Part shown: positions 1-64,000 of the stretch, in pieces
Position numbering within the stretch: position 1 is the first letter of the stretch
Layout of the letters: each line of letters begins with the position of its first letter
DNA from: Schmidtea nova
Taxonomy: Eukaryota
Direction: 5' to 3'
DNA length: 64,000 nt
NCBI GenBank assembly: GCA_044892505.1
Contig: CM097884.1
Coordinates: 20,522,001 to 20,586,000, forward strand
The notes under the pieces: generated by a model
Told to the model about the DNA's origin: nothing
Databases searched by the model: none
The model's input: the letters and a program-made list of their open reading frames with translations, nothing else
Position numbers and translations under genes: made by a program

Positions 1-1689
1 ATGGTGTTTCGCATCAATTTTATAAAATACTTCAAACACAAAAACTTTTAGTACTAAAAAATTTATTAAGATAAACTCTTATACACAAGAAAAAACGAAT
101 AACAATATTTTTTTGTCACTCCTGGCTAATATTCACAACTTCCCTTAGACTAGTCCACGTCTACCTAGGGAGGCGCGCCTCCCAGTTTGGAAAACGCTGA
201 TTTAGATCATCTCATTTTGTTATTTGAGTGAAATCGTTAATGAAATTAATACCAGAAGATCCTAACAACGTATAATCGATTGAATAGATGTCTATATTAC
301 CCGTTTTCCCCCTAAAAACCAAAATAAATAACACTTGATACTGTTCAAGATAACAAATCCCAAAGTCTTTTTTTTTTATCAAAGATTCAGATAAGTTTAT
401 CAAAGTTTATAAGATTCTAAATCCATAGGAAGACATTATTCGTGTTCTTTGTTTTCATTCATACAAAAACAAAGTTTCTATATAATCATTCATACGAATT
501 TGTCAAATGTTATCAATTTTATTTTTTCACTCGAATAGTTCATTTAAATTTTACATTAACTTTAGTAAAAATTATTATACTTATTTCTTTGTAATTAATG
601 GTTTAAAGATGTCTTAAAATTGAAATAATTGCGTCTGTTTCATCACAAAATTCAACATCTGTATAAATTTGCAAATAAAATACAACGAAATATATTACTC
701 TTTAAAAAATCAAATTCTCACATGTCCTACAATTTCGCAGAAAGAACTTTTTCATTGCGTTGTGAAAAGTTCTTCTCTTTCAGTGTTAAATCTGCACTAG
801 TTTCAGAGATGTGCAGCGATGAGATCGGAATTCTCTAACAAGTGAGACTGGACTACATCATAAGGAATCTTTGTTCCTCATTACTATTTAAGTTATTTAT
901 CATATAAAAAGCTTCTAAAAGTTTCAAACTAAAAAAATAGATAATACTGACAAACAAACAAAATTATAATCCTAAATAATTTTACGCTGCTTCTTGATTG
1001 GCATCCGCATCCGCATCCGCATCTGCATTTTCATTTTTCTTTTTTTTACTCTTGTATCATCGACTGATTTATTATTTAACAATGACTTTTTCAGCACAGA
1101 AATACAAATTCATTCCTTCAAAGGCAATTCAAGCAAACCAAGTTTCCCTATATTAACTATATTATCCACAGTCAATCATCACCTTACCAAACAAGATTGA
1201 CATTATATATACAGAACAAATATAATTTTTAAATGTTTATGAAAATAAGTATTAAGTAATTGGTGATGACTGTTTGGAAATAAAAGTGCAATGTAGCAAT
1301 GGAAGTATTATAAATAATTTTTAACAACTTTTTAAATTAGGAAGTGAGAAGCCCAATTGCCCTTGATTCTCTTAGATCCCACCGCTGCATAAGAATTAAA
1401 TAACATATCCGGAATTATTTATCAGTAGTATATATGGTTTATAGGGGTCATTACCGGCAATAATTTGGTTTTCAGTATTATTTTATCGTATCGCGGCCTT
1501 CAATCCTAATCTGACAATATAATGAGGATAAATTTCAATTAAATGCATTTTTTTAAATTTTAACATAAATATATAATGTTTTTGTCATATTTTTCGATGC
1601 ATGCTTTTACTATGACTCGTCATTAAGAATAATCTATTACCCTTACCTTAAAAATTATTAGTTGTAGCGGTTTCAATTCATGCAATAAT

Positions 1690-3500
1690 TTTTGTCTTGC
1701 CTTGTAATACTCACTCTTAATTGATCCTTCTGCGATCTTAAGTTATTCAACTTTAAAACCTTCTTCATGAATCCCAGATACTTTTCCGTTAAATTCAAAT
1801 TCTAATCAGTCAAGATTTATCTAAATTTCCTTTACTTCACTTTCTCGCTTCAACTCACGATCGTACTGTATCAAATATTCAAATTCTGCGATTAATTCTT
1901 CATACTTATCATCATACGTTTCACGTTTATTTTGTTCTTCGGTGGAATTCGATACGTCTGCCAAATTTCTATTCCGAAACCACCCAAGGCTATTTTCTAT
2001 CCAGTTTGCTGTTTTTGTTACTAGCCTGAAGTTGCTAAGCCTAAAACCAAATGGAAAGTAAAACATTTATTGATCTCATAGTCACATAACTTTTACCTAT
2101 TTTCTAACGGCAAATATTATTTCCATTGTTATTTCTTTGAGATACCTTTTTAGCTTGAATCTTTGATTTAATATTTTCAATAGAATATGACGATTCAACT
2201 TCAAGTGTAATTGTTTTGTAAGATAAAGAATTTGCGCTCAGTTTTTTTATTTTTTTTCATAATTCACTGTGAATAAACAAATCAAAAGATTTCTTACATT
2301 GAAAATGTGCTTTGAATATCAAAAACCTCGAACTCTTAATGGTAACTACAACACAAAACATATTTCAGAGAACAACTCGGTTGGAAGGTAATTTTCGAAA
2401 TTTAAGGGGAAATGTCTTGGTAAAGATCAAAAATTGATTTATAAAATTAAATGCTTTACCCTGACTGGATAGCCAGAACAACGTTTTGCTACCATAAAAT
2501 TTTTAACAATTTGGAAACTTTGTTATCAAGATCATGGAATATTTGGAAGTAAAGTTTTTGCTTTATAGAAATATTTTAATTGATATATTTGGCAATAATC
2601 TTTTCAATGAGCTCATTTTTCGCTTTATCGAGTAGGCCGTCATCACAAAAAATAGTTTAAAAATCCAAGAAATTCACTTAGATAATAATTTTCTTTCGAT
2701 GCTAGCAATGCTGTTAGCTTGTATCAGAAATTGGTATCTCCGTACAATGTTTTAACTCGTGGAATTTCTTCAAAACTTTCAATACATATTCATTGAGCCT
2801 TTCTAATGTAAACCCCCTGGCTTCAAGAGCTTTATCATACAATAGATATAATAAAGCGCTTGCTAAATTTGTTGATATCAAGATTTATTAAGATTTTTTA
2901 CAAAAAAAAAACAAAAAGATGTTAGATATTTGTTGGAACCAAAAAAAACTGTTCAGATGAGCATCAATTACATCAAATAAATCCAACGAAACTGATAAAT
3001 ACACACAATACTCGTTTTCCAACATAAATTCGGAACAAAAAACAAAATGCACACAACCTTGAATATACACACACAAATTTGATTATAAATTGTTCATATT
3101 TTATCTTATACATCATATAAAAAATACCCACAAATTTCATTTATTGATTATTATAATTAATAACAAAATTATTTTTATTGATTTAAAAAATCATTTAAAT
3201 TAATTTATCTTAAATATTAACCATATTGTTGTGGTGTTAGTGTGTCTCTAGGGTGATCTGTCTTTTCCTTTTTCTCAAATAACACCTTTTCAACATGAAC
3301 ATATAACTTCTTTCATCTGACATTTTCCTACAATCATTCATCGATGACTGCGTTGGTAATATTCAGCGGAACCGAGCGTTAATAGGCACGCGAGCCTCAT
3401 TGCCACGAATACTTCCTATTAATCCAATTATCTTTCGGGTTCGTGTCGGTCGATAGGAGACCTAATTAATTTTTAAACATCATCTCTCTCCATAATTGTC
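1690..3500 (-). mobile_element. Highly degenerate LTR-retrotransposon (Ty3/gypsy-like) pol remnant
   Basis: Stop- and frameshift-ridden minus-strand fragments resemble RT/RNase H segments (e.g. EFLGFLNYFL near 2665-2695, LERLNEYVLKVLKK near 2770-2810). No intact ORF; boundaries approximate. Confidence 0.3.
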
Positions 3501-5424
3501 CTTTCTCAAATCTGTTAAGTACACTCCACATAACTTCTTTTGATCATAGAATAAATTCAGTTTCATCACTCAACATTTCAACCTTACCTAACTATAATAA
3601 TCTCAACGAGTACATTTTCTTATAGAAAATTCTGATAAACTAATACTTTCATACAAACTCACAAGCTTCATGACAATAACCAATAGATACAATACGAAGC
3701 TTCTTTTAGCAATTCACAAATATGAAGTTCATAATACAATGACTTCGTCTAACAATTCCATTTCGGATAAGCCATCCAAATATTCCAACTGTCTAGTGAG
3801 TTGCGCGTCAAACCTTTTCTTTTGCAGCCTCTTCCTCTTTCGCTCCTGTTTTGAACTAAGTCTCGCATTCTTGTTGACGCTGGTCAATGTTGATGGCCGT
3901 GTCGTGGGAATTACGGTTGTAAATAGACTTTGGTTACTCGGATACCAACTTTCATAAGTTAATGAGCAAATTCGCAGAGTTGGTTCCTGGTCCACAAACG
4001 ATTTAGTCATCAGCGACTTAAAATTATTCAATTTAATCCGGGTCGCTTGTAACTAAGTTTGCAATGCCTCCTTTGCATTACTTATTCGGACTATCTTTTG
4101 CTGAAGATCTCTCACGAATTCTAGAGTAAAATAAGACGACTCCAACTCGTAAATACGCTTCTTTAAACATCTTTCTGATTGTTTGCTCCACATCTCCTTC
4201 TGCTGCGAACATTTACATGCAGAGAGATTTTGAGATATTTGAATTTGGACTGCCTTATCTCTGATCAATTTTCCCGTGGCTCTAGTTTATCAATGTGACT
4301 CGATTCCTTATCTCGATAACGTCTCCTCTCGAAAATTTCTTCTACCCACTGATTTTATTTACTGATTTACATCGTTTTGCTATTCCGTCGGAATTTTCGC
4401 TGCTAATAATTAAATGCTAGAACTACGAGCCATGCTTACTAAACATGCGGGATATTATTTAATTACGAATTTTTCGCAATAATATTTTCCCTCAAAAAAT
4501 GAGATCATAAGAAATTTCAGGGTTCCACCTATTCAATTACTATTAACTATCTACCCCTTACACTTATTTTTTACCTTAGTTCCATCAATATAATTTAAAA
4601 CGATGGTTTGAGAACTCGGCCGAGAACTCGAATTTCCAACCTATTAAGAACAAGTGGCTGGTGGATCGACAGAGTTCCTTCCTAGATCAGTTTAAGGGTA
4701 ATGACAGAGATATGAGAGGAGTAATAAATAATTAATTAAACAAAACAACAATTATCAATTCTTCATTTCTCTGACGAATGATACACTAAATGCTGGTATA
4801 TTAAATACTATTGACAATAATCACAATTAATTTAAACAGATTATTAATGCTATGCAGTTAGCACTAGAAAAGCGATTACGATACTAACTTTGCATGTTCC
4901 TTATATAATGATTCTCAGTGGACAAGTCAGTCAATCAGAACTTACTCGCCTCCTCAAAATAATATTTTAAATTAAATTATTTATATTATTATCACTAATA
5001 TTCGTTTTATTTTTTTCATTAAAGCTTTTTATTCTAATTGATTATCTATTTGTTTTTAATCCTTTCTCATTTATTTGTTCTTTCTGGCTGACTTTCGTGA
5101 AATTTCAGTTTATTCCTTTTTAATTACTTTCTTTAATCAATTATTCTTAATGGTTAAAGTATTACATTTTCTAATTTCGCTTCTTCACTTCGTTTTTTCT
5201 GTATTATTATATTTGAATATTTATTTGTACTTTCATTTTCCCTTACTATCCAATTGTACATTCTATCTATGCGTATGTGAGACCAACAATATTNNNNNNN
5301 NNNNNNNNNNNNNNNNNNNNNNNNNNNNNNNNNNNNNNNNNNNNNNNNNNNNNNNNNNNNNNNNNNNNNNNNNNNNNNNNNNNNNNNNNNNNNNNNNNNN
5401 NNNNNNNNNNNNNNNNNNNNNNNN

Positions 5425-5578
5425 CTCATAATGACTATAGATCAAAATTTTTTTTATAAACAATAACACAATATTTCGGCACAGCCTTTATCAAGTGTGT
5501 ATTTCACACTTGATAAAGGCTGTGCCGAAATATTGTGTTATTGTTTATAAAAAAAATTCGATCTATAGTCATTATGAG
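5425..5578. repeat. Foldback palindrome (~75-bp arms, TATTT loop); member of a dispersed family
   Basis: Arms ctcataatgactatagatc...atcaagtgtg and cacacttgat...gatctatagtcattatgag are near-perfect reverse complements around loop 5500-5504. Both sides run into N gaps. A near-identical copy lies at 48.7-48.9 kb. Confidence 0.9.
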
Positions 5579-5986
5579 AATTATTGATAATAATAATAAT
5601 AAAAAAAGATCAAANNNNNNNNNNNNNNNNNNNNNNNNNNNNNNNNNNNNNNNNNNNNNNNNNNNNNNNNNNNNNNNNNNNNNNNNNNNNNNNNNNNNNN
5701 NNNNNNNNNNNNNNNNNNNNNNNNNNNNNNNNNNNNNNNNNNNNNNNNNNNNNNNNNNNNNNNNNNNATAGCTTATATTAAATTATTATAAATTATATTA
5801 TATTTATATTATAAATTATCTTATTTAAGTTGAAATCCTTAGTTATTTATAAATAAGTAGGTAGAAAGATTAGTAATGAAGAGTTTTATTGATGATCAAC
5901 ATGATAAGTTATGTTTATTTTTAATGTAAAAGTATTTCCATTAAACAATTAAAGATTACCTAACCAATATCATAATTAAGGAGTAC

Positions 5987-5990
<4 letters not shown>

Positions 5991-6052
<62 letters not shown>
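5991..6052. repeat. (TA)n microsatellite
   Basis: Direct reading; abuts the left end of the Penelope-like element. Confidence 0.95.
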
Positions 6053-6056
<4 letters not shown>

Positions 6057-6074
6057 ACGAAATCGCCAAACAAT

Positions 6075-6113
6075 AGAAATATATTTCAAGGACATAGTCC
6101 TCATCATCAGTCT
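6075..6113 (-). ncRNA. Minimal hammerhead-like motif in the Penelope pLTR
   Basis: aga-CTGATGA-t-gaggac/tat/gtcctt-GAAA-tatat-t-tct: core boxes, stem II and palindromic stem III are present; stem I is only 3 bp. Confidence 0.55.
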
Positions 6114-6181
6114 GTCATCATAATCTAAATTAAATGCTATATACGGAAATAGTAATGACATAATGGCTATGATTTAATGAG

Positions 6182-7396
6182 TTAATTAAATAATCTCAAT
6201 AAATTCGTTGCTGATTGAATATTAATTGTAGGGGATTGTGATTTAATCACCAACGCCTCATATAAAATTCTTTCCCATTTATTATTAAAGTTTTTTAATA
6301 TAATTTTAAAATCTCTTAAATCAGTTTCTCCTATACACATTTTTCTATGCTCAATAATATTACTCACACCTTTCAATCGGCTATGTTCCTGAACCCGTGT
6401 GCGGAGATGACGGGAAGTCTCTCCAATGTATGTAGCACTGCACCCATTACAAGAAAACTTATACACTAGATCAGAAACTAAACCTTTTGGGGTTTGAGAT
6501 TTATTACTAAACATATTTACTGATTTTAAAGACTTTGACACTATGTTAAATATGTTAGAATTTCCTAAGGATTTCATTATAGAACACTTAAAGTTTTTAA
6601 AACCTTCCGAATATGGAATTACTAAAACGTGCGTTTTTAAATGTTCACTATCATTAGATGGACTACCATTTCCATTGCTTTCATCAGGCTCAATCAATAG
6701 CCGATCAATGGTTTCCTTAGTCAGTCTTTCTACAAAAGCCTTTGAATATCCATTTTTATTGAGAAGTTGATGTATACTTTTGTTAGATTTTTCAAAAGTA
6801 GAAGATAATGACCACGATCTAAAAATCAAACCCTTAATCATATTTTTATTATATTTAAAATCACAAAAGCTATTAGCAGTAGTATATAGACCTGTATCAG
6901 TTGGCTTTCTATATACTTCTGTTTCAAAACCCTTAGATGTTCGTTTCACTAACAGATCTAAAAATGGAAGAAAAGCATTAACTTCTTCTTCCACCGTGAA
7001 CTTAATATTGGAATGTAGCCCATTCATATAATTTAAAAAAGGAACAACATCATCAGCATTCGAAAATACTAAAAAAATATCATCAACGTAACGTTTATAT
7101 ATCTTAGGCTTAGAAAAAGGAAAATCAGAAATCTTTTTCTCTAATTTTGAAAGAAAAATTGACGCAAGAGTTGGAGCTAAAGGTGATCCCATCGCCACTC
7201 CATCAACTTGCTGATACCAATTATCATCAAAAAGAAAAGCAACATTTGAGGTTGCAAATATCAACAATTCACGAAATGCAACTACATCTAATGTCTGATC
7301 ATCAACCATGTTCTCTTTCCACAACTCACAACACAGATCAATCGTCTCACTTAATGAAACATTTGTAAATAAACTAGTTACAGCGAAAGACACCAT
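6182..7396 (-). CDS. Penelope-like reverse transcriptase + GIY-YIG endonuclease (N-terminally truncated)
   Basis: Motifs DGVAMGSPLAPTLASIFL, YKRYVDDIF, VYRKPT and VYKFSCNGCSATYIGETSRHLRTRVQEH. Frameshifted upstream RT sequence (YGLPKIHK...RPVLS) continues to ~7650. Confidence 0.92.
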   Translation of the reverse strand: MVSFAVTSLFTNVSLSETIDLCCELWKENMVDDQTLDVVAFRELLIFATSNVAFLFDDNWYQQVDGVAMGSPLAPTLASIFLSKLEKKISDFPFSKPKIYKRYVDDIFLVFSNADDVVPFLNYMNGLHSNIKFTVEEEVNAFLPFLDLLVKRTSKGFETEVYRKPTDTGLYTTANSFCDFKYNKNMIKGLIFRSWSLSSTFEKSNKSIHQLLNKNGYSKAFVERLTKETIDRLLIEPDESNGNGSPSNDSEHLKTHVLVIPYSEGFKNFKCSIMKSLGNSNIFNIVSKSLKSVNMFSNKSQTPKGLVSDLVYKFSCNGCSATYIGETSRHLRTRVQEHSRLKGVSNIIEHRKMCIGETDLRDFKIILKNFNNKWERILYEALVIKSQSPTINIQSATNLLRLFN

Positions 7397-7737
7397 ATAA
7401 TCAGCAGGATCAATAACCTGTTTTGTTATAAACTCAACAAATTCAAAAGAATTTCGACACTCACTTGTTTAAAGATCAAAGGTTTTAACAATGAGTCAAG
7501 AACCTTAGCAACCTTATACTGTGCTGAACCTACCATAGAAAGAACCGGGCGCTTTGGAACATCTTTTTTATGAATTTTCGGCAGACCATATAATTTTGCA
7601 GGTTGGAACCCAACCGCATATAGTTGTTTACCAAAATCACAATCTAAATGTTTATCTTTTATCAGACGACAAACAAGTTTATTAAGAATTTCTTCATCTT
7701 TTTAATTCTTCATCTATTTAATTTAGATTATGATGAC

Positions 7738-7776
7738 AGACTGATGATAAGGACTATGTCCTTGAAATATATTTTT
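7738..7776 (+). ncRNA. Minimal hammerhead-like motif in the inverted pLTR copy
   Basis: aga-CTGATGA-t-aaggac/tat/gtcctt-GAAA-tatat-t-ttt. Confidence 0.5.
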
Positions 7777-7831
7777 ATTGTTTGGCGATTTCGTGTTTTT
7801 ATTAATAATAGGCCATCATTTTTTCGATATT

Positions 7832-7835
<4 letters not shown>

Positions 7836-7905
<70 letters not shown>
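7836..7905. repeat. (TA)n microsatellite
   Basis: Direct reading. Confidence 0.95.
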
Positions 7906-7908
<3 letters not shown>

Positions 7909-10900
7909 CTAGAATTAAAATCGCTCTTGTTATGTTATAATTTTTTGCAGTATCAATGATATTTCAAAGAAATAGTAACGACAAAACCTTTACCCATTAT
8001 TGTAGATGTTAATTAATACAATTAACGTAGAATTTTCATTTTAAGAATGCTCATCTGGTTCATCCTTTAGAAGAAAACTGAAGGACAATGAAAAAAGTAC
8101 GTTAATTATATATAAAATATTTAAGTCAACTGTTAAATGCCCTACTGCATTATATGTATTAATTTCCTTTTTAATTATTTAAAAATAATAATTAACCATT
8201 TTTTCTAATAAAATTTCTTTCTTTTAATTAACTGAGATTTTGTTACTAGCTTTAAAATAAATTGACAAAAATACACATTACATTATAAATTGTTGAATTA
8301 AAATTAATTTTTCTTTTTTAACTCTTTCTTTTAACTTCCAATTTCTGTTTGTTATCTTGTCAAACTTTGGATCGATTTTTAACCCACTTCCCGATATCCA
8401 ATCGATCTGAAAATTTGCGAGCAGACTCGTGGTGGCCCACAAATTATTCCATTGAAAAATTGTGAAACAATGTGATTTTAAAATTTACTGTTGCCAAGAA
8501 ACTACCAAACAATGAAACAACAATAAAATTAACCGAGAACATGAGAAAAAGAAAGAGTTACATTAAAAACTTGTTTTTATGGGTTCCTTTTTATTTAAAT
8601 ACTACTAATGCAAATAATTGCGATCGAAAAAAAATATTTCAAAATTTGTTATTATTAAATTATGTTTTATTTTTTATTTTGAGGATTTTTACTGATAAAC
8701 CTCTTATAATAAATGAGAGACAAGAAAAAATATAGTAAAAACAACGAAAGTACATTTATAGAATAAAAATAAAGACTTCGTCTTTGGTGTACCACTATAT
8801 GAACATTACTTTATTCATATAGAAAGGGATTAGGGATTTTAATACACTTAACATTTGGATTTGAAGTAAATATTTCCAATTACATAATCGATGCCAACTA
8901 GCCTATCACGTGACATCTGCTCTAGCTATTACCCCGAATAATTTAGCTTCAGAATTTGTTGTCGTACCTAAATATTGATTAAATCAGCTTTTGTAATTCC
9001 AAATTTAATATTTTTTTATTAAAATTTTTATTGTAAATTGTCTTAATTACAGGTTCCTTATTATTTTAACAAATTACTAAAAATTGAAAATAATTTGTAC
9101 AGAAATATTTGTTTGTTCTAATAGAATGCGTTGATTACATCACATTGATTGATAAATCTAAGACTTGAGGTACAAGGAAACAAAATCGTTCAAGTATTTC
9201 GTCAGCATATCCACTTTAAACATTCATTATTCTAATTATCAAATACTGGCTTGCATCCTGACGTCAATACTAAATAAATAATAAATATTGAAAAGAATGA
9301 AAAAATAGAATCTTTAGTTCCGTCAAGAGAGTTTGTTCTCGAAGTAATAGAACCTATCAAAAATTGTGGAAGGACCGTTATCATATATAATATTTATTAT
9401 TATATATCTTCAACAAGCTGCAAAGTTTTCGATATCTCTACAGAGATTCTCCACAGAGATTCTTCCAATTTTAAATTCATTGAACCAGCATTTTATTCCG
9501 GTCAATAAAAGACTTTTTCACCGTTAAAAGCATTCCATTCCATTTGAATTTCATCTCGACTTTTACCTTACAAATGCTTAAAGCGAATAACACTGAAACA
9601 TTTCACTTTCCAATGACATTATTAAAGTAACGATATGCAATATGTCAAAAATAATTACAAACTGAACGAAAATACTTTAAATTTACCGAAGTACACTATG
9701 CTTTACTTTATTACAATATATAAAATTCACAACCACGTTTTCATATTAAGCTCACTACTTATTGAGCCTAGCGCTTAGTTACACTTTTATCTTAATTTAT
9801 TATTAATGATGAATGACTTATCGTTTACGGCCCTTCTAGCGCGATACATTTGAAAATTATTATTTCCTAGCTTGTCTACCTTCTTATTATTCAGGTCACA
9901 GTTGCACCAGCATTAATAGCGGTTTTTACATATGTTTTGCTAACATTTCAATATTAATAAAATATTAATACGTTATGTTATGACAAAATAAAATTATTTG
10001 GTAGATTCTATTAACAATTTAAATTTCGTTAATTATAATATATATTTTTCCAATGACAGCATTTCGGTGCTCAACTTACTGCTTGGTTTGACTGTTCGTT
10101 GTCACAAATCTGTTTATATCACTTATTAGTTTCAAATTATTATTTTATAAGACTAAAATTCTTGAAATATTCTATTTCAAGCTGTTGTTCTATAAACTAG
10201 CTAATTAAATACTTTTTAATACCTAATAGTCAACTTCACGTCTAATGTCTTAAACGTTGTGGATTATCACTAAGCAAATCAAGTCGGTTACTATGATGAA
10301 TAATTTTAATGTTTAACAAGATGTAATCACATTAGCAAGCATATTCGACAAATATATTGAAATATATGGGAAATTTTATAACGTGAACATATGAAATTCA
10401 TTGATCATAACAAAAACCCCTGACCACTACTTATAAGGATAAGATATAAGTCACATTATTCTAATTGAAGGATTTTTTAGTTACGATGTATTGTTGATTA
10501 TTTAAAATAACGAAGTTTAACGAGTTATTTTTGAATTTATGGAAAAGGTAATATCATTAAAATCTAATCTTCGTTTTGATCTTTATGCGATTTCATTATT
10601 TTCAGGCTATAAATCAAATTTCTTTCTTATTCAACACAAATTTTTGACAGCCTTTTTTCAAGTGTTTTTAATAAAATGCAGTTTTGAATCAATTAATATT
10701 AAATAGCAATTATTAATTTTATGGTTTTTAACTTTTTGATTCTCGTGTACATGACAAATCTTTTGAGAACATTTTTATTTTGATTAAATGCTTTATTTTA
10801 TTGATGCTAATAAAATGCTAAATGCTAAATAATAAACAATTTTGGTTTTCTTTTTGAACTACATCTAATAGTGTGCAATGTTAGCATTTTATTGTGTACA

Positions 10901-12246
10901 TTTAATATTATCATTACATTATTTTTCTAGTAATTGACGGGCATAAATATAATGGCTTTCTATTTATTTATCCTTCATCATGCAAATATTTCTTTAAAAA
11001 CCTATTGTATAAAAAATTTGTTTTATTGTTATTAGAATAACTTTTATCTAATATACTATCTACATATTTTAATAGTGATCCCTCATGAATAAATTTGTTT
11101 TCTTTCAAAACTTTCTTTATTAATTGTTTAATAATTATAAAAATTTCAAGTTTGATATAATATCGACGTCATATAATAATTATTATTATAAAATTGCGAA
11201 TTTACCTTATCTTTCCATTCTTTTCAGGCTATTGATCAGTATTTTGTTTTATATTTCAATGTTTGTGTATAACTTTACGTAGAATTTAGAATGCAAAATC
11301 GGATTTAAAAACTTCTCTTAAATAATATTTTATATAATTTATGCTCTCTAAAAGGTTGTTTTCCACGCTGATAATAAGTGACTGAAATTTTATATATTTC
11401 TTTAAAAAACTGTATTTTGATAGTTACATTTTATCTACAAAATAAACTTAGGATGAAATTTTCAAAGATATCAGTTAACGCCGAGAAAGTTTAATTTTTA
11501 CAAAGGCAGTAAACCTGTTCTTTTTTTTGAATGGTTGAAAATTGAACTTTACCACTATTTCAATTATTCTTGTTTTTCTGTTAGAAATATTATTACTTAA
11601 TTGTTGAAAATATGAATTTATCTAATATGTATGTGAATGAGTGATCTACTTACTATTATAAGTAATATATAAATTTAATAAATTTAATTTATAAGAAATA
11701 ATATTGAATTCAAAATTCAAAATTATGTCTATAACGATGGATGGTGGTGCTCCGATCTCTCTAAGTAAAAAACTTTATTCGTACGGACTGTGTCTGATAT
11801 TAATATTGTCATTAGGAGTTGCCGAATATGAATTAGAACAGTAAAAGACAATAAATTGATTCTTCAATACGTCAAAAAATTTCCGTATTTTTAAATAAAT
11901 ATGTTATTTTTGACAGGTTATAGCTAGTTATTATTAAAATAACTGACTTTTTTAATGTAAAATAAAACATTTAAATATAAAGACTGTTTTCTAACTTTAT
12001 AAAGTATTGTGCAAATTTAGTCTATATAGTTAAGTAAGCATAAGTATTTGGTAAAACAAATTTAGAGAAAAGACAGAACGATATTCACTGGCATACTTCA
12101 AATAAAAGCTATCCAAGAATGACATAGGCGGAATTCTTTATAATGCTCCCTCCAAGTAAAATACCATAACTAAACCAAACACAAAACTTCCAATGCGAGT
12201 TTTATTATATAAAATTCAGATAAGAACTAGTTTATCTTTAGAATTA

Positions 12247-12593
12247 CACCTAATTCTGTTTTTACACGAATTGTTTTTATACGAATTTGATTTGACACGA
12301 ATTAAAAAGAATTATTTTCTCTTTTTACACGAATTGCTTTGTTTTAACACGATTTTCAATATTCTATGAAATTTTTTTGATGTTTTATTTTTCACAAATT
12401 ATGTATACATACATTTTAACTTCGCATTATATTCTTCAGAATTCAGTTAGATTGTGTCGATTATATGCGTATGTTTTCTCTTTGGGTGGGATTCCCCGAA
12501 ATATACATAAAGTAAAAACGTAATATAGACCTAATACTGTTTTCACACGAATTTTTTAGGTACGTATCTATCGTGTAAAAACAGAATTAGGTG
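12247..12593. mobile_element. Tc1/mariner-type MITE (347 bp)
   Basis: Perfect 23-bp TIRs (cacctaattctgtttttacacga / tcgtgtaaaaacagaattaggtg), TA on both flanks, internal acacgaatt subrepeats. Confidence 0.85.
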
Positions 12594-14129
12594 TATACGT
12601 ACAGTCGACAAGAACTGTACTTTTAGGTGTCTTGGCAGAAATTTGTTTTATTTGAATTTATTAATGAAAAAATAAAATGAATTGAAAGACTTTAGACATT
12701 TAAGAAACCAAAAGTCTTAAATCCTACAGTTTTCCAGTCTTAATAAATTCCTAACAGTTTCAAAATTCCGACCCACCTTATTTGTTTTAAATAACTATGA
12801 AAAATAGAAAAAACAATAATGAAAACCTAAATAAAAATATTTTAAAAAATTGAGAAAAATTGCGGGTTAAAGCTTTATTAATTTCTAATACGTGTTGGGT
12901 TATTAATTTGAGTCGGTCTAGTTTCTGACTCATCGTGCTCCTTTAATAACGATATATTTGAGACCCAACACAATAAATTTATTTATTCAAATCTGACAAT
13001 TCACAACAACTAAAATCAGTACAATCTTTATTGTTTCTACACTCTTTTCTAAGCGATAGGGGTAGGTCTACCAAAGGTAGATTGCCCTTTCTGATACGCT
13101 TGATTGGCTAATGTTACTGTACGATAATCGCCTTTTCACTTACCCAATCTTTAAAACTACCGAAAATTCTCTTCGACCAAACTGGTAATTTTCTGTTTTT
13201 CTTGCTGCTTTTATGGTTTACCAATTTGTCAACAAATTGGTTATGTTTTCCAAACTTGTGGTCAAATTCGATTATGATTTTCCATAATTGGAATTTTGCT
13301 AATTAGAACTCGCTCTAATCTGATTTATTTCATCCGCGCTTTTGTTAATTCGATTTCTTCCCGGGTTTTCCTTTGCTCGGGTTCTCCACTAGCCCGGATC
13401 TCCCATGTAATCGGGCTTCCTCTTGACTCGGGTTTTCTACATGGCTAATAAATTATTCATAAATTTTTAATTAATTTCTTTTTACTGAATATCTTTTTCT
13501 GGGGACCCCCATTGATATTTTAGTATAATATTCGTACTCGTCTCCCCATTTGCCATCCGTACCAATTTCCCCGTTAAATCTTTATTTTTAATTTCTTCAA
13601 ATTTTTAATTAATTTTTTGTATTTAATTATTAGTTGTAAATTTAACGCTTTTCAGCCTTTTTATTGATTTTCTTTCAATCCCTTGCGCACTCTCACTTTA
13701 CTTGCACCACTTCAGACTAACCCCAACATACATATTCATTTAAATATTTTGGAAAAAAATAACAAGGTTTAATTTGATAAGTTTTTCCTTGGAAAAGTTA
13801 CATGGAAAAATTACTTTTTTTCATACATTTTAAATTTTTAGATGAATATTGGCTTGAAACTGAAAGAAAACATAAAAGATTTTGAAATGGTTTCGCAAAT
13901 TTTGCAATTATAATTGTAATTTACATCGTACAATATAGGGTGTGTAAAAAGTAACTGCAATATTTTGAAATTTAATATAATAAACATCCCAAATAAGACT
14001 GCAAAGTTTTCTATACAGCAACATTTATTAATTAAAATTTAATATTTCTAACAAAATTAAGATGCTCTATCAGCTACATGAAAATGATTATGCTTAGAAA
14101 ATCGTCATATGTGAAACCTTTCAAATTGA

Positions 14130-14480
14130 TAGTGATCTTCAAGATCCCATTTGTTAACCACACAACAGTAAAATTTGTTATATTGAACTTCCTAATGAAA
14201 TTATTTCACAATCTCACTCAAGTCCAAAAGTGAATGTTTGTATGGGTGTTTCTGTTTCACTTGTCTATGGTCCATTCTTTTTTCATGATGGGAAAAGCTT
14301 TTTTAATATGCTGAAAAATAATATCCCAACAGAAAAACTTTTCTGTTCATGGGTGCCAATGATTAATTAACAAATTTCCGGGAAGATACATTGGAAGAGC
14401 ATGATCATTTATTTGGGTTGTTATATCCCCTGATCAATCACCATTCGACTTTTTTCTTTGAGAGCGTATACGCAAGAAAA
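14130..14480 (+). mobile_element. Degenerate Tc1/mariner-superfamily transposase remnant
   Basis: Fragment HSSPKVNVCMGVSVSLVYGPFFF resembles the PKVNVWCGIS..GPFFF motif. A decayed SPDLxPxDFFLW-like segment lies near 14420-14460. Confidence 0.4.
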
Positions 14481-16561
14481 CCTAAAGAATCTTCAAAAGA
14501 TATTTATTAATATATTCTCATTGTATATTGAATAAAATCTTTTCATTCCGTATTAAACATTCCGAGCCTTCATTTCAATATTATTTATATTATTCGACGC
14601 GATTTACGAAATTCTTAATTTGCGAAATTTATCACTGAAAATCTGTCACATTTTCTTCTAAATTTATTAAATTATTCAGCTTTTTAAATTAATTTCTTAA
14701 AGAATTAAGATTTTTTTCAAATTAATTTTGAAGAAGAAAACGAAAATTCTTTTTCGTAATATTTTCTACATTAAGCTTTAATTAGTCTATTTTATCTAAA
14801 TTGTTTAAAGATTTCTCTGTAAGCTATAAAAGTATAGAAACAACTGTAAAATGTCTAAATATTACTTCAAAATTTCCTGTCTTATTTGGGCTTTTTAGTA
14901 AATTTTCTGTTTAAATATTTGAGAGTTAAATGGAAATTCCTTAAAATTGAGCGGAGGTATGTATACGCCGAATTGAAATTTGCATCCGGAGAAATAATTA
15001 TTTTTCTCAAGATTTATAAATAATTTCTAATAATCTGAATATAATTTCTATATTTTGTATTTTTATAGTTAATAAATAAATCAATTAGATTTTCTATTTC
15101 TATTTATTTTCCTTTTATTTTCTATGATTAATAATCGACAAAATATATAAAATATGTAGAAAGTGTAAAAACAATTACCTTTTTAATCAATAGTGAAGCA
15201 GATAAAAGTGTTCATTGTTTAGACGATTTACCCTTGGGCTGTACTGAATTTTGGGTTTCGATTTATGTTGAGAAAACTTAAAAAATTAAGAAATTAAAAT
15301 GGCTTCATTATCCATTTTACCAATATTTGAATGGTATATTACCATCAATATAAAAACTTCATTTTTATGAAACTCTTTCTGATTAAAGGCTAAACATTCA
15401 TAAATTTCATTCTAAATCCTTTTGTGTTATCTATTGTAAACACGCTTTGTGCACTGCTTATACTATGCAACGATAGTATTTTAAAAGAAGTAAATATTAG
15501 ATTTGCACATGTAGTAAGTTAGTCAGGTAATTTAAAAAATTCGAGGTCATTGACAATTTATTTGAAAAGATTTCAAGTCTCTTGAATTGTCGTTGACCTC
15601 TCGTTTTTAAGATTTGGCAACTCGTTGAAATTTGACACTTCATGCTTGAAAGCCTTATGTCAATGAATCAACTCATAGCCTTATTCTGTATGGAAAATGA
15701 AGAATAGTCAACATTATTTGCTGTATAATAGCTTTTTGTTATAAAGCTCTGTCTTTTACGTTCATTTGATCAAATTACTAGAGACATTTCAAATAAAAAT
15801 TCAACAATACCACTTATCATATATACCAGCAATTCCAAAACTGGAGTCCGCAAGATTTCACAAGTTAGAAATATATTGTACATCTTTCTCGAATGGGCCG
15901 AGCAGTGTTAAGGACTAAACCAACGTCGCATATAAAACCGAATGGTAATGACGCTGAGAAAGACGGGTCAGTCTCTAAACTACCATCACCCTGTAATACA
16001 TAATTGATGCCAAATGAAGCTTTTGCCAACTAATTAGTTTTGGATGTAGTGATTTATCTTAAAGTTTTATTTAATTTTTTTTCCAAAATTTTCCAACCAT
16101 GAACTAATATTTGAAAACTTGAAAAATTGACTGAAGGAAAGATCTTTGGGAATTGAAGATATGAAAAACCTTGTAATTGTTACATTTTTAGATTCCAGAT
16201 TAAAAAAACTGTTTTAACACGAAGTGGTCTAATCTTTGATTTTAAACATGTTTTGTGATAAGGCAGAAGAGAATAAAGAATAGCATCTTTTTGATAACGA
16301 ATAAGATTAAAATTATGATAATAATGAGTCAAAACTTTAGAATATAATAAATGGTCGATTCGTATGTGTGTATTTTTGATTTGAACACATGTAGGTCGGT
16401 GATAGCATGTTGACGGTCAATTAAATTTAAAAATGCATATATGTGAGTTTTGAGGTTTTGTTGGATAGGGTTTGGTCGGCTTGTGGTTATATACATCCAA
16501 TGATTTGAGTGTGTTAATTTTTGGTTTTTTGTGTGTTTCAATTTAAAATTTTTGAAAAGTT

Positions 16562-17200
16562 GATATGGAAACCATCTGACATCATTATTCTACAATGAAT
16601 CGAAGGTAGTTCCCGAAAGACACATTGACGTTGATTGAAGCTAATAATCAATCAAAATATCATCAAAGAAATTATGATTCCACTCATGTTTGAAATTTTC
16701 AAAGCTCTAACTGTCTTTTTTCTATTCAAGTTTAGCTATCTTTTTATGCTTCTGGAAAATCAGCTGGGTATGCTTTATCCCATGCTATTGGTATAATTTA
16801 TTTAACTAGAAGATACGTAACTGATAATCTAATAAAAATTATGACCAAGAGGGACATAATTTTATAACTACAGCCGAGAGAAAATTTGCCAGAGATAATA
16901 AAGAAAAACTATCATATTTAGCTCTTGATTTTGAACTTAAAATGCAATCAACTATCTCTACATCTTCATTTGAAAGAGAATGCTTACGATCAAACAATAA
17001 AAATAAATAAATAATTTCAAACCGTTCCAGAATATGTCATCACCATTATCAAGTTTCAAGTTCAAACATTTTATTATATTGATGTTCATTCATCCGGTTT
17101 TTCTGATGTCAACTTTATATTATATTGTGATCCTGAAATTCGCAACTCAAAAAAGTTTACTTCAAAGACGGTCATCTTTAAGTGAAGTTTCACAATAATG
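16562..17200 (+). pseudogene. Actin pseudogene fragment (intronless, multiple stops and frameshifts)
   Basis: Collinear actin-like fragments: DMETI*HH..FYNESKVVPERH, MFEIF, SFYASG, GYALSHAI..YVTDNLIKIM, GHNFITTAERKFARDNKEKLSYLALDFE, VITI, CDPEIR. Confidence 0.85.
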
Positions 17201-17701
17201 ATAGTTTTCTCTGCCAAATATTTTATAGTGACTTTTTTCTCTTAACAGAATAAATTATTAACAAAATTTTAGAAAGAGTTTCTACGGCTTTACAAATCTA
17301 TTTATCCATTTACCAGTTTGTTTATATTTGCGTACTTTTTATTTATTAAATGAAATTATCTAAGTCAATTAACACTAGAACTACGGGGGGAAATCTGTAC
17401 TCAAAATTATCTGTCGACGAGTCAAGTCGACAAATTATTAATTCTGTTTTATATATACTTTCTTTTAATAATTTTGACAATAGTGTGTATAATTCAATCT
17501 TCTATATCCCTGTCAATGTACTTTCTTTATATAGAATGAATCCGTATCAATGTTTAATTAATAAAATTTACTGGTAGTTTTAGTTGTTGATCTGCTGAAT
17601 TTCAAATTCAATCATTTACCAAATTTCGTTGAAAAAAATAATTTTATAATAATATATTTAAATTTAAATCACGGATTTATGAGAACGATTATATATTTTA
17701 G

Positions 17702-17872
17702 AAAAACAACATAAAATATCCAATCAAATGTCAAATACTGATCATATTAGAGATTGGAGAAATGGAGTCAGTCTCGTCAAAAAAACACTCGGATCAAACA
17801 ATCGAGTTTCCCAAAAGTCTCCAGTCAACAAAAGCCAGTCAACTTCTCCATCTAGATTAACAAAAAAGCAAA
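17702..17872 (+). CDS. Host gene exon, CEP350-like (putative)
   Basis: ttag acceptor, open frame EKQHKISNQMSNTDHIRDWRNGVSLVKKTLGSNN...KKQ, gtatgt donor (phase 1). WRNGVSLVKKTLG matches the WRDGQKLVKKILG motif recalled from CEP350. Confidence 0.55.
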
Positions 17873-18277
17873 GTATGTCGATAAGAATTTTTATAATTTT
17901 TTTACTATTATTATCAACGCATCACCATTTAAATAAATAGTATTCTAAAAATATAAAGTATTAATTTATTTATTAATATCTCCTAAATAATATTTTCTTT
18001 ACCTAAATATCTCTTATAGTTGGGAAATGAGGCTTAGCGTATTATCTTAGTTGAAAAAATTATCAAATTTTCTGAGATACATAGCCAAATATTTTTGATT
18101 CTTTATCAAGTTTACTGAATAATTGAAAAATAAGGAACCTAATCCCTTTTAAGCAAATTATTATTATTTATTTTCAAATTTTCTTTTAATATGATCTTGA
18201 TTATGTCACTTTTTTGGTAAATAAAAGATCAACAAACTGAAGGTTTTCCAATTAAATTATTGATAGCAAAAGTTGCG

Positions 18278-18309
<32 letters not shown>

Positions 18310-21289
18310 ACATCATTTTTAAAATATATTATTGCAATATATTTCGACAGCTCAGCTATCATCATCAGTATGTATTAAACACTTGATAAAGGCTGTGCAG
18401 AAATATTGTTCAAAGAAATTTTGATCTATAGTCTTACTATTATGGAAATTATTGATATTAATATTAAAAAAAGATCAAAGGTGAAACAAAAATATAATTA
18501 TGATTATATATATATATATATAATTACATTGGTTGTTTAGAATTATTTATAGGAGCAGAGATCAGTAATAGGGAGGTGCTACCTCCATCCACTTAAAACA
18601 GTCAAGTTAATGGAGGTGTACCGTATTCACCATGATCCCTGTTTGATTGATTATATTTAATTCAATTATTCGTGACTGAAATTCATCACATGACACGTGT
18701 ATATACAGTAACATATAATTAAAATGCTGTATAAAAGCCTTAATTTCTAAACAATTTTCATAGAAACTTATTGAAAATTCAATTCTGTTCAAACAGCCAA
18801 ATTAATTTAAAATAAATCAAGTAGATTTCGGAGAAAATCGATAATAATTCAAAAATTCAGACATAATTTTTCAAACAATTTGTTTACACAAAAAATTAAA
18901 AACGAAAAAAATTTAAAACCTTGGTCAAAATCTCAATTATTTAAACAACTCGTAAATAACCTTAATATAATCCGATTGTTTATAATAATTTAAAATCAAA
19001 CTGTTTTCGCTAATTTTACTCAATTTATTTTTTAATATATTTTTATTAAAATTTCAAAATTTTTCGTTAATATAAACAAATATATAAGTATCCTTATATA
19101 TAATATTTAATAAAAATTTAATAAAACTTATTTATTTCCATTGAAACCTATATATTGCTAACACATTTGGCTCCATGGTTTTGTTTCCCGCGCGATATGC
19201 CAGTCTGCTATATAAAGAAACCCCAATTGCACTTGAAATTTTCTAGGGCTGCATATGGTAGGGTTCGCGATAGACAGGGTAGAAATTGTTACAATTGCTA
19301 TAGATTTTGAAATATTTCAATTTTATACAATTTTTAAAAAAATGTGCAAGAGAAACGGAACAATATCGATTTGTTTCCACTAGTCAATGGATCAAAATGA
19401 AGTGCTATTGGTTTCATTTCACTTAGCATGAATATAATATCACCACATTCACAAGGACTCCATTTTTTGTTGCGTGAAACCAAGCCGGATTTTTGATTTC
19501 ATATAATATCATTGCTTCCGCATAGAGATCTGAAATGAGATATCAACCAGAATGCATTTCCTTGAGTCCATTGCTCAAAGAGTCGTACTGCTTAATTTTG
19601 GGATTATTAATAGAAAGTTTTCGGTTCTATTTAAGTTTTCTCTGTTTTTATTATAAGGTTAGTAATACGATATGAATAATAATTCTCTTTGTACAATCAT
19701 TAAATTCAGCGAATAAATATTCCCAGATTTTTAGTTCTATAATTATCCAAAAAATTCTGTGATAGAATGCCATTGTAATATTCTCTCTAACAGATATTCT
19801 CATTGGCAATTTATAAAGAATTCCTTCATCCATGAAGTGCACATCTATTGCATTCGAATTAAATAAGTTAAAGGTTGTTTTTAATGGGCTTGCTGTTATA
19901 TACTTATATAAATTAGACAAAAATATTATGACATTCTATACTGATATTAATCTCATATTTCAATTATATTCAGTAGAATTAGAGCTGTTATTATAAATTA
20001 ATGAACAATCTAATTGCTCTATATATCTCTAGCATTATGGCAACGGTTGCAATCGACCTGAACATGATCCAAAACTGTTTATTATTCATTTCTATACGGT
20101 GACATTTTCTCGTGTGAGACACAGCTGATATAAAAAGTGCTTCTATTTATATTTTATATCAAAACTTTTGTTTAGTGACCGATATCACATCTAAAATCAC
20201 ATGAAATTTAGCCAATAATTTTAGATTTGCAGCGTCTTATTACCGCGTTTTTATGAAACTAATTAGCGTTTGAAGTGAATCTTAAGCTGAAAATGTATTA
20301 ATTTTTTTGTTTTATTATTTTTAAAAAATTATTGTGGACAATATATTTCAAATGATTTGACATCAAAAAGTTTCGATTTGATCAGGACTGGATCAAACAG
20401 GTTTGCGGTCTGAGTCAACTCTGGTTTAGCACTTTTCAGCAGGGCGCTACTTGTATTTTTGAAATTTTGCATATTATTAAAAAATAGCACATTTTTTAAA
20501 TTTGCAATATTTAAACAAATTATTAATTTGTATGGGTCGTTTTTAAAAATAATAATTAATGAATGAGTAAGGATCTCAACATAAATAATAATAACAATTA
20601 TAACAATCCAGAATTCAAGAGAAGGAAAATATTCAGTAAGAAGTGATAAATCCATTGGAAATAATTTCGCTTTTTGAGTGATCAGGATCTTTTTAAGATT
20701 GAAATATTTTTTTAAAATAAACATTGCAGAAAAACTTACCTTATTATTATGTTTTAATAAACTCATTGGATGTAAATCTAATTTATATAATATAAATAAT
20801 ATATAAATTATCTTTCAACTTTAGATTTTCATTTTATATTTTTAATTGTTTTTTTTATTTTTTCAAAATCTCTGAAATACATCAACCAAATTATTTTTAA
20901 ATTGTGAAATGCCGTAAACTCAAATATTTTAACAAATAATTTATCAAATAAGTTAACAAACTAGTAGGATGGTGGTTTCACTGGCTTTTTCTTTAAAGTT
21001 GTTGTTGGCTATTCGTTTCTAGTGAAGGTTACTTCATAAAAAGAATTTTTTATCACTGTGACTGGTCATAATTAATGTTGATAATAATGTTTTACATTAT
21101 TTAAAATTATAAATATCTTTAATTTTCTTCATCTTTGATCTTTTTTTACAATTTCATAAATTTTCATTTTTATGACAATCAATCAAAATTTATTTTGTCT
21201 ACGAAAAATATTTTGATCTTTTGTCTTAAAAATGATAATGTATGAAATATGCACATGATGCGATAGACTACGTTTTTACAGAAAAATAA

Positions 21290-21830
21290 AATTCAACCAG
21301 AGAAGGCAGAAAGACCTACAAAAGGAAAAAGAAATTCTACCTTCGAATTCCTTTCATCAATGACCGGATCAATTTTATGATCATCAAATAACTTAATCTT
21401 GCTGGTCTTCCGATTCGTTTGGCACATTAGCTTATGACATTGAGGCAAGCCCTGGCTAACAACCCAAGAAAAGAAAATATATGTGAGATGGAAAACTACC
21501 AAACACCAAAGAAAAAATGTTTTCGCAATCACATTGTCTATAGCATCATGTGTAATAAATGCGAAGAAATTTACATCGAAAGCACCCATCGGACTTTGCA
21601 TCAGAGAATTAAAGAACATTTTGATCCTGGTTGAAAGTCATCTGTATATAGACATCTTCACTAATGTCAGACAGAAAATAAGGAAAAATTAATATCAGTG
21701 AGAATATTGACAAGCGAAAACGACGAAAAAATCTAAGACTTAAAAAAGCTATTCTCAGTAGAGACAAACAACCAAAAATTAACTCTAAAGAGGAAGTTAG
21801 CGAAATTGCCCACTTACTACCTTGCTAAAA
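21290..21830 (+). mobile_element. Penelope-like GIY-YIG 3' fragment (pseudogenised)
   Basis: HIVYSIMCNKCEEIYIESTHRTLHQRIKEH followed by frameshifted NLRLKKAIL...QPKINSKEE. Confidence 0.75.
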
Positions 21831-22496
21831 AAACATAAGGTTCTACAAAAAAGAAAGTGAAAAGGAAAAACAAAGGGGAAGAAAAGAGATAGTACAATGA
21901 ATATATGGGCATTTCAAAGAGATATAATTAAATTAATTTTAAAATTTAAATATAAAGGGTTGGAAAATTGAAATGTAAAATACAGACAATAAATGAAAAA
22001 TTTTAAATTTTAAAAAGGATAAATTTATTTATTCTGAAAAAATTTTAAATTTTAGAGTTCATTTTATATTTTTAAAATTTTTAACAAAAAACATTTTAAA
22101 AAACCGATTTTAGAATTTAAAATTTAAAATTGATATTAATCAGATTTAAATCCAATGAAAAGGAAGATAATTCAGAAAAAGAAACAGCAGAAATGAATGA
22201 AGATATCAGTTATATACCGAGTTAGGGATTGACGAAGAATTTTTTATAATCGAAAATTTTCTCACTTAATTAAAATGCTTTGCNNNNNNNNNNNNNNNNN
22301 NNNNNNNNNNNNNNNNNNNNNNNNNNNNNNNNNNNNNNNNNNNNNNNNNNNNNNNNNNNNNNNNNNNNNNNNNNNNNNNNNNNNNNNNNNNNNNNNNNNN
22401 NNNNNNNNNNNNNNNNNNNNNNNNNNNNNNNNNNNNNNNNNNNNNNNNNNNNNNNNNNNNNNNNNNNNNNNNNNNNNNNNNNNNAATATATATTTT

Positions 22497-22537
22497 GCGC
22501 AATATATTTCGAGAACTTAATTCTCTTCATCAGGTGC
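22497..22537 (-). ncRNA. Minimal hammerhead ribozyme (stem I mismatch)
   Basis: gcac-CTGATGA-a-gagaa/ttaag/ttctc-GAAA-tatat-t-gcgc. Confidence 0.6.
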
Positions 22538-23458
22538 TACCCAATCTTACATTCAAATCTAATTCAAATAAATCGATTTTTTCAAACAAATTAGTTTTAA
22601 TTTTTAAAATAAAATATATATTTTAAATTCCATATTATAGTCAAAAAATTTAAATCGATTAAAATTTTTAATTTAAATAAATTAATCTTAAAAATATAAT
22701 ATTCTTTTATTTTTATACAAAAAAATATTTTTTTAAGAATATATTATAAATATTTCCTAATTTATAACCAACAGAATGATTGAAAACGAAATCCATAATC
22801 CCCAATTGAAAATGCTCTAAAACTCGAGTACAGAAAAGACGGTCAGTCTTGTCCAAAGTATGTGGCATTACGCCCATGACATTTGAAAAATTAAACGAGT
22901 ATAGAACACAAATCAAAAGAAGAAAATAAACATCATCAACAACCACATCAGTTAATTTACTTAAACCGCAAAAAATGAAGCAAACACATGGACTCAAAAC
23001 TCTCATACTCACATATTCACAAACATCGACATGACTGAAAACAACACTAAATCCCATTAATTGACTCCGCTCTGAAACTTGAATACAGAGAAGACGGGCA
23101 GTCTTTTCCAATGTATGTGGCATTTCACCCATAACGTTTGAAAATATAAACGAGAACAGAGCAAAGACCAGTACAGAAAACCTAGAATTGCCAACAGTCA
23201 CATCAATTAATTCATAAACAATAGAATAAGAGAAGGAATCAGCACGAGTGTAAACCTCATCATTAAATCGAAATACTAATTTGACAAAATAAAACTCTAT
23301 ACATTTAGAATTACAAAAATTAAATACAAACTTTTTCCTAGACAAACTTTCAAAGAATACCGGAAGAACTGACGAATTATTATCTTTCTTTAATACATAA
23401 CACAACAAGCATGGCACTAAAATAATTAAAAACAAACGCCAATCCAAATATATATTTT

Positions 23459-23498
23459 GCACAATATATTTCGAGAATTTAATTCTCTTCATCAGGTG
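23459..23498 (-). ncRNA. Minimal hammerhead ribozyme
   Basis: cac-CTGATGA-a-gagaa/ttaaa/ttctc-GAAA-tatat-t-gtg. Confidence 0.7.
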
Positions 23499-23598
23499 AT
23501 ATATAAAATTTATAATATATATTTTATTTTAAAAATTAATATAATTTTGTTTGTAAAAATCGATTTATTTGATTTATATTTGAATGTAAGATTGGGTA

Positions 23599-23639
23599 GC
23601 ACCTGATGAAGAGAATTAAGTTCTCGAAATATATTGTGC
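23599..23639 (+). ncRNA. Minimal type I hammerhead ribozyme
   Basis: gcac-CTGATGA-a-gagaa/ttaag/ttctc-GAAA-tatat-t-gtgc: intact core, 5-bp stem II, palindromic ATATAT stem III, 4-bp stem I. Confidence 0.8.
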
Positions 23640-24065
23640 AAAATATATATTTGGATTGGTGTTTGTTTTTAATTATTTTAGTGNNNNNNNNNNNNNNNNN
23701 NNNNNNNNNNNNNNNNNNNNNNNNNNNNNNNNNNNNNNNNNNNNNNNNNNNNNNNNNNNNNNNNNNNNNNNNNNNNNNNNNNNNNNNNNNNNNNNNNNNN
23801 NNNNNNNNNNNNNNNNNNNNNNNNNNNNNNNNNNNNNNNNNNNNNNNNNNNNNNNNNNNNNNNNNNNNNNNNNNNNNNNNNNNNNNNNNNNNNNNNNNNN
23901 NNNNNNNNNNNNNNNNNNNNNNNNNNNNNNNNNNNNNNNNNNNNNNNNNNNNNNNNNNNNNNNNNNNNNNNNNNNNNNNNNNNNNNNGGTGCGTTTTTTA
24001 AGCATTTGAAGTGCTGTTAATTGACATTTAAATAATAAAAATAAATTTATTCACTTAAAGTGCTA

Positions 24066-25460
24066 CCCCGGCCTACCAAAAGTCTCCAGCTAGGCAATTA
24101 TTTACATATTGCAGTTTATAATGAACAGTTTATAATGAACAGCAGTGGGAACAACTGTCAAAAACACACACGAATACTGAATGTTTGTAGTGATGAGAGA
24201 GTTAGTACTTCGTTATATTACCTTTCATCTGGATAACAAGGCGCACTCGTTTAGGCATTGTATCGACCACTTTTGCCAGAAAATCAGGGGAGATGTGTGA
24301 CCATTTCTCATGCAGATGCGTTTCCAGTTCGGAGGCGTTAAAAATAAATGGGAATCCTTTTGTGAACTCGTCTACCAAGGACGTCCCACAAAAACTCAAT
24401 TGGATCTAGATCATAGCTTTGTAGAACCCAATCCAAAACGTTGATGCTGTGCTGCAGAAAGAATTCCTTCATAATGTGCGAAGTATGGATTGGTGCATTA
24501 TCCTGTTGGAAAATGAGCCCCTCAATTTATGGGAGAAAGGCAACAAGCTCATTTTCCAGAATGGCAAGCTATTCCACTGACGTCATGTGATTGCTGGACT
24601 TCACTATAGGGCCAGTTCCACGAGCTGAGAAAAGACTCCAAAACATGATGGAGCCTCCTCCATATTTCACATTTGGCTGAATGCAGTAAGGGTGAAATCG
24701 TTCTCCTATACGACACCAGCAGAATTTCTGTCCACCAGATTTGAAAAGAGTTCAACATGAGTCATCACTCCAAATGACTGAGTGCCATTGTTCTGCTGTC
24801 CAACTCCTTCTCTTCTGGCAGAACCACTTAAAGCGACGACGAAATGTTTCCGTAAAAAAAAGGTTTCCTTGCGCAGTATCTGCCATAGAAACCATGAAAA
24901 TTTAATGCGCGACGAATGGTGGACATGCTTGCATGCACAGGACCAGTGTTAAATGTGGACACTAACTTGGACAAGGGAACCGATGATGAGCCACCACAAG
25001 TCGTTTCAGCTGCCGTTGTGTACGGATGCTCAGACGTTTAGGGCGGCCTGAACGTTTCTTGTTAACATGTGTTTGCTACTGGCGGTACTTCCTCAGAAAG
25101 TAGTTAATAGTTCCTTTGTGATGGTCAGTCAATGCAGCAGTTTCACTCTGACTTTTTCCACAAAGGTAACATCCGTAAATACTGCTTTTCTGAAAGTCTG
25201 AAAACTCTCTCAAAGTAGCCATATTCTAAGAAAATGACAATCCTTCATTAAAATGACTCACTGTTATCACTGTTGTGTGTCTGGTGTGAGTAGTCATATT
25301 CTGTGTGTGAGTGCGTGCGTGTGTACATGTGTGCATGTGCGCATGTTGAAGGTGTTGGTGACCTTTGTTCCCATTGCTGTTCATATTTGCATTGCAGACG
25401 TTAATTATAAACTGCAATATGTAAATAACTGCCTGACTGAAGACTTTTGGCAGTCCGGGG
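24066..25460 (-). mobile_element. Tc1-family DNA transposon (1395 bp, degenerate transposase)
   Basis: ~57-bp imperfect TIRs (ccccgg...atttacatattgcagtttataat) and TA on both flanks. Transposase fragments SGRPKRLS, WSDDS, QQDNAPIHTS, DLDPIEFLW and MPKRVRLVIQMKGNITKY. Confidence 0.9.
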
Positions 25461-26373
25461 TATTTAAGTGACACGAATTAAAATCATGTCTTATGACATC
25501 TAGCGTCAAAAGTTAAAAAAGTAAAAACAAATTAGCCCCTAGAAGTCTTTAATTTATTATTTTACTACATTTTAAGATACTTAATGAAAAATAAAATATA
25601 AATAATATAAATTGCATAATCCCTAGAAGGTTTCAGTCAATAAAGTATTAAAAATAACAAAAATCTACAAAAATTTACAAATTAAAAAATAATCAATAGG
25701 ATCAGATAATAAAATCAATAAATTATTGCATAAGGCATCACATAAAATCTACAAATTAAATAAAAATGCACCACAAAAGAATCAAATCAGTAAAATCAAT
25801 TGTCAATGTTAATAAAATACATCAATAAAGTGCATCAGAATAATTTGGACTAGAATCAATAAGGTTCATCGAACTGATTGTACTTGAATTTCTCATTATT
25901 CTTTGCAATGTATATATTATTAATATATTGATCCTATACCTGTTTGAGCATATTATATATAAGCGTTGATTATTTTTTAATCTAGGAATTTCTACATTTT
26001 GGAATGAAGAATGTAACAAAAGAAATTGCAAATCACCAAAAAAAGGTAAGTGTACATCAGTTAGATAAAACTTTAAAAAACATGGAGCAAATTATTAATT
26101 TTTCATTTGATTAATTTTTATACTTCAATATGTGTAAGTCTTTTTGAAAAAATCAAACATCTAGTCCTATGATTTTTCTGGATGAAAATCTTATTTTCTC
26201 TATTAACATCTCTTATTTTTGTTTTAAAATCTTTTAGAATATTTGAAATTGTAGAAACTACTGTACATGTTCAACTATCGTATTATGTCACTTAATTTCT
26301 TTCCTTTTTTTAAGTTGAGTTTTTCATTTTATTAACTTCATGAATTAAATACAGTAGACAGAAGTGTGCTCCA

Positions 26374-26586
26374 TGACTCATCGTTAAACAAAGACAATGA
26401 CGTCATCGATGAGTCACCCATACCCCCCCGCCCCCCCGATGACTCATTTTTTTCTTTGTTATGACTCATCGATGACGTCATCGATGACTCATCGATGACG
26501 TCATCGATGACTCATCACATGACTCATCGATGACGTCATCGATGACTCATTTCAAATTTGAATTTTATGACGTCATCGATGACTCA
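26374..26586. promoter_or_regulatory. Outer AP-1/CRE array (9 TGA[C/G]TCA + 5 TGACGTCA)
   Basis: Counted directly; sites are mostly in optimal ATGACTCAT / ATGACGTCAT context. Function is inferred. Confidence 0.7.
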
Positions 26587-26680
26587 TTTCAAATTTAAAT
26601 TTTAAATTTCCAAAGGTCAAATAAGGTCAAACCTTCAAACAAGGGTATCATTCGAAAGGTCTTTGAAAGGTCTATCCAAT

Positions 26681-27170
26681 GGTCATACCTTCGAAGGTGT
26701 ATGGAGGGTCCTTAACCTTCAAGGGGTCAAAAACCTTTAACCTTTTACAATCCTTACAAGTTATATATCAAACAAAAGGTAATTGAGAGGTAAGTATGAT
26801 GGTCATACCTTTGAAGGTGTATGGAGGGTCCTTAACCTTCAAGGGGTCAAAAACCTTTAACCTTTTACAATCCTTACAAGTTATATATCAAACAAAAGGT
26901 AATTGAGAGGTAAGTATGATGGTCATACCTTCGAAGGTGTATGGAGGGTCCTTAACCTTCAAGGGGTCAAAAACCTTTAACCTTTTACAATCCTTACAAG
27001 TTATATATCAAACAAAAGGTAATTGAGAGGTAAGTATGATGGTCATACTTTCGAAGGTGTATGGAGGGTCCTGAACCTTGAAAGGGTCAAAAACCTTCAA
27101 CCTTTTTTAATTCTTATAATATGTACATCAAACAAAAGATAATTGAAGGGTGAGTATAATGGTCATACCA
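26681..27170. repeat. 120-bp tandem repeat, ~4 copies, inside the TIR
   Basis: Units start at 26681, 26801, 26921 and 27041 (last one diverged). Mirrored at ~43490-43980. Confidence 0.95.
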
Positions 27171-27194
27171 TTGAAGATTAAATTGTTTTCTTAA

Positions 27195-27396
27195 TGACTC
27201 ATCGGTATGATTTATTTGGATGACTCATTGGGATGACTCATCTACATGATTCATCAGTATGACTCATCAGTATGACTCATCAGTATGACTCATCAGCATG
27301 ACTCATCAGTATGACTCATCAGTATGACTCATCAGTATGACTCATTGGTATGACTCATCGGTATGACTCATCAGTATGACTCATCTACATGACTCA
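27195..27396. promoter_or_regulatory. Inner AP-1 array (14 TGACTCA, mostly 13-bp period)
   Basis: Unit tgactcatcagta repeated. Function is inferred. Confidence 0.7.
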
Positions 27397-28136
27397 TCAA
27401 CAAAAACAAATATTAACAAAGATATTGCAATGCACGTGCAAATTAACAAAGACTTTGCAAAGTGAATGCAAAGAAACAAAGACTAATGAAATATAATTTT
27501 TAATAATAATAATTTTTTGTACAGAGATAACTTGTGTGTGTGTGTGTGTGTTTAAGACAAATTACTGTACTCATTGAACGCGCGTGAAACGCGCGTTCTT
27601 CTTCCTTGTTGTATAAGACAAATCACAGTACGCATTGAACGCGCGTGAAACGCGCGTTCTNNNNNNNNNNNNNNNNNNNNNNNNNNNNNNNNNNNNNNNN
27701 NNNNNNNNNNNNNNNNNNNNNNNNNNNNNNNNNNNNNNNNNNNNNNNNNNNNNNNNNNNNNNNNNNNNNNNNNNNNNNNNNNNNNNNNNNNNNNNNNNNN
27801 NNNNNNNNNNNNNNNNNNNNNNNNNNNNNNNNNNNNNNNNNNNNNNNNNNNNNNNNNNNNNNNNNNNNNNNNNNNNNNNNNNNNNNNNNNNNNNNNNNNN
27901 NNNNNNNNNNNNNNNNNNNNNNNNAAAAAAATATATACCGACTTATATAACTTATAAAAAACTTTATAAAAACCTTATAAAAAATAGAACAATCAAACTT
28001 ATAAATTAACTTATAAAAAAATTTTATAAAAAACCCTGTTATAAAATAGAACAATTAAAAACTAACACATGCAATTAATCGATAAAATTACACAATATAC
28101 AAATAATAATAACAAATAAAAAAATAAATAAAATAT

Positions 28137-31100
28137 TTATTTTTTAAATGAGAAAATAAAATTATTCAAATAATGTTTATNNNNNNNNNNNNNNNNNNNN
28201 NNNNNNNNNNNNNNNNNNNNNNNNNNNNNNNNNNNNNNNNNNNNNNNNNNNNNNNNNNNNNNNNNNNNNNNNNNNNNNNNNNNNNNNNNNNNNNNNNNNN
28301 NNNNNNNNNNNNNNNNNNNNNNNNNNNNNNNNNNNNNNNNNNNNNNNNNNNNNNNNNNNNNNNNNNNNNNNNNNNNNNNNNNNNNNNNNNNNNNNNNNNN
28401 NNNNNNNNNNNNNNNNNNNNNNNNNNNNNNNNNNNNNNNNNNNNNTGTAGACGGCCGATCCTCTAATTCTTCATGTATACGTCTAATGTATGCATTAATT
28501 CTGACCGCTTCTGTTGATTCTCGATCCTCCCAAACATCATCATCAACATCATTATTGTGCACTTCATTTATAATTGTGTTTTCTCCCCGATAATGACCAT
28601 ATGCATAGCTTTTGTTTTTAGACACCCAATTGCGTTTGTCGTCGTTGCAATTGAGTGCCGTTTTTATATTTTTTATACTATATAGTTGGTGATTTTTCGA
28701 ACATATTCGAAACTGCGGGACTTGGTATATCTTATTGTTATTAAAACAATCAAAGTAATTTGAATGGTGAAGCCCCGCAGTAGCTAAACATATACCCTTG
28801 GCTTTCATACTCTCTTCATCGCCAAGTAAACTATAACATTTGGGTCGAAGAAAAACCCACTCTTCATATTTGAAGCCCTTATTTTCGTCCTTAAATTTAC
28901 CTATAACAGAATCCAGATTACGTGAAAATAAGGGATGGTTAGGATTATAATTTGATGTATCCAAGAGTTGATCCCTAACCATAGCAGGCAAAAGAACAGA
29001 CAGTTTACAATTAATGATTTCAAGGAAGAAGGAATCAGTATCTCCTGCGACTATATTTATTTTACAATTAAATTCATTTCTATATTTTTGAAGCTCAACA
29101 TACTGTAATTCATACATTCTAAGTTTAGATAGGTCTAGTACCGTTTGACCTATGTAACTAGGCCTATCTAAACATACTGATTCCTTTCTTAAAAGCACAG
29201 AGATAAGGTTATCGTCTATTTTTGTGGTTTTCCTAAAATATGGACTACTGCTATAGGTAATTAACTTACGTGCAGAATTGCAAAGTCTTAAATTAATACG
29301 TTTTTTAAGATTCTCTACGGTCTTGCCGTAGAGACTGTTATTTAAAAGTTTAAAGTAATTCTTATCCAGCTTCGTGGTGGAAGAAGCTCGCAAAGCAGTA
29401 TTCGTATCCACGTATTTTTTAAATAAAGTAGTTTGCCTAAATCTTATGGCACGATGAATTTTGGTCACAACCACCCCTAACTTCAAAAACATCTGCAAAA
29501 GCCGCCAATGAAGCACATAATTTTTCTTTGGTAAATGCGTCAAAAGAAGCTTTTGCACCTTCGAGCCTGGCGCACACATCTTTTCAGCGGCTACTGGCAA
29601 ATCATCCAGTAAGTCGTGAATAGATGCCGGTATTTCTAAATCAACTTCTATGGTATAACCATAGCTAAGCTGACATAAATCAACCGTAGTGCATTCAAAC
29701 AAGATATTTTCAAGCAAGTGGTCATCCGTGACCCAAACAAAGTCTCCGTCCGGTAAGTTTTGTGAAAGAGCCCAGCCATACAGATTGTTAATATCTATGT
29801 ACAGCAACTCTGTATCTGAGCTCGTTCGCACATGATGTTTATTAACAAAAGTGAGGCCACCCCTGATTCCACCTTCAAAAAAGTTGTACATCTCCATATC
29901 GGTCAAAAGCTCGATAGGAGATTCCAAGGTCATTAAAGCAGAACACCAGCTCATGCCTGGTATGCCTAAAAAATTCAAAGGCTCAAGTCTGTTGTGAGCT
30001 ATACTTTTTGCTCGAAATTGTTGAAAATAATCAGCCAACAGAAATATGTCAAGTTTCATGTAAACCATCATATAATCAAATAATGAGGTACATGAATTTT
30101 CTCTCCATATTTCTTTTGCCTTTTCATAATCAGCAATATCGACACCTTCCCAAATCGGTGGCAATTCATGAGTAGACCTCAAGACTTCTAAAGATGTTGC
30201 TACGTCATATGGAAAAATCCCCTTACTAGTGATAATTGTCCCAATAAATTCCGAAGAAGTAAGTGGGAAAGATGATAAAGTTTTAACAAGACTATTTAGA
30301 GATTCACTTGCAAATTGGTATGAATCTATGAACTTCACTGTGAGTGATCCGATTCTCGCAAAAAGTGCTAGAAACTTTTCACTAGTGACAGGAACACAAC
30401 TAATGTTCCAAGATTCATACTTTGATAATCCGAATTTGAGGATATGATGCAAGTCATATCCCCTTAAATTATGAAATACTATAGGCAAAGTGTGTCTAAT
30501 TTGCCGAGAGACGTTACATTTTTTGCATGCTGCTCCAAGATAAGCACCTGTAAAGTGATCGTGATCTTTAACAGGATTTTCTATTACTTTTTCACACAAG
30601 TAGCAGTGTGTCGCAGCTTGGAAATTTATTATATCAGCATAAGTTAAAATAATCTTCTTATCATAATTTTTATAATAATAAGGTGTTACAATTTTTCTAC
30701 TAATTTGTTCAATTTCGTATAGAAACCGGTCAACACATTCAGTACCAAAAAATGATTTATAAAACTTCTCCCCAGTGAAATTATTGATACATAAAAGCCC
30801 TGCTGAAATGGGCAAGTGTTTTTGAAAGTACTTGGTGTCCCTAGGTAAGATTGCCTCAAAATCGGCATAAATGACAAATGGTGGTGTTACAGTCTTTTTC
30901 CAATCAGTGAATTCCAATAATTTATTCTTAGGCAGAGTGTATAATGTCGTACCTATTTGATTGGCATCACAAAGACCTCGATGACGGTTAAATGTGTCAG
31001 TATTACGAAAGCCATGTAAACACCTAGGGCACCATTTATTATAAATTCTCACTGGGGTTATTGAACTGTTTCGGCAATTAAGAAATCTATTTAAATCATA

Positions 31101-32473
31101 AATAGCTATGTAATGATAAGTTTTTTTAAATTCAAGCAAAAGTAAGTTTATCACTGTTTGTCCAACTATTTTGCTTTTATAAATAATATCTATATACGGA
31201 TGTTTCATCACTTCACTATTATTACTGATGTCAATTAATGCGTTTTCGTCGTAAGATAACACATTAATTGATAATCCTGGATTTAACAATTCAAATCGGC
31301 TAATGTTACTTAGCTTCATTGGCATGTCATTAATGTCATATCTAAGTGATGAAACATCGTAAGAAGAAGGTAGATTTCTAATATTTTCAGGAACTTCGTT
31401 GAAATGTTTAGCTGCTAAAACACTATATAGAAAACAAAGATTGTCGGTGTTGATGACATTGATTACACAATTCTTATGAATAAGAGATTTAGGAGTCTCA
31501 ATAAATTGTTTACCGCTTAACCTGCTTATCTCAGAATATTTGGTCAATACAAAACTTATGTATTCAATTTTATTTATTTTCCAATTCGAACCCTTCTCGT
31601 TCATTTGTGATATTTTTTCATTTAGTATAGTAATACCTTCGTCAACAAAGGTATTACTCCAAAAACGGGCGGAATTTGAAATAACAAAAGACTGATATTC
31701 GTCATCTTTTTCAAATTCCACCATAATACAAAATTGAATTTTAACAGATTTCATTTGAGAAATAATAGAATTTAATTTACTAAGCAAAAGAGAAGGAACT
31801 GAAAGAGTATTTAAATTTAAATGGGCAACATCCATCTTAACGATAATGTGCGATTTATTGAGGTCAGAGTCAACAGTTAAAAGACCTGTACCTATTTGAT
31901 TCACAGAATAAGAGTTGATAATTAAAGGTGTTATTTCCTCCTCATCAGACGAAATAACAATAAGATCAGATTCGTCGTCACTAATATTAATTATTTCGAT
32001 TTTATTAGGATTTTCTATTTTATTGATTTTAGGTAATTTATTAACAATTTCATTTTCTGTTATATGTTTTCGTTTTAATAAATTGGGAACGCTGTCCACA
32101 TTATTTTTTATTAATTTGGGAACGCAGTCCACATTAAAAGAGTTTGGAACAGAGTTCACATTATTTTTTAATAAATTGGGAACGCAGTCCACATTATTTT
32201 TTAATAATTTGGGAACGCAGTCCACATTAGATTGATTATTTTTTAATGTATTTGAAAATATGTTGTTAAAAAGAGTCTTTTTTGATCCTGTAAATTGACT
32301 TAAATGATTTCGATGTTTGCGATAAAAGTTTATATATGTGCTTGTTTCTAAAACTTTGCATATGGGGCATATCAGGTAAAAAACACAATTATATTTTTGC
32401 AAATAATACTTTTCCATAAGACTGTGACAGTCATTATGCAAAGTACTATTGCAGTATGCTGTGTAATATTTGC
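28137..32473 (-). CDS. polB: Protein-primed family B DNA polymerase (pPolB), main exon
   Basis: Pol motifs YIDINNLYG, KLLNNSLYGK and GDTDS; exonuclease motifs YADFE, FHNLRGYD and YMKLD; EndoVII-like CYLC..DHDHFTG..AACKKCN; N-terminal CPIC..H. The frame is open back to a ttag acceptor at 32474-32475. The true stop probably lies in or near the N gap 28181-28445. Confidence 0.97.
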
Positions 32474-32679
32474 CTAAATTAAAAATAAAAACATAAGACT
32501 ATAAGTTTTTTTAAATATTTTTATAGTAATAATTTGTTTATTATATTGATATCATAAAATATCATTGATTAAAATATATATCACATTTAAAGTAATAGAT
32601 TTTCATATCATTGAGTTCATAACAATAAATTAAAATTTTCTTAAAAATTAACAATACTTATAATTACTATACAACTAAT

Positions 32680-33051
32680 ATTGAATTTATACCATAAATT
32701 CCATATTAAATTTATACCATAAATTCCATATTGAATTTATACCATAAATTCCATATTGAAATTATACCATAAATTCCATATTGAATGTATAATATGAAAA
32801 ATAAAATTATTATAAAATCAAAATATATCTTTCTTAAAAATTATTATATAATCAATATACATCTTTCTTAAAAATTATTATTATAAAATCAATATACATC
32901 TTCTTAAAAAATATTATAAAACGAAAAAATATAGTAATTATAAAATGAAATATATATGTCTGTCTTAAAAACAATTATTATACATTCAATATGAAATTTA
33001 TAGTATAAACTCAATATGGAATTTATACTATAAATTCAATATCAGTTGTAT
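32680..33051. repeat. 25-bp tandem repeat (4 copies) with an inverted degenerate copy, flanking a second AT-rich repeat
   Basis: attgaatttataccataaattccat at 32680, 32705, 32730 and 32755; reverse-complement copies at ~32980-33051. Confidence 0.85.
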
Positions 33052-33140
33052 AAAATGAAAAATAATATATATCTTTTGTACACAAAATAAAATCATTACA
33101 AAATTAAAAATAAAATTATTACAAATTAAAAGTAAAAATA

Positions 33141-33761
33141 TTATAAAAATAATAAATATTTACATTTCTGACGACCATTATAACGGTCATCTACCAGATC
33201 TACTGGTGCAGCGTCCATAGAATCATCCCTATTCAGGGGCATATTATCATCCCTATTCAGGGGCATATTATCATCCCTATTCAGGGGCATATTATCATCC
33301 CTATTCAGGGGCATATTATCATCCCTATTCAGGGGCATATTTTCTTCCCTAATAAGGGGCATATTTTCTTCCATATTCAGAGGCTTAAAATTTTCGGTAT
33401 TTTCAAAATCATTTCTTTCTTCAGCTTTAAAATGAAAATAAATTTATAAATAATAAAATAATACAATAAATTACCATCAATGTCGACATTTAACCGCTCA
33501 TTTCTGCTTGCTGCCTCGTATTGATTTAAAATTGAAACATTTATTACTGAAATAATAATATTATTTTAATTAAAAATTATTTTAATTTTTACCATTTTTG
33601 TTCTCCTTTTCATTTTTAAAATTAATTGGCTTTGCTATATTATCAAACATGTTGCCTAAAGAAATTTACATGTTATAAAAACAATAAATTAAAAATAAAT
33701 TAATATTACCAATTTTGTTCATCTTTATCATTTTCTTGATATTTTCTGAAATATTCTGCAT
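33141..33761 (-). CDS. Four small spliced exons (33761-33710, 33655-33593, 33546-33475, 33424-33164) encoding an acidic repeat region; either the pPolB N-terminus or a stand-alone short protein ending at 33141
   Basis: Three GT-AG phase-1 introns (54, 46 and 50 nt) give one open frame MQNISENIKK...DIDAEERND...(MPLNRDDN)n...GRQKC. The donor at 33163 is phase-compatible with the polB acceptor. Confidence 0.7.
33224..33372. repeat. 24-bp coding tandem repeat (MPLNRDDN, ~6 units)
   Basis: atcatccctattcaggggcatatt repeated. Confidence 0.9.
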
Positions 33762-34241
33762 ATTTTTAATATTAATTTGAAAAAGTTTTTGTTTAAATTG
33801 TGACGAAATAATGAAAACATAGGGTATATATCACGTTTATTACAAACTTTATTCACGAGCCAATCACAAGCGAGATAGGGTAGAAAAAGTATGTGTGTAC
33901 ACTGAGTAAGTATGTTAAAAATCTCTCACCAAGTATGTGTGTTAATAATTCACTCACCAAGTATGAATCATGTCTTTGTTATATTGCACGATGCATGTCG
34001 GATGCAACGATACAAAGACACTACGTGACTAAAGTTTTTATGAAATATCTTATGGGTGTAGATGCAGATGTGAATACACCCAAGTTGATTTATATGTGAA
34101 ATAATTGAGTGTCTGCATGCGTGCCTGCATGCAATTTCTTTATAATTATCGAAAAGTATAGCTAGATGGATGTTAATCTGCAAATTGGATGTGAATTCTG
34201 CAAGTTTATAAAAAATAATAAATAAAACACAAATAATACAT

Positions 34242-34643
34242 TTATTGTTTTAAATAATCAATTACACCAGACAAGCAACCTTTATATGCACACATACTAT
34301 GGTCTTTATATGGACATAAGATATTTTCTGGAACATCTTCAAATTCTTTAAAATTATATTTAATTAATCTCAATTTCGGGAAATATTTCTTCAAAACTTG
34401 CAACTTTTCATTATCTGTAACATAGAATATAGCTCCTTTATTTTCAATATCATTCATAATGCATTTTGGACAAAAATAATCTTGTCCTTCAAACGATTCT
34501 ATACGATCAGGCCAGAAAGATAAATCACTGTATATATAATACAAGGGTGTGAAAATACTATTTACATTCATAATACATAATTCCTTAATAATTGTTCCTC
34601 CAATATCATTATAACCGTACATATCAATAAAATAACAAGTCAT
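34242..34643 (-). CDS. 133-aa accessory protein, possibly DEDD/RNase H-fold derived, with a C-terminal Cys/His cluster
   Basis: Clean ATG ORF in the operon-like array; N-terminal YFIDMYGY...IIKEL and C-terminal CPYKDHSMCA. Family call is tentative. Confidence 0.65.
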   Translation of the reverse strand: MTCYFIDMYGYNDIGGTIIKELCIMNVNSIFTPLYYIYSDLSFWPDRIESFEGQDYFCPKCIMNDIENKGAIFYVTDNEKLQVLKKYFPKLRLIKYNFKEFEDVPENILCPYKDHSMCAYKGCLSGVIDYLKQ

Positions 34644-34675
34644 TTTTTACAATAACATTTATTAAACTAAATTGT

Positions 34676-35051
34676 TTATAACATTGATTTTAGCCATGCA
34701 AGGCAATGTTGTCCACAAGTGATTGTTAATGGATGTTGATACCGAATTCTATTATACACAATAGGTTTACCAATAGTTTGTAATTTTCGAACAAGTAAAT
34801 TTGGATAATAATATCCAAAGGGATCAAATACATGTATCCGATCCGGTTTCACGTAAACCGCAATCCAATGTTCACCGCCCAAAGTAGAAGTGTGAGTATT
34901 TACAATGATGGCTTGATTCATTTTCAAATAAGGAATTTTATCTAACGGAAAAACTCCAATAAACTGGTTTCCCAATAGTTTTTTACCTTGTTGTAATACC
35001 TGAATAGAACTAATTAAAATAATAAATTATTCAATTAAAAACTTACTCCAT
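34676..35051 (-). CDS. Adenain-like cysteine (maturation) protease; join(35051-35047, 35009-34676)
   Basis: GEHWIAV, FDPFG and YQ....CGQHC catalytic motifs. A 37-nt GTAAGT...TAG intron restores MDSIQVLQQGKKLLGNQFIGVFPLD. Confidence 0.92.
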
Positions 35052-35088
35052 AATAATAGAAATAATAATAACTTTGGTTATTTATACT

Positions 35089-35169
35089 GTTTGAGCTCTG
35101 CTCAAACCAATACTGCTCAAATCAGCAATGTTTGAGCTCAAACCAATAATGTTTGAGCTCTGCTCAAAC
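35089..35169. repeat. Three GTTTGAGC(TCT)GCTCAAAC palindromes between the MCP stop and the protease start
   Basis: 35089-35107, 35130-35143 (no loop) and 35151-35169; a half site lies near 35114. Confidence 0.85.
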
Positions 35170-36384
35170 CAGTACTGTTCGATTGGCAGTAATTTGTACT
35201 TCATTTTCAAACAATCCATATATAATTACATGAACCGGTTCATCAATGGGTTTTGCAAACTTTATATCTAGCCTTAAATTACCGTTTTGTGGGATTTGAC
35301 TTTGATTTAAATCGAAATCGGGAGCCAGAACAAATGTAAAGAATGGATATTTTGCTTTAAATTCATCCAGACTTATACCACAATTCAAGTTTTTATCCAA
35401 ATATCCTAAATTTCGGACAAGACTTTGCATATATGTGGCACTAAAATTATCATTTTCAAAATCTTGAGTATAAGTTTCTCGATAATCGGTATTTTTCGAC
35501 AATGATAATGAAGTTACATTAAAGTGTTTGAATGAAGATGAAGATTCAGCATATGATCCGTTATATTGATTTTCAGTTTGAAAAGCTACAAGAATGAAAT
35601 TAGGCATTCTTCTATCTCCAAATATTTGCTCCTTGTAAAATGATGATGCACCTTTCCCAATAGCAAACGATACGATTTCTTTGGATTTTATCGGATAAAT
35701 TGCATGTTTGCTATTTAAACCAATTTGATGACCGGCCAAAACTGAAGATTCACACCGAACTCTTCTTACCATTAATTTAGCGTCTACTAATTGGAGTATT
35801 GGTTTCCCAGTTGCCGATTTCAGTGATAATGCAGAATCAGATCGCTTCAATCTAATATGTACATTAACTCCGGGAAGTAAGTATTTAGGTTGATCCATAA
35901 AATCAAGTTGTAATGATGAACACATGTTAAAAAGTTTCGATCCCTTGATCCACTTTTTTCTATCGTCACTTGCACCATATCCCATTGGAGTAAGACAAGT
36001 TTCTTTTGAATCGTTCGTATAATTTAAAATAGTTTCGATTATTGCCTTGTGTGCATATGTATTGTTTCCACCCTCGATTTTTATATTATTAAATCCAAGA
36101 ATCACATCTTTGAAAAGTGTATGAAACAAGTAATTATTAGGTACTACATCACTCGCATCAACTAATTTATTTTTATCTTTATCTACAACTTTGACCGTAA
36201 CGGATAATAACGTATCGTTCAAATCCAAATATTCGGTTGCCGATCCATTAATGTAAAATTCAACATCATTTCTACTATCTGTAATAGAATTCATTGGAAA
36301 CACATCTTCAAACACCCCATATTCAATAACTGCTTGGGGGCTTGGTCGATCAAAAATACATAATTCAGATTTACCGCAAATCAT
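35164..36384 (-). CDS. Major capsid protein (double jelly-roll, Polinton PY/hexon-like)
   Basis: 406 aa; KSELCIF..P.Q, VEFYI.G...YLDL..T.L.V.VKV and C-terminal GNLRLDIKF....V.VIIYG patterns typical of Polinton MCPs; expected position. Confidence 0.9.
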   Translation of the reverse strand: MICGKSELCIFDRPSPQAVIEYGVFEDVFPMNSITDSRNDVEFYINGSATEYLDLNDTLLSVTVKVVDKDKNKLVDASDVVPNNYLFHTLFKDVILGFNNIKIEGGNNTYAHKAIIETILNYTNDSKETCLTPMGYGASDDRKKWIKGSKLFNMCSSLQLDFMDQPKYLLPGVNVHIRLKRSDSALSLKSATGKPILQLVDAKLMVRRVRCESSVLAGHQIGLNSKHAIYPIKSKEIVSFAIGKGASSFYKEQIFGDRRMPNFILVAFQTENQYNGSYAESSSSFKHFNVTSLSLSKNTDYRETYTQDFENDNFSATYMQSLVRNLGYLDKNLNCGISLDEFKAKYPFFTFVLAPDFDLNQSQIPQNGNLRLDIKFAKPIDEPVHVIIYGLFENEVQITANRTVLV

Positions 36385-36761
36385 TCTTCAAATATTGTTC
36401 CATGACCTTTCATTCGTTTGTTTATACGTCTTCGTTTACGTCTTGGTCCTACTGGTACAGGTTCCGGTTCATTTTTTGTAAACATATTTGTAATTGAAGG
36501 AATCATTTTTGTTACAGTAGGTATAGCTTTATTAACTTCGGCCAAAGCATTTGTTTTCAATGATGGTAATATTTTATTATCTTTCATGATAACATCCTTG
36601 GCAGTATTGAATCCAAAACTACCCAGTCGCTTAAGTAGTGGAAGTGCAAATCTACCAATAGTTTTCAACCAACCTGATCCATATTGTTTACCTATAAAAT
36701 ATGGTAATTCGCCACCAGTTTGGCTATTACTGTACAAAGAAACTATATCTGGATTACTCAT
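36381..36761 (-). CDS. PZ / pVI-like core protein
   Basis: QTGG..PYFIGKQYGSG followed by the amphipathic helix WLKTIGRFALPLLKRLG and a basic tail RRKRRR. Confidence 0.75.
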   Translation of the reverse strand: MSNPDIVSLYSNSQTGGELPYFIGKQYGSGWLKTIGRFALPLLKRLGSFGFNTAKDVIMKDNKILPSLKTNALAEVNKAIPTVTKMIPSITNMFTKNEPEPVPVGPRRKRRRINKRMKGHGTIFEE

Positions 36762-37779
36762 GATGTTTTCGAAAATGTAGAGTCAAATGAGTTTTCGAAT
36801 TTTTTGGAAAGTTTATTAAATTACCTTTATCATCTCGGATATTTATTTCTATATTGTTTATACAGGATGTTGAAACAGTTACATACATTGGATTTTCAAC
36901 TTGTATTTGAACAACCTCATCCTGTTCATATTTTTCAATCCATACCGATTTCAGTAAAGGAACCAATGAATCTCCAACAATTATAGGTTCAATAATGTTA
37001 CTGTAAATGAACATTTGCTGATGAAGTTTAATTATTTTCGGTTTATTTATTCCAGTAGTGAATTTTCCATCTTGAGCATATGTTGCTTTCAATAAACCCA
37101 ATGTTTTTACTAGGTTATTATCAAAAGTTATTTCGCTAACATCTGGATTCAAACTGAATTTGAAGTAAGTATCATCTAACAATTCCACCGACTTAAAAAT
37201 ACTTGCACAATTTAGAATTAAATATGATTTCATTTCATCCAGTTTCGATATGTATAAATTATCGGCAAATGTATGGATAAATACAGAATCAGCCTTATAC
37301 TCCATCTTTAATCTAATATTTTCAGTAACTGGACCATCTATACCATAATATGGTAACGGTATCTTGTATGTATCTGTAGGACTTACAATACTCTGTTTCG
37401 TTAATCCCATTCTTTTCGCCATTGCCAAAGTATCAAATGTTATAGTGAAGGGAAAATGATCACAGGTAAAATAAATAGATTGTCTATCACTCAACATTTG
37501 AGCAATATCATCGGCAGGATTAGATATGTCAACTTCACAAAATTGATTGTTAATAATCAAATTTTTATATTTTGTATGTATAGTTTTCTTTTTGTATCGA
37601 ATTTCAGCTTTACTGTAAAATGGAAATGGATTATACACAAATGTAAAGTCTAAGAGAGCGACTTCCCAAATCCCGTCCAAATACATTGGATTTTGGAGAT
37701 TGACCATGAAATTACTTGCTGTATTATCTGGATGTATGTCTGGACAACTGTTGCTAGGTAGAATCATATAAAAATTCAT
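36754..37779 (-). CDS. Minor capsid protein (penton-like, single jelly-roll)
   Basis: MNFYMILPSNS..NT.SNF...L...WEVAL; MFIYSNII....VGD..VPLL; NIEINIRD..G..I.F. Start at 37779 (ATGA overlap with the integrase stop) is preferred over 37806. Confidence 0.9.
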   Translation of the reverse strand: MNFYMILPSNSCPDIHPDNTASNFMVNLQNPMYLDGIWEVALLDFTFVYNPFPFYSKAEIRYKKKTIHTKYKNLIINNQFCEVDISNPADDIAQMLSDRQSIYFTCDHFPFTITFDTLAMAKRMGLTKQSIVSPTDTYKIPLPYYGIDGPVTENIRLKMEYKADSVFIHTFADNLYISKLDEMKSYLILNCASIFKSVELLDDTYFKFSLNPDVSEITFDNNLVKTLGLLKATYAQDGKFTTGINKPKIIKLHQQMFIYSNIIEPIIVGDSLVPLLKSVWIEKYEQDEVVQIQVENPMYVTVSTSCINNIEINIRDDKGNLINFPKNSKTHLTLHFRKHHE

Positions 37780-38820
37780 TTTACTAGGTTTTTTGACGAT
37801 ATCCATGATGGTTCCTTATATCCATGCCACTTGACATAGTATTGTTTATCCTTACCTACCATTTTAGTTTTCAATATTTTTTGAATTCTAAATATTGTCG
37901 GTGGAGGTATAACTTGTAATTCTTGTTCATAGAATTTCCCACTGACTATATTGTTATCAGAGTCAGAAATAGTATACATGACAGGATTCTGGACTGTGTT
38001 GACCTTCGATATTTTAAATACCTCATCACTCCAATTACTATCAAAATTTTTAATGAATGGCGATGCACTAATTTTACTAATTCGAACATGATCACCTATT
38101 TTATATTTTGGTTTCTTGATTATTGTATCACTCACGATATTTTCAGTATTAACTACTTCTGCAGGTTTCCTGCCATTTATACCTCGATGAGCAGAATGAT
38201 TATAACTATGGATCATTTGTGGTAAAACATTAATCCATGTTTTATTACCTTGATGTACAAAATACTTTTTGAGCCGATCTCGTAATGTACGATTAAATCT
38301 CTCGACATGAGCGGCTTTGAATTGCGAGAATACCGAATAATGATTGATTCCCTTGATAACTTCCTTGACTTTACTGTTGTAAAATTCCTTACCTAAAAAA
38401 TATTAAATCAATAAATTATAATTAAAATTTACCCAAATCGGTTTGTAAATTTGTTGGACGATCCTTTTTCATCATTGCTTTGATCGCGATTGCCATATCA
38501 TTACCAGATTTCGATTTTACTGCGATTGCCCGCGCAAAACGACTGTAAACATCAATACATGTTAAAATATACTTGTATCCCTTGTTAATTTTTGAATACG
38601 GAATCATTTCCATCAAATCCATTTGCCACAAATCATTGATTCTATACGTTTTATATGATCTAGTTGGAAACCGTTTCAGCATCGGTTTGTTTAGACTGTA
38701 TGCAAGTTGCCCCGATAACCAGCTTTGTGTCTGTTGTTTCGACTTCTGTACTTTTTTCCTTAACTTTTCGACTCCACCGAAACCGGCTTCGTCTTTCGGG
38801 TTCGTCCAGATCTTCTCCAT
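37776..38820 (-). CDS. Retroviral-type DDE integrase with C-terminal chromodomain; join(38820-38433, 38392-37776), 334 aa
   Basis: WQMDL (D1), LTCIDVYSR, QTDLG|KEFYN (D2, rejoined across a 40-nt GT-AG intron), HVERFNRTL (E), YNHSAH, chromodomain IQKILK...YYVKWHGY..PSWI. Confidence 0.95.
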
Positions 38821-38875
38821 TACAACAAGAAGATTTAAAGTTTAAATTTAAATTAGGTAATGATTGACCCATTGT

Positions 38876-39403
38876 TTATGACGTTCTTTTTCCCAATAAA
38901 CCAGCACCACCTAATAACGATAAAGCTAGGGGTAATAATGCAGCAATAAACCCTCCTTGTTGTTTATATATTATTTTACGCATAAGTTTTTTATTTTTTG
39001 TTTTTACAAGTGATAACAATGGTTTTTTATGCTTGTTCAAAACCCGACGATTAGAAGGAGTTAGATTCATTTTACCTCGTACGACTTTAATTAAAATAGC
39101 GAGTAAATCATCAATGACGTAATTGGGAAACGACTGAAGAATACCCATTCTTCTAGCACTGGGGGCTTTTAGCAATGCATTAAAAAACGGAAAACTCCGA
39201 TGATGTATTTGTTTAGGATTAGATTTCAAAATAGGGGGAATTTGATTTTGTTTGGGAAAATTATCCATAATTAGTTTTTTCGAAGGAGTATAACTTGTTT
39301 TAGAAACGGGTTTCGAAACTGATTTCTTTGTTTTCTTTGTTTTCTTCATTGTTTTTCTTGCCTTTATCAAGCGCTCAAACTTTACTCTAGATTTCATTAA
39401 CAT
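38876..39403 (-). CDS. Basic core protein with pX/mu-like C-terminus
   Basis: Lys-rich. Ends KQQGGFIAALLPLALSLLGG, resembling adenovirus pX GGFLPALIPIIAAAIG. Confidence 0.75.
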   Translation of the reverse strand: MLMKSRVKFERLIKARKTMKKTKKTKKSVSKPVSKTSYTPSKKLIMDNFPKQNQIPPILKSNPKQIHHRSFPFFNALLKAPSARRMGILQSFPNYVIDDLLAILIKVVRGKMNLTPSNRRVLNKHKKPLLSLVKTKNKKLMRKIIYKQQGGFIAALLPLALSLLGGAGLLGKRTS

Positions 39404-39423
39404 GATTACTACTGTAAATATAT

Positions 39424-40047
39424 TTAACTTTGTTTATAAACCATGGCTCCTTCCTTGTTAAAAATATCTGTTCTAACTCTTAAATCATCACTGCATTGTT
39501 GCGTAAAATCCAAGAAAAGATATCCATGAGGAGCTTTTGTAGCATCCTGAAACGCATCAATCAAGAAATTCCGATTAGAGGGGTATGCTTGTCTTGCCAG
39601 AAAATCAATAACTGTTGCATCACGAGGATTTTTAAAAACAACAAGATATTGAACATTTAAATTACGAGTTCGATGACTACCACCCTGATGAAATAAATTC
39701 TGAGTAATAAAAATAACTGTAACACCTTTGTGTCTAGCGATTTTCGTAAATAAATTATTAAAATCCTTTTCTTTATTTGCTTCTTGATACAAGTCATCAA
39801 TAATAATCACATCCCATTCTCTTAATCTAGATGACCAGTTTTTATCGAAACCTTTTATGATTGTCATTTTTATTTTACAAAACTGATCTTGAGTCATACC
39901 GCTTTCGTCGTCAGCACCCCTATGCCAATAAATTTTATTAAACTTTGATTTGAATAATTTAGATTGTAATAATTTACAAACAAATAAAGTTTTTCCGCTC
40001 CCGCTCGGGCCGACAATTTGGTACACTGCATCATTTCTTAATTCCAT
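39424..40047 (-). CDS. A32/FtsK-like DNA packaging ATPase
   Basis: Walker A GPSGSGKT, Walker B IIIDD, motif C ARH.GVTVIFITQNLF. Confidence 0.95.
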   Translation of the reverse strand: MELRNDAVYQIVGPSGSGKTLFVCKLLQSKLFKSKFNKIYWHRGADDESGMTQDQFCKIKMTIIKGFDKNWSSRLREWDVIIIDDLYQEANKEKDFNNLFTKIARHKGVTVIFITQNLFHQGGSHRTRNLNVQYLVVFKNPRDATVIDFLARQAYPSNRNFLIDAFQDATKAPHGYLFLDFTQQCSDDLRVRTDIFNKEGAMVYKQS

Positions 40048-40136
40048 TTTTGTAATTATTTATTAGTATTATTATTGTTTATATTGATTAAAATATTAAT
40101 TATCTCTTTGTTGTTAGATTTAAAATATTTTTAATA

Positions 40137-40604
40137 ATGATTAGAAACATTAATTACAAGGGTAAGACAGATGTGTCGCACATGATATTTCCAACTGGGA
40201 AACCACAGCAAATTGTAGATAGAAGTGGAAAATACCCAATAATATACTTTAAGACAGGCAGATATAGAATAATGGGATGCAAGGAATTTATTAGTGATGA
40301 AAAAGTAAAGTCTCACGATTTAACAATACAATCGATAACTGTGACTGCAGATTTAGGATTTATTTGTAATTTAAATGAGTTATCTAAATTGATTCCATGT
40401 GTTTATGAACCAGAATTATTTCCAGCTTTAAGATATACAAAATATAATCCAATGTGTGTCAATATTTTTGCTAGTGGTAAAGTAGTCATATTAGGATTAA
40501 AAAATAAAGACTATGCTAATATAGTTGATAATATTATTAACGATATAAAATCAATTATAGAAGATAAAGCCTTTGTTGATTTCATACTAACATGTGACTC
40601 ATGA
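40137..40604 (+). CDS. TATA-binding-protein-like protein (155 aa, core-only)
   Basis: Repeat 2: IQSITVTADLGF..L..L....VYEPELFPALRY..NPMCVNIFASGKVVILGLK, matching the TBP C-terminal repeat. Repeat 1 is shortened: IRNINYKG...GKPQQI...PIIYFKTGRYRIMGCK. Confidence 0.88.
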   Translation: MIRNINYKGKTDVSHMIFPTGKPQQIVDRSGKYPIIYFKTGRYRIMGCKEFISDEKVKSHDLTIQSITVTADLGFICNLNELSKLIPCVYEPELFPALRYTKYNPMCVNIFASGKVVILGLKNKDYANIVDNIINDIKSIIEDKAFVDFILTCDS

Positions 40605-40738
40605 CTGCAATATTCATGCAATGGAAATGCACGATTCTGATTGGTCGAGTGTGTATCGATAGAATAAAGACATGTTGTGCATACTTTATTCTTATTGGTT
40701 GAAAGTTGTTCATTTCGTACATGATGTGTGTTTCTATC

Positions 40739-40748
40739 GTATATATAC
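40739..40748 (+). promoter_or_regulatory. Putative TATA element upstream of the 40782 gene; ATTGG (CCAAT) boxes near 40641 and 40694
   Basis: gtatatatac 34-43 nt upstream of the ATG. Confidence 0.4.
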
Positions 40749-40781
40749 TAAGAACATTCGTTCATAATTTAGATTTTAAAA

Positions 40782-41367
40782 ATGTGTTTAAAAGAAACTA
40801 TGTTAAAAAGTGGTAAGGATTTTAATTAATTCTTTTCAATTTTAATATAATTTCTTTTTAGAAAAATTAATGAATGTCCTATATGGAAAGCTGGAGGAGA
40901 TGTTCCCGAATTTAATGACATCCCTGACTTATACGGCACCAGAACTCTTTCCGTATAAGATTCAGGTGCTGACTGGAATTGATGTCAATCAGCTCATCCT
41001 CGATCATCGGGCAAATAATCTCAATGAATTGCCAGTGGTAGCCGAGCACTTTCTCTGTGCATATAAGTGCGGAAATTGCGTGGAGAGGATCCGCCGATTC
41101 AATATTTGGCTCCTCAGAAACGCATTGAAGGAATTCGAGAATCAAAACCTCGAAACAATTGAGGAAGAAGATATGAAGGAGTCCTGGCCAAATTCGACTC
41201 CGGATCAATCTGATTGCCCAACTCTGGATGGGCCATATCCTATCGAATCGGATGAGCCAATGGAGTCTCCCGAATCTCCAGATTGTGCGGAATGCCACCG
41301 TAAGGCAGAGGATTGTGATGATAAAATAGGTTCGCAATCTCTTGGTGGTGATCCGTCAGACATTTAA
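40782..41367 (+). CDS. 178-aa acidic, Cys-containing accessory protein; join(40782-40812, 40862-41367)
   Basis: G|GTAAGG...TTTAG 49-nt phase-1 intron joins MCLKETMLKS to EKLMNVLY. Coding exon is GC-richer than its flanks; CGNC and CAEC; D/E/P/S-rich tail. Confidence 0.75.
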
Positions 41368-41937
41368 ATGTTGTTATTTTTTAGTTTAATGTCATTTTAG
41401 TTTGGTTATTTTTTAGTTTAATAAAAGTTTTTTAATGATTTTAGTTTTTATTGATTTTAGTTTTTTAGTGATTTTAGTTTTTTAGTGATTTTAGTAATAG
41501 TTTTTAAGTATTAGTTTTTACTTGACTTTAAGTTATTATTTTGAATTTAATTAATTATTTTAACTTTAAGTATTTAGTATTAAACTTTTTATTTACTAAG
41601 ATTAAAAAATAGTATTTGAATAAAAATTATTGTGAAATAAATTATTGTGATATAAATAAATACATATTTTATCCATATTTTATTATTGTGATATAAATAA
41701 ATACATATTTTATCCACTAACAGATCCTTACTATCAGTACATTAGTAGCAGAACATCTTTTGTTATGGTTTTTATGTGCAAAAGCTCATTACTTGAACAC
41801 ACACACACACACACACACTTACAACAAAGACATGCATAACGCGTGCAATACAAATGCATGATTGTGATTGGACAAAGGCATCCAGTCCTCACTATAAATA
41901 CAAAGTCATTTCTACAAATTTGTCACAATTTTTAAAA

Positions 41938-42354
41938 ATGGATTCACGAAAACGAGGTTATGATGTCAGCGAAGAAAGATTATTCCCGACTGAGGTGAAA
42001 CCAGTCCAGATGTATTATGATAGCCGAATCTATTTCTTGGTAGAAGAAATTCCGTTTCGCTTATCTTATCCCGTAAAATTAACAAAGTCGTTGTTTGATA
42101 ATCTATCTATTATTATTGATAAAGAGGATATTATCGCACTAAATAGAGTATTTTCAAAAATCAATGTGAATTTAATTTGTAAAGAAACGATGTATATCAA
42201 TAACAGGAAGACTCGTTTCCATAATGCTTATCAAACAATCGATTTCATTGATCAAGAACACTGGTTCGTTACGATAATCATTCAAGGATACAAGGTTGAT
42301 AAAAAGGAAGTGACAACTCCAATTTGGAGAGTTGATAATGCACGATACGCCTAA
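41938..42354 (+). CDS. 138-aa hypothetical protein, possible OB-fold ssDNA-binding protein
   Basis: ATG 41938 lies downstream of ATTGG (~41866) and TATAAATA (41893). Beta-rich C-terminus WFVTIIIQGYKV...PIWRV. Family call is weak. Confidence 0.65.
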   Translation: MDSRKRGYDVSEERLFPTEVKPVQMYYDSRIYFLVEEIPFRLSYPVKLTKSLFDNLSIIIDKEDIIALNRVFSKINVNLICKETMYINNRKTRFHNAYQTIDFIDQEHWFVTIIIQGYKVDKKEVTTPIWRVDNARYA

Positions 42355-42415
42355 TTGTTATTTAATAAATTTTACTATGAACAAATTTAGTTTTTTATTT
42401 TATTTTGTATTTAAA

Positions 42416-43018
42416 ATGAAACTGCTTATAACCATGTTTGTATTTTTATTGTGTGTTCAAAATACTGATGGAGAACAGGCTTTAGAAGCTTGCCAATCAA
42501 CCCATCCGTTTAGAAGAGAAGATAGTACTTGTGCGAGTTATAATGAAATATGTGTTTACTCAAACACTGAATGCAATCAAATAAAATTACAATGTGATCA
42601 ATGTCCTTCAAAAAAAAATAATTTGATTAATAATGATATTGAAAAAATAATTAGCAAAATAAAATTACAATGTCCTTCAAAAAATGATTTGATTAATAAA
42701 GAAATGGAAAAAATAATGATGAAAATAATGATGAAAATTGTTGAAAGTTTGAAATGTACGAATCAAACAATTGTTAAAAAACAATATGAAGTCAGATACC
42801 AAAATCAAACAGTTGAAAGCGAAAAAACATCGATAGTTTTACATTACATAAGTTTATTCATATTAATAATGATCTTGATATTGGCAACATCGATAAGGTT
42901 AGAGAATATTAATAAGAATAAAATTCCTGTAAATAATGTTCCTATGAATAATATTCCTAGTAGTAATAATTTTGAATCCAAATTTTGTACACGGTCGCAA
43001 CAATATATTTATAAATAA
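42416..43018 (+). CDS. 200-aa type I membrane glycoprotein with a Cys-rich ectodomain
   Basis: Signal peptide MKLLITMFVFLLCVQNTDG, Cys cluster, internal IKLQ..CPSK duplication, two NQT sequons, TM segment IVLHYISLFILIMILILATSI, short cytoplasmic tail. Confidence 0.8.
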   Translation: MKLLITMFVFLLCVQNTDGEQALEACQSTHPFRREDSTCASYNEICVYSNTECNQIKLQCDQCPSKKNNLINNDIEKIISKIKLQCPSKNDLINKEMEKIMMKIMMKIVESLKCTNQTIVKKQYEVRYQNQTVESEKTSIVLHYISLFILIMILILATSIRLENINKNKIPVNNVPMNNIPSSNNFESKFCTRSQQYIYK

Positions 43019-43049
<31 letters not shown>

Positions 43050-43052
43050 TAA

Positions 43053-44295
43053 ACAACAAGGGAAGAAGAACGCGCGTTTCACGCGCGTTCAATGAGTACA
43101 GTAATTTGTCTTAAACACACACACACAAGTTATCTCTGTACAAAAAATTATTATTATTAAAAATTATATTTCATTAGTCTTTGTTTCTTTGCATTCACTT
43201 TGCAAAGTCTTTGTTAATTTGCACGTGCATTGCAATATCTTTGTTAATATTTGTTTTTGTTGATGAGTCATGTAGATGAGTCATACTGATGAGTCATACC
43301 GATGAGTCATACCAATGAGTCATACTGATGAGTCATACTGATGAGTCATACTGATGAGTCATGCTGATGAGTCATACTGATGAGTCATACTGATGAGTCA
43401 TACTGATGAATCATGTAGATGAGTCATCCCAATGAGTCATCCAAATAAATCATACCGATGAGTCATTAAGAAAACAATTTAATCTTCAATGGTATGACCA
43501 TTATACTCACCCTTCAATTATCTTTTGTTTGATGTACATATTATAAGAATTAAAAAAGGTTGAAGGTTTTTGACCCTTTCAAGGTTCAGGACCCTCCATA
43601 CACCTTCGAAAGTATGACCATCATACTTACCTCTCAATTACCTTTTGTTTGATATATAACTTGTAAGGATTGTAAAAGGTTAAAGGTTTTTGACCCCTTG
43701 AAGGTTAAGGACCCTCCATACACCTTCGAAGGTATGACCATCATACTTACCTCTCAATTACCTTTTGTTTGATATATAACTTGTAAGGATTGTAAAAGGT
43801 TAAAGGTTTTTGACCCCTTGAAGGTTAAGGACCCTCCATACACCTTCAAAGGTATGACCATCATACTTACCTCTCAATTACCTTTTGTTTGATATATAAC
43901 TTGTAAGGATTGTAAAAGGTTAAAGGTTTTTGACCCCTTGAAGGTTAAGGACCCTCCATACACCTTCGAAGGTATGACCATTGGATAGACCTTTCAAAGA
44001 CCTTTCGAATGATACCCTTGTTTGAAGGTTTGACCTTATTTGACCTTTGGAAATTTAAAATTTAAATTTGAAATGAGTCATCGATGACGTCATAAAATTC
44101 AAATTTGAAATGAGTCATCGATGACGTCATCGATGAGTCATGTGATGAGTCATCGATGAGTCATCGATGACGTCATCGATGAGTCATAACAAAGAAAAAA
44201 TGAGTCATCGGGGGGGGCGGGGGGGTATGGGTGACTCATCGATGACGTCATTGTCTTTGTTTAACGATGAGTCATGGAGCACACTTCTGTCTACT
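43053..44295. repeat. Right terminal inverted repeat (1243 bp)
   Basis: Reverse complement of the left TIR. AP-1 arrays at 43264-43465 and 44074-44274. Confidence 0.95.
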
Positions 44296-44375
44296 AAATA
44301 CACACAATTTAGAAATTATATGAGTTGCTTTCATGACGTTAATGAATAAATAAAATTAGTTATCTTATCATTAAC

Positions 44376-45214
44376 GGTATCCCGGCAAAATAGCCCAGAC
44401 AATAAAACTCAATTTATTGGAATTGTCAACATTTATTAATGAAATACAAAAAGCTGAAATGATTGAAATGTATCCAAATCATCTCTGTATCGGTAATGAA
44501 ACCAATCTATAAACATTATTATAATCTGATCTAATGGTTCACTAGGTGAAATGTTAGCAGTTAGGTAAATAAACTTGTTTTAGAGTCAAGTTTACAAACA
44601 TTAGAATAAAGTTTTATGGATGGGAGCTGTCAATCAATCACAGAATCGTGCAGTACAATTAAAAAACGGTGCGATCATAAAGAAAATCTTAATCAATTGA
44701 GTCTATAATTGCATTTTAATTTAAATAAAATTCGACCTCAACAACTAATTATGGAGAAAAAAAAATCTCAGAAAGGAAAAGAGTTTCTATTAAACGATGG
44801 ATTTCGCTATCGCAAGGCGAAAGTCAATGCTGACGGAAGTGCATCGTGGAGATGTGTCGAGGCCAATTGTAAAGGAAGATTGAAGGTAGTTGAAGATTCT
44901 GCCACAACGATTACCGAGCATGGTCATCCAGTTGACTTTTCGAAGAATGAAGCTGCCAAGTCAGTTGCAGAGATGCGGAGACGCGGAGACGTGCTGCTGA
45001 GGGCGTTGAGAAACCTCGTCAGATAATTCAACTTTTTTAATAGAATGATAAAATAAACAGTAATTTAGTTGCAATTTTTTAATTTTCTAGTAATCTCAAT
45101 AAAATAGCTTTTTTTAAACCTAATTAAACCTTTTGAGCCTTTATTTTATTAATAAATGTTGACGGGGCTATTTTGTCGGGGCTATTTTGTCCTGGGCTAT
45201 TTTGACGGGCTACG
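44376..45214 (+). mobile_element. Non-autonomous MULE (Mutator-like) element, 839 bp
   Basis: 9-bp TSD ATCATTAAC (44367-44375, 45215-45223). Termini ggtatcccggcaaaatagccc / gggctattttgacgggctacg; three ggctattttg subrepeats at the right end. Confidence 0.9.
44751..45026 (+). CDS. FLYWCH zinc-finger (truncated MULE transposase N-terminus)
   Basis: SQKGKEFLLNDGFRY...WRC....CKGRL....H.H. Confidence 0.8.
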   Translation: MEKKKSQKGKEFLLNDGFRYRKAKVNADGSASWRCVEANCKGRLKVVEDSATTITEHGHPVDFSKNEAAKSVAEMRRRGDVLLRALRNLVR

Positions 45215-47157
45215 ATCATTAACATATCTTATTTTCATCTTTGATCTTTTCATTTCTATTTCAGAAAGTTTTATTATTTTTATAGAGTTGATCAAAATTT
45301 TTTTAAAAAAAGTACAAGAACATTTTCGGCACACATTTTTTCAATTATGTATTTTTTATTAACAATTGAAAAAGACTGCCGAAAATTTAAAACTTTTAAA
45401 AAAATTTGATCTGTTTTTGTAAGAAAATGAAAATTATTATTTTTTAAGCTTAATTAGTAATGTTATCATAATAAAGTAAATTTTCTATAAGCGTTACAGT
45501 AGGCAAATATATTTTTAAAACTCATAAAACATAGTGAGTTACAGTTATCGAATTTTAAAGAATTGATTTTTTATTGATTTTTAGGGTTTTATTTAGTCAT
45601 TAAAACATCTATTCAGTATAACGCTTATCGAGTAAAACACTTATTACATCTAAACTTGTTTAAGTTCAGATGAGTCTTTCTTACTGGACATACATTTCTA
45701 TCATTACTCGGTGACTGGCGGGTGTCATAGAGTTCTAGACTTAACTACCTGTTAACTTCTAACGATAGTGTGAGGCACGACATCTGTTAATAAAGATTGG
45801 CATAATTTGATTGTCAGTCGTATTGATAGAGATTTACAAAGGAATATATTAGAAAACCACAAAATATTGGTTTCGAAAACCATATACTTGGCCTGATTAT
45901 TCGCCATTTGCCTTACTGGTGTATTGTGTAATCCTCGTGTTTTACATAACATACATTATTACATACTCATTGCACAATATGCATTTTTAATTAAATAAAG
46001 TGAATTTTCTTTTTTAATTATGCAATTTTTTTCAATTTTATAAAAAAAAATATATATATTTTTGTTTAAATATAAAATAAATATGAGCGTTCTGTAGCAA
46101 ATACCCTTTGTGTCTATTACTCAATAACATGATTTTACATATCATACACTATTACTTAATTATTGCATAATTAGAGTTTTACATAACATATGCACTATTT
46201 TTTACATAAAATATTGTTTTTATTTTAATTAAGTGACCTTTTTTATTTATTTAATATAAAATACGTGAAAATTTTGTTTACATTAATAATTTTTATAAAA
46301 ATTATTCGGTGACACGTTACCCAATTATAAAAAATAAATTCATTCACTAACACTATTTAATGCAAAAACATAGCTATCTTCTACAAATTTCCAAATGCCT
46401 TTTTTTCGACCCGTTAAACCAGTCCGATCAATTTATCAGTGTAACAATGTATAACAAAATTTAATTCGCTTTAGGATGGTATAAAAATAAATTTAAAATG
46501 TTTTTATTATATACTTACACGAATTTTTACCTTATTGTACAACATAAATATGTGATAAAGTAATAACGATAACTATGCACAAAAGTAAGAATCTGCATAT
46601 CAGTAAAACTATTTGACTTTTTGCAGATTTTTAATTAATATTATAATTATATTTTGTTTCACCTTTGATCTTTTTTAATATTAATATCAATAATTCCCAT
46701 AAAGGTGAGACTATAGATCAAAAAAATTCTTTTAAACAAGTACTTGTTTAAAAATTTTTTTTGATCTATAGTCTAACCTTTATGGGAATTATTGATTTTA
46801 ATTTTAATTAATGGTTAAATATTTTTTAAAAAATACATTTCAGTGGGAAAACTGCTCTTGTTTTAATGAATTAGGTCCAGTCTATAATATAGAATTTAGT
46901 CTATGTTGCTTTTGAAGATCAATTAGCTCCAATTGGATATTATTCAATAACATCATTAATAATGATATTAAAAAGATTTTTGAAAATTTTATCTTTAAAA
47001 TCCCGTATCGGGCGTTATTTCTCGACCCCTTTTAGTGCTGGATTTTTACATATTATTGTTTTTGCGAATCTACACATATTCATTTTTTACCAATGTACGA
47101 GATTGAACGAAATCTTGTATATTTCTAGATGTTAATATTATCAGTGCCATGTATATC

Positions 47158-47713
47158 AACTAGTAAATCAAAAAAAAATTCTTTTTTCAAATCCATGCTT
47201 TATGCGAGCAGAACTCCACTTGGCTGAGAAATTTTTTTTTGTTATATTTTGTAGAAGGGAAAATTATATTACATTTTTCGTGTGTCCTCAAAAAAAATTT
47301 TTAAAAAAAAATTTGTTTTCAAATTTTTTTTCAAAACATTTATTTTTATATTAAAAGTTAAATTAATTAAATAAAAAAGCAAAAAAAAGCATTAAAAAAA
47401 TTAAAAAAAAATTTCACTTGAGATGATTCGAACAATAATTTATATTACATTTACATGCAAAATTTCTCTGAAGACACCAACACATTTACCTCTCGTCCAT
47501 TGTTAAATGTATGGGGAAATTCAAATTGTTATTTAGTTAACTTAATTAACTTTTTTTGGTCAAATTTATCAATTTCCATGTATTGTCACCGGAAGTGAGC
47601 AAGTGTGCAAAATTTGAAGTGAATCGGTTGAGAGAAAAGCACTAAAAATTGATTTGTAATTTTGTGGCACACACATATATATAGAAAGCAACCTTATATA
47701 AAGCATGGAAAAA
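47158..47713. repeat. ~555-bp dispersed repeat, copy 1
   Basis: Near-identical to 62120-62675. Confidence 0.92.
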
Positions 47714-48392
47714 TGACTGACATTACTTAACTGCTCAAACCGCAACAATATTTGCAAGCTATCTCTTCGTACCGGCAGCGCTTGGTCAAGAAATAGAGAT
47801 AGTTTTTGTGTCAGTCGTAATTGTGTGACATTGACTTTTAAAAATATACTTGTCTGGTCGCGATGTGTCTGACAATAACATTCTCAAAAAAGCCTGTTTT
47901 TTTCGTGGAACCGAGTGTTTAATAATAGATGATTTTTGTACGGAAAAATATCAAATTTCAATTTTTTCTTTGGAAAAAAGTATTCATTGGATTTGACAAA
48001 GACTGGGCCCAATGAAGAGCCACTGTTGACCGAAGTTTCGTGACCACTGGTTTATTATTGTGTCTAATTTGTATTTAATTGACAAAAAACATTTTGATCT
48101 TTTGTCGGCATAAAAAAAATAAATGAATTTGTTAAAAGATCAAAGACGAAGAAGAATAAATATTTTATTTAATGACATTATAAAATGATAATATTGAAAT
48201 AGGACCTTTAGTCTTAATTTCAATATAAAAACTTGTTTTTCTATAAAGATTTTCAAAGAAAATCGGTTGTTTACTCACTGATGTTGTTTTAAACAATGTC
48301 AATAATTAATTATAACATTAGTGTTTAGTAGAGTTTTCTCGTAATAAAAATCTGCATAAATTTTAATACTGATATCATTAATATTTCTCTAG

Positions 48393-48652
48393 ATATGTCA
48401 CATTCTGACAAAACGATAAACAACTGTTGTTCACGAAGGAATTCCGATAAAGAGGAAATACAAAGGTATATAAAAAGTAAGCAGAAGGCAGCTAGAGAAA
48501 AGCGTCTTGAAACTGAAATGATGGCTAAAGCTAGAAAAGAAAACATTAAAGCTTCTTTAAATAGTTTAGAAAACTATCATCAAAATAATTTTATGCAATA
48601 TCTATCTTCCAGACAAAACTATTTAAAACCGAGCAATGAGCAAGATTATGTG
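48393..48652 (+). CDS. Host gene exon, coiled-coil, CEP350-like (putative)
   Basis: tttctctag acceptor (phase 1) and gtaaat donor. SDKEEIQRYIKSKQKAAREKR...LNSLENYHQNNF resembles the CEP350 YDTDEVRQYIVRQQEERKRK...LQELYRKQKEAF block (recalled). Confidence 0.55.
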
Positions 48653-48700
48653 GTAAATTTTATTATTATTATTAATATTATTATTATTATTATTATTATT

Positions 48701-48897
48701 ATCATTATCAATAATTCTCATAATGACTATAGATCAAAAAATTTTTTTTATAAACAATAACACAATATTTCGGCACAGCCTTTATCAAGTGTGTATTTCA
48801 CACTTGATAAAGGCTGTGCCGAAATATTGTGTTATTGTTTATAAAAAAAAATTTTGATCTATAGTAATCATTATGAGAATTATTGATAATAATAATA
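48701..48897. repeat. Foldback palindrome (~95-bp arms), same family as 5425-5578
   Basis: Loop TATTT at 48794-48798; the centre is identical to that of the 5.5-kb copy. Confidence 0.9.
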
Positions 48898-49120
48898 AAA
48901 AAAGATCAAAGGTGAAAANNNNNNNNNNNNNNNNNNNNNNNNNNNNNNNNNNNNNNNNNNNNNNNNNNNNNNNNNNNNNNNNNNNNNNNNNNNNNNNNNN
49001 NNNNNNNNNNNNNNNNNNNNNNNNNNNNNNNNNNNNNNNNNNNNNNNNNNNNNNNNNNNNNNNNNNNNNNNNNNNNNNNNNNNNNNNNNNNNNNNNNNNN
49101 NNNNNNNNNNNNNNNNNNNN

Positions 49121-49346
49121 CAATGTCATCTCTAAATAAAACCAAGTTGGTGACCCCAATTTATGATGAATTAGAAAGAGAAGGATTCTTAGAATATTTT
49201 GGTGATAAAATGTTCTTTAAGTTTTAATTGATTATTTTATTTCCAGAAATGAACAACTATGATCACCATTTTATATCTAATTTGCCTAGTAAATATAAAA
49301 ATGGCCTCAATAGCACAGTGGATTCAGGAATTGAAACTGGTGAATG
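49121..49346 (+). CDS. Two host exons separated by a 45-nt intron (49202-49246)
   Basis: MSSLNKTKLVTPIYDELEREGFLEYF|EMNNYDHHFISNLPSKYKNGLNSTVDSGIETGE stays in frame across GT...CAG. The 5' end lies in an N gap. Confidence 0.55.
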
Positions 49347-50804
49347 GTATAGGTCACTAACTCCTGGTAAACTTTGATACATTTTGATAAATTTTGCTTC
49401 AAATTTTAATTATATTTTCTTTATAATATTAATTCGGGAATTTCCCCCAAGGCGTTTCTCTCAATGTAATTATCCTAAGATTAGTTTTTCTTAATGTCCC
49501 ACTTTATATTTCTTAAAATATATTCCAATGTTATTCAATTACTCACTGGCTGCAGATTTAATTTGTTATTTGTTTTATCATAATATGTATTGTATGATTT
49601 TAACAAAGAAAAATTGTTGATTAACACCGGCAAATGATTAAAACTTTTAATAATTTTTAAACATTTCCTTTTCTTTTTTATTTATTTTCAGATTATTGAT
49701 CAATATTTTTATTTTTTATGACGATTTTTCGACAGTATTTTTTCTTATGTTTTCAAAAACTGTTTGTAGTTATGTCTGATCCAGGACAGTTACCCCTTTG
49801 GAAAAAGTAGGTCAAAGTTTTCTTTTAGGGCAATATAAGTTCAATATAAGATAAAAAAAGGTTGTTCCAGGTAGAATTTATGTCACTTTAATGTCAAACT
49901 ATGGTAAACAAATTAACATAACAGAAATTAACATCTCCTATTTTCACATTTATCTATTCATTTAAAATTCAATAGTTAAGATTAAGTTAAATATAATGAT
50001 TGAAAAAGACTCGAAAAAGGCTGTGCCGAAAATCCGTGTAAATATTTTGATCTAGTCTATATAAAAATATGAAAATTTCTAAAAAATTATGTTGGAAATA
50101 ATAGATTTAAGATTCACGAATATTCGGTTATATTTGGTATTTACTATTTGGTAAGATGACCGACCAAATACCGAATTATTTTTAAATTTATTAGAAAATT
50201 AAATCTTTACATATATAAGAAAAAATGTCATTGAAAACCAAAATGTATCGTAAAATAAATAAATATACAAACATGTTATATAAAATTTCAACAGATATTC
50301 TTGTTTTTGATGAAAGCACATTCCCAAGTGTCACGATAATTATTACACTCAACTGCAAATATCTCAAATCACACTGGTGAATAAAAATATTGATGTAAAT
50401 CCATTTATTTTAATTTTCATAGTGAGAATTTTTAAGATTCAAAAATCTATTCTCATAAAAGTAAAATTCATGACAATTTTATTAATTCTACAAATTTTTT
50501 GATAAAGCCGCATCCTTAAGTTTTATAAAATTGATTTTGACTATTGTGAGGTGTTAATATAAAAATTGCTAAAATAAGTTTTTTAAATATTGATTAAAAA
50601 AGATTATAAAATTGAAAATATAAATTTGTATCAGTATGTTAAATTGTAGAATGCTTGAATCATAGCTTATAAAAATTATCGATGCTTCAGAAAAAATATT
50701 TAAATAATATTATTGATTAATATTGTTTGAATTAGATATTTTAAAAAATATATAAAAATTTTTTGAATTGAATCTTGTTATTATTTAAATCTAATTATGT
50801 CTTC

Positions 50805-51500
50805 AGAAGAAAACAAGTACAATGTAAGTGGACAATGTACGAGACACCGTTATCCCTTTATGTCCCCGAATCTAAAAGAAAGTCTCAAGAATGGAAACTA
50901 CCAGGAGAAAGAAGCTCACTGAAAATGCAGTCCTCAACTTGCCACCGAAAGGCTCTCATGCTGACGGTGTTTTGGGACGTCAATGGTATTATTCTGACTG
51001 ACTTTGCTGAATCCGGCGTGAAGATCAATAGTTCTTACTACTCCAACATCGTGCAGCAAGCAAGGAAGGCACAACGCAAGAGCAGAGTGTGTGATCTCTA
51101 TTTGTTACACGATAATGCTCCCATCCACACCAGCAGCGTTTCCATGGCCAAAATTGAGCGTTGCGGACTCAATTTGCTTCCCCATCCACCATACAACCCC
51201 AATTTGGCTCCCTCCGATTTTTTCCTGTTTAACCATCTTAAGAAGCATCTGCGGGGCCAGGTGTTTGCCAACAAGCATGATTTGAGAGCAGCCGTGGAGA
51301 GTTTTCTGGGAGAAAAGCCTCCAGAATTCTTCAAAAACGCCTTCGAAAACTTCGTTCATCACTGGGAAAATTGTGTCAGTGCAGAAGGAAATTATTTTGA
51401 GAAATTATGGCTATTTACCATGCTTGTTCTAAATACAAAGTTTTGTGTTGGTATCTTAAGTCTTTCTATTTTAGTCTCACGAATTATTGGGCGCACCACG
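50805..51500 (+). mobile_element. 5'-truncated mariner (DD34D-type) element
   Basis: MLTVFWD, LLHDNAPIH, LPHPPYNPNLAPSDFFLF and EGNYFEK; the first catalytic D region is decayed (TMYET). Ends ttattgggcgcaccacg followed by TA. Confidence 0.88.
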
Positions 51501-51998
51501 TAAATGCGGATAACAAATATTGAATTTATATTTTATAATTTTGATGTAAAAATAAAAATAATTAAATAAATATGTTTTAAATAAATTTTTTTTTATTTTT
51601 ATCAAGTTTGTTATAGTATAACTTATTAAATAAATTCACTTAATTTAAAATTTAAATAATAATGATCATGCCATCTATGTGGCGTAGTATAAATTTTAAC
51701 TTTTCGCTTTAGTAGAATCTCGCAAAAAGTATTCGGTAATTGGCTGAATCGCAAAATTTATAAAATAGATTACTTGTGAAAATAATAAAATATTTTACTT
51801 ATAATAATTTTTTTCGTTTTAATAATGATTTTAGGTAAAAATAAATAAAAAATCATATGTTTATCCGTCTTGCTTAAAATTCTCTTTATTCCTCTAATAA
51901 TCAAAATTCTTACCCTCGGATTCCAACAGTTTTTTGGAGAGAAAACCAGTTCTTATTGAAGTTAATTCACGTACAATTAATTATAATTCTCATTTCAG

Positions 51999-52140
51999 AA
52001 AAGTTTAGAAACTCATATGAAAGAATAAATGAACATAATTCTTGTTTCCCACCACCGTTGCCGCCCTCTTCGTAAGAGATACATAATTATTAAATAAACT
52101 TTATTTCCTCATTTTAGAAAGCCAGCTTCACAAACAGACG
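51999..52140 (+). CDS. Two small host exons separated by a 46-nt intron (52072-52117)
   Basis: cag|..KFRNSYERINEHNSCFPPPLPPS|gtaag...ttag|SKPASQTD, in frame. Confidence 0.5.
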
Positions 52141-54793
52141 TTAGGTTGGATAAAAGTTATAAAAATTCTAAATTGAAAACAGCTCATTACAACAAACTAC
52201 AAGAAGTATTATAATTTTTTTATATTCAATTAATACTTTTATTTTTGATTGTTATCAATTATTATTTTATTAAAAATGTTGAAAATACCCCTATTTCTAT
52301 TGATGCCGCGTTACTACCGTATTATAAAAGCTCATTTTTATAAACTTCCTTGCTAAATTAAAATTGGTCTTGATATTTGAGCAGTGGTTCTTAAGCGATT
52401 GTAGATGCATCCCATATAGATGAATCAAACATTGCTTGATTACCATTCTTTAATTTTGTACAATTTTTTAAATCTAATTTTATATGTTTAAGAATTATCC
52501 TTTACTTAATTAGAGTTTCTCCTACGCTGAGAGCATCATATTACAATAACATCGATAAGAGTTCTATTTTCAGACGGGAAAATATAGATAATAATATCAA
52601 TTACAGTCTAGATTTTTAATTAATATCGTAATAAAATTCATTATTTTTATTTCTATACTTTTTTGAATGGGTGCAAAAATACATATTCAATTTCATGGGG
52701 GTGCAGCTAATGATAAATGTTAAGAATCATTGTGTAAGTGTCTGTCAGGGTTTATGGACTCTTTTTCAGAAGAGTCATCCTCAAAAATCTTTCATTACTT
52801 GTTTATGGGAATACATTTATATGATTATTCTATCTTTCTAACGTAACTAATTATGTTTTCCATATATTATTAACCAAATGTTGATGGTCCTAGAATTAAT
52901 TCTAACGTCTACATCACAATAAAGGTTTTTATATGGATTTTTATAAATGCTTTTATTTCAATAATCAAAATGTTAATTAAATTCGTTATGATGTACCGTC
53001 TGCTGGTTCGTGGTTAATTTTTAATATTAAAATTTTTGACTAGGAATTTTAAGAATTATATTCGTACCATCCATAAATATACAAAATTTTCATTTTTTAA
53101 AAAATAAGAATAGATCAAAATTGATTTTTTGAAGCATACAAAATTTTGGCACAGCTTTTCTTAAGTGTTTTAAAAAGACTGTGATGAGAATTCTTGTACT
53201 TTAAAAAAATAAAACAATCTTTTTATAAAAGAATGGAAATTTAAGGAAAAGAAGAGATCTAAGTTGAAAAAAGAAAAGATTAATTATAGTACAAAATTTC
53301 GCTGTTATTTTGAAATTTTAATTTCTTTTATGAACTTTATCAACTTCCTTATGAATCTTTAAAAAAACAAGTTATAAAACAAATCTCATATTTATTTATT
53401 ATATGAATTATAATTTAAATCATTTTTGGATTTCGGATGACTTCTGGTTAAAATATAAGAAAAGTATTAATATTTATTTGATCAGAGCGATTCAAAATTG
53501 TGATATTCAATGTGGCTTTGGTAGTGGAGTGGTCAGATTCTTAGGTCTTGTCATAAAGTCACTGGGTTCGATTTCTTTTGAATCTAATTTTTTACATGAT
53601 ACTGATAAGAGCCAAATAAGATCGAAATGCGTCTTCTATTAGAAATCGTATAGAATTTTACATTAAAACTTTAAATTAATTACGAAAAAATACAATTTTA
53701 ATGCAATCAATCAATCTTTATTGTATTTGTTGTATATTTTTTTCATTTATTGCATTACTATTTGTTTGTAACTGTAACTTTGGTTCTAAAATTATAAGCC
53801 ATAGCCAATTAACTGGACTATATAATACCATCCATCATTTGAGCTTGTATTACAGAAAAAATACATACATACCGGTGATATATGTATAAATTATTTTTTG
53901 TACAATATTTAGGTTATATGATTCACTAATTTAGGTTTGTCCTGGAACTAAACGTTTTTTCTTTACTTTTTGATTCAAACTGTATTTCATGATTATAAAT
54001 CGCAACCTACCTGTACGTATTTATCGTGTTTTCAATTTTATTTGTGTTGACAATGAGTCTAATACTATTTTAGTTTCATGCTTCCATTTAACTTACAAAT
54101 GAGCAAAAACCATTTTGTGCTTTGGCTATTTACTATTTATAAAATGAAACCTAAAGACTTATCACGTGATAGTGACGTGCAAATTGTTAGCTTATAGTAA
54201 ATTCAATTTGAAAATGGTTTATTTGGTAATTTACAAATCATAAATGCTAAACAAATTATTTGTATTTGTATTTTAATTTTTTTGTCAATTGTATTAATAA
54301 AAATATTATTTTACGAAGACAAATTTCACATCATTTATATATCTATTGTTCGATATTAGTAGAAGTAATAGTAACGTAATGTTTATCATAAAGGTTTGCC
54401 AATTATAATGAAATATTAATTAAGGAAATAAACTTGAATTTCTTACAATGAATTATCTATTAACTATACGGTAATGCGATGATTTATTGTTCTTCTTTTA
54501 TATTCCTTATAGTTATTAGATTGTATTAATTTATAATTTATTATTAAAATGAATATTGCTACCTTGAAATTAATTAAAACTCAATATTGAATTATTCTGT
54601 CCTTATTTTTCTTTAGTTTTGTTCATATTTGATGAGAATATAATAATCGGTTGTTTAGCAGATTGTAGCTTTAATTTGTAAATCTTTTCATTGTAAAGTT
54701 TACAATAAGGCAAGTTATGTTTTACTTTTAACGTTAAACTTAGATTTACAAAAATTTTTATTGTAAAATCTGTAAAGTTAACATGTAAAAATA

Positions 54794-54794
<1 letters not shown>

Positions 54795-54866
<72 letters not shown>
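54795..54866. repeat. (TA)n microsatellite
   Basis: Direct reading. Confidence 0.95.
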
Positions 54867-54871
<5 letters not shown>

Positions 54872-57684
54872 AATAATTAAATTTACTTTTTAGACTTTTT
54901 CGATATTTTTGATCTATAGTCATACAATTATTGCTTTGAAAATTATTGATTTCAATAAAAAGAAATTGAAGGTGAAACCCAAAGATAATTATTATAAACA
55001 AAATTATAAATATTTTGTTAGATTAATTTTTTTAAATTTATATTAAATTATTTATAAATAAAAATTAAATTAAATAACGCTTGTTTAAAAAAACAAGAAA
55101 ATTAGAATTTCAAAAAAACCAATAAAAATGTCAAACATGCGAAAAACCGAAACCTTTACATTGCGAGTTACGATCTCTTTGTTAATCTCGATCACTAACA
55201 CTTTCAATGTGAACAAAAATAGCTTCTCAAGACAATTGATTTCCAATGTCTCTAGTGTTAAAAACAAAAATAGGAAACCAATTTGTAGAGGAACGAAAAT
55301 TATTCTCATGAAAGAAAACGATTTTGTATAAAAATAAATTATATTATATTGCGAGATAAAAATTATTTGTAACTTCACATTTAGATTTTGTGGTTATTAT
55401 TTTATTACATTCAATTTTTACACGAAAAAATATGAAATATTAAATCAAAATCGACTAATAAATCTAATCATTCATCAATTTTCTTTAATATTATTATTAG
55501 TAATCATTTAAGACAATTTCTTTGAAGCTTTTTCATAATAATGTGTCATTATCATAGATAACCTTTTAAGTATCATCACAATATACAAATAACCGCTTAA
55601 TGTTCCTTGATCCATTCATTTTTCGATATTTAGTCAAGAAGATTAGTTTATTAATNNNNNNNNNNNNNNNNNNNNNNNNNNNNNNNNNNNNNNNNNNNNN
55701 NNNNNNNNNNNNNNNNNNNNNNNNNNNNNNNNNNNNNNNNNNNNNNNNNNNNNNNNNNNNNNNNNNNNNNNNNNNNNNNNNNNNNNNNNNNNNNNNNNNN
55801 NNNNNNNNNNGTATATTAAATAAAAACAATTTTCAATTAATTTATTCACTGTAACAAAGTCTAGACTCGAGTGAAAACTGAGATAGTTTGAATGAGACAA
55901 ATATTGAAATTCTGGGAGTAAACAATAACTTATTAATAAATTTCAAAAATTCCAACTAAATTTAACTTAAAATTAGTTTGCATTGTTTAGATTTTAAAAT
56001 AGATTATTTTACTAGGTAACAGAACATGAATTATATAAATTTTATTTTATTTTTGTTTTAATTCTTCCATAATAACCACATTTAATAATTCAAATTTTAT
56101 TATTTAAATCTGAGATATTGTATAAGATATACTTTTATTAGTAATTCCATGTTACAGAATTTTCGTTTTTTAAGTAATTAGACCAATTTTTTTAAAGTAC
56201 ACTAAATTTTTTTATAGTGTATATGAGTATTTCACACTTGAAAAATGCTGTCGAAAATTCGTTCAAAATTCTAAAAATATCAAATCACAAAAATATTGTT
56301 ACATTTACAATTATAAATAAAAATGATAAATATTATATTATATTACATAAATTTATAATATATTTTTAAGCTTCAGATCTAATTTTTAGTTTGCCGTAAT
56401 TTTTCACTACATTTACGTAAAAAAAATTCAAAAGATTAATTGAAATTTTCCAATTAAAACATTGTATTATCTTATTTCGAAAAATCTCTTCAAAAATATA
56501 TTTGCTTGCCTTTCATTAAGTTAAGAGTTGTATTAAATTTATTTAATTGCTCAGAAATACGTGCTAAATTGATTGCAATTTAGTTAAGATAAAAATGATG
56601 AATTACTGCCTGAAATAGACATTTCACTAAGGCGACGTCACATTAAACCGGATATCGTGAAGCTTGAAATATAAAATTCCTTTTGAAAAAATTTAAACAT
56701 TGATTTTTTGTCTTTGACCTTCAGAGTTTAGTAATTTTTAATTTTTATACATTTGTCATTGAATGCTTATATGAATTTATTTTCAATGTTATGTTATTTC
56801 TTCACATTACATTACAAACAATATTTAGCTTTACAAGTTGTGAAAATCGATTTTGTTTATCAATGACAGAAGATCAATAAACTTATTAGAGATTCGTGTT
56901 AAAGGCAAAATTACAGCAGACAATGGGATTTTGACCTGCAGTAATAGTATTTGGTCGCAAGATATGTCGACAAAAGACTGAAACGCAAAATTTGGATTCT
57001 AAGTATCTATATTGACAAAAGAAGAAAAGAAATTCGAGAAGAAAATATAAAATAAACAAATTATGGAAACAAATTAAAAACCAATAACTTCTGAAGATTT
57101 CAAGATTGAAGATAATGTTTTAGTAAACCAAGAAAATATAGAAATATTTATGAATGTTATCAAGGAACGGGTGAAGTTATAGAACAGATCCACGAAAGAA
57201 TCTATAGACTGAGAGATACAAATGGAAATGCAATTATTCGAAAAGTAGAATGGCTCAAGATTTTTTTTATATAAAGAGGGGATGTAATGAATATGTAGAT
57301 TAATCAATTAAATTAGCCTATTATGTAATAATAATTTAAAATCGTAGTTTCAAGATTAGAGCTTATTTATAATGCCTGATTGCTATGTTTGAATGTTGGT
57401 ATGTATGTGTGTTTGCAAGTATTTTGTATCAATAACGAGTAAACCAATAAACTCTCTTTTTAGGTGTTATGCAATGAAGGCCTATATTAGTACGTGTTGT
57501 ATATTTGTCATAAGAATATATTTTGGTATATTTACGTATGTCTTTTTTTAATAGTTAATGAAGAATAATTTGATTTTTTTGCTTTTGGGATAAATAATTT
57601 AAATATTTCGTGTTCTCATTTTTGTCGATATTTTGACTTAAAATTTAATAGATATTCTTCTCTTAGTTAATTCTATCAATAACA

Positions 57685-58010
57685 TTTTTCCTCCGAAAAT
57701 TAATCTTCAATTCAAACGATATGCTACAGAAAAGCCGCTACGAAAGCTCTAAAAATCTGTTAGTTTTGTACATTGTTGAAGGGTTAATTATTCAAATCAT
57801 TCCTAACAAAGAAACCAAAACACTGACTATTACTGAAACTGGAATCATAATGATAGAAACGGATTCTATGAACGTTTAAGGAATGAATGAAAAAGCAGGA
57901 ACGAAGGCATTTACGAAAGTGTTGCAAGCTTGTGATGCCATGCCAATGATTGACCAATTCGGTTTCTACTTGTCAAATCTATTTACAGATAAAGTACAGA
58001 TCACATGAGC
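57685..58010 (+). pseudogene. Hsp90 N-terminal ATPase-domain pseudogene (intronless)
   Basis: FFLRKLIFNSND...RYES...IQIIPNKETKTLTITETGI.M....*G...AGTKAF...LQA....MIDQFGFY....DKV aligns with Hsp90; contains in-frame stops. Confidence 0.85.
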
Positions 58011-59308
58011 AAGTCCATGGAAATCATTTATGAACTTTTGAGCAAACAGGCTTATTAAAATTATTTCTAAGTCCATTTCATTACAGTGCAGATGGATTAT
58101 TGTAAATTTCGATCAGAACAATGCAACAATGAAAGACAAACTGCGCAAATTTTCACTAGACTTATGACTAGAAATATAATTTTTATTGCAACAATATAAA
58201 AATAGTTATTAAAAGTCCATTGGAAATCATTTTTAATAAGGAAACTTAGAAATACTTTAGTTAAAATGCATAAAGAATTTGTTCTGTAATTCATCGAGAA
58301 AGTTAATTACAAACAAATAAAGAGAAAAACTTATTTTAATTGATTATATTTTAATAAAAGTGGAAGAAGAACCAAAATATGAAAATTTTAAAAATATATC
58401 GGAATTCAAAAAGGAACTACTTAATTAGAAAGGATAAAGGGGAAACTATAAGTAGTTGAAAAACTCAAAAATTAGATTGTAAGTAAAATTGTGCCAATTT
58501 ATAATATTTGTAAAATATTAAATGGAGATTAGTGAATTTAAAGTCATATCACTCAAACAATTGATAAAATGGCTGTATACCATCCTGCTATTCTAATGTA
58601 AATTTCGTCAATTCACTTTCGCATTTTCAAAAAATTATTCCTTGATATCAGACGATGACAAGAAATTTGTAATTTTATAATATTAACAACTTTCAGAATA
58701 CAAATATTTATGTAAAAAAAACTCAAAGAAATAATACAAAAGAAATTTTAATTTTTTGAAAATTAAAATTATTAGAAATTACAAAGCACTTAAATGATTC
58801 ATTTAAACAAACACTACATTTTCTTATTAAGACCTTATATATTTTTTATTTGTTTTTTATATGACGCAAAACATTATAATTAAAACGGATATAATATATC
58901 AATGAAAGTAATCATACTGACTAAAACTGACAAATCGACACCACTAACATTCAGGATTGACCATTCCTCCTCAATAAGTCCACAATAAGTCTAATTATAT
59001 ATTATGGATTTTTTCGAATTATAGAATCAACAATCTCTCAGCAAGTAATAAAGATTAAAAACCATTTCAGATTTGAATTAAATTAAGATTAAAAATAAAA
59101 TTTCTTACATGACATAAAAAAATGTTAAATCGAAAATTTTTTGAAAATTTATTAAAAACGATGACCACTGATTTATATATACCGAATTTCCAATGACTTC
59201 TAATTTAAAAAACACTTATTTATATTAATTAAATTTGATTATTAATTTTTTAAAATTTTACGCTTTCTGGCGATGTTTTTCGAAGATAAAATCTATACAA
59301 AAAATTAT

Positions 59309-59312
<4 letters not shown>

Positions 59313-59376
<64 letters not shown>
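59313..59376. repeat. (TA)n microsatellite
   Basis: Direct reading. Confidence 0.95.
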
Positions 59377-59378
<2 letters not shown>

Positions 59379-60566
59379 CATAATTTATATATTTTATCTG
59401 CAGAAATATCAAGAGCAAATATCAGCTTATGACGCCAGCAGTGAGAATGAATTAGCACATGAAAATTTTGAAGTAAGTTCTCTAAATTGTTTGGACTGTT
59501 AATTTAATTTAATTATCGTACAAAATTTATTTTAAAAATTTGACCTTTGAAATAAAATTTGTAATATTGTGTCATCAAGCACGTAATAAATTTTCTTATG
59601 GGGATGGAAAACATAATTAGGCACTCGATTTTATTGGTTATGACTCATCGATTATGTAATTTCCTTTGTTCTTGAGTCCACCCTTCTTCCTATTTCACTG
59701 CTTTTTTCAAGTGTTATTTCAGGATGAAAACATATTGATCTTTACTCTGAAGAAGTCTATACAAAAAAATGAAATTGTTATCAACTGATGATATGTGAAG
59801 AAAATTTAAACCAAATTCGGCAATGATTCTGTTAAAAAGTTTTCCCTTAATATATTTCAATCGTAAATACCAAAAGAAATTGTCCTTTTGAAAGTAAACT
59901 TAGAAAAATTAAGGAGCGCCAATAAATCTGTAATAAGGTGATATTTGGCTTTTATTTTTCGATAATATTTTCGCATTTGTTACTGCTGGATGTGATACGG
60001 TTTAATTTTCCAATTGATTCGGGGCAACTGTTAGGAAGTATTATTTTTTCACAACAGTAACTCCTAAACACGCCTTTGTGGTAGACACTTCCACCTTGAT
60101 ACTACCTTGATATTACCTTGATATATATTTATTGTTGATTTTTCCAAATAATTTAATCAATTTACTGTGTACTGACTATCGTGAGTAGGTAAATTTCATA
60201 GAAATAATTTTGATAATATATAATTAAACAATTATTTTAATTTTGCTTTTTTTCAAAATTTCTTCATTCATTATTTTTTAAGAAAATTATTGCATCGCCA
60301 GAATTATCGGTGGTTTCTGGTGAAGTGGTAAAGATTCCAAAGTCGCCTATGATTCGAATAAAATTTGACTCAAATGACAATCCAGGCGCAGTGCAGTAAG
60401 ATAAATGATCAATTTTCAACAAATATTTATTTTTAATAAAGAGATAATTCAAAATTGTTTGAAAATTTTGAAAAATCCATTGAAATAACTGACAGAAATG
60501 ATAACAGAATAGTAATTGAATTGGATTTATCACATTTCCATTTTGTGATTTATTTCAATTTATCAG

Positions 60567-60692
60567 ACTGAACTTTATGAAAACCTTAAGGAAGCCCTCC
60601 TTACGGTACAGATTCCGTCGAACTTTGAAGACAAAGAAAGCGAAAGGGTGAAATTAGACAAAATATCTCAAGCTGTTCAGAATTTCATTAAA
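60567..60692 (+). CDS. Probable host exon (126 nt, phase 0-0)
   Basis: tttatcag acceptor, TELYENLKEALLTVQIPSNFEDKESERVKLDKISQAVQNFIK, gtattt donor. Confidence 0.5.
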
Positions 60693-61162
60693 GTATTTTA
60701 AGTTTTTTTTAAAAATATTTATGGGTTCATTAAAATAGTTTAAATAATTAAAAGATGTAATAAAAAATTAGTATATGGAATTGAATTTGTTAACAATTTT
60801 CCCTAGTAAAGAGTGTTTCCAACCAAATGACCTTTACATTTTTATGAATACTTTCTTGAGTGAATACAATACACTCTATACCATGCGAAAACGAACGTAT
60901 AAATGATAAAAATATGATTTTTGGGCGATTCGTTCAGCGGACTGCTAATCTAGTAAATTATTCATCCACGGACTATTCATTTCAAAATAATAATATATTA
61001 TAAAATATATTACTAAAAACTAAATATATGATAAAATAATAAACATATATAATATTGTGTATAAATAATAAACTTTAACACAATGTCCACAAAAATTTTT
61101 GAATTTTCGAAACATAGCAAGAGAACACTTTTTCCAAGAGAATGGTTAACATGGAATACAAC

Positions 61163-61974
61163 GGTGAGGGTTAGAATAGTCGAATATGGAAGCCAAAAAA
61201 ATAGTCGCCATAGAAAAAAAGCTTTAATTGGTTAAAATCGTCGCCAATGTTGAAACCCGAAAAAATTGTCGAAACTGTAGTACAAAAAAAAATAGCCGAC
61301 AATATTGAATCCTAAAAAAATAGTCGAAACGTTAGGGGCCAAAAATAATACAATTTTTTTAGAAGGGTGTTAGTTAACTGGGAGATAGCATTAATTATTA
61401 CTGTAATAGGTAGTAAATATTCTAAATGTATTTTAAATTAAATTACCGGGGGGAGAGTTTTTTTGTCAAAAATTAGTGTTATGAACTCAGACCGTTGTTT
61501 AAATGCCACACAAATAATAATTTTCCAATTACAAATACAAAACTTGTATCTAAATATATTTCAATTTTTGTTATAATAATGTCTTTACAAACCCGTTAGT
61601 TATACATGGTACTTATTAAATTGGAAATGAAACAAACAGACTAAAAATAAAATACACAAAAAATTATGCAAAAAAAATATTACAACTTTTATAGAACTAT
61701 ATATATATAACTAATATAGCTAAATATAGCTAATACAACTACACTATTTACATAATGTGAAAAAACATAAAGTTAGTTATTTTATTAACTTTTTCCCAAA
61801 AATTATTTGAATTAAATTGCCGACAATTTTTTGGGATTCTTATATCAAGTCATCGACTATATTTTTGGCATTTGTTGGATGTCGGTAATTTTTTTTGGGT
61901 TTGCAATCGGCTAATTTTTCGCGATCTGTCGACTCTTTTTTTGACTTCCATATTTGACTATTCTGACTTTTACC
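61163..61974. mobile_element. MITE with long degenerate TIRs (MULE/hAT-like)
   Basis: ggtgagggttagaatagtcgaatatggaagccaaaa pairs with the right end. Internal aaaaatagtcg subrepeats; 8-bp flanks aatacaac / aatgcaac (1 mismatch). Confidence 0.6.
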
Positions 61975-62119
61975 AATGCAACGAAAGAAACTCTTTACTG
62001 TTTACCATGTAGAAATCTTTGTAATTAAAATATTAGAAATTGAAGAAATTTAGCTAAAGATGGATTTACACCCAGAAAAAAACCTTGGAAAAAGTTGAAC
62101 GATGTTTTCTCATTTCACA

Positions 62120-62675
62120 AACTAGTAAATCAAAAAAAAATTCTTTTTTCAAATCCATGCTTTATGCGAGCAGAACTCCACTTGGCTGAGAAATTTTTTT
62201 TGGTTATATTTTGTAGAAGGGAAAATTATATTACATTTTTCGTGTGTCCTCAAAAAAAATTTTTAAAAAAAAATTTGTTTTCAAATTTTTTTTCAAAACA
62301 TTTATTTTTATATTAAAAGTTAAATTAATTAAATAAAAAAGCAAAAAAAAGCATTAAAAAAATTAAAAAAAAATTTCACTTGAGATGATTCGAACAATAA
62401 TTTATATTACATTTACACGCAAAATTTCTCTGAAGACACCAACACATTTACCTCTCGTCCATTGTTAAATGTATGGGGAAATTCAAATTGTTATTTAGTT
62501 AACTTAATTAACTTTTTTTGGTCAAATTTATCAATTTCCATGTATTGTCACCGGAAGTGAGCAAGTGTGCAAAATTTGAAGTGAATCGGTTGAGAGAAAA
62601 GCACTAAAAAATTGATTTGTAATTTTGTGGCACACACATATATATAGAAAGCAACCTTATATAAAGCATGGAAAA
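62120..62675. repeat. ~555-bp dispersed repeat, copy 2
   Basis: Near-identical to 47158-47713. Confidence 0.92.
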
Positions 62676-63824
62676 AAGTGCTGAATGGAAAAATAGCAAT
62701 ATTTGAATTGAAATTTTCATTCGGACTCGTTAAAAGGCAACGACACCGATAAACATATACAATTGCAAATTCTATGTAAGGTGACAAAATGGAAAGCAAT
62801 TTTACTACGTAGTTTTGTTTTTTATCATTTAGAGCAAAGGTGGGTAAACTACGGCCCGTCAATAATTTGGATACAAGTCCGTTTTTGTTTATTATTATTG
62901 CCATGTTCTAATGTCCAAAACAACACAAGAATAATGGGAAGTTAAAACTGAACTATCACATTTCAAATCAATGACAGCTATATTTTAAAAGGTGTTTATA
63001 AAAAATATGTAACACTACTCTAAAAGAAAAACAGAAGTGTTTTTAATAACGTTTTTCCTCCTGTTTTCTAATTATTGAGATTTCGATATGACAGTATGGA
63101 TAATTTATAACCAATAGCACCTGGTCAGATAGTGGAGGATACTGAGTCTAAAAGATGATAATAAATAAGTTTTAAATGTTTTAAAAGGTGATTAAATCAA
63201 CCTTTTTATTTAGGAAGGGCTTTAAAATATATAAAGAGTGGGAAGAGTGGGTATGTGTACCAGTACCGGTATGCGAATGACTTTGAAATTTAAAACAAAA
63301 ATATTTGAAAATTTTGAAAAAAGAAAATAAATGACTAAATTAATTTTTATATTTTAGTTTGTAATTTCTTATCCATTGTTTGTATTGTAATACTTAATTG
63401 GGATTTACCTAATCTCAAAAGATTATCTATACTCGTGTTATCTATGACCGCCCCATAAATAAATAAATATATATATATATATATAGTTATTTATATTTAT
63501 ATTTATAGTTATTTGTCTTTGTTATCTATTTAAGATACAACGTATTTATTCTTTTAGAGGTGTAATAACAATAGTGATTTCCAATACAGATCGTAATTTT
63601 TGTATAGTTTGAAAAAGAAAATAAGAAAATCCGTCAATAAATCTCTTTCAGAAATGTCCTGTTGAAAAATGTGTAACCGATGTACGGAGAATGGTTATTA
63701 TATTTAAAAAGGATACTTAAAATATTATGTTTACGTAAGCCTTTCTTACGCATATCATCCAGTTGTAAAAATCATTTAAAATTTTGTGAAAAAAATAAAA
63801 AAAATACTTTGATATTGGTTTGTG

Positions 63825-63826
<2 letters not shown>

Positions 63827-63870
<44 letters not shown>
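63827..63870. repeat. (TA)n microsatellite
   Basis: Direct reading. Confidence 0.95.
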
Positions 63871-63872
<2 letters not shown>

Positions 63873-64000
63873 GCAATAAATTAAATTCCATAATACTTAT
63901 TTTTGAATTTTTTATACATTTTATTATTGGTAAAGATGTACGATTGATGTATGGATGTACAAATGATGGTAATTTTATCAAATAATTCTGTGGAGTTGTG

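Follow-up and report, generated by a model that had tools for sequence, protein, structure and literature searches.

Within the 64,000-nucleotide stretch of Schmidtea nova DNA analysed here (contig CM097884.1, positions 20,522,001 to 20,586,000; hereafter the window), a Maverick/Polinton of 17,943 bp spans positions 26353-44295 (Table 1). The element displays the hallmarks of its family, namely long terminal inverted repeats (TIRs), AG/CT ends, a 6-bp target-site duplication (TSD) and a size within the ~13-25 kb range. The perfect TSD and AG/CT termini described in the first-pass annotation were borne out, with AAATAC on both sides (6-mer match by chance at the flank composition, ~8e-4) and ends that read AGTAGA...TCTACT. 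The TIRs had also been said to differ solely by repeat-number and homopolymer slips, and their alignment agrees: there were no substitutions over ~1,241 aligned bases and five indels, of which three are homopolymer slips of a single base each, one is a 12-bp repeat unit and one is (TG)3. The left TIR contains 12/23-bp, 37-bp, 4x120-bp and 16x13-bp arrays, and each TIR carries 23 TGA(C/G)TCA sites, together with five TGACGTCA sites on the left and four on the right. The flanks of the element in the window hold no second copy or fragment of it, and no Rfam family was matched. A candidate exon of the host matched none of 64 candidates and gave just sub-threshold Pfam scores.

Table 1 Features of the element, in window coordinates
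Feature	Position	Strand	Details
Left TSD	26347-26352	none	AAATAC
Left TIR	26353-27612	+	1,260 bp
N run	27661-27924	none	264 nt; adjoins repeat at inner end of left TIR
N run	28181-28445	none	265 nt; over polB tail and stop
pPolB main exon	28446-32473	-	Conserved part ends ~28590
polB upstream exons (predicted)	33164-33761	-	Four: 33761-33710, 33655-33593, 33546-33475, 33424-33164
Maelstrom/DEDD-like ORF	34242-34643	-	133 aa
TATAAAC sites	34674-40083	-	Starts 40083, 39438, 38968, 36862, 36426, 34680; before integrase/virion-block genes
Adenovirus-type cysteine protease	34676-35051	-	His, Asp, Gln, Cys motifs present; predicted 37-nt GT-AG intron 35046-35010
TATAAAT site	start 35086	-	Upstream of protease gene
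Major capsid protein (MCP)	35164-36384	-	406 aa, double jelly-roll
Basic core-like protein	36381-36761	-	Position of PW; GG/GxG sites, amphipathic helix
Minor capsid (penton, PX) candidate	36754-37779	-	By position and homology to L001
rve integrase with chromodomain	37776-38820	-	Predicted 40-nt GT-AG intron 38432-38393
Basic core-like protein	38876-39403	-	23% K+R, GG site, hydrophobic C-terminal (pX-like) peptide
A32-like packaging ATPase	39424-40047	-	Walker A/B and later motifs present
TBP-like protein	40137-40604	+	155 aa, two-lobed TBP fold
Acidic ORF	40782-41367	+	Predicted 49-nt intron 40813-40861; GATTGG and TATATA upstream
138-aa ORF	41938-42354	+	GATTGG and TATAAATA upstream
Predicted type I membrane protein	42416-43018	+	200 aa
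Right TIR	43053-44295	-	1,243 bp
Right TSD	44296-44301	none	AAATAC

Gene content and coding intactness

Mavericks are inserted by an rve integrase and replicated from their termini by a protein-primed PolB, and their virion module consists of MCP, penton, ATPase and protease. The polymerase found here has the TP-vOTU-Exo-Palm architecture (as described in PMC11161782), its main exon comprising a Cys/His domain, a region in the terminal-protein (TP) position, the vOTU Cys/His, Exo I-III, an EndoVII/HNH insert and Pol A-C; position and alignment, rather than a fold, underlie the TP assignment, and the Exo/Pol motifs and vOTU-position Cys/His are common to 123 relatives. No Pfam match of polB to PF03175 appeared at E values up to 0.05, a divergence of the OTU-bearing polymerase that serves as a Beta adintovirus criterion (Starrett 2021). 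Of the 108 columns in which at least 90% of the 123 relatives agree, polB departs at four, equal to the relatives' median. Two candidate lesions were ruled out. A 10-residue shortening near ORF position 780, which deletes a Phe found in 121 of 123 long relatives, is the same in P0216, P0223 and P0228 (52-56% identical), three of the nine other aligned relatives covering the spot, and the AGDTDS form of motif C is common to close relatives.

The integrase was identified by PF00665 (E 1e-8), a chromodomain and D, D and E motifs distributed over two exons, and the packaging ATPase and protease matched PF04665 and PF00770 above cut-off. Structure prediction, suggested earlier as a check on the MCP, gave a double jelly-roll (pLDDT 91.7) whose top PDB matches were iridovirus and PBCV-1 capsids (E 4e-16); the phage collection held no relative of it. 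The MCP departs at two of 84 conserved columns, again the relatives' median, and three further candidate lesions were set aside: H227 occurs also in P0001, C211 in 4 of 107 relatives, and a one-residue gap sits in a variable loop. The penton candidate, set one gene apart from the MCP, is 28% identical to its counterpart in the related Maverick L001 (E 6e-30).

Amongst the accessory ORFs, the Maelstrom-like one is shorter than its L001 relative and lacks that relative's second acidic residue. The 200-aa ORF is predicted to have a hydrophobic N-terminus, a Cys-rich ectodomain and one TM segment; neither it nor a 173-aa ORF matched Pfam or PHROGs. By eye the 138-aa ORF resembled an SSB, an assignment left unsupported by the Atlas, which returned no usable match, by PHROGs (just E 0.07) and by comparison with the L001 ORF in a similar role, to which it shows no similarity. 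Searches for gasdermin gave no Pfam match and no unassigned ORF of GasderminX size in the element.

Motif, alignment and fold tests thus uphold the earlier view that this gene set defines a Polinton/adintovirus with intact coding capacity, and we regard the identity and intactness of the element as virtually certain. As claimed, core genes are stop-free once introns are removed: MCP, mCP and ATPase each occupy one uninterrupted frame, the integrase and protease frames stay open to either side of their introns, and polB runs for 1,350 open codons as far as the N run that hides its 3' end. Since polB homology to relatives stops 47 codons ahead of this run, the gap would conceal just a variable tail and the stop codon. 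Excision, replication and packaging, proposed as continuing capacities, are compatible with the gene set. An intact Maverick is in itself ordinary, as intact copies are frequent (134 across 17 vertebrate species; PMC8097293); interest in this young, intact copy rests mostly on its introns, its TBP-like gene and a shared upstream motif, of which the first-pass annotation named the introns alone and gave them no weight.

The description of the element as young fared less evenly. The absence of TIR substitutions places divergence at no more than 0.24% (95% upper bound), but two N runs fall inside the element and several others in the window abut repeats, so that repeat copies were perhaps homogenised in assembly, which weakens the TIR identity as a measure of age. 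An older or dead copy, with TIRs made identical by assembly homogenisation or gene conversion and with lesions concealed in N runs or supposed introns, would fit these observations, the slippage or read-error type of every TIR difference and the seemingly shortened Maelstrom-like ORF. We nonetheless consider it quite improbable: apart from canonical GT-AG segments, ~11 kb of AT-rich coding sequence is free of stops and frameshifts, loss of conserved residues equals the family median, other repeat pairs of the window retain 1-25% divergence, and the N run at polB falls beyond its conserved end.

Predicted introns in core genes

Seven GT-AG introns are predicted from the DNA, six of them in the core genes integrase, protease and polB. 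Those of the integrase and protease are very probably real. The integrase exon ends align with a motif that is continuous in the relatives L001 and L002, which have no intron there, and protease exon 2 aligns with the L001 protease, which is intronless, nearly from the start of the protein. In polB, the Cys/His domain shared with P0217 starts ahead of the first ATG of the long ORF; as no ATG precedes this conserved N-terminal domain, upstream exons are needed. Four were predicted, separated by introns of 54, 46, 50 and 690 nt, with splice sites picked visually from 12 donors and 11 acceptors; all four junctions are phase 1 and stop-free. These exons (A-D) could instead be a separate gene.

Intact vertebrate Mavericks are reported without introns (PMC8097293), and the introns seen here were probably gained in the lineage of the element. 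Judged by the eight conserved intronless ORFs, pz included, with which Barreat 2021 delimits intact vertebrate-type elements, a working definition rather than a family-defining trait, the present element falls outside, as its integrase and protease are interrupted and pz was not seen. If the introns are true, ORF-based screens for intact Mavericks would wrongly class such elements as broken, and core-gene introns would imply nuclear Pol II expression.

Introns could also have been picked up during long residence of a genome-confined, self-synthesizing transposon, whose capsid would be an intracellular shell or yield no infectious particles. The absence of core-gene introns from L001, L002 and intact vertebrate Mavericks is consistent with such a history, as are the lack of a recognised fibre or fusogen among the element's ORFs and a statement in PMC8097293 that Maverick particles had not been observed as of 2021. 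Against this, the entire morphogenesis module is as conserved as in relatives, including core-like proteins that bear GG/GxG sites and an amphipathic helix, and introns are compatible with a working nuclear virus. Adenoviruses, for example, splice. We judge confinement to the genome unlikely.

A TBP-like protein and a shared upstream motif

The 155-aa protein encoded beside the ATPase gene is predicted to adopt the two-repeat saddle fold of TBP (pLDDT 94.5; Foldseek E 1e-9), with VIA giving Z 12.0 and an rmsd of 2.7 over 138 aligned positions (residues 1-145); its fold-search matches share <30% identity. Its sequence falls in one of ~80 related clusters, and the independent Maverick L001 has the gene as well (36%, E 6e-23). 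Five of nine TBP-match contigs of at least 5 kb have exactly the size of an MCP-match contig (0 of 200,000 jitters); gene order in relatives was read in two loci. In a quick tree of cellular and Maverick-type rows, 75 such sequences form a long branch apart from 12 cellular TBPs. The phage collection yielded only weak haloarchaeal virus matches to TBP.

The protein departs from the canonical TBP set of four intercalating Phe and two Asn. Three of the four Phe are kept, in all 75 sequences; at the position of the first Phe, 74 of 75 have Pro, and at that of the second Asn, 74 of 75 have Ser, with an ambiguous first-strand register. The DNA face is polar. Its residues are near-invariant (R99, S66 and M46 in 74 of 75; N109 in 75 of 75) yet unlike those of cellular TBP, which suggests selection on a DNA-reading surface. 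The TFIIB-type acidic stirrup is retained. The first lobe is reduced. Helix H1 is largely absent, as is the first intercalating Phe, so the protein may not bind DNA as TBP does. No TATA-type or CCAAT motif lies within 150 nt of the gene on its own strand.

Upstream of integrase and virion-block genes, TATAAAC was the top 7-mer, present in 16 of 21 regions from three elements (6/8, 7/8 and 3/5; background 4-5%). The motif was spotted by eye first and tested afterwards. Its occurrences cover all three reading frames as well as intergenic sequence; in the window, five of the six sites, including one that overlaps the stop, lie inside the upstream gene, where protein constraint could aid their conservation. 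The penton gene has only a site with one mismatch. Three other genes of the element are preceded by CCAAT+TATA. Judged from the sequence, TATAAAC is likely to represent a promoter class. That the TBP-like protein reads this class, as the co-occurrence of gene and motif would suggest, we rate just short of an even chance.

TATAAAC may instead be no more than a TATA variant read by host TBP. The element would then be an ordinary intact Maverick transcribed throughout by host factors, its TBP-like protein acting as an accessory factor, e.g. a decoy for TFIIB, NC2 or Mot1, or an early-promoter repressor. TATAAAC is one base off TATAAAA/T, the protease gene has TATAAAT, and the title of structure 1qn3 describes a C(-25) TATA variant in complex with wild-type TBP; the reduced first lobe, and the fact that partner late factors were not found, point in the same direction. 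This reading must contend with the near-invariant DNA face and with the preference for TATAAAC over TATAAAA/T upstream of integrase and virion-block genes in all three elements, and we hold it to be a serious possibility of somewhat less than even weight.

Models of expression and known systems

In the reading we favour, this is a Maverick/Polinton (Beta/group 1 polymerase) of recent integration and intact coding capacity, with transcription that would take place in the host nucleus. Host Pol II would begin with an early set made up of polB and two accessory genes, enabled by CCAAT+TATA promoters and by AP-1/CRE-type arrays in the TIRs; the introns, probably lineage-gained, would be removed by the host spliceosome; and integrase and virion genes would form a second class, each with a bare TATAAAC promoter. 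This class would most likely be read by the element's own minimal TBP, in the manner of herpesvirus viral TBPs, with the TFIIB-type acidic stirrup kept and the polar DNA face remodelled. A nuclear, spliced, two-tier promoter model that does not require the own-TBP step is reasonably probable. More tentatively, a clade of animal-type Mavericks may consist of autonomous nuclear viruses with their own late switch, in which a ~150-aa TBP would recognise TATAAAC and bring in host TFIIB/Pol II, needing neither a helper giant virus nor a viral RNA polymerase, the present member having gained integrase, protease and polymerase introns and being still mobile. The question bears on the timing and transcription of Maverick capsid genes and on their need for a helper virus. 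Herpesviruses and NCLDVs each represent one route to a viral TBP; a minimal TBP paired with a defined 7-base promoter would, if true, represent a third, and the pairing is open to binding and reporter assays.

NCLDV, archaeal and cellular TBPs have the same fold. Those of NCLDVs serve a viral RNA polymerase, and none is encoded by the element. A proposed functional analogy is with KSHV ORF24 and the TATT late promoters of beta/gammaherpesviruses (PMC12529657): in both cases a TBP fold with retained intercalating Phe and a polar DNA face goes with a variant TATA-like motif ahead of structural genes. ORF24, however, is large, works in a six-factor complex and has four Phe without the TFIIB acidic residues, whereas the 155-aa protein has three Phe, keeps the acidic stirrup and lies outside that family. 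We found no account of a TBP-like gene or TATAAAC motif in animal Mavericks in the mainly open-access literature searched, and prior annotation may exist.

Beta adintoviruses (Starrett et al. 2021, PMC8502044) share an OTU-bearing PolB with no PF03175 match, an rve integrase, an FtsK/A32 ATPase, adenain, hexon, a candidate penton, TIRs and a Maelstrom-like accessory gene; MAEL is labelled on adintovirus maps, and we found TBP named there solely in the legend for elements of non-animal eukaryotes. The present element differs in its TBP-like gene and introns and in that no gasdermin-like (GasderminX/PZ) ORF was seen. With intact vertebrate Mavericks (Barreat and Katzourakis 2021, PMC8097293) it has in common size, TIR length range, 6-bp TSD, AG/CT ends and the order int-mcp-pw-Mcp-pro. 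Those elements are intronless, have pz and pm, and are mostly arranged in two opposed modules, whereas here every core gene is on the same strand, splicing is predicted for three of them, and the termini read AGTAGA instead of (AGT)2. Spliceosomal introns inside full-length elements are known from introner-bearing Maverick-Polinton-like proviruses of dinoflagellates (PMC11957031), but those are repeated, intron-making transposons in protist elements; the introns of this animal-type element are short and AT-rich, with no sign of a repeated family. Of the minor features, AATAAA/ATTAAA lies close to just three of eight late-block stops, and the amphipathic helix of the core-like protein core1 bears a mere resemblance to a Cupiennin-type accessory virion gene.

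Ends, coding integrity and novelty

The element belongs to the Maverick/Polinton family and is intact and probably young, which alone would be ordinary; what sets it apart is the presence of predicted core-gene introns together with a minimal TBP and a matching promoter motif. In the literature searched, we found no description of a TBP-like gene, a TATAAAC motif or core-gene introns in animal Mavericks. The accessible text of Starrett, whose supplement is partly legible, uses the TBP label for non-animal elements alone (PMC8502044), and the accessible part of a 2026 preprint (10.64898/2026.10.13.758929) mentions neither TBP nor TATA.

The 6-bp target-site duplication and AG/CT ends described in the first-pass annotation are both present, and, as it stated, the terminal inverted repeats (TIRs; 1,260 and 1,243 bp) differ by slips alone: a 12-bp unit, a (TG)3 and three homopolymer differences of one base each. 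The ~1,241 aligned bases contain no substitution. TIR divergence is therefore below 0.24% (95% bound), corresponding to an insertion age under about 0.1–0.6 My at an assumed rate of 2 × 10−9 to 1 × 10−8 per site per year. This low divergence favors the description of the element as young, with the qualification that the arms could have been made alike by assembly rather than by recent insertion, since several of the eight N runs in the window (two of them within the element) adjoin repeats; against such homogenization, other repeat pairs in the window retain 1–25% divergence. Each TIR carries 23 TGA(C/G)TCA and 4–5 TGACGTCA sites, which we take to be AP-1 and CRE motifs, at a joint density of ~22 per kb compared with 0.1–0.3 elsewhere.

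In transcription order, the minus strand encodes an ATPase, a basic core-like protein, integrase, penton candidate, second core-like protein, major capsid protein (MCP), protease, Maelstrom-like protein and polB, while the plus strand encodes the TBP-like protein and three ORFs without known function. The earlier view that the core genes are intact is upheld by their motifs, by conserved-column counts at the median of relatives and by the MCP fold. MCP has 155 relatives at E ≤ 0.001, the closest 84% identical. Its structure prediction, proposed as a check in that annotation, used 107 of 120 relatives among the matches listed and yielded an AlphaFold model (pLDDT 91.7) whose Foldseek matches are double jelly-roll capsids; 2 of 84 highly conserved columns are missed, equal to the median of relatives. 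Aligned with 123 of 150 relatives among the matches listed, each at least 1,000 aa, polB retains every Exo and Pol motif, the Cys and His at the vOTU position and the EndoVII/HNH insert, and misses 4 of 108 conserved columns (relatives' median, 4). Homology stops 47 codons ahead of the N run, and the gap therefore conceals the tail alone. An apparent polB deletion was rejected as a lesion, being a lineage trait common to three relatives (P0216, P0223 and P0228). The Pfam search returned no PF03175 match to the polymerase, which places it in the Beta class under Starrett's criterion, as worded in the accessible text (PMC8502044). Motifs of the ATPase, integrase and protease are complete. The Maelstrom-like ORF, which in Atlas matches unnamed eukaryotic clusters (0.96) and a Maelstrom cluster (0.85), is shorter than its relative on L001, another Maverick contig, lacks one acidic motif residue and may be degenerate. 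The element may plausibly be virion-competent.

Coordinates and lengths of features
Feature	Position or length	Strand	Remarks
Maverick/Polinton	26353-44295; 17,943 bp		Two flanking AAATAC copies; ends AGTAGA...TCTACT
CG-rich unit, inner TIR end	27568-27660; ~43060-43100		Two copies left (into N run), one right
Integrase intron	40 nt		Predicted GT-AG
Protease intron	37 nt		Predicted GT-AG; follows second codon
polB 5'-end introns	54, 46, 50, 690 nt		Four, predicted GT-AG
Long polB intron	32474-33163		87% AT; 25-bp and 34-bp tandem arrays; in-frame 24-bp repeat in neighboring exon
Accessory-ORF intron	49 nt		Predicted GT-AG
Stretch between polB promoter and Maelstrom-like ORF	33884-34249		93-codon Cys/His-rich open frame (-) lacking ATG; 71-codon frame (+); intron-like segment; additional TATAAAC at 34210; may represent a small gene or a decayed one
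Cys-rich type I membrane protein, predicted	42416-43018	+	Matches no family; may act in attachment or immune modulation, or be cargo
Exon-like segments, AG/GT ends	~17701-17874; 48394-48653; ~49248-49369; 60283-60396; 60568 onward	+
Penelope-like RT with GIY-YIG domain	6182-7701	-	Interrupted near 5' end; bordered by (TA)n and inverted arms 6044-6135, 7716-7807
Degraded Tc1/mariner	24051-25471		Terminal inverted repeats
FLYWCH zinc-finger ORF	44709-45023	+	Just outside right end; probably a Mutator-type remnant
557-bp repeat pair	47158-47713; 62120-62676		99.5% identical; second recent repeat
Mariner transposase fragment	50772-51503
L001 (contig)	1-12666		Animal-type Maverick in bacterial MAG
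L002 (contig)	1-4976		Animal-type Maverick in bacterial MAG; two tandem penton-like genes, one split

Predicted introns

Seven GT-AG segments were predicted from the DNA, and the six in core genes are 87–93% AT. The integrase intron interrupts a motif that is unbroken in both L001 and L002, a second comparison contig, and protease exon 2 aligns with the L001 protease, itself intronless. At polB, all four junctions are phase 1 and stop-free, and upstream exons are needed because the Cys/His domain of the long ORF, homologous to the N-terminus of the polB relative P0217 (E = 1 × 10−8), starts ahead of the ORF's first ATG; the splice sites were picked by eye among alternatives, and the four upstream exons, A–D, might instead form a separate gene. 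Kapitonov and Jurka (2006) reportedly agree with a vertebrate Maverick survey on the absence of introns. The accessible part of that survey records zero introns in 134 intact Mavericks from 17 vertebrates (PMC8097293), and excerpts of other studies describe introns acquired via introners in dinoflagellate elements (PMC11957031) and group I introns in cryptophyte PLVs (PMC12220804).

A TBP-like protein and the TATAAAC motif

The 155-aa TBP-like protein matched 94 of 101 candidates, 81 forming a divergent group (35–75% identity) and 13 weaker matches being or resembling cellular TBPs. Its model (pLDDT 94.5) matches TBP in both lobes (Foldseek E = 1 × 10−9; VIA Z = 12.0, rmsd 2.7, 138 residues). 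The alignment set 12 cellular TBPs against 75 sequences, namely those of the window and L001 and the 73 group members that reach 130 aa; the other eight of the 81 are shorter. The acidic stirrup is retained in 73 and 75 of 75, and the column taken as I194 is Arg in 74. With yeast numbering from Table 1 of PMC12529657, positioned by motif and ambiguous in first-strand register, F116, F190 and F207 are Phe in 75/75, and replacements include F99 to Pro (74), N159 to Ser (74), V122 to Arg (72), T124 to Met (74) and L205 to Asn (75). According to the accessible part of the same study, KSHV ORF24 mimics TBP: it retains Phe, has a polar face and recognizes late promoters of the TATT type. In a quick tree, the 75 sequences stand apart from cellular TBPs on a long branch, a result that carries a long-branch warning.

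Linkage of this gene to Mavericks is seen on L001, a 12.7-kb contig carrying polB, ATPase, both core-like genes, integrase, penton, MCP and protease alongside the TBP-like and Maelstrom-like genes. The presence of L001 and L002 in bacterial MAGs is likely contamination, L001 itself being probably a contaminant; L002 stops inside MCP and is uninformative about the TBP-like gene. Among 33 genome-contig pattern matches, two encode an MCP relative, and 5 of 9 TBP-match contigs of at least 5 kb are identical in exact size to an MCP-match contig, which is indirect evidence for the link.

Between 150 and 20 nt ahead of integrase/virion-block gene starts in the three elements, TATAAAC, spotted by eye before the statistics, is the top 7-mer, found in 16 of 21 regions (window 6/8, L001 7/8, L002 3/5; background 4–5%; binomial P = 9 × 10−8, 1 × 10−8 and 5 × 10−4, respectively); the best of the unrelated 7-mers reaches 7 of 21. 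Relative to the genes upstream, the window sites occupy every reading frame, and one is intergenic, so a single protein motif does not account for them, although five of the six lie within coding sequence. As exceptions, the window protease has TATAAAT and the penton a one-mismatch site. Upstream of polB and two accessory genes lies GATTGG with TATATA or TATAAAT, a pair absent from the upstream regions of the TBP-like and membrane-protein genes.

Our analysis shows the anatomy, folds, motif enrichment and linkage. In this family, according to the accessible parts of published accounts, an rve integrase inserts the element, replication is protein-primed and a virion module is present (PMC4028283, PMC11161782, PMC6431247, PMC10748475). 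Using 'early' and 'late' as our own labels, host Pol II and the spliceosome would express an early tier, helped by TIR enhancer arrays, after which the element's own TBP would open the TATAAAC promoters of integrase and virion genes. We put this last step at slightly under an even chance, because TATAAAC could serve host TBP.

Host context

The flanks are 27% GC, show no CpG loss and contain remnants of Penelope, mariner/Tc1 and FLYWCH type, and the host resembles an invertebrate with an AT-rich genome. Exon-like segments on either side suggest, from sequence features, that a host intron harbors the element, whose core genes would lie antisense. The segments at about 17701-17874 and 48394-48653 resemble CEP350/CCDC187 motifs, a likeness left unconfirmed by a homolog search, which returned nothing.

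Follow-up and report, generated by a model that had tools for sequence, protein, structure and literature searches.

Do the dense arrays of bZIP-type sites at the two ends of a mobile element reflect binding by a host factor, or only the copying that builds tandem repeats? The window analysed here is a 64,000-nucleotide stretch of Schmidtea nova DNA, in which a Polinton/Maverick element of 17,943 bp occupies positions 26353-44295, flanked by AAATAC duplications. Its outline is as follows, L001 being a related locus.

26347-26352: left 6-bp target-site duplication, AAATAC
26353-27603, plus strand: left terminal inverted repeat (TIR), first bases AGTAGA, aligned with the right TIR
28137-32417, minus strand: family B DNA polymerase ORF with motifs A, B and C and an endonuclease VII-like insert; the 3' part spans an N gap and the end faces the left TIR
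34242-34643, minus strand: 133-aa ORF with no family match, common to L001
34676-35026, minus strand: adenovirus-type C5 protease frame (PF00770, E 6e-06)
35164-36384, minus strand: major capsid protein with double jelly-roll fold, by predicted structure and structural matches
36381-36761, minus strand: 126-aa conserved ORF between the capsid genes
36754-37806, minus strand: 350-aa ORF, no Pfam or PHROG match
37776-38820, minus strand: rve integrase with chromodomain, in two reading frames (38422-38820 and 37776-38402)
39424-40047, minus strand: A32-like packaging ATPase (PF04665, E 1.1e-06)
40137-40604, plus strand: TBP-like protein (PF00352, E 6e-15), with a counterpart in L001
40870-43018, plus strand: three accessory ORFs (165, 166 and 226 aa), the last stopping 243 bp before the right inner array
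43063-44295, minus strand: right TIR, last bases TCTACT, with mirrored blocks (inner 43261-43466, 120-bp repeats 43484-43981, outer 44073-44275)
44296-44301: right 6-bp target-site duplication, AAATAC

The 6-bp target-site duplication expected of a Polinton/Maverick is present on both sides. The length and the TIRs of ~1,250 bp fall within the 13-25 kb and 100-1,500 bp given in the accessible part of PMC10748475, and the termini AGTAGA...TCTACT share 5 of 6 bases with (AGT)2, which the accessible part of PMC8097293 lists, beside (AG)3, as a Polinton motif. By the ranges that these portions of the two papers provide, the sequence is that of a Polinton/Maverick. The arrays had been predicted to lie in Polinton TIRs, and the duplication, the long TIRs and the Polinton gene set bear this out.

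The model of the capsid protein (pLDDT 85) has the capsids of iridovirus, PBCV-1, mavirus and Sputnik as top matches (E 5e-15, TM ~0.6). The protein has no match in the phage collection; 155 protein homologues were found, the best at 84%, all of them without DNA. From their positions, we take the ORF at 36381-36761 to be PW-like and that at 36754-37806 to be a probable minor capsid or penton protein. The integrase matches PF00665 (E 9.5e-09) and a chromodomain (E 6.2e-05). It is split over two reading frames here and forms one ORF in L001, while the protease frame (34676-35026, minus strand) has no ATG near the homologous start; an intron or a lesion is possible in both cases. The polymerase ORF, in which motifs A, B and C are present, matches no PolB profile in Pfam, PHROGs or the PDB sequences. 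A missing profile match of this kind is described for the divergent PolB of Beta-class adintoviruses in the accessible text of PMC8502044 (section 7), and the absent PF03175 match suggests that the element is Beta-PolB-like. The best PDB match of the TBP-like gene has an E of 4.7e-19, and its identity with the L001 copy (10246-10695) is 36%, with only the C-terminal repeat scoring; for non-animal MELD viruses, a figure legend likewise mentions TBP (PMC8502044, accessible part).

Among the accessory ORFs, none of the unassigned ones has a match in PHROGs, and ORFs 40870 and 41854 have none in the ESM Atlas. ORF 40870 also has no homologue, and its model (pLDDT 43) is unusable. Read by eye, the accessory ORF at 42338-43018 (plus strand) has a signal peptide, a Cys-rich region and a transmembrane helix, and it matches no family. 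The same lack of a family match holds for a 77-aa ORF (33141-33374, minus strand) that consists mostly of an 8-residue repeat (24-bp array) and has no counterpart in L001. Rfam gave 0 matches across 26000-44600.

The flanks are AT-rich (26-28% GC) with a CpG o/e of 0.96-1.03, and hold Penelope-like, Tc1-like, mariner and FLYWCH remnants (spans 6182-7396, 24200-25040, 44751-45026, 50835-51503, 16828-17010 and 57667-57879). Besides remnants of a mariner transposase, they include a Penelope-like RT/GIY-YIG ORF and, 455 bp away from the right end, a FLYWCH ORF; Tc1-like transposase remnants and short actin-like and HSP90-like fragments were labelled by eye. Control of the CRE sites described below by CpG methylation was rejected, the flanks showing no CpG depletion.

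The two TIRs align over 1252 columns with 0 substitutions and four indel runs (1, 1, 12 and 6 nt), the right TIR having one 12-bp CRE unit fewer than the left. Such near-identical arms suggest a young or homogenised copy. An assembly artefact was rejected because the arms are unequal in repeat number and the target-site duplication is clean; assembler smoothing could account for part of the near-identity. From the terminus inwards, 20 bp are followed by an outer block, a single AGGTCA-N4-AGGTCA pair, 120-bp repeats, an inner block and an innermost module, which in the left arm are:

26373-26587, plus strand: outer bZIP block with 9 AP-1 and 5 CRE sites at a usual spacing of 11.5 bp, chained palindromes of up to 22 bp
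26614-26629, plus strand: single AGGTCA-N4-AGGTCA pair
26679-27176, plus strand: 120-bp repeat in 4.2 copies, 0 AP-1/CRE, rich in AAGGT/ACCTT, one splice-donor-like word per copy
27194-27399, plus strand: inner bZIP block of sixteen 13-bp units, ATGACTCAT being intact in 14; core kept, 4-bp spacer variable
27400-27660, plus strand: innermost TIR module with three AACAAAGA, CACGTG, (TG)n and ACGCGCGT pairs

AP-1 and CRE sites, and with them both bZIP half-site spacings, alternate over the 14 sites of the outer block. The AGGTCA-N4-AGGTCA pair is presumably nuclear-receptor DR4-like. Together with it, 27 AAGGT/ACCTT words lie in the middle module (26613-27105), which we take to be possible nuclear-receptor-type half sites. 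The splice-donor-like words, at 26788, 26908, 27028 and 27148 on the plus strand and at the mirrored positions, all point inward and none lies on the other strand; they could mark inward antisense transcripts or be due to chance. At 27546-27660 the left arm has a second ACGCGCGT-pair unit before the N gap, and the right arm has one. A coding explanation of the arrays was rejected, as the left TIR holds no ORF of at least 60 aa.

According to the original prediction, the left TIR contained about 23 TGA[C/G]TCA (AP-1) and five TGACGTCA (CRE) sites. The recount gives exactly these numbers, and 23 and four for the right TIR. By block, 26374-26586 contains 9 TGA[C/G]TCA and 5 TGACGTCA, 27195-27396 contains 14 and 0, 43264-43465 contains 14 and 0, and 44074-44274 contains 9 and 4. 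The two-block layout with mirrored right-hand blocks was thus correctly foreseen, with four TGACGTCA instead of five in the right outer block. In each TIR, 22 of the 23 AP-1 sites extend to ATGA[C/G]TCAT and every CRE site to ATGACGTCAT. That these words are consensus bZIP sites agrees with the accessible parts of two papers: the GCN4 crystal DNAs contain ATGACTCAT and ATGACGTCAT (PMC9976882), and the BATF3 SELEX motif is TGATGACGTCATCA, which the CRE context here resembles (PMC5449588).

Clustering of both sites in the TIRs is above chance: dinucleotide shuffles of the left TIR (n=2000) contain on average 0.32 AP-1 (max 3) and 0.02 CRE sites (max 1). In the 14.9 kb of N-free element interior there are 2 AP-1 and 0 CRE sites, and in the 44.9 kb of flank 8 and 2. 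As the sites are copies within tandem repeats (periods 11-12 and 13) and one TIR duplicates the other, the 55 sites do not count as independent, and the enrichment shows that the arrays exist, not that they function. Raw enrichment over shuffles was therefore rejected as functional evidence, the counts being inflated by tandem duplication, and selection on the core was tested instead.

In the inner 13-bp array, mismatches to the column majority amount to 3 of 144 in the 9-bp core ATGACTCAT and 19 of 64 in the spacer. Because the copies of an array are related, stricter tests were applied. Neutral duplication and mutation were simulated with a simple model (no gene conversion or sequence-dependent slippage), conditioned on a similar total; P was 0.0002-0.002 with the window fixed and 0.004-0.028 with the best of 13 chosen. 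Counting parsimony events, 3 fall in the core versus 7 in the spacer (P 0.012; 0.16 after correction for 13 windows). The core is thus conserved beyond the neutral expectation in the simulation and, before correction, in the stricter event count.

The 28 sites occur in 22 distinct contexts of 9 bp on either side, in which position -1 is A in 22 of 22 and +1 is T in 95%. Columns farther than one position from the core reach 36-68%, except +2, which is C in 82% (-2: 36%); conservation at +2 without a mirror at -2 indicates that shared descent contributes to the flank pattern. The site centres in the TIRs are C/G in 23 of 24 TGA-N-TCA and CG in 5 of 5 TGA-NN-TCA; outside the TIRs, the same centres are found in 10 of 20 and 2 of 26. 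A single indel in the 11-bp unit can produce 44 variants, only one of which is a CRE, namely the amplified one, and the five CRE copies may go back to a single origin event. The probability that a random 13-bp unit contains ATGA[C/G]TCAT is 1.6e-4 at this composition, uncorrected for other recognisable motifs. The evidence that these patterns give for constraint on the core relative to its flanks is moderate, not strong.

The reading that we consider somewhat probable on the sequence pattern is that the arrays are a distance enhancer bound by host bZIP proteins and built by tandem amplification. Each TIR carries two separate arrays, copied at the opposite end, and would be a modular cis-regulatory cassette made by amplifying short units. 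Binding by a dimer of host bZIP proteins, most likely of Jun/ATF type and able to accept both spacings, would be why the 9-bp ATGACTCAT and 10-bp ATGACGTCAT cores are kept. The core, statistically more conserved than its flanks, would have been retained during amplification. The use of exactly the two bZIP spacings fits a bZIP binder. By Pfam or pattern, none of the 15 ORFs of the element resembles a bZIP protein, so within these searches the binder would be a host protein, the host bZIP set being assumed.

The orientation of the genes was overlooked in the original prediction: the nearest genes end at the TIRs and do not start there. The 3' end of the polymerase gene faces the left TIR and those of the plus-strand accessory genes face the right one, which places the arrays 3' of the nearest genes. 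In the right arm, the inner array is 923-3,214 bp away from the gene starts; on the left, 5,018 bp separate the inner array from the start of the polymerase. As the genes run outward, a transcriptional role must act at a distance or in the inward, antisense direction. Given these distances (0.9-3.2 kb in the right arm, 5.0 kb for the polymerase), many dimers would load at either end and together enhance internal promoters from afar.

Two further words were followed outside the arrays. AACAAAGAC is found six times in the TIRs, twice inside the element (intergenic, upstream of ORFs 33374 and 41854) and once in the 44.9 kb of flank, and a second word has a single internal copy:

40594-40644, plus strand: the only internal TGACTCAT, next to a CCAATCA word and ~275 bp upstream of ORF 40870

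Their placement weakly favours a transcriptional role; the words were chosen after looking and are leads only. CCAATCA words occur at 33860, 40638, 41865 and 42493, several of them intergenic, with 6 in the 14.9 kb interior versus 3 in the 44.9 kb flank. Those of the interior are possible internal promoters.

AP-1/ATF factors are typically stress- and injury-responsive, and for this reason element transcription would track the stress or injury state of the host. This is the weakest step of the proposed mechanism, and a stress-triggered activation of the element is doubtful. The original prediction is partly supported, in the consensus sites, their place in the TIRs and the conserved core; the switch for reactivation that it proposed, inducible by stress, JNK or cAMP, is a conjecture, as is its origin role. 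The same sites may also serve repression by an inhibitory bZIP.

An alternative that needs no binding at all is that slippage and fold-back copying made palindrome chains which spell bZIP sites, with a hairpin or cruciform as their function. The outer block fits this: it consists of perfect palindromes of up to 22 bp, which fold-back copying favours regardless of binding, and folds at -58.5 kcal/mol (z -10 versus shuffles). Slippage is still going on, as the otherwise identical TIRs differ in repeat number. Tandem arrays of other kinds are numerous in the element, AP-1/CRE occurring in 0 of the 11 tested, and the arrays of L001 are unrelated. The inner block, however, folds worse than its shuffles (z +2.0), so a hairpin role does not explain it; the spacers of its 13-bp units are non-palindromic, yet the core is kept. 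The isolated sites at 26374, 26398 and 26440 likewise have the exact core despite unrelated flanks. We regard a purely mechanical or structural by-product as unlikely, if still worth weighing.

Host bZIP sites could instead be auxiliary origin elements that load the terminal protein-polymerase, or could open chromatin for excision, and not be enhancers. Counted from the end of the TIR, the three outermost sites begin at nt 21, 45 and 57, about the distance at which the auxiliary NFI and Oct-1 sites of adenovirus are found. That the nearest genes end at the TIRs also suits this role, and baculovirus hrs are both origins and enhancers (PMC13513840, accessible part). Against it, 14 of the 23 AP-1 sites lie 840-1050 bp from the terminus, probably too far for an initiation complex, and L001 combines the same terminus type (AGTAGT) and a related polymerase with an end that lacks such sites. 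An origin role is compatible with an enhancer; as a replacement for it, we consider it improbable. It is very unlikely that a protein of the element itself recognises the repeats and that the AP-1/CRE likeness is incidental: ORFs 40870, 41854 and 42338 are absent from L001, which also lacks the arrays, and ORF 40870 is predicted with low confidence to be helical with an acidic tail, but none has a bZIP pattern or a DNA-binding family match in Pfam, PHROGs or, for the first two, the ESM Atlas, ORF 42338 reads by eye as a secreted or membrane protein, and the two spacings used are exactly those of bZIP sites.

How widespread such arrays are was approached by a scan of genome contigs, which gave three related loci. 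Of these, L001 reaches one (right) end and was used, and L002 and L003 were set aside as fragments from the interior. All three lie in records of bacterial metagenome-assembled genomes, probably through binning contamination. In L001, 11 of the 15 ORF queries match, including the TBP-like one, the capsid protein is 45% identical and the terminus is AGTAGT. A short inverted match at its left contig edge supports reading its subterminal region as a TIR. This region (847 bp) contains 0 AP-1 and 0 CRE sites, so that conservation of the sites was not found in the one locus of three that could be read. Its end repeats are arrays of 57-63 bp and 138-152 bp, unrelated to the bZIP arrays. L001 11220-12067 contains GTAAACA twice, GATA-like words five times, GCGCGC twice and many TATA-like words, counted with no null model run.

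Unrelated repeats in related elements had been named as what would speak against the prediction. This has come about in part: L001 carries them, as a single and distant case. The bZIP arrays are therefore not a general Polinton trait, though this is seen in one distant relative (n=1). A modular TIR built from repeats is common to both elements; the bZIP content, at 45% capsid identity, is not.

In the literature, no paper on bZIP arrays in Polinton TIRs was found among titles and abstract starts, a coverage that leaves subscription journals and Repbase outside. The supplements of PMC8502044 and PMC10748475 gave 0 motif matches, with 0 also for an end-motif control, so that they seem to contain no searchable TIR DNA; that of PMC8097293 gives, in cells of shortened text, only 6-bp end motifs. 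These zeros do not speak against such sites in other Polintons. The accessible part of PMC8363768 contains nothing on TIR content.

The way in which animal Polintons are switched on is an open question, and according to a 2021 survey their particles had not been observed (PMC8097293, abstract). Here a perfect AP-1/CRE site forms the repeat unit, which points to one class of host factor. The bZIP arrays are, judging from the sequence, a real, tidy and probably functional feature. If so, each insertion adds ~55 bZIP sites to the host genome, with possible effects on genes in its neighbourhood. Viral enhancers that carry bZIP sites in terminal sequences or repeats are an established principle, as in baculovirus hrs and the HTLV-1 LTR, and the absence of the arrays from the one relative examined limits the generality. 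By analogy with the U3 of retroviral LTRs, the TIRs might be fast-evolving cassettes in which amplification of host-factor sites (bZIP here, others in L001) tunes a lineage to the state of its host; the present lineage would be wired to the AP-1/ATF stress or injury response, and its own TBP-like factor would act at the promoter. This is a speculative extension to which we give little weight; if true, it would supply the first concrete trigger for animal Polinton expression.

Compared with Polintons/Mavericks (adintoviruses), the element agrees in its 17.9 kb, 6-bp target-site duplication, long TIRs, AGTAG end, PolB motifs, integrase, ATPase, C5 protease and double jelly-roll capsid (ranges from the accessible parts of PMC10748475 and PMC8097293). 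The TIR of ~1.25 kb is near the top of the vertebrate range of 46-1,447 bp, and the end is AGTAGA, not (AGT)2. Its genes point outward, whereas those of most vertebrate Mavericks point to the centre (PMC8097293, accessible part). It also carries a TBP-like gene, and bZIP arrays are not mentioned for Mavericks in the accessible portions of these papers.

Two other viral ends invite comparison. The adenovirus ITR, which carries NFI, Oct-1 and ATF sites, is ~100 bp long with single sites upstream of inward-pointing early promoters, in contrast to the kilobase arrays found here. For the ATF sites, the literature search gave no confirmation. Both systems have host-factor words, Sp1 sites among them in the ITRs, near a terminus that is protein-primed in adenovirus and presumably so in the Polinton. 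Repeated CREs, to which host CREB/ATF binds, also occur in the HTLV-1 LTR, the terminal repeat of a virus that integrates (PMC11946086, accessible part). There, three elements stand directly upstream of a TATA promoter and depend on Tax, whereas here 27-28 sites per end stand in inverted repeats 3' of the nearest genes.

The baculovirus hrs, already invoked in the original prediction as clusters of bZIP sites with an enhancer role, do provide such a parallel. In the accessible part of PMC13513840, they are repeated palindromes with clustered CRE/TRE words, and enhancer strength tracks the number of CREs plus TREs. By the definition given there, the present arrays are not hrs: their units are 11-13 bp long and terminal, and the listed palindromes have no EcoRI core. 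The hrs of baculoviruses, by the same source, are dispersed units of ~72 bp that contain a 30-bp palindrome with an EcoRI core and have IE1 as their viral partner. Their CREs are mostly non-consensus and their TREs number 0-2 per hr, whereas the sites of the present element are perfect, terminal and themselves the repeat unit.

Follow-up and report, generated by a model that had tools for sequence, protein, structure and literature searches.

A viral nature has long been inferred for Polintons, yet the literature that we searched gives no account of what turns on their capsid genes. Vertebrate Mavericks are described as intronless and arranged in two modules (PMC8097293; PMC8502044). In the portions consulted of PMC8097293, PMC11161782, 10.1101/2023.08.22.554363, and 10.64898/2026.10.13.758929, no Polinton promoter code is described, and neither TBP nor TATA is mentioned in the main text of these four. 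A "TBP" label occurs in the Fig. 5 legend on MELD viruses of Starrett et al., and about 4 million characters of its supplement, possibly not the whole, contained no "TBP" text and 0 of 4 peptide motifs.

The window analysed here, 64,000 nucleotides of Schmidtea nova DNA, contains a Polinton/Maverick element (Table 1) whose right end is the stretch holding the spacer and four rightward genes. It resembles Polintons, Mavericks, and adintoviruses (PMC8097293; PMC8502044) in its size, terminal inverted repeats, 6-bp duplication, AG...CT ends, integrase, A32 ATPase, and C5 protease, as well as in an accessory region close to one end. It differs from the vertebrate Mavericks in having likely short introns and a single structural block. 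The two terminal repeats, each of about 1.25 kb, are identical at 1244 of 1245 aligned bases.

The adenovirus-type C5 protease was identified by profile (PF00770, 8.6e-6). The putative capsid ORFs (406 and 350 aa) are conserved in relatives, in the order expected for a Polinton, and found no match in the profile and structure libraries searched; their labels are our assumption from position, size, and resemblance. The polymerase-like ORF (1.3 kaa) is a candidate member of family B, judging from its motifs; it found no polymerase match in Pfam, PHROG, or PDB, and its HNH domain resembles that of pPolB2. The integrase ORF is broken by a 40-nt AT-rich GT-AG stretch (38432-38393) that is likely an intron, and another GT-AG-bounded interruption lies before the protease ORF; the sequence would allow either of them to be an intron or an insertion. 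None of the predicted introns was matched by the 15 joints listed of 263 in the assembled contigs of four runs, which cover all 30 bins, intergenic ones included, and contain many variant contigs. Contig depth varies between regions and cannot rank genes. No TFIIB gene was seen in the element.

Table 1. Features of the element, with positions numbered from the first letter of the window
Feature	Position	Strand	Details
Polinton/Maverick element	26353..44295		17,943 bp; AGTAG...CTACT ends; 6-bp target-site duplication AAATAC at each flank
Left terminal inverted repeat	26353..27616		23 AP-1 sites, 5 CRE sites; 13-bp and 120-bp tandem arrays
Family-B DNA polymerase-like ORF with endonuclease VII (HNH) domain	28446..32417	-	3' end enters N
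Third host-type promoter (read from sequence)	33794..33866	-	Inverted CCAAT, TATATA, GTCACAATTT initiator-like word as in SSB gene
Putative minor capsid, 126-aa ORF, putative major capsid, C5 protease, 133-aa ORF	34242..37806	-	TATAAACA boxes starting 36862, 36426, 34680
rve integrase with chromodomain	37776..38820	-	PF00665 9.5e-9; GATAAACA box (37850) in 3' end
A32-type packaging ATPase	39424..40047	-	PF04665 1.1e-6; TATAAACA box for next gene in 3' end (39431-39438)
Spacer	40048..40136	.	+ strand without canonical TATA or CCAAT box
TATAAACA box in spacer	40076..40083	-	About 35 nt before ATPase ATG; seen from TBP gene, reversed site 61 nt upstream
TBP-like gene	40137..40604	+	155 aa; PF00352 E 6e-15; YEPELF TFIIB loop retained
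Single AP-1 site	40595..40601	.	At TBP stop; chance density
Gene 2 promoter, host-type	40625..40747	+	20-nt motif with inverted CCAAT, second ATTGG, TATA box
Gene 2, acidic Cys-rich	40782..41367	+	Two exons likely
SSB gene promoter, host-type	41852..41931	+	20-nt motif with inverted CCAAT, TATAAATA, initiator-like TCAC
Gene 3, predicted T7 gp2.5/Enc34/ASFV CP312R-type OB-fold SSB	41938..42354	+	
Gene 4, orphan Cys-rich protein	42416..43018	+	Hydrophobic N-terminus; one transmembrane-like stretch from about residue 136; 10 Cys
Right terminal inverted repeat	43049..44295		23 AP-1 sites, 4 CRE sites

The right arm and its gene order in relatives

An earlier note on this DNA had proposed that the right end may be a self-contained divergent cassette. 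In this reading, host bZIP factors acting at the AP-1 site that abuts the TBP stop would fire the early arm, and the TBP-like and acidic proteins would then turn on the late, left arm as one unit. The layout and motifs behind that reading do exist in this copy. The 89-nt spacer between the ATPase and TBP starts is 90% AT, all four rightward ORFs were found (TBP-like, acidic Cys-rich, SSB-like by fold, and membrane protein), and CCAAT and TATA boxes precede genes 2 and 3, with inverted CCAAT at 40640, 40694, and 41867 and TATA at 40740 and 41893. The arrangement is not conserved, however. Of 56 related loci, 31 were informative, with a core gene visible. Among these, 16 have TBP at the tail end of the structural block, 13 have it upstream of the ATPase and co-directional with it, and 2 show the two genes head-to-head. 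In most relatives, TBP and the structural genes share one orientation. Both head-to-head loci have other ORFs between TBP and the ATPase. The head-to-head copies may have a single origin; in the TBP tree, which is poorly resolved, they form no group. Wherever tblastn detected an SSB gene in relatives (18 of 18 cases), it is found upstream of TBP.

As read from its sequence, gene 2 has a probable start at 40782 and a probable 49-nt GT-AG intron (40813-40861). Its 165-aa ORF has 32 D/E against 13 K/R residues and 7 Cys, and no homologue was found in profile libraries or related loci. The cassette reading can draw on a Y-x-APEL motif that gene 2 has in common with genes following TBP in L001, L006, L011, and L012 (4 of 56 loci); gene 2 is otherwise an orphan. 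We considered a likeness of this motif to the kinase APE motif or to the YEPELF loop of TBP and found it unsupported. The role of late co-activator given to the acidic protein is not supported, as it has no detectable homologue. A predicted complex between TBP and residues 1-98 of gene 2, computed without alignment, scored 0.08 against a mark of 0.34, a score that speaks neither for nor against binding. No role is supported for this protein. Gene 4, with a likely start at 42416, was also without homologues in our searches.

The likely start of gene 3 was placed at 41938 because the TATA box falls within a longer ORF from 41854, which also contains the CCAAT box and was rejected. Its model (pLDDT 86.8) has as its top four matches among 48,161 chains 8hw5 (Z 7.5), 4klk (7.3), 5odk (7.2), and 1je5 (6.5), all of the gp2.5/Enc34 type, and it matches giant-virus proteins at E 2e-6; the Atlas gave nothing. 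Compared with T7 gp2.5, Enc34, and CP312R, with Z below 8 and identity of 4-11%, it is a predicted DNA binder that is compact (138 aa) and has no acidic C-terminal tail; 18 of 18 aligned family members stop a few residues past the last strand. It is more simply read as a replication protein.

The AP-1 site TGACTCATGA is present at the TBP stop (40595-40604), where it could serve the gene 2 promoter, but it is not part of any enrichment: the element interior has 2 sites in 14.9 kb versus 8 in 44.9 kb of host flank, which is the density expected by chance. The bZIP arrays sit in the terminal repeats instead. The earlier note did not mention the 46 AP-1 sites in these repeats or the minus-strand TATAAACA box in the spacer. 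No AP-1 array was found in the 56 related loci (maximum 4 sites), few of which can reach a terminus. A division by arms fits no better, since the left-arm genes carry their own boxes, the left arm holds a host-type promoter, and gene 4 is preceded at about 40 nt by a late-type box with one mismatch, TATGAACA. With gene order, orphan genes, AP-1 density, and promoters all against it, we consider the right-arm cassette very improbable. By the earlier note's own yardstick, lack of conservation of the module, it is already largely refuted. The part of its cascade that survives is an early/late order in which the element's TBP-like protein would switch on the structural genes, as suggested by a promoter box together with the rewired surface of the TBP; the trigger at the AP-1 site of the TBP stop, the acidic partner, and the arm as a unit do not. 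The earlier note had cited neither box nor surface.

Two promoter classes

The conserved feature is a two-class promoter code, while the four-gene cassette is not conserved. The minus strand of the element carries 12 copies of ATAAACA and the plus strand 0 (6 and 6 in the host flanks), and all 6 copies of TATAAACA lie 34-100 nt before left-arm starts. ATAAAC is found on the sense strand within 120 nt upstream of 54 of 66 structural-block starts versus 5 of 47 TBP/SSB starts, with a background of 4%. Several of the SSB starts are probably not true starts but Met codons within the gene, past an intron. In 22 dereplicated structural blocks of relatives, the box occurs 71 times in sense and 4 times in antisense, and TATAAACA is the top 8-mer (57 observed, 7.4 expected); boxes at orthologous sites are inherited, so that p-values on these counts overstate independence, and the motif patterns were picked after the data were viewed. 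All 12 ATPase genes have the box, 11 of them at 32-37 nt from the start, and the copy in the spacer is likely the late promoter of the ATPase. Locus L057, which was retrieved via its capsid gene rather than TBP, contains a TBP and has 7 sense and 0 antisense boxes.

The box is constrained at the DNA level, synonymous codon sites included: within the final 45 codons of structural genes, ATA-AAC encodes 27 of 39 Ile-Asn pairs, versus 6 of 61 in gene bodies. A box for each structural gene, selected at synonymous sites, suggests that the structural genes still run as a regulated programme. Coverage varies among the core genes, with a box within 120 nt of only 2 of 8 integrase starts, TATAAATA in place of the late box at the protease in the window, and one late-type box 124 nt upstream of the polymerase ORF. 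No positioned initiator follows the late box, CA reaching at most 8 of 49 at any single offset. We rejected a polyadenylation signal, since the box precedes the ATPase, which has no same-strand gene upstream, and sits in coding sequence before stops.

A second, host-type class of promoter is found on the SSB gene, gene 2, and many TBP genes. The motif at 40625 and 41852 is common to the upstream regions of genes 2 and 3 at 18 of 20 nt, a level reached in 0 of 200 Markov resamples. Of 31 upstream regions of TBP genes, 15 contain [GC]TATAWA and 9 contain CCAAT (each 0 of 300 shuffles), and a CA initiator lies 31-32 nt downstream of TATA in 16 of 25. The TBP gene of the window has neither a canonical TATA nor a CCAAT box. 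The left-arm promoter of this class precedes the polymerase and a gene that likely has several exons.

A single base separates TATAAAC from a host TATA box, and the late box could be a real promoter element read by the host, either by TBP/TFIID as a weak TATA variant or by a forkhead factor, with the element's TBP otherwise employed or a mere helper. ATAAACA fits the forkhead consensus, and a reversed TGTTT-type word is enriched before TBP genes (12 of 31; 0 of 300 shuffles), as an orientation-free site would be. The searches also gave no TBP-less Polinton as a control: viral_contigs scans gave no relative, and genome_contigs gave three loci of which the sole long one has a TBP (L058 and L059 are fragments). 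With no such Polinton for comparison, the link between box and TBP is one of co-occurrence. A host reader nevertheless seems rather unlikely to us, since the strand bias and the fixed distance to the ATPase suit a core-promoter element, the base preceding ATAAAC is T in 40 of 50, and the conserved, rewired DNA face of the element's TBP requires a target.

The TBP-like protein

The predicted model matches the TBP fold with Z 12.4 and an rmsd of 2.5 over 141 residues. Its first lobe consists of four strands and zero helices, the first helix appearing not before residue 79, and alignment gaps coincide with both first-lobe helices. TFIIA, TAF1, Mot1/BTAF1, and NC2 engage these helices in TBP. Three of the four intercalating Phe are kept (F116, F190, and F207, each in 70 of 70 family members) and the columns equivalent to F99 have Phe in 0 of 70, first-lobe residues being mapped by a sequence alignment that spans large deletions. 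At DNA-contact positions taken from Table 1 of PMC12529657, the 70 members share the replacements V71>N (67), V122>R (69), T124>M (70), N159>S (69), V161>T (63), L205>N (70), and T215>L (66). Two glutamates in a C-lobe loop bind TFIIB (PMC7221094), and these are retained, E91 in 68 of 70 and E93 in 70 of 70. Phylogenetic analysis placed the family in a clade apart from 6 cellular TBPs, with support of 100/100 and a long branch.

An intact TFIIB loop combined with loss of the first-lobe co-activator surface is also what a decoy or repressor would have, one that ties up TFIIB of the host or obstructs its TATA promoters for host shut-off or self-silencing, and the reversed box upstream of TBP's own gene would suit it. 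We regard this as quite unlikely, since a pure decoy has no need of invariant new DNA-face residues and leaves the sense-strand box before almost all structural genes unexplained.

A proposed late switch and its viral counterparts

It is instead fairly probable, on the sequence evidence, that the Polinton's short TBP is a dedicated late-promoter factor that binds TATAAAC(A) and recruits host TFIIB and Pol II. Host NF-Y-type factors at CCAAT and host TBP would start the host-type genes for replication, with bZIP factors on the terminal-repeat arrays as probable co-starters. The element's TBP would then build up and fire each TATAAAC promoter, evading normal TBP control because the helices for TFIIA, TAF1, Mot1/BTAF1, and NC2 are missing. 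The ATPase box is reversed in the TBP upstream region of this copy, and its occupancy could plausibly feed back on TBP. The unit of regulation would be the promoter class of each gene rather than the arm. This model predicts that the TBP-like protein favours TATAAACA over TATAAAAG or scrambled DNA, and box and TBP would form a defined protein-DNA pair that is testable in vitro. More tentatively, we propose that a widespread Polinton clade may rely on a single protein for its late switch. This TBP of 150 aa, stripped of helices and specific for TATAAAC, would use host TFIIB directly and ignore TFIID, TFIIA, Mot1, and NC2; with termini armed by stress-responsive bZIP arrays and with reversed-box feedback, protein and box could make up the smallest orthogonal TBP-promoter pair of any eukaryotic nucleus.

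With cellular and giant-virus TBPs the Polinton protein has in common the saddle fold and the L5.1 Phe in both lobes (PMC7221094). Its YEPELF loop is as in eukaryotic TBP, but its first lobe lacks both helices and one strand. Giant-virus TBPs have diverged TFIIB-contact residues and frequently a TFIIB of their own (PMC7221094), whereas the Polinton TBP keeps the contact residues.

The closest analogy in working logic, though not in family membership, may be the vTBP of beta- and gammaherpesviruses (KSHV ORF24, EBV BcRF1, HCMV UL87), which acts at TATT late promoters. Common to both are a protein of TBP fold whose DNA face is polar and rewired, and a variant TATA sequence ahead of the structural genes. 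V122, T124, V161, L205, and T215 are altered in both ORF24 and the Polinton TBP, with different replacement residues. The Polinton protein is a single domain of 155 aa, while the herpesvirus vTBP has about 750 aa with a Pol II-binding N-terminal domain and an extra C-terminal domain. The former keeps the TFIIB glutamates and has lost F99; ORF24 lacks the glutamates and keeps F99. The box is TATAAAC(A) rather than TATT, and no partner set was found for the Polinton TBP. The two likely have independent origins. If the model is true, the Polinton TBP would be a natural experiment on the residues that determine TBP specificity, it would form with its box a very compact orthogonal pair of TBP and promoter, and it would probably represent an independent invention of the herpesvirus vTBP strategy.

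The element and its termini

The features described in an earlier note lie inside a Polinton/Maverick that spans 26353-44295. Its terminal inverted repeats of about 1.25 kb agree at 1244 of 1245 aligned bases, the termini read AGTAG...CTACT, and AAATAC is duplicated at both sides. Genes for an A32 ATPase, a chromodomain-bearing rve integrase, and a C5 protease lie on the minus strand, as do two putative capsid ORFs and a long HNH-containing ORF. Library searches gave no confirming match for these last three ORFs, and their labels are therefore inferred; B-family polymerase motifs are our ground for calling the long ORF polymerase-like. An HNH domain within the polymerase is described, in the searched text of 10.1101/2023.08.22.554363, as common only to nematode and oomycete pPolB2.

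The flanks are AT-rich and contain remains of other mobile elements (see table). An invertebrate animal is the probable host. Between 28450 and 43050, tens of thousands of contigs from assembled-contig runs X1-X4 align to the element at 90-99% identity, so in that organism the family would seem to be both large and diverse. Among the smaller ORFs, the 70-aa product is possibly a lipid-modified virion protein; similar starts also precede the integrase in relatives. The 133-aa Cys/His-rich ORF is a candidate TBP partner, and it is found directly before TBP in many relatives. Vertebrate Polintons are described as intronless, whereas the sequence of several short GT-AG stretches indicates that this element likely has introns. 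The SSB genes of related loci L005, L013, L015, and L017 likewise appear spliced.

Each terminal repeat holds 23 AP-1 sites, of which 22 are the extended palindrome, and 4-5 CRE sites. Factor sites at adenovirus termini aid the replication origin, and the AP-1 arrays here could be either such origin aids or transcriptional enhancers, possibly stress-responsive. The single AP-1 site abutting the TBP-like stop, from which the earlier note had derived early firing by host bZIP factors, is present but not above chance, with 2 AP-1 sites in the 14.9 kb interior versus 8 in 44.9 kb of flank.

Features in and around the element (window coordinates)
Feature	Coordinates	Strand	Remarks
Terminal repeats	26353-27616, 43049-44295		AP-1 sites in a 13-bp array (16 units) and in an 11-12-bp array that also has CRE sites; 120-bp tandem repeat
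Polymerase-like ORF (inferred)	28446-32417	-	endonuclease VII/HNH domain at residues ~593-636
Small gene, likely multi-exon	33140-33870	-	8-residue repeat; behind host-type CCAAT/TATA promoter; upstream of polymerase
Cys/His-rich ORF, 133 aa	34242-34643	-	conserved; without known family
Small ORF, 70 aa	38660-38872	-	Met-Gly start, Cys-Cys pair; overlaps integrase start in another frame; own box upstream
Likely introns	38393-38432, 40813-40861, ~35000-35046		very short, AT-rich, GT-AG
Flanking mobile-element remains	6182-7396, 44751-45026, 50835-51503		RT with GIY-YIG, FLYWCH ORF, DDE transposase

Gene order around the TBP-like gene

The earlier note had proposed that four rightward genes (TBP-like, acidic Cys-rich gene 2, SSB-like gene 3, and membrane protein gene 4) form a self-contained divergent cassette. 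The positions given there hold for the 89-nt spacer and the four ORFs, as well as for the CCAAT boxes, the TATA boxes, and the AP-1 site. Besides the CCAAT, genes 2 and 3 have in their promoters a match at 18 of 20 nt (reached by 0/200 resamples). A metagenome scan reduced 130 candidate stretches to 56 related loci (34 clusters at 85% nucleotide identity), and 31 loci in 23 clusters, those with a visible Polinton core gene, were informative for gene order. In 13 of these loci (8 clusters) TBP is co-directional with and upstream of the ATPase. In 16 (13 clusters) it ends the structural block at its tail, and in 2, both with intervening ORFs, it stands head-to-head with the ATPase. Homologue searches, including the 56 loci, detected no homologues of genes 2 and 4. 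Given this gene order and these homologue results, the four-gene divergent cassette is not conserved.

Relatives of gene 3 flank TBP in 20 loci; wherever tblastn detected them (18/18 cases), they are upstream of TBP. Two further families (14 loci) show a weak relationship to gene 3. Its predicted fold resembles the T7 gp2.5, Enc34, and ASFV CP312R SSBs, which fits polymerase support rather than regulation. Gene 2 carries a [YF]-x-APEL motif. Across the 56 loci this motif was found 6 times, each time in an ORF directly downstream of TBP (4 loci, 2 clusters), so gene 2 is possibly a member of a linked family that evolves fast. Accessory genes near TBP in relatives (L004:222-719, L038:1710-2171, L026:1918-3330) include such types as a ubiquitin-conjugating enzyme, a RING finger, and an LRR protein.

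Host-type and putative late promoters

The promoters of TBP genes are of the host type. With promoter motif patterns picked after inspection of the data, here and throughout, [GC]TATAWA was found upstream of 15/31 TBP genes and CCAAT, the NF-Y consensus site, upstream of 9/31 (0/300 shuffles for each). An initiator lies 31-32 nt downstream of the TATA in 16 of 25 TBP/SSB promoters. Forward ATAAAC occurs upstream of TBP genes at chance level, and a second TBP group, which includes that of the window, has a reversed TGTTT-type word (12/31, mostly at 43-64 nt).

A listing of upstream regions revealed a TATAAAC(A) word, the late box, before structural genes. Within the element, the minus strand has 12 copies of ATAAACA and the plus strand none; 9 copies are located 7-124 nt ahead of a start, and 3 are not. 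All six copies of TATAAACA fall in that range, one of them in the spacer, 35 nt ahead of the ATPase. In the structural blocks of relatives (22 clusters) there are 71 sense versus 4 antisense boxes, and TATAAACA is the top 8-mer, with 57 observed versus 7.4 expected under a third-order Markov model. Counting one gene per cluster and dropping windows <100 nt, the box precedes 54/66 structural starts versus 5/47 TBP/SSB starts (ATPase 12/12, major capsid 8/8, 126-aa ORF 7/7, integrase 2/8). One relative with the [YF]-x-APEL motif also has a late box upstream, not a host-type promoter. In locus L004 (5616-7687) a putative minor capsid gene is duplicated in tandem, each copy behind its own box.

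Judged from codon usage, a box inside the coding end of a preceding gene is preserved by codon choice. Ile-Asn is encoded ATA-AAC in 27/39 gene-end cases versus 6/61 in gene bodies, and Tyr-Lys-Gln/His uses TAT-AAA in 15/16 cases at coding ends, although the p-values are too small because the sites are partly inherited. Locus L057, retrieved via capsid alignment, also has a TBP, and its boxes are 7 sense and 0 antisense. L057, L058, and L059 are Polinton sequences in records titled bacterial metagenome-assembled genomes and are probably mis-binned eukaryotic or viral contigs. The searched text of PMC2396422 contains nothing on TATAAAC.

The TBP-like protein and a proposed switch

A homologue search with the TBP-like protein gave 94 matches among 101 candidates, 81 at E 2.6e-15 or better; these 81 are mostly short (~150 aa) and score far above cellular TBPs. 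Clustered at 50% identity, the proteins that the family profile finds at E 1e-30 or better form 69 clusters, and a tree sets the family apart from six cellular TBPs. Measured against canonical TBP secondary structure, the predicted model (pLDDT 94.6) has a first lobe of four strands without a helix and a complete second lobe; it matches TBP with Z 12.4 and rmsd 2.5 over 141 residues.

We aligned the query with 69 of the matches (70 rows, fragments left out) and compared the DNA-contact positions in the consulted part of PMC12529657 (Table 1). N69, F116, F190, F207, and V213 are retained, as mostly is P191 (60/70), while V71>N, V122>R, T124>M, N159>S, V161>T, L205>N, and T215>L are found in 63-70 of 70 rows. 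Phe is absent from the F99-equivalent columns across the alignment. According to the text seen of PMC7221094, two TBP glutamates contact TFIIB, and the TFIIA, TAF1, Brf, Mot1/BTAF1, and NC2 contacts sit on the first lobe. The glutamates are retained in 68/70 and 70/70 rows, and the first-lobe helices in the region of the other contacts are missing from the model. The family surface is one of conserved change, not decay.

The sequences thus show two classes of promoter, together with a TBP whose DNA face is rewired and whose TFIIB loop is intact. The box could be read by a host forkhead factor, whose consensus it matches, or by host TBP. We lean moderately towards a switch, suggested by the sequences, in which host factors would start the host-type genes first and the element's TBP would then bind TATAAAC(A), recruiting host TFIIB and Pol II. 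The structural genes, which are tightly packed, would each be driven from their own promoter, often located within the preceding gene. Less firmly, bZIP factors on the element termini might be the trigger, and the reversed box might provide feedback on TBP.

A TBP in an element of this kind is not wholly without precedent, since PMC8502044 has a 'TBP' label in the legend of a figure that covers MELD viruses. The searched portions of the Polinton literature (including PMC8097293, PMC11161782, 10.1101/2023.08.22.554363, and 10.64898/2026.10.13.758929) mainly the text of openly accessible papers, hold no description of the TBP family or the box, although supplements could list TBP as an accessory gene. 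The element's TBP falls outside the cellular TBPs in both lobe completeness and contact residues. By analogy, it may work as herpesvirus vTBP does on TATT promoters. It is not itself a vTBP, as it has neither the Pol II-binding domain nor the C-terminal domain, and it retains the TFIIB glutamates that KSHV ORF24, in the source text consulted, lacks.

What the first reader, a model, noticed from the sequence alone, without database searches (positions are those of the whole stretch)
40137..40604. Polinton-encoded TATA-binding-protein-like factor
Seen: a 155-aa core-only two-repeat TBP fold inside the TIRs. Repeat 2 keeps YEPELFP (the TFIIB-contacting acidic stirrup and one intercalating Phe) and IFASGK (second Phe). 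Repeat 1 is shortened, keeps YFKTGR, but replaces the YNPKRF loop with GKPQQI, so three of four intercalating Phe positions remain. Established: TBP homologues occur in large Nucleocytoviricota, but TBP is not among the canonical Polinton core genes, and I am not aware of it being characterised in one. Inference: an altered-specificity basal factor that redirects Pol II/TFIIB to viral promoters, or a dominant-negative decoy of host TBP.
Basis: partly seen in the sequence, partly recalled or inferred. Interest (0 to 1): 0.92.

Follow-up and report, generated by a model that had tools for sequence, protein, structure and literature searches.

The report
Polinton gene for a stripped-down TBP
A virus-like mobile element (Polinton/Maverick) in this genome carries a conserved gene for a miniature TATA-binding protein, which probably lets the element steer the host's transcription machinery to its own promoters.

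Summary
ORF 40137-40604 (+) encodes a 155-aa TBP-like protein: Pfam PF00352 E=6e-15, AlphaFold2 pLDDT 94.7, and the 44 best PDB fold matches are all TBPs. It lies in a complete 17.9-kb Polinton/Maverick (26353-44295) with 1.2-kb TIRs and a 6-bp target duplication.

The C-terminal lobe is a full TBP lobe. It keeps both intercalating Phe and the two Glu that dock TFIIB. The N-terminal lobe is reduced: both helices and one of the four Phe are missing. Three positions that set TATA specificity in yeast TBP are Arg/Cys/Asn here (96-100% conserved).

The gene is not a one-off. I found 95 full-length relatives in metagenomes, and three independent syntenic elements carry it. It is under constraint similar to the capsid gene.

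New here: the 8-mer TATAAACA sits 33-42 nt upstream of the ATPase, capsid and other morphogenesis genes in all four elements, but not upstream of the TBP-like gene.

Best reading: an element-encoded, altered-specificity initiation factor that works through host TFIIB and Pol II. The link between factor and box is inferred, not shown. Prior literature has only a figure-legend label (Starrett et al. 2021). I rate it a new variant of a known kind.

The parts
40137..40604 (+). TBP-like gene, 155 aa, intact ORF including the stop
40137..40292 (+). Reduced N-terminal TBP lobe (residues 1-52). Strands S1, S3, S4 and S5 are kept. Helices H1 and H2 and the first intercalating Phe are absent.
   Evidence: DSSP of the model; hhalign; merged alignment
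40305..40601 (+). Complete C-terminal TBP lobe (residues 57-155). It holds E91/E93 (TFIIB-contact positions), F95 and F111, and the changed specificity positions R99, C107 and N109.
40048..40136 (.). 89-nt divergent intergenic region between the ATPase gene and the TBP-like gene
40076..40083 (-). TATAAACA box, 36 nt upstream of the ATPase ATG
39431..39438 (-). TATAAACA box, 35 nt upstream of the 175-aa gene; lies in the last codons of the ATPase gene
38961..38968 (-). TATAAACA box upstream of the integrase region; its position is conserved in L005
36855..36862 (-). TATAAACA box, 101 nt upstream of the 126-aa gene; the same spacing occurs in L005 and L001
36419..36426 (-). TATAAACA box, 42 nt upstream of the capsid gene ATG; lies inside the preceding ORF
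34673..34680 (-). TATAAACA box, 37 nt upstream of the 133-aa gene
40633..40644 (+). GATTCTGATTGG (Y-box / inverted CCAAT type), just downstream of the TBP-like stop codon. The same motif lies next to the TBP-like gene in L001 and L002.
40663..40668 (+). AATAAA, 59 nt after the stop codon; a possible polyadenylation signal (inference only)
26353..44295 (.). Whole Polinton/Maverick element, 17,943 bp, with AG...CT termini
26353..27545 (+). Left terminal inverted repeat
43115..44295 (-). Right terminal inverted repeat. The aligned blocks are 100% complementary to the left arm.
26347..26352 (.). Target-site duplication AAATAC, left copy
44296..44301 (.). Target-site duplication AAATAC, right copy
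28137..32441 (-). [quoted passage not shown] It holds a run of N, which I left as it is.
   Evidence: 55-65% identity to the PolB ORFs of L001, L002 and L005, which carry PF03175
34676..34975 (-). Adenain-type cysteine protease gene
   Evidence: PF00770, 27.2 bits against a cut-off of 21.3
35164..36384 (-). Double jelly-roll major capsid protein gene, 406 aa
   Evidence: AlphaFold2 pLDDT 88.9; best Foldseek hits are iridovirus, PBCV-1, mavirus and Sputnik capsid proteins (E down to 9e-16)
37776..38820 (-). Integrase gene (rve core plus chromodomain), broken once by a frameshift
   Evidence: PF00665 and PF00385; 340 of 341 residues of the L005 integrase are covered in two frames
39424..40047 (-). 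A32/FtsK-type packaging ATPase gene, 207 aa
   Evidence: PF04665, 28.8 bits against a cut-off of 22.8; 72-76% identity to relatives
36381..37806 (-). Two conserved genes of unassigned function (126 aa and 350 aa) in the morphogenesis block
   Evidence: orthologues in L001, L002 and L005
38876..39403 (-). Conserved 175-aa gene of unassigned function
40870..43018 (+). Accessory genes on the TBP-like strand (165, 166 and 228 aa). The 166-aa gene has orthologues in L001 and L002.

Best explanation
The gene encodes a minimal paralogue of TATA-binding protein that belongs to the gene set of one lineage of Polinton/Maverick elements.

Shown:
- A TBP saddle with a complete C-terminal lobe and a reduced N-terminal lobe.
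- Conservation of three intercalating Phe and of the two Glu that contact TFIIB/TFB.
- Near-invariant replacement of DNA-facing residues, including the three positions that alter TATA specificity in yeast TBPm3.
- Absence of the N-lobe helix H2, which in eukaryotic TBP carries the basic patch used by regulators.
- No TFIIB-like and no RNA polymerase gene in the element.

Inferred mechanism: the protein is made from a host-type promoter. It then binds a private TATA-like box and recruits host TFIIB and RNA polymerase II to the element's genes. It would largely escape host regulators that act through the N-lobe.

Best candidate target: the TATAAACA(A) box, found 33-42 nt upstream of the ATPase, capsid and other morphogenesis genes in all four related elements and absent upstream of the TBP-like gene itself. 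That would amount to an early-to-late switch.

My sub-probabilities:
- It is a TBP-fold protein of the element under selection: 0.95.
- It acts in transcription initiation through a TFIIB-type partner: about 0.6.
- Its target is the TATAAACA box: about 0.35-0.4.
For: Fold and family.

Residue mapping and shares in 96 family members:
- E91 96% and E93 98%. These are the two TFIIB-contacting Glu, positions C.L3.2 and C.L3.4 of PMC7221094.
- F38 99%, F95 100%, F111 100%.
- R99 96%, C107 97%, N109 100%, at the equivalents of yeast I194, V203 and L205. Canonical TBPs have I/V, V and L there (PMC1636458).
- S66 99% where canonical TBPs have Asn. M46 100% and L119 80% where they have Thr.

No TFIIB-like domain turned up in the Pfam scans of the element's ORFs or in the precomputed Pfam hits of the relatives.

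Not a one-off:
- The gene lies next to the ATPase in L001, L002 and L005-L008.
- Identity to those elements is PolB 55-65%, capsid 54-64%, ATPase 72-76%, TBP-like 48-53%.
- 95 full-length relatives of 136-183 aa exist.

Selection: pN is 0.30-0.38 against saturated pS of 0.74-0.82. That is comparable with the capsid gene, pN 0.24-0.30.

The box:
- 34 exact TATAAACA in the four elements.
- 21 of them lie 30-55 nt upstream of a same-strand ATG.
- The 168 same-composition permutations give a mean of 0.39 such hits. The next best (9) is a shifted reading of the same motif.
- It is the commonest 8-mer at -55..-30, found at 20 of 67 ORFs.
- Upstream of the capsid gene, the first T is the third base of codons for four different amino acids (R, G, P, S). 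That points to constraint at the DNA level.
- It precedes the ATPase, the capsid gene and the 133-aa family in 4 of 4 elements, and the TBP-like gene in 0 of 4.
Against: - There are no binding, occupancy or expression data of any kind.
- The box has a canonical TATAAA core, so host TBP could plausibly read it.
- Its core also fits the forkhead-type RYAAAYA pattern, and TATAAA is a known poly(A)-signal variant (both from general knowledge). Several boxes lie at the 3' ends of upstream ORFs.
- In the canonical complex the C-lobe reads the 5' (TATA) half. Here the C-lobe carries the specificity changes, yet the box deviates in its 3' half. Which lobe reads what is unresolved.
- I could not inspect model coordinates, so side-chain geometry is inferred from alignment only.
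- The promoter of the TBP-like gene in this window copy is not defined.
- The window copy has a frameshifted integrase and may be inactive, although its TIRs are identical.
Confidence: 0.55

Rival explanations
1. Decoy or dominant-negative. The protein ties up host TFIIB, or occupies host TATA boxes, without productive initiation. That would damp host transcription or host antiviral transcription.
For: The TFIIB-contact Glu pair is retained. The N-lobe surfaces used by TFIIA, NC2, Mot1 and TAF1 in eukaryotic TBP are missing (PMC7221094). One Phe is lost.
Against: The DNA-facing residues are not degenerate. They are fixed to specific new residues: R99, N109, S66 and M46 are each 96-100% conserved. 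That argues for a defined DNA target. An element-specific box exists. A pure TFIIB sink would not need three conserved intercalating Phe.
Confidence: 0.15
2. The TATAAACA boxes are ordinary TATA boxes (or forkhead-type sites) read by host factors. The TBP-like protein acts elsewhere, on the element's other promoters or on host genes.
For: The box has a canonical TATAAA core and TATA-like spacing. The accessory genes have canonical TATA boxes with Y-box motifs, so the element clearly uses host factors too.
Against: The C at position 7 and the A at position 9 (29 of 34) extend beyond what a plain TATA box needs. They are kept even in coding sequence, while synonymous sites elsewhere are saturated. 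The box and the TBP-like gene co-occur in all four elements examined.
Confidence: 0.15
3. It is a TBP-fold DNA-bending protein with a role outside transcription. Examples would be binding the terminal repeats or the origin for protein-primed replication, or condensing and packaging the genome.
For: [quoted passage not shown] The gene lies next to the packaging ATPase in all elements.
Against: The two TFIIB/TFB-contact Glu are 96-98% conserved. According to PMC7221094, such conservation is lost in bacterial TBP-lobe proteins, which have no TFIIB partner. No TATAAACA box lies in the window element's terminal repeats.
Confidence: 0.1
4. It is a recent, functionless capture of a host TBP fragment.
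For: None beyond the short length.
Against: 95 intact full-length relatives down to about 40% identity. Syntenic presence in elements whose synonymous sites are saturated. pN is well below pS.
Confidence: 0.02

Closest known systems
Cellular and archaeal TATA-binding protein (Pfam PF00352)
   Same: Same saddle fold. The best sequence and fold matches are 2z8u and 1mp9 (archaeal), then eukaryotic TBPs. The C-lobe is complete, with both Phe and the TFIIB/TFB-contacting Glu pair. The conserved Asn of S1 in the N-lobe is kept (N4, 97%).
   Different: About 150 aa against about 180 for the core. The N-lobe lacks helices H1 and H2 and one strand. The first Phe is absent. Asn is replaced by Ser in the C-lobe S1, and both S5 Thr are replaced by Met or Leu. 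The three TBPm3 positions are Arg, Cys and Asn. It is encoded by a mobile element.
TBP-related factor 2 (TRF2 / TLF / TBPL1) of animals
   Same: A TBP paralogue with an altered DNA-binding surface, used for a subset of promoters (general knowledge; PMC3142196 listed).
   Different: TRF2 keeps both full lobes and is a host gene. The family here keeps three Phe and has a truncated N-lobe. No specific similarity to TRF2 was seen: all named hits are TBP itself.
TBP-like proteins of Nucleocytoviricota (for example Heterosigma akashiwo virus 01 putative TBP, mimivirid TBPs, B263R-type proteins of asfarviruses)
   Same: Virus-encoded TBP-fold proteins. They are the best viral fold matches (E 6e-8 to 1e-4).
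   Different: Those proteins are longer (190-500 aa). Their TFIIB-contact positions are poorly conserved (about 40%), and their viruses usually bring their own TFIIB-like protein and RNA polymerase (PMC7221094). Here the Glu pair is 96-98% conserved and the element has neither TFIIB nor a polymerase, so a host partner is implied.
Beta- and gamma-herpesvirus viral TBP mimics (KSHV ORF24, EBV BcRF1, HCMV UL87)
   Same: The closest functional analogy. They are nuclear DNA virus TBP-fold factors that read a variant TATA box on late promoters and bring in host Pol II (PMC12529657, abstract). Weak fold matches to BcRF1 and U58 were found (E about 4e-3).
   Different: Those proteins are 600-1000 aa and multidomain, and they bind Pol II directly rather than through TFIIB. 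There is no sequence relationship. Membership is not claimed.
'TBP' gene labelled in a mid-size linear dsDNA virus or element with an adintovirus-like PolB (Starrett et al. 2021, PMC8502044, Fig. 5 legend)
   Same: Probably the same kind of gene in the same broad group of elements. It is the only prior mention I found.
   Different: It is a label in a figure legend, with no analysis of structure, conservation or promoters. I could not tell which element carries it, because the figure and supplements are not held.

Membership tests
TATA-binding protein family (PF00352) | Profile match above the curated threshold | tested here: met
   55.3 bits against a cut-off of 22.9, E=6e-15, residues 62-134
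TATA-binding protein family (PF00352) | Two tandem lobes forming one saddle | tested here: met
   Foldseek alignments cover the whole TBP core, TM 0.6-0.72. The N-lobe alone against canonical lobes gives hhalign probability 79-92%.
TATA-binding protein family (PF00352) | Each lobe has the full S1-H1-S2-S3-S4-S5-H2 topology | tested here: not met
   In the model the N-lobe has four strands and no H1 or H2. The alignment shows deletions at both helices. The C-lobe is complete.
TATA-binding protein family (PF00352) | Four DNA-intercalating Phe, two per lobe | tested here: not met
   Three of four. F38, F95 and F111 are 99-100% conserved. The first falls in a gap next to P23.
TATA-binding protein family (PF00352) | Two acidic C-lobe residues that contact TFIIB/TFB | tested here: met
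   E91 96% and E93 98% in 96 family members. They align with the Glu pair of canonical TBPs (PMC7221094).
TATA-binding protein family (PF00352) | Basic patch on N-lobe helix H2, the eukaryotic regulator interface | tested here: not met
   Helix H2 of the N-lobe is deleted
TATA-binding protein family (PF00352) | Binds and bends TATA DNA and nucleates a pre-initiation complex | not testable with these tools
   No biochemical or occupancy data are available
Polinton / Maverick | [quoted passage not shown] | tested here: met
   The 1434-codon ORF is 55-65% identical to the PolB ORFs of L001, L002 and L005, which carry PF03175. My own Pfam scans of the window ORF did not reach that family.
Polinton / Maverick | Retrovirus-like (rve) integrase | tested here: met
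   PF00665, 35.9 bits against a cut-off of 32.6, plus a chromodomain. The gene is broken by one frameshift.
Polinton / Maverick | Morphogenesis module: double jelly-roll capsid protein, A32/FtsK-type ATPase, adenain-type protease | tested here: met
   Capsid fold; PF04665; PF00770. A penton protein was not identified.
Polinton / Maverick | Long terminal inverted repeats and a 6-bp target-site duplication | tested here: met
   1.2-kb arms, 100% complementary in the aligned blocks. AAATAC is present on both sides, and the termini are AG...CT.
Adintoviruses (proposed animal-tropic family) | PolB and virion proteins clustering with named adintoviruses | not tested
   It would need named animal-virus comparators, which I may not fetch. 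The only hint is a Bcl-2 gene in L005-L008.
Herpesvirus vTBP (ORF24 / UL87 / BcRF1) | Large multidomain protein with a central TBP-like domain and a Pol II-binding N-terminus | tested here: not met
   The protein is 155 aa. Fold matches are only weak (E about 4e-3, TM 0.34-0.39).

The most novel reading that the evidence does not exclude
A Polinton/Maverick lineage runs its own two-step transcription programme. Accessory genes, including the mini-TBP, use host-type promoters (Y-box plus canonical TATA). The mini-TBP keeps the TFIIB dock but lacks the surfaces that host regulators use. It then redirects host TFIIB and Pol II to a private TATAAACA(A) box in front of the packaging and capsid genes. 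That would be the first transcription factor and cognate promoter described for Polintons, and the smallest natural TBP known to work with a host TFIIB.
Probability: 0.35. Interest if true: 0.8.

Novelty: new variant of a known kind. Interest (0 to 1): 0.65.

Why it matters
How Polintons/Mavericks express their genes is essentially unknown, and so is whether they behave as viruses with ordered gene expression.

This finding gives a concrete handle that can be tested with descriptive data: a conserved, element-encoded TBP with a changed DNA-reading surface, plus a candidate private promoter box in front of the virion genes.

It also shows a natural 'minimal TBP'. The saddle and the TFIIB dock survive the loss of both N-lobe helices. 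That bears on which parts of TBP are needed for initiation and which for regulation.

The family has at least 95 members in metagenomes. None of the members returned carries an NCBI or UniProt source or a curated name, so it is invisible to routine annotation.

Tried and rejected
Host identity:
- Searches with the capsid protein, cluster look-ups, Rfam on the window (no hits) and the Penelope-like reverse transcriptase returned no organism names.
- I can only say the host is an AT-rich eukaryote (about 27% GC) with a Penelope-like element and a mariner. An animal is likely but not shown.

dN/dS on close copies: L005-L008 and L002-L004 differ by 0-1 nt in the gene, so they carry no information. 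I used distant pairs instead, where synonymous sites are saturated.

Controls for the box:
- My first swap-based shuffle mixed poorly and retained original motifs.
- A proper Euler shuffle timed out.
- I replaced both with the same-composition permutation control.

Pfam did not detect DNA_pol_B_2 in the window polymerase. I assigned it through its relatives.

Literature:
- No paper links TBP to Polintons beyond the Starrett legend.
- No supplement is held for that paper.
- A search for the 8-mer found only unrelated primer and promoter strings.

Origin of the gene: archaeal TBPs score higher than eukaryotic ones. I do not read that as ancestry, because the region is short and the composition is AT-biased. 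I built no tree.

I could not read the model coordinates, so I made no side-chain or electrostatic analysis.

Full report
**1. The observation**

The ORF at 40137..40604 (+) is real and intact, at 155 aa.
- It matches Pfam TBP (PF00352) at E=6e-15, 55.3 bits against a cut-off of 22.9. The match covers only residues 62-134.
- phmmer against PDB sequences returns 35 TBP entries. The best are archaeal (2z8u at 4.7e-19, 1mp9 at 2e-15), followed by eukaryotic TBPs.
- In those hits, query residues 57-140 align to both lobes of each TBP. This part is therefore one complete TBP lobe.
- I aligned 58 relatives (A1) and predicted the structure: pLDDT 94.7, pTM 0.84.
- Foldseek against PDB gives TBPs as the best 44 hits. 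The alignments span about 170 columns, the whole core, with TM 0.6-0.72. The next hits are unrelated, at E above 1e-2.

**2. Anatomy of the protein**

The secondary structure of the model is:
- N-terminal part: strands 2-10, 25-28, 35-38 and 42-48, then a short helix 54-58.
- C-terminal part: strand 63-72, helix 79-83, strands 88-90, 97-100, 107-111 and 115-121, then helix 127-153.

The C-terminal part has the canonical S1-H1-S2-S3-S4-S5-H2 order. The N-terminal part has S1 and S3-S5 but neither long helix.

Profile-profile comparison of the family with 26 canonical TBPs (A2) aligns residues 26-124 at 99.3% probability. There is a deletion where N-lobe helix H2 should be. The N-lobe taken alone still matches canonical lobes over S3-S5 (probability 79-92%, E 1.6e-5 and 6.9e-7).

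I mapped functional positions through a merged alignment with a named plant TBP, P0086. I then counted residues in 96 full-length family members and in the canonical set. The yeast numbers below come from the spacing of the four invariant Phe and of I/V/L in the canonical set. That step is my inference from general knowledge.

| Window residue | Share in family | Yeast equivalent | Canonical residue or role |
|---|---|---|---|
| N4 | 97% | N69 | Asn |
| gap next to P23 (98%) | - | F99 | first Phe, absent here |
| F38 | 99% | F116 | Phe |
| M46 | 100% | T124 | Thr |
| S66 | 99% | N159 | Asn |
| E91 / E93 | 96% / 98% | E186 / E188 | TFIIB/TFB contacts (C.L3.2 and C.L3.4 in PMC7221094) |
| F95 | 100% | F190 | Phe |
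| R99 | 96% | I194 | Ile/Val |
| C107 | 97% | V203 | Val |
| N109 | 100% | L205 | Leu |
| F111 | 100% | F207 | Phe |
| L119 | 80% | T215 | Thr |

I194, V203 and L205 are the three positions whose mutation gives yeast TBPm3 its altered TATA specificity (PMC1636458).

In short, the saddle, three of the four wedges and the TFIIB dock are kept. The DNA-reading surface is systematically and invariantly changed. The helix that carries the regulator-binding basic patch of eukaryotic TBP is gone.

**3. The element**

The gene lies in a 17,943-bp element, 26353-44295.
- The terminal inverted repeats are about 1.2 kb. Their aligned blocks are 100% complementary.
- The termini are AG...CT, and the 6-bp target duplication AAATAC is present on both sides.

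It encodes:
- a large PolB, 55-65% identical to ORFs that carry PF03175;
- an adenain-type protease (PF00770);
- a 406-aa protein that I modelled (pLDDT 88.9) and that matches double jelly-roll capsid proteins of iridovirus, PBCV-1, mavirus and Sputnik;
- an rve-plus-chromodomain integrase;
- an A32-type ATPase.

This is a complete Polinton/Maverick.

Breaks: the integrase is interrupted once, by a frameshift. I found no break in the other genes examined. The PolB ORF holds a run of N, which I left untouched. No TFIIB-like or RNA polymerase gene was found.

**4. Not a one-off**

- A word-indexed search found 94 relatives. The top 81 are short proteins at 35-75% identity, all from metagenome or raw-read assemblies. 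None comes from NCBI or UniProt.
- An exhaustive HMMER search found 1262 hits in total. The short full-length family comes first, followed by two-lobed TBPs.
- 95 database proteins of 136-183 aa align end to end with the window protein.
- I looked up three of them. Each sits in a syntenic element with PolB, capsid, integrase and ATPase genes: L001 (22-kb contig), L002 (20 kb) and L005-L008 (16-kb contigs from several assemblies).
- Identity between window ORFs and those elements is ATPase 72-76%, integrase 60-67%, capsid 54-64%, PolB 55-65% and TBP-like 48-53%.
- Between these elements synonymous sites are saturated (pS 0.74-0.82). The TBP-like gene has pN 0.30-0.38, the capsid gene 0.24-0.30 and the ATPase 0.17-0.22. 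The gene is therefore under purifying selection of the same order as a core virion gene.
- Two more distant TBP-like proteins share their longest-contig length with capsid hits: 10,087 nt for P0038 and P0300, and 5,485 nt for P0074 and P0324. This suggests, but does not prove, co-occurrence further out.

**5. A promoter-like box (new, outside the finding)**

I listed the 100 nt upstream of every ORF in the four elements. The 8-mer TATAAACA recurs there.
- It occurs 34 times. 21 of these lie 30-55 nt (mostly 33-42 nt) upstream of a same-strand ATG.
- The 168 permutations of the same eight letters average 0.39 such hits. The runner-up (9) is a shifted reading of the same motif.
- It is the commonest 8-mer at -55..-30, at 20 of 67 ORFs.
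- Position 9 is A in 29 of 34 cases.
- In the window, six sites lie in the leftward gene block, all on the gene strand. The whole-window excess is modest: 18 found against 11 expected.
- The box precedes the ATPase, the capsid gene and the 133-aa family in all four elements. It also sits at a conserved distance of about 101 nt before the 126-aa family.
- It is absent before the TBP-like gene (0 of 4), before Bcl-2 and before PolB.
- Some boxes lie in coding sequence. Before the capsid gene, the first T is the third base of codons for four different amino acids, so the DNA itself is constrained.
- Several accessory genes next to the TBP-like gene instead have a canonical TATA box, and some also a Y-box-type motif (GATTCTGATTGG at window 40633-40644; also in L001 and L002).

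**6. Mechanism**

The best-supported reading is an element-encoded initiation factor that uses host TFIIB and Pol II at private promoters. The TATAAACA(A) box is its candidate target.

Shown: the fold, the conserved TFIIB dock, the changed specificity positions, the missing regulator surface, the absence of a viral TFIIB or polymerase, selection on the gene, and the existence and placement of the box.

Inferred: DNA binding, TFIIB recruitment, and the pairing of factor with box.

Caveats:
- The box has a canonical TATAAA core that host TBP might use.
- It also fits a forkhead-type pattern and a poly(A)-signal variant.
- The lobe that carries the specificity changes is the one that normally reads the canonical half of the box.

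Rivals are a decoy of host TBP, host-read boxes with the factor acting elsewhere, a role outside transcription, and a dead capture. The last is refuted by the conservation data.

**7. Comparison with what is known**

- By fold and profile it belongs to the TBP superfamily, but it fails two defining features of canonical TBP: full topology in both lobes, and four Phe.
- The closest viral fold matches are TBP-like proteins of giant viruses.
- Those proteins have mostly lost the TFIIB-contact residues, and their viruses bring their own TFIIB (PMC7221094). This family keeps the contact residues and has no TFIIB of its own.
- The closest functional analogy is the herpesvirus TBP mimic that reads a variant TATA box on late promoters (PMC12529657). 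There is no membership there.
- Prior literature on Polinton-type elements has only the label 'TBP' in the legend of Fig. 5 of Starrett et al. 2021. A 2024 survey of these viruses does not mention it.

**8. Limits and rule-keeping**

- The host could not be named.
- L005-L008 carry a Bcl-2 gene, which hints at an animal host. After seeing that, I fetched no further relatives. L001-L008 had been fetched before that suspicion arose.

**9. Verdict**

This is a new variant of a known kind: a virus-encoded TBP. Interest is 0.65.

Noticed in passing
window 34673-40083 (six sites, minus strand); L001, L002, L005: The exact 8-mer TATAAACA sits 33-42 nt upstream of the ATPase, capsid and other morphogenesis genes in all four related elements. 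It is far above same-composition controls and is absent before the TBP-like gene.
   Followed up: yes
window 40633-40644 and 41860-41871; L001 5694-5701; L002 6149-6173: A Y-box / inverted-CCAAT motif (GATTCTGATTGG type). In several cases a canonical TATA box follows it. It lies next to the TBP-like and accessory genes and looks like a second, host-type promoter class.
   Followed up: partly
window 26400-26604 and 27194-27399 (mirrored in the right repeat): The terminal repeats carry tandem arrays of short units containing TGACTCA and TGACGTCA, i.e. AP-1-like and CRE-like bZIP site strings. There is also a 120-nt repeat in 4.2 copies at 26679-27176.
   Followed up: no
L005-L008, about 9398-9775: A Bcl-2 family gene (PF00452) lies between the ATPase and the TBP-like gene. 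The window element has no such gene. It hints at an animal host for that relative.
   Followed up: no
L005 3961-6985 compared with window 36754-37806: The single 350-aa gene of the window element has three tandem paralogues (329, 345 and 332 aa) in L005.
   Followed up: no
window 38660-38872 (-): A 70-aa ORF overlaps the 5' part of the integrase region in another frame. It has counterparts in L005, L002 and L001 (28-42% identity). This may mean an upstream start or an overlapping gene.
   Followed up: no
window 40783-40870 (+): An ATG is followed by a GT...AG stretch ahead of the 165-aa ORF. It may be a short 5' exon plus an intron. No tool predicted it and I did not check it in relatives.
   Followed up: no
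window 30495-32441 (-), N-terminal half of the PolB ORF: The polymerase has a long N-terminal extension compared with the relatives' PolB products (1183-1191 aa in L005-L007). It gives a weak Endonuclease VII-type match (22 bits, just under the cut-off).
   Followed up: no
window 6182-7396 (-); 50775-51503 (+); 22485-23651: The host flanks are rich in transposons: a Penelope-like reverse transcriptase with a GIY-YIG domain, a mariner-type transposase fragment, and a small unit bounded by 151-nt inverted repeats.
   Followed up: partly
(database level): Neither the TBP-like family nor the capsid family of this lineage has a named NCBI or UniProt entry among the hits. Several relatives come as 16-kb contigs that are the 2nd or 3rd largest contig of small assemblies.
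   Followed up: partly
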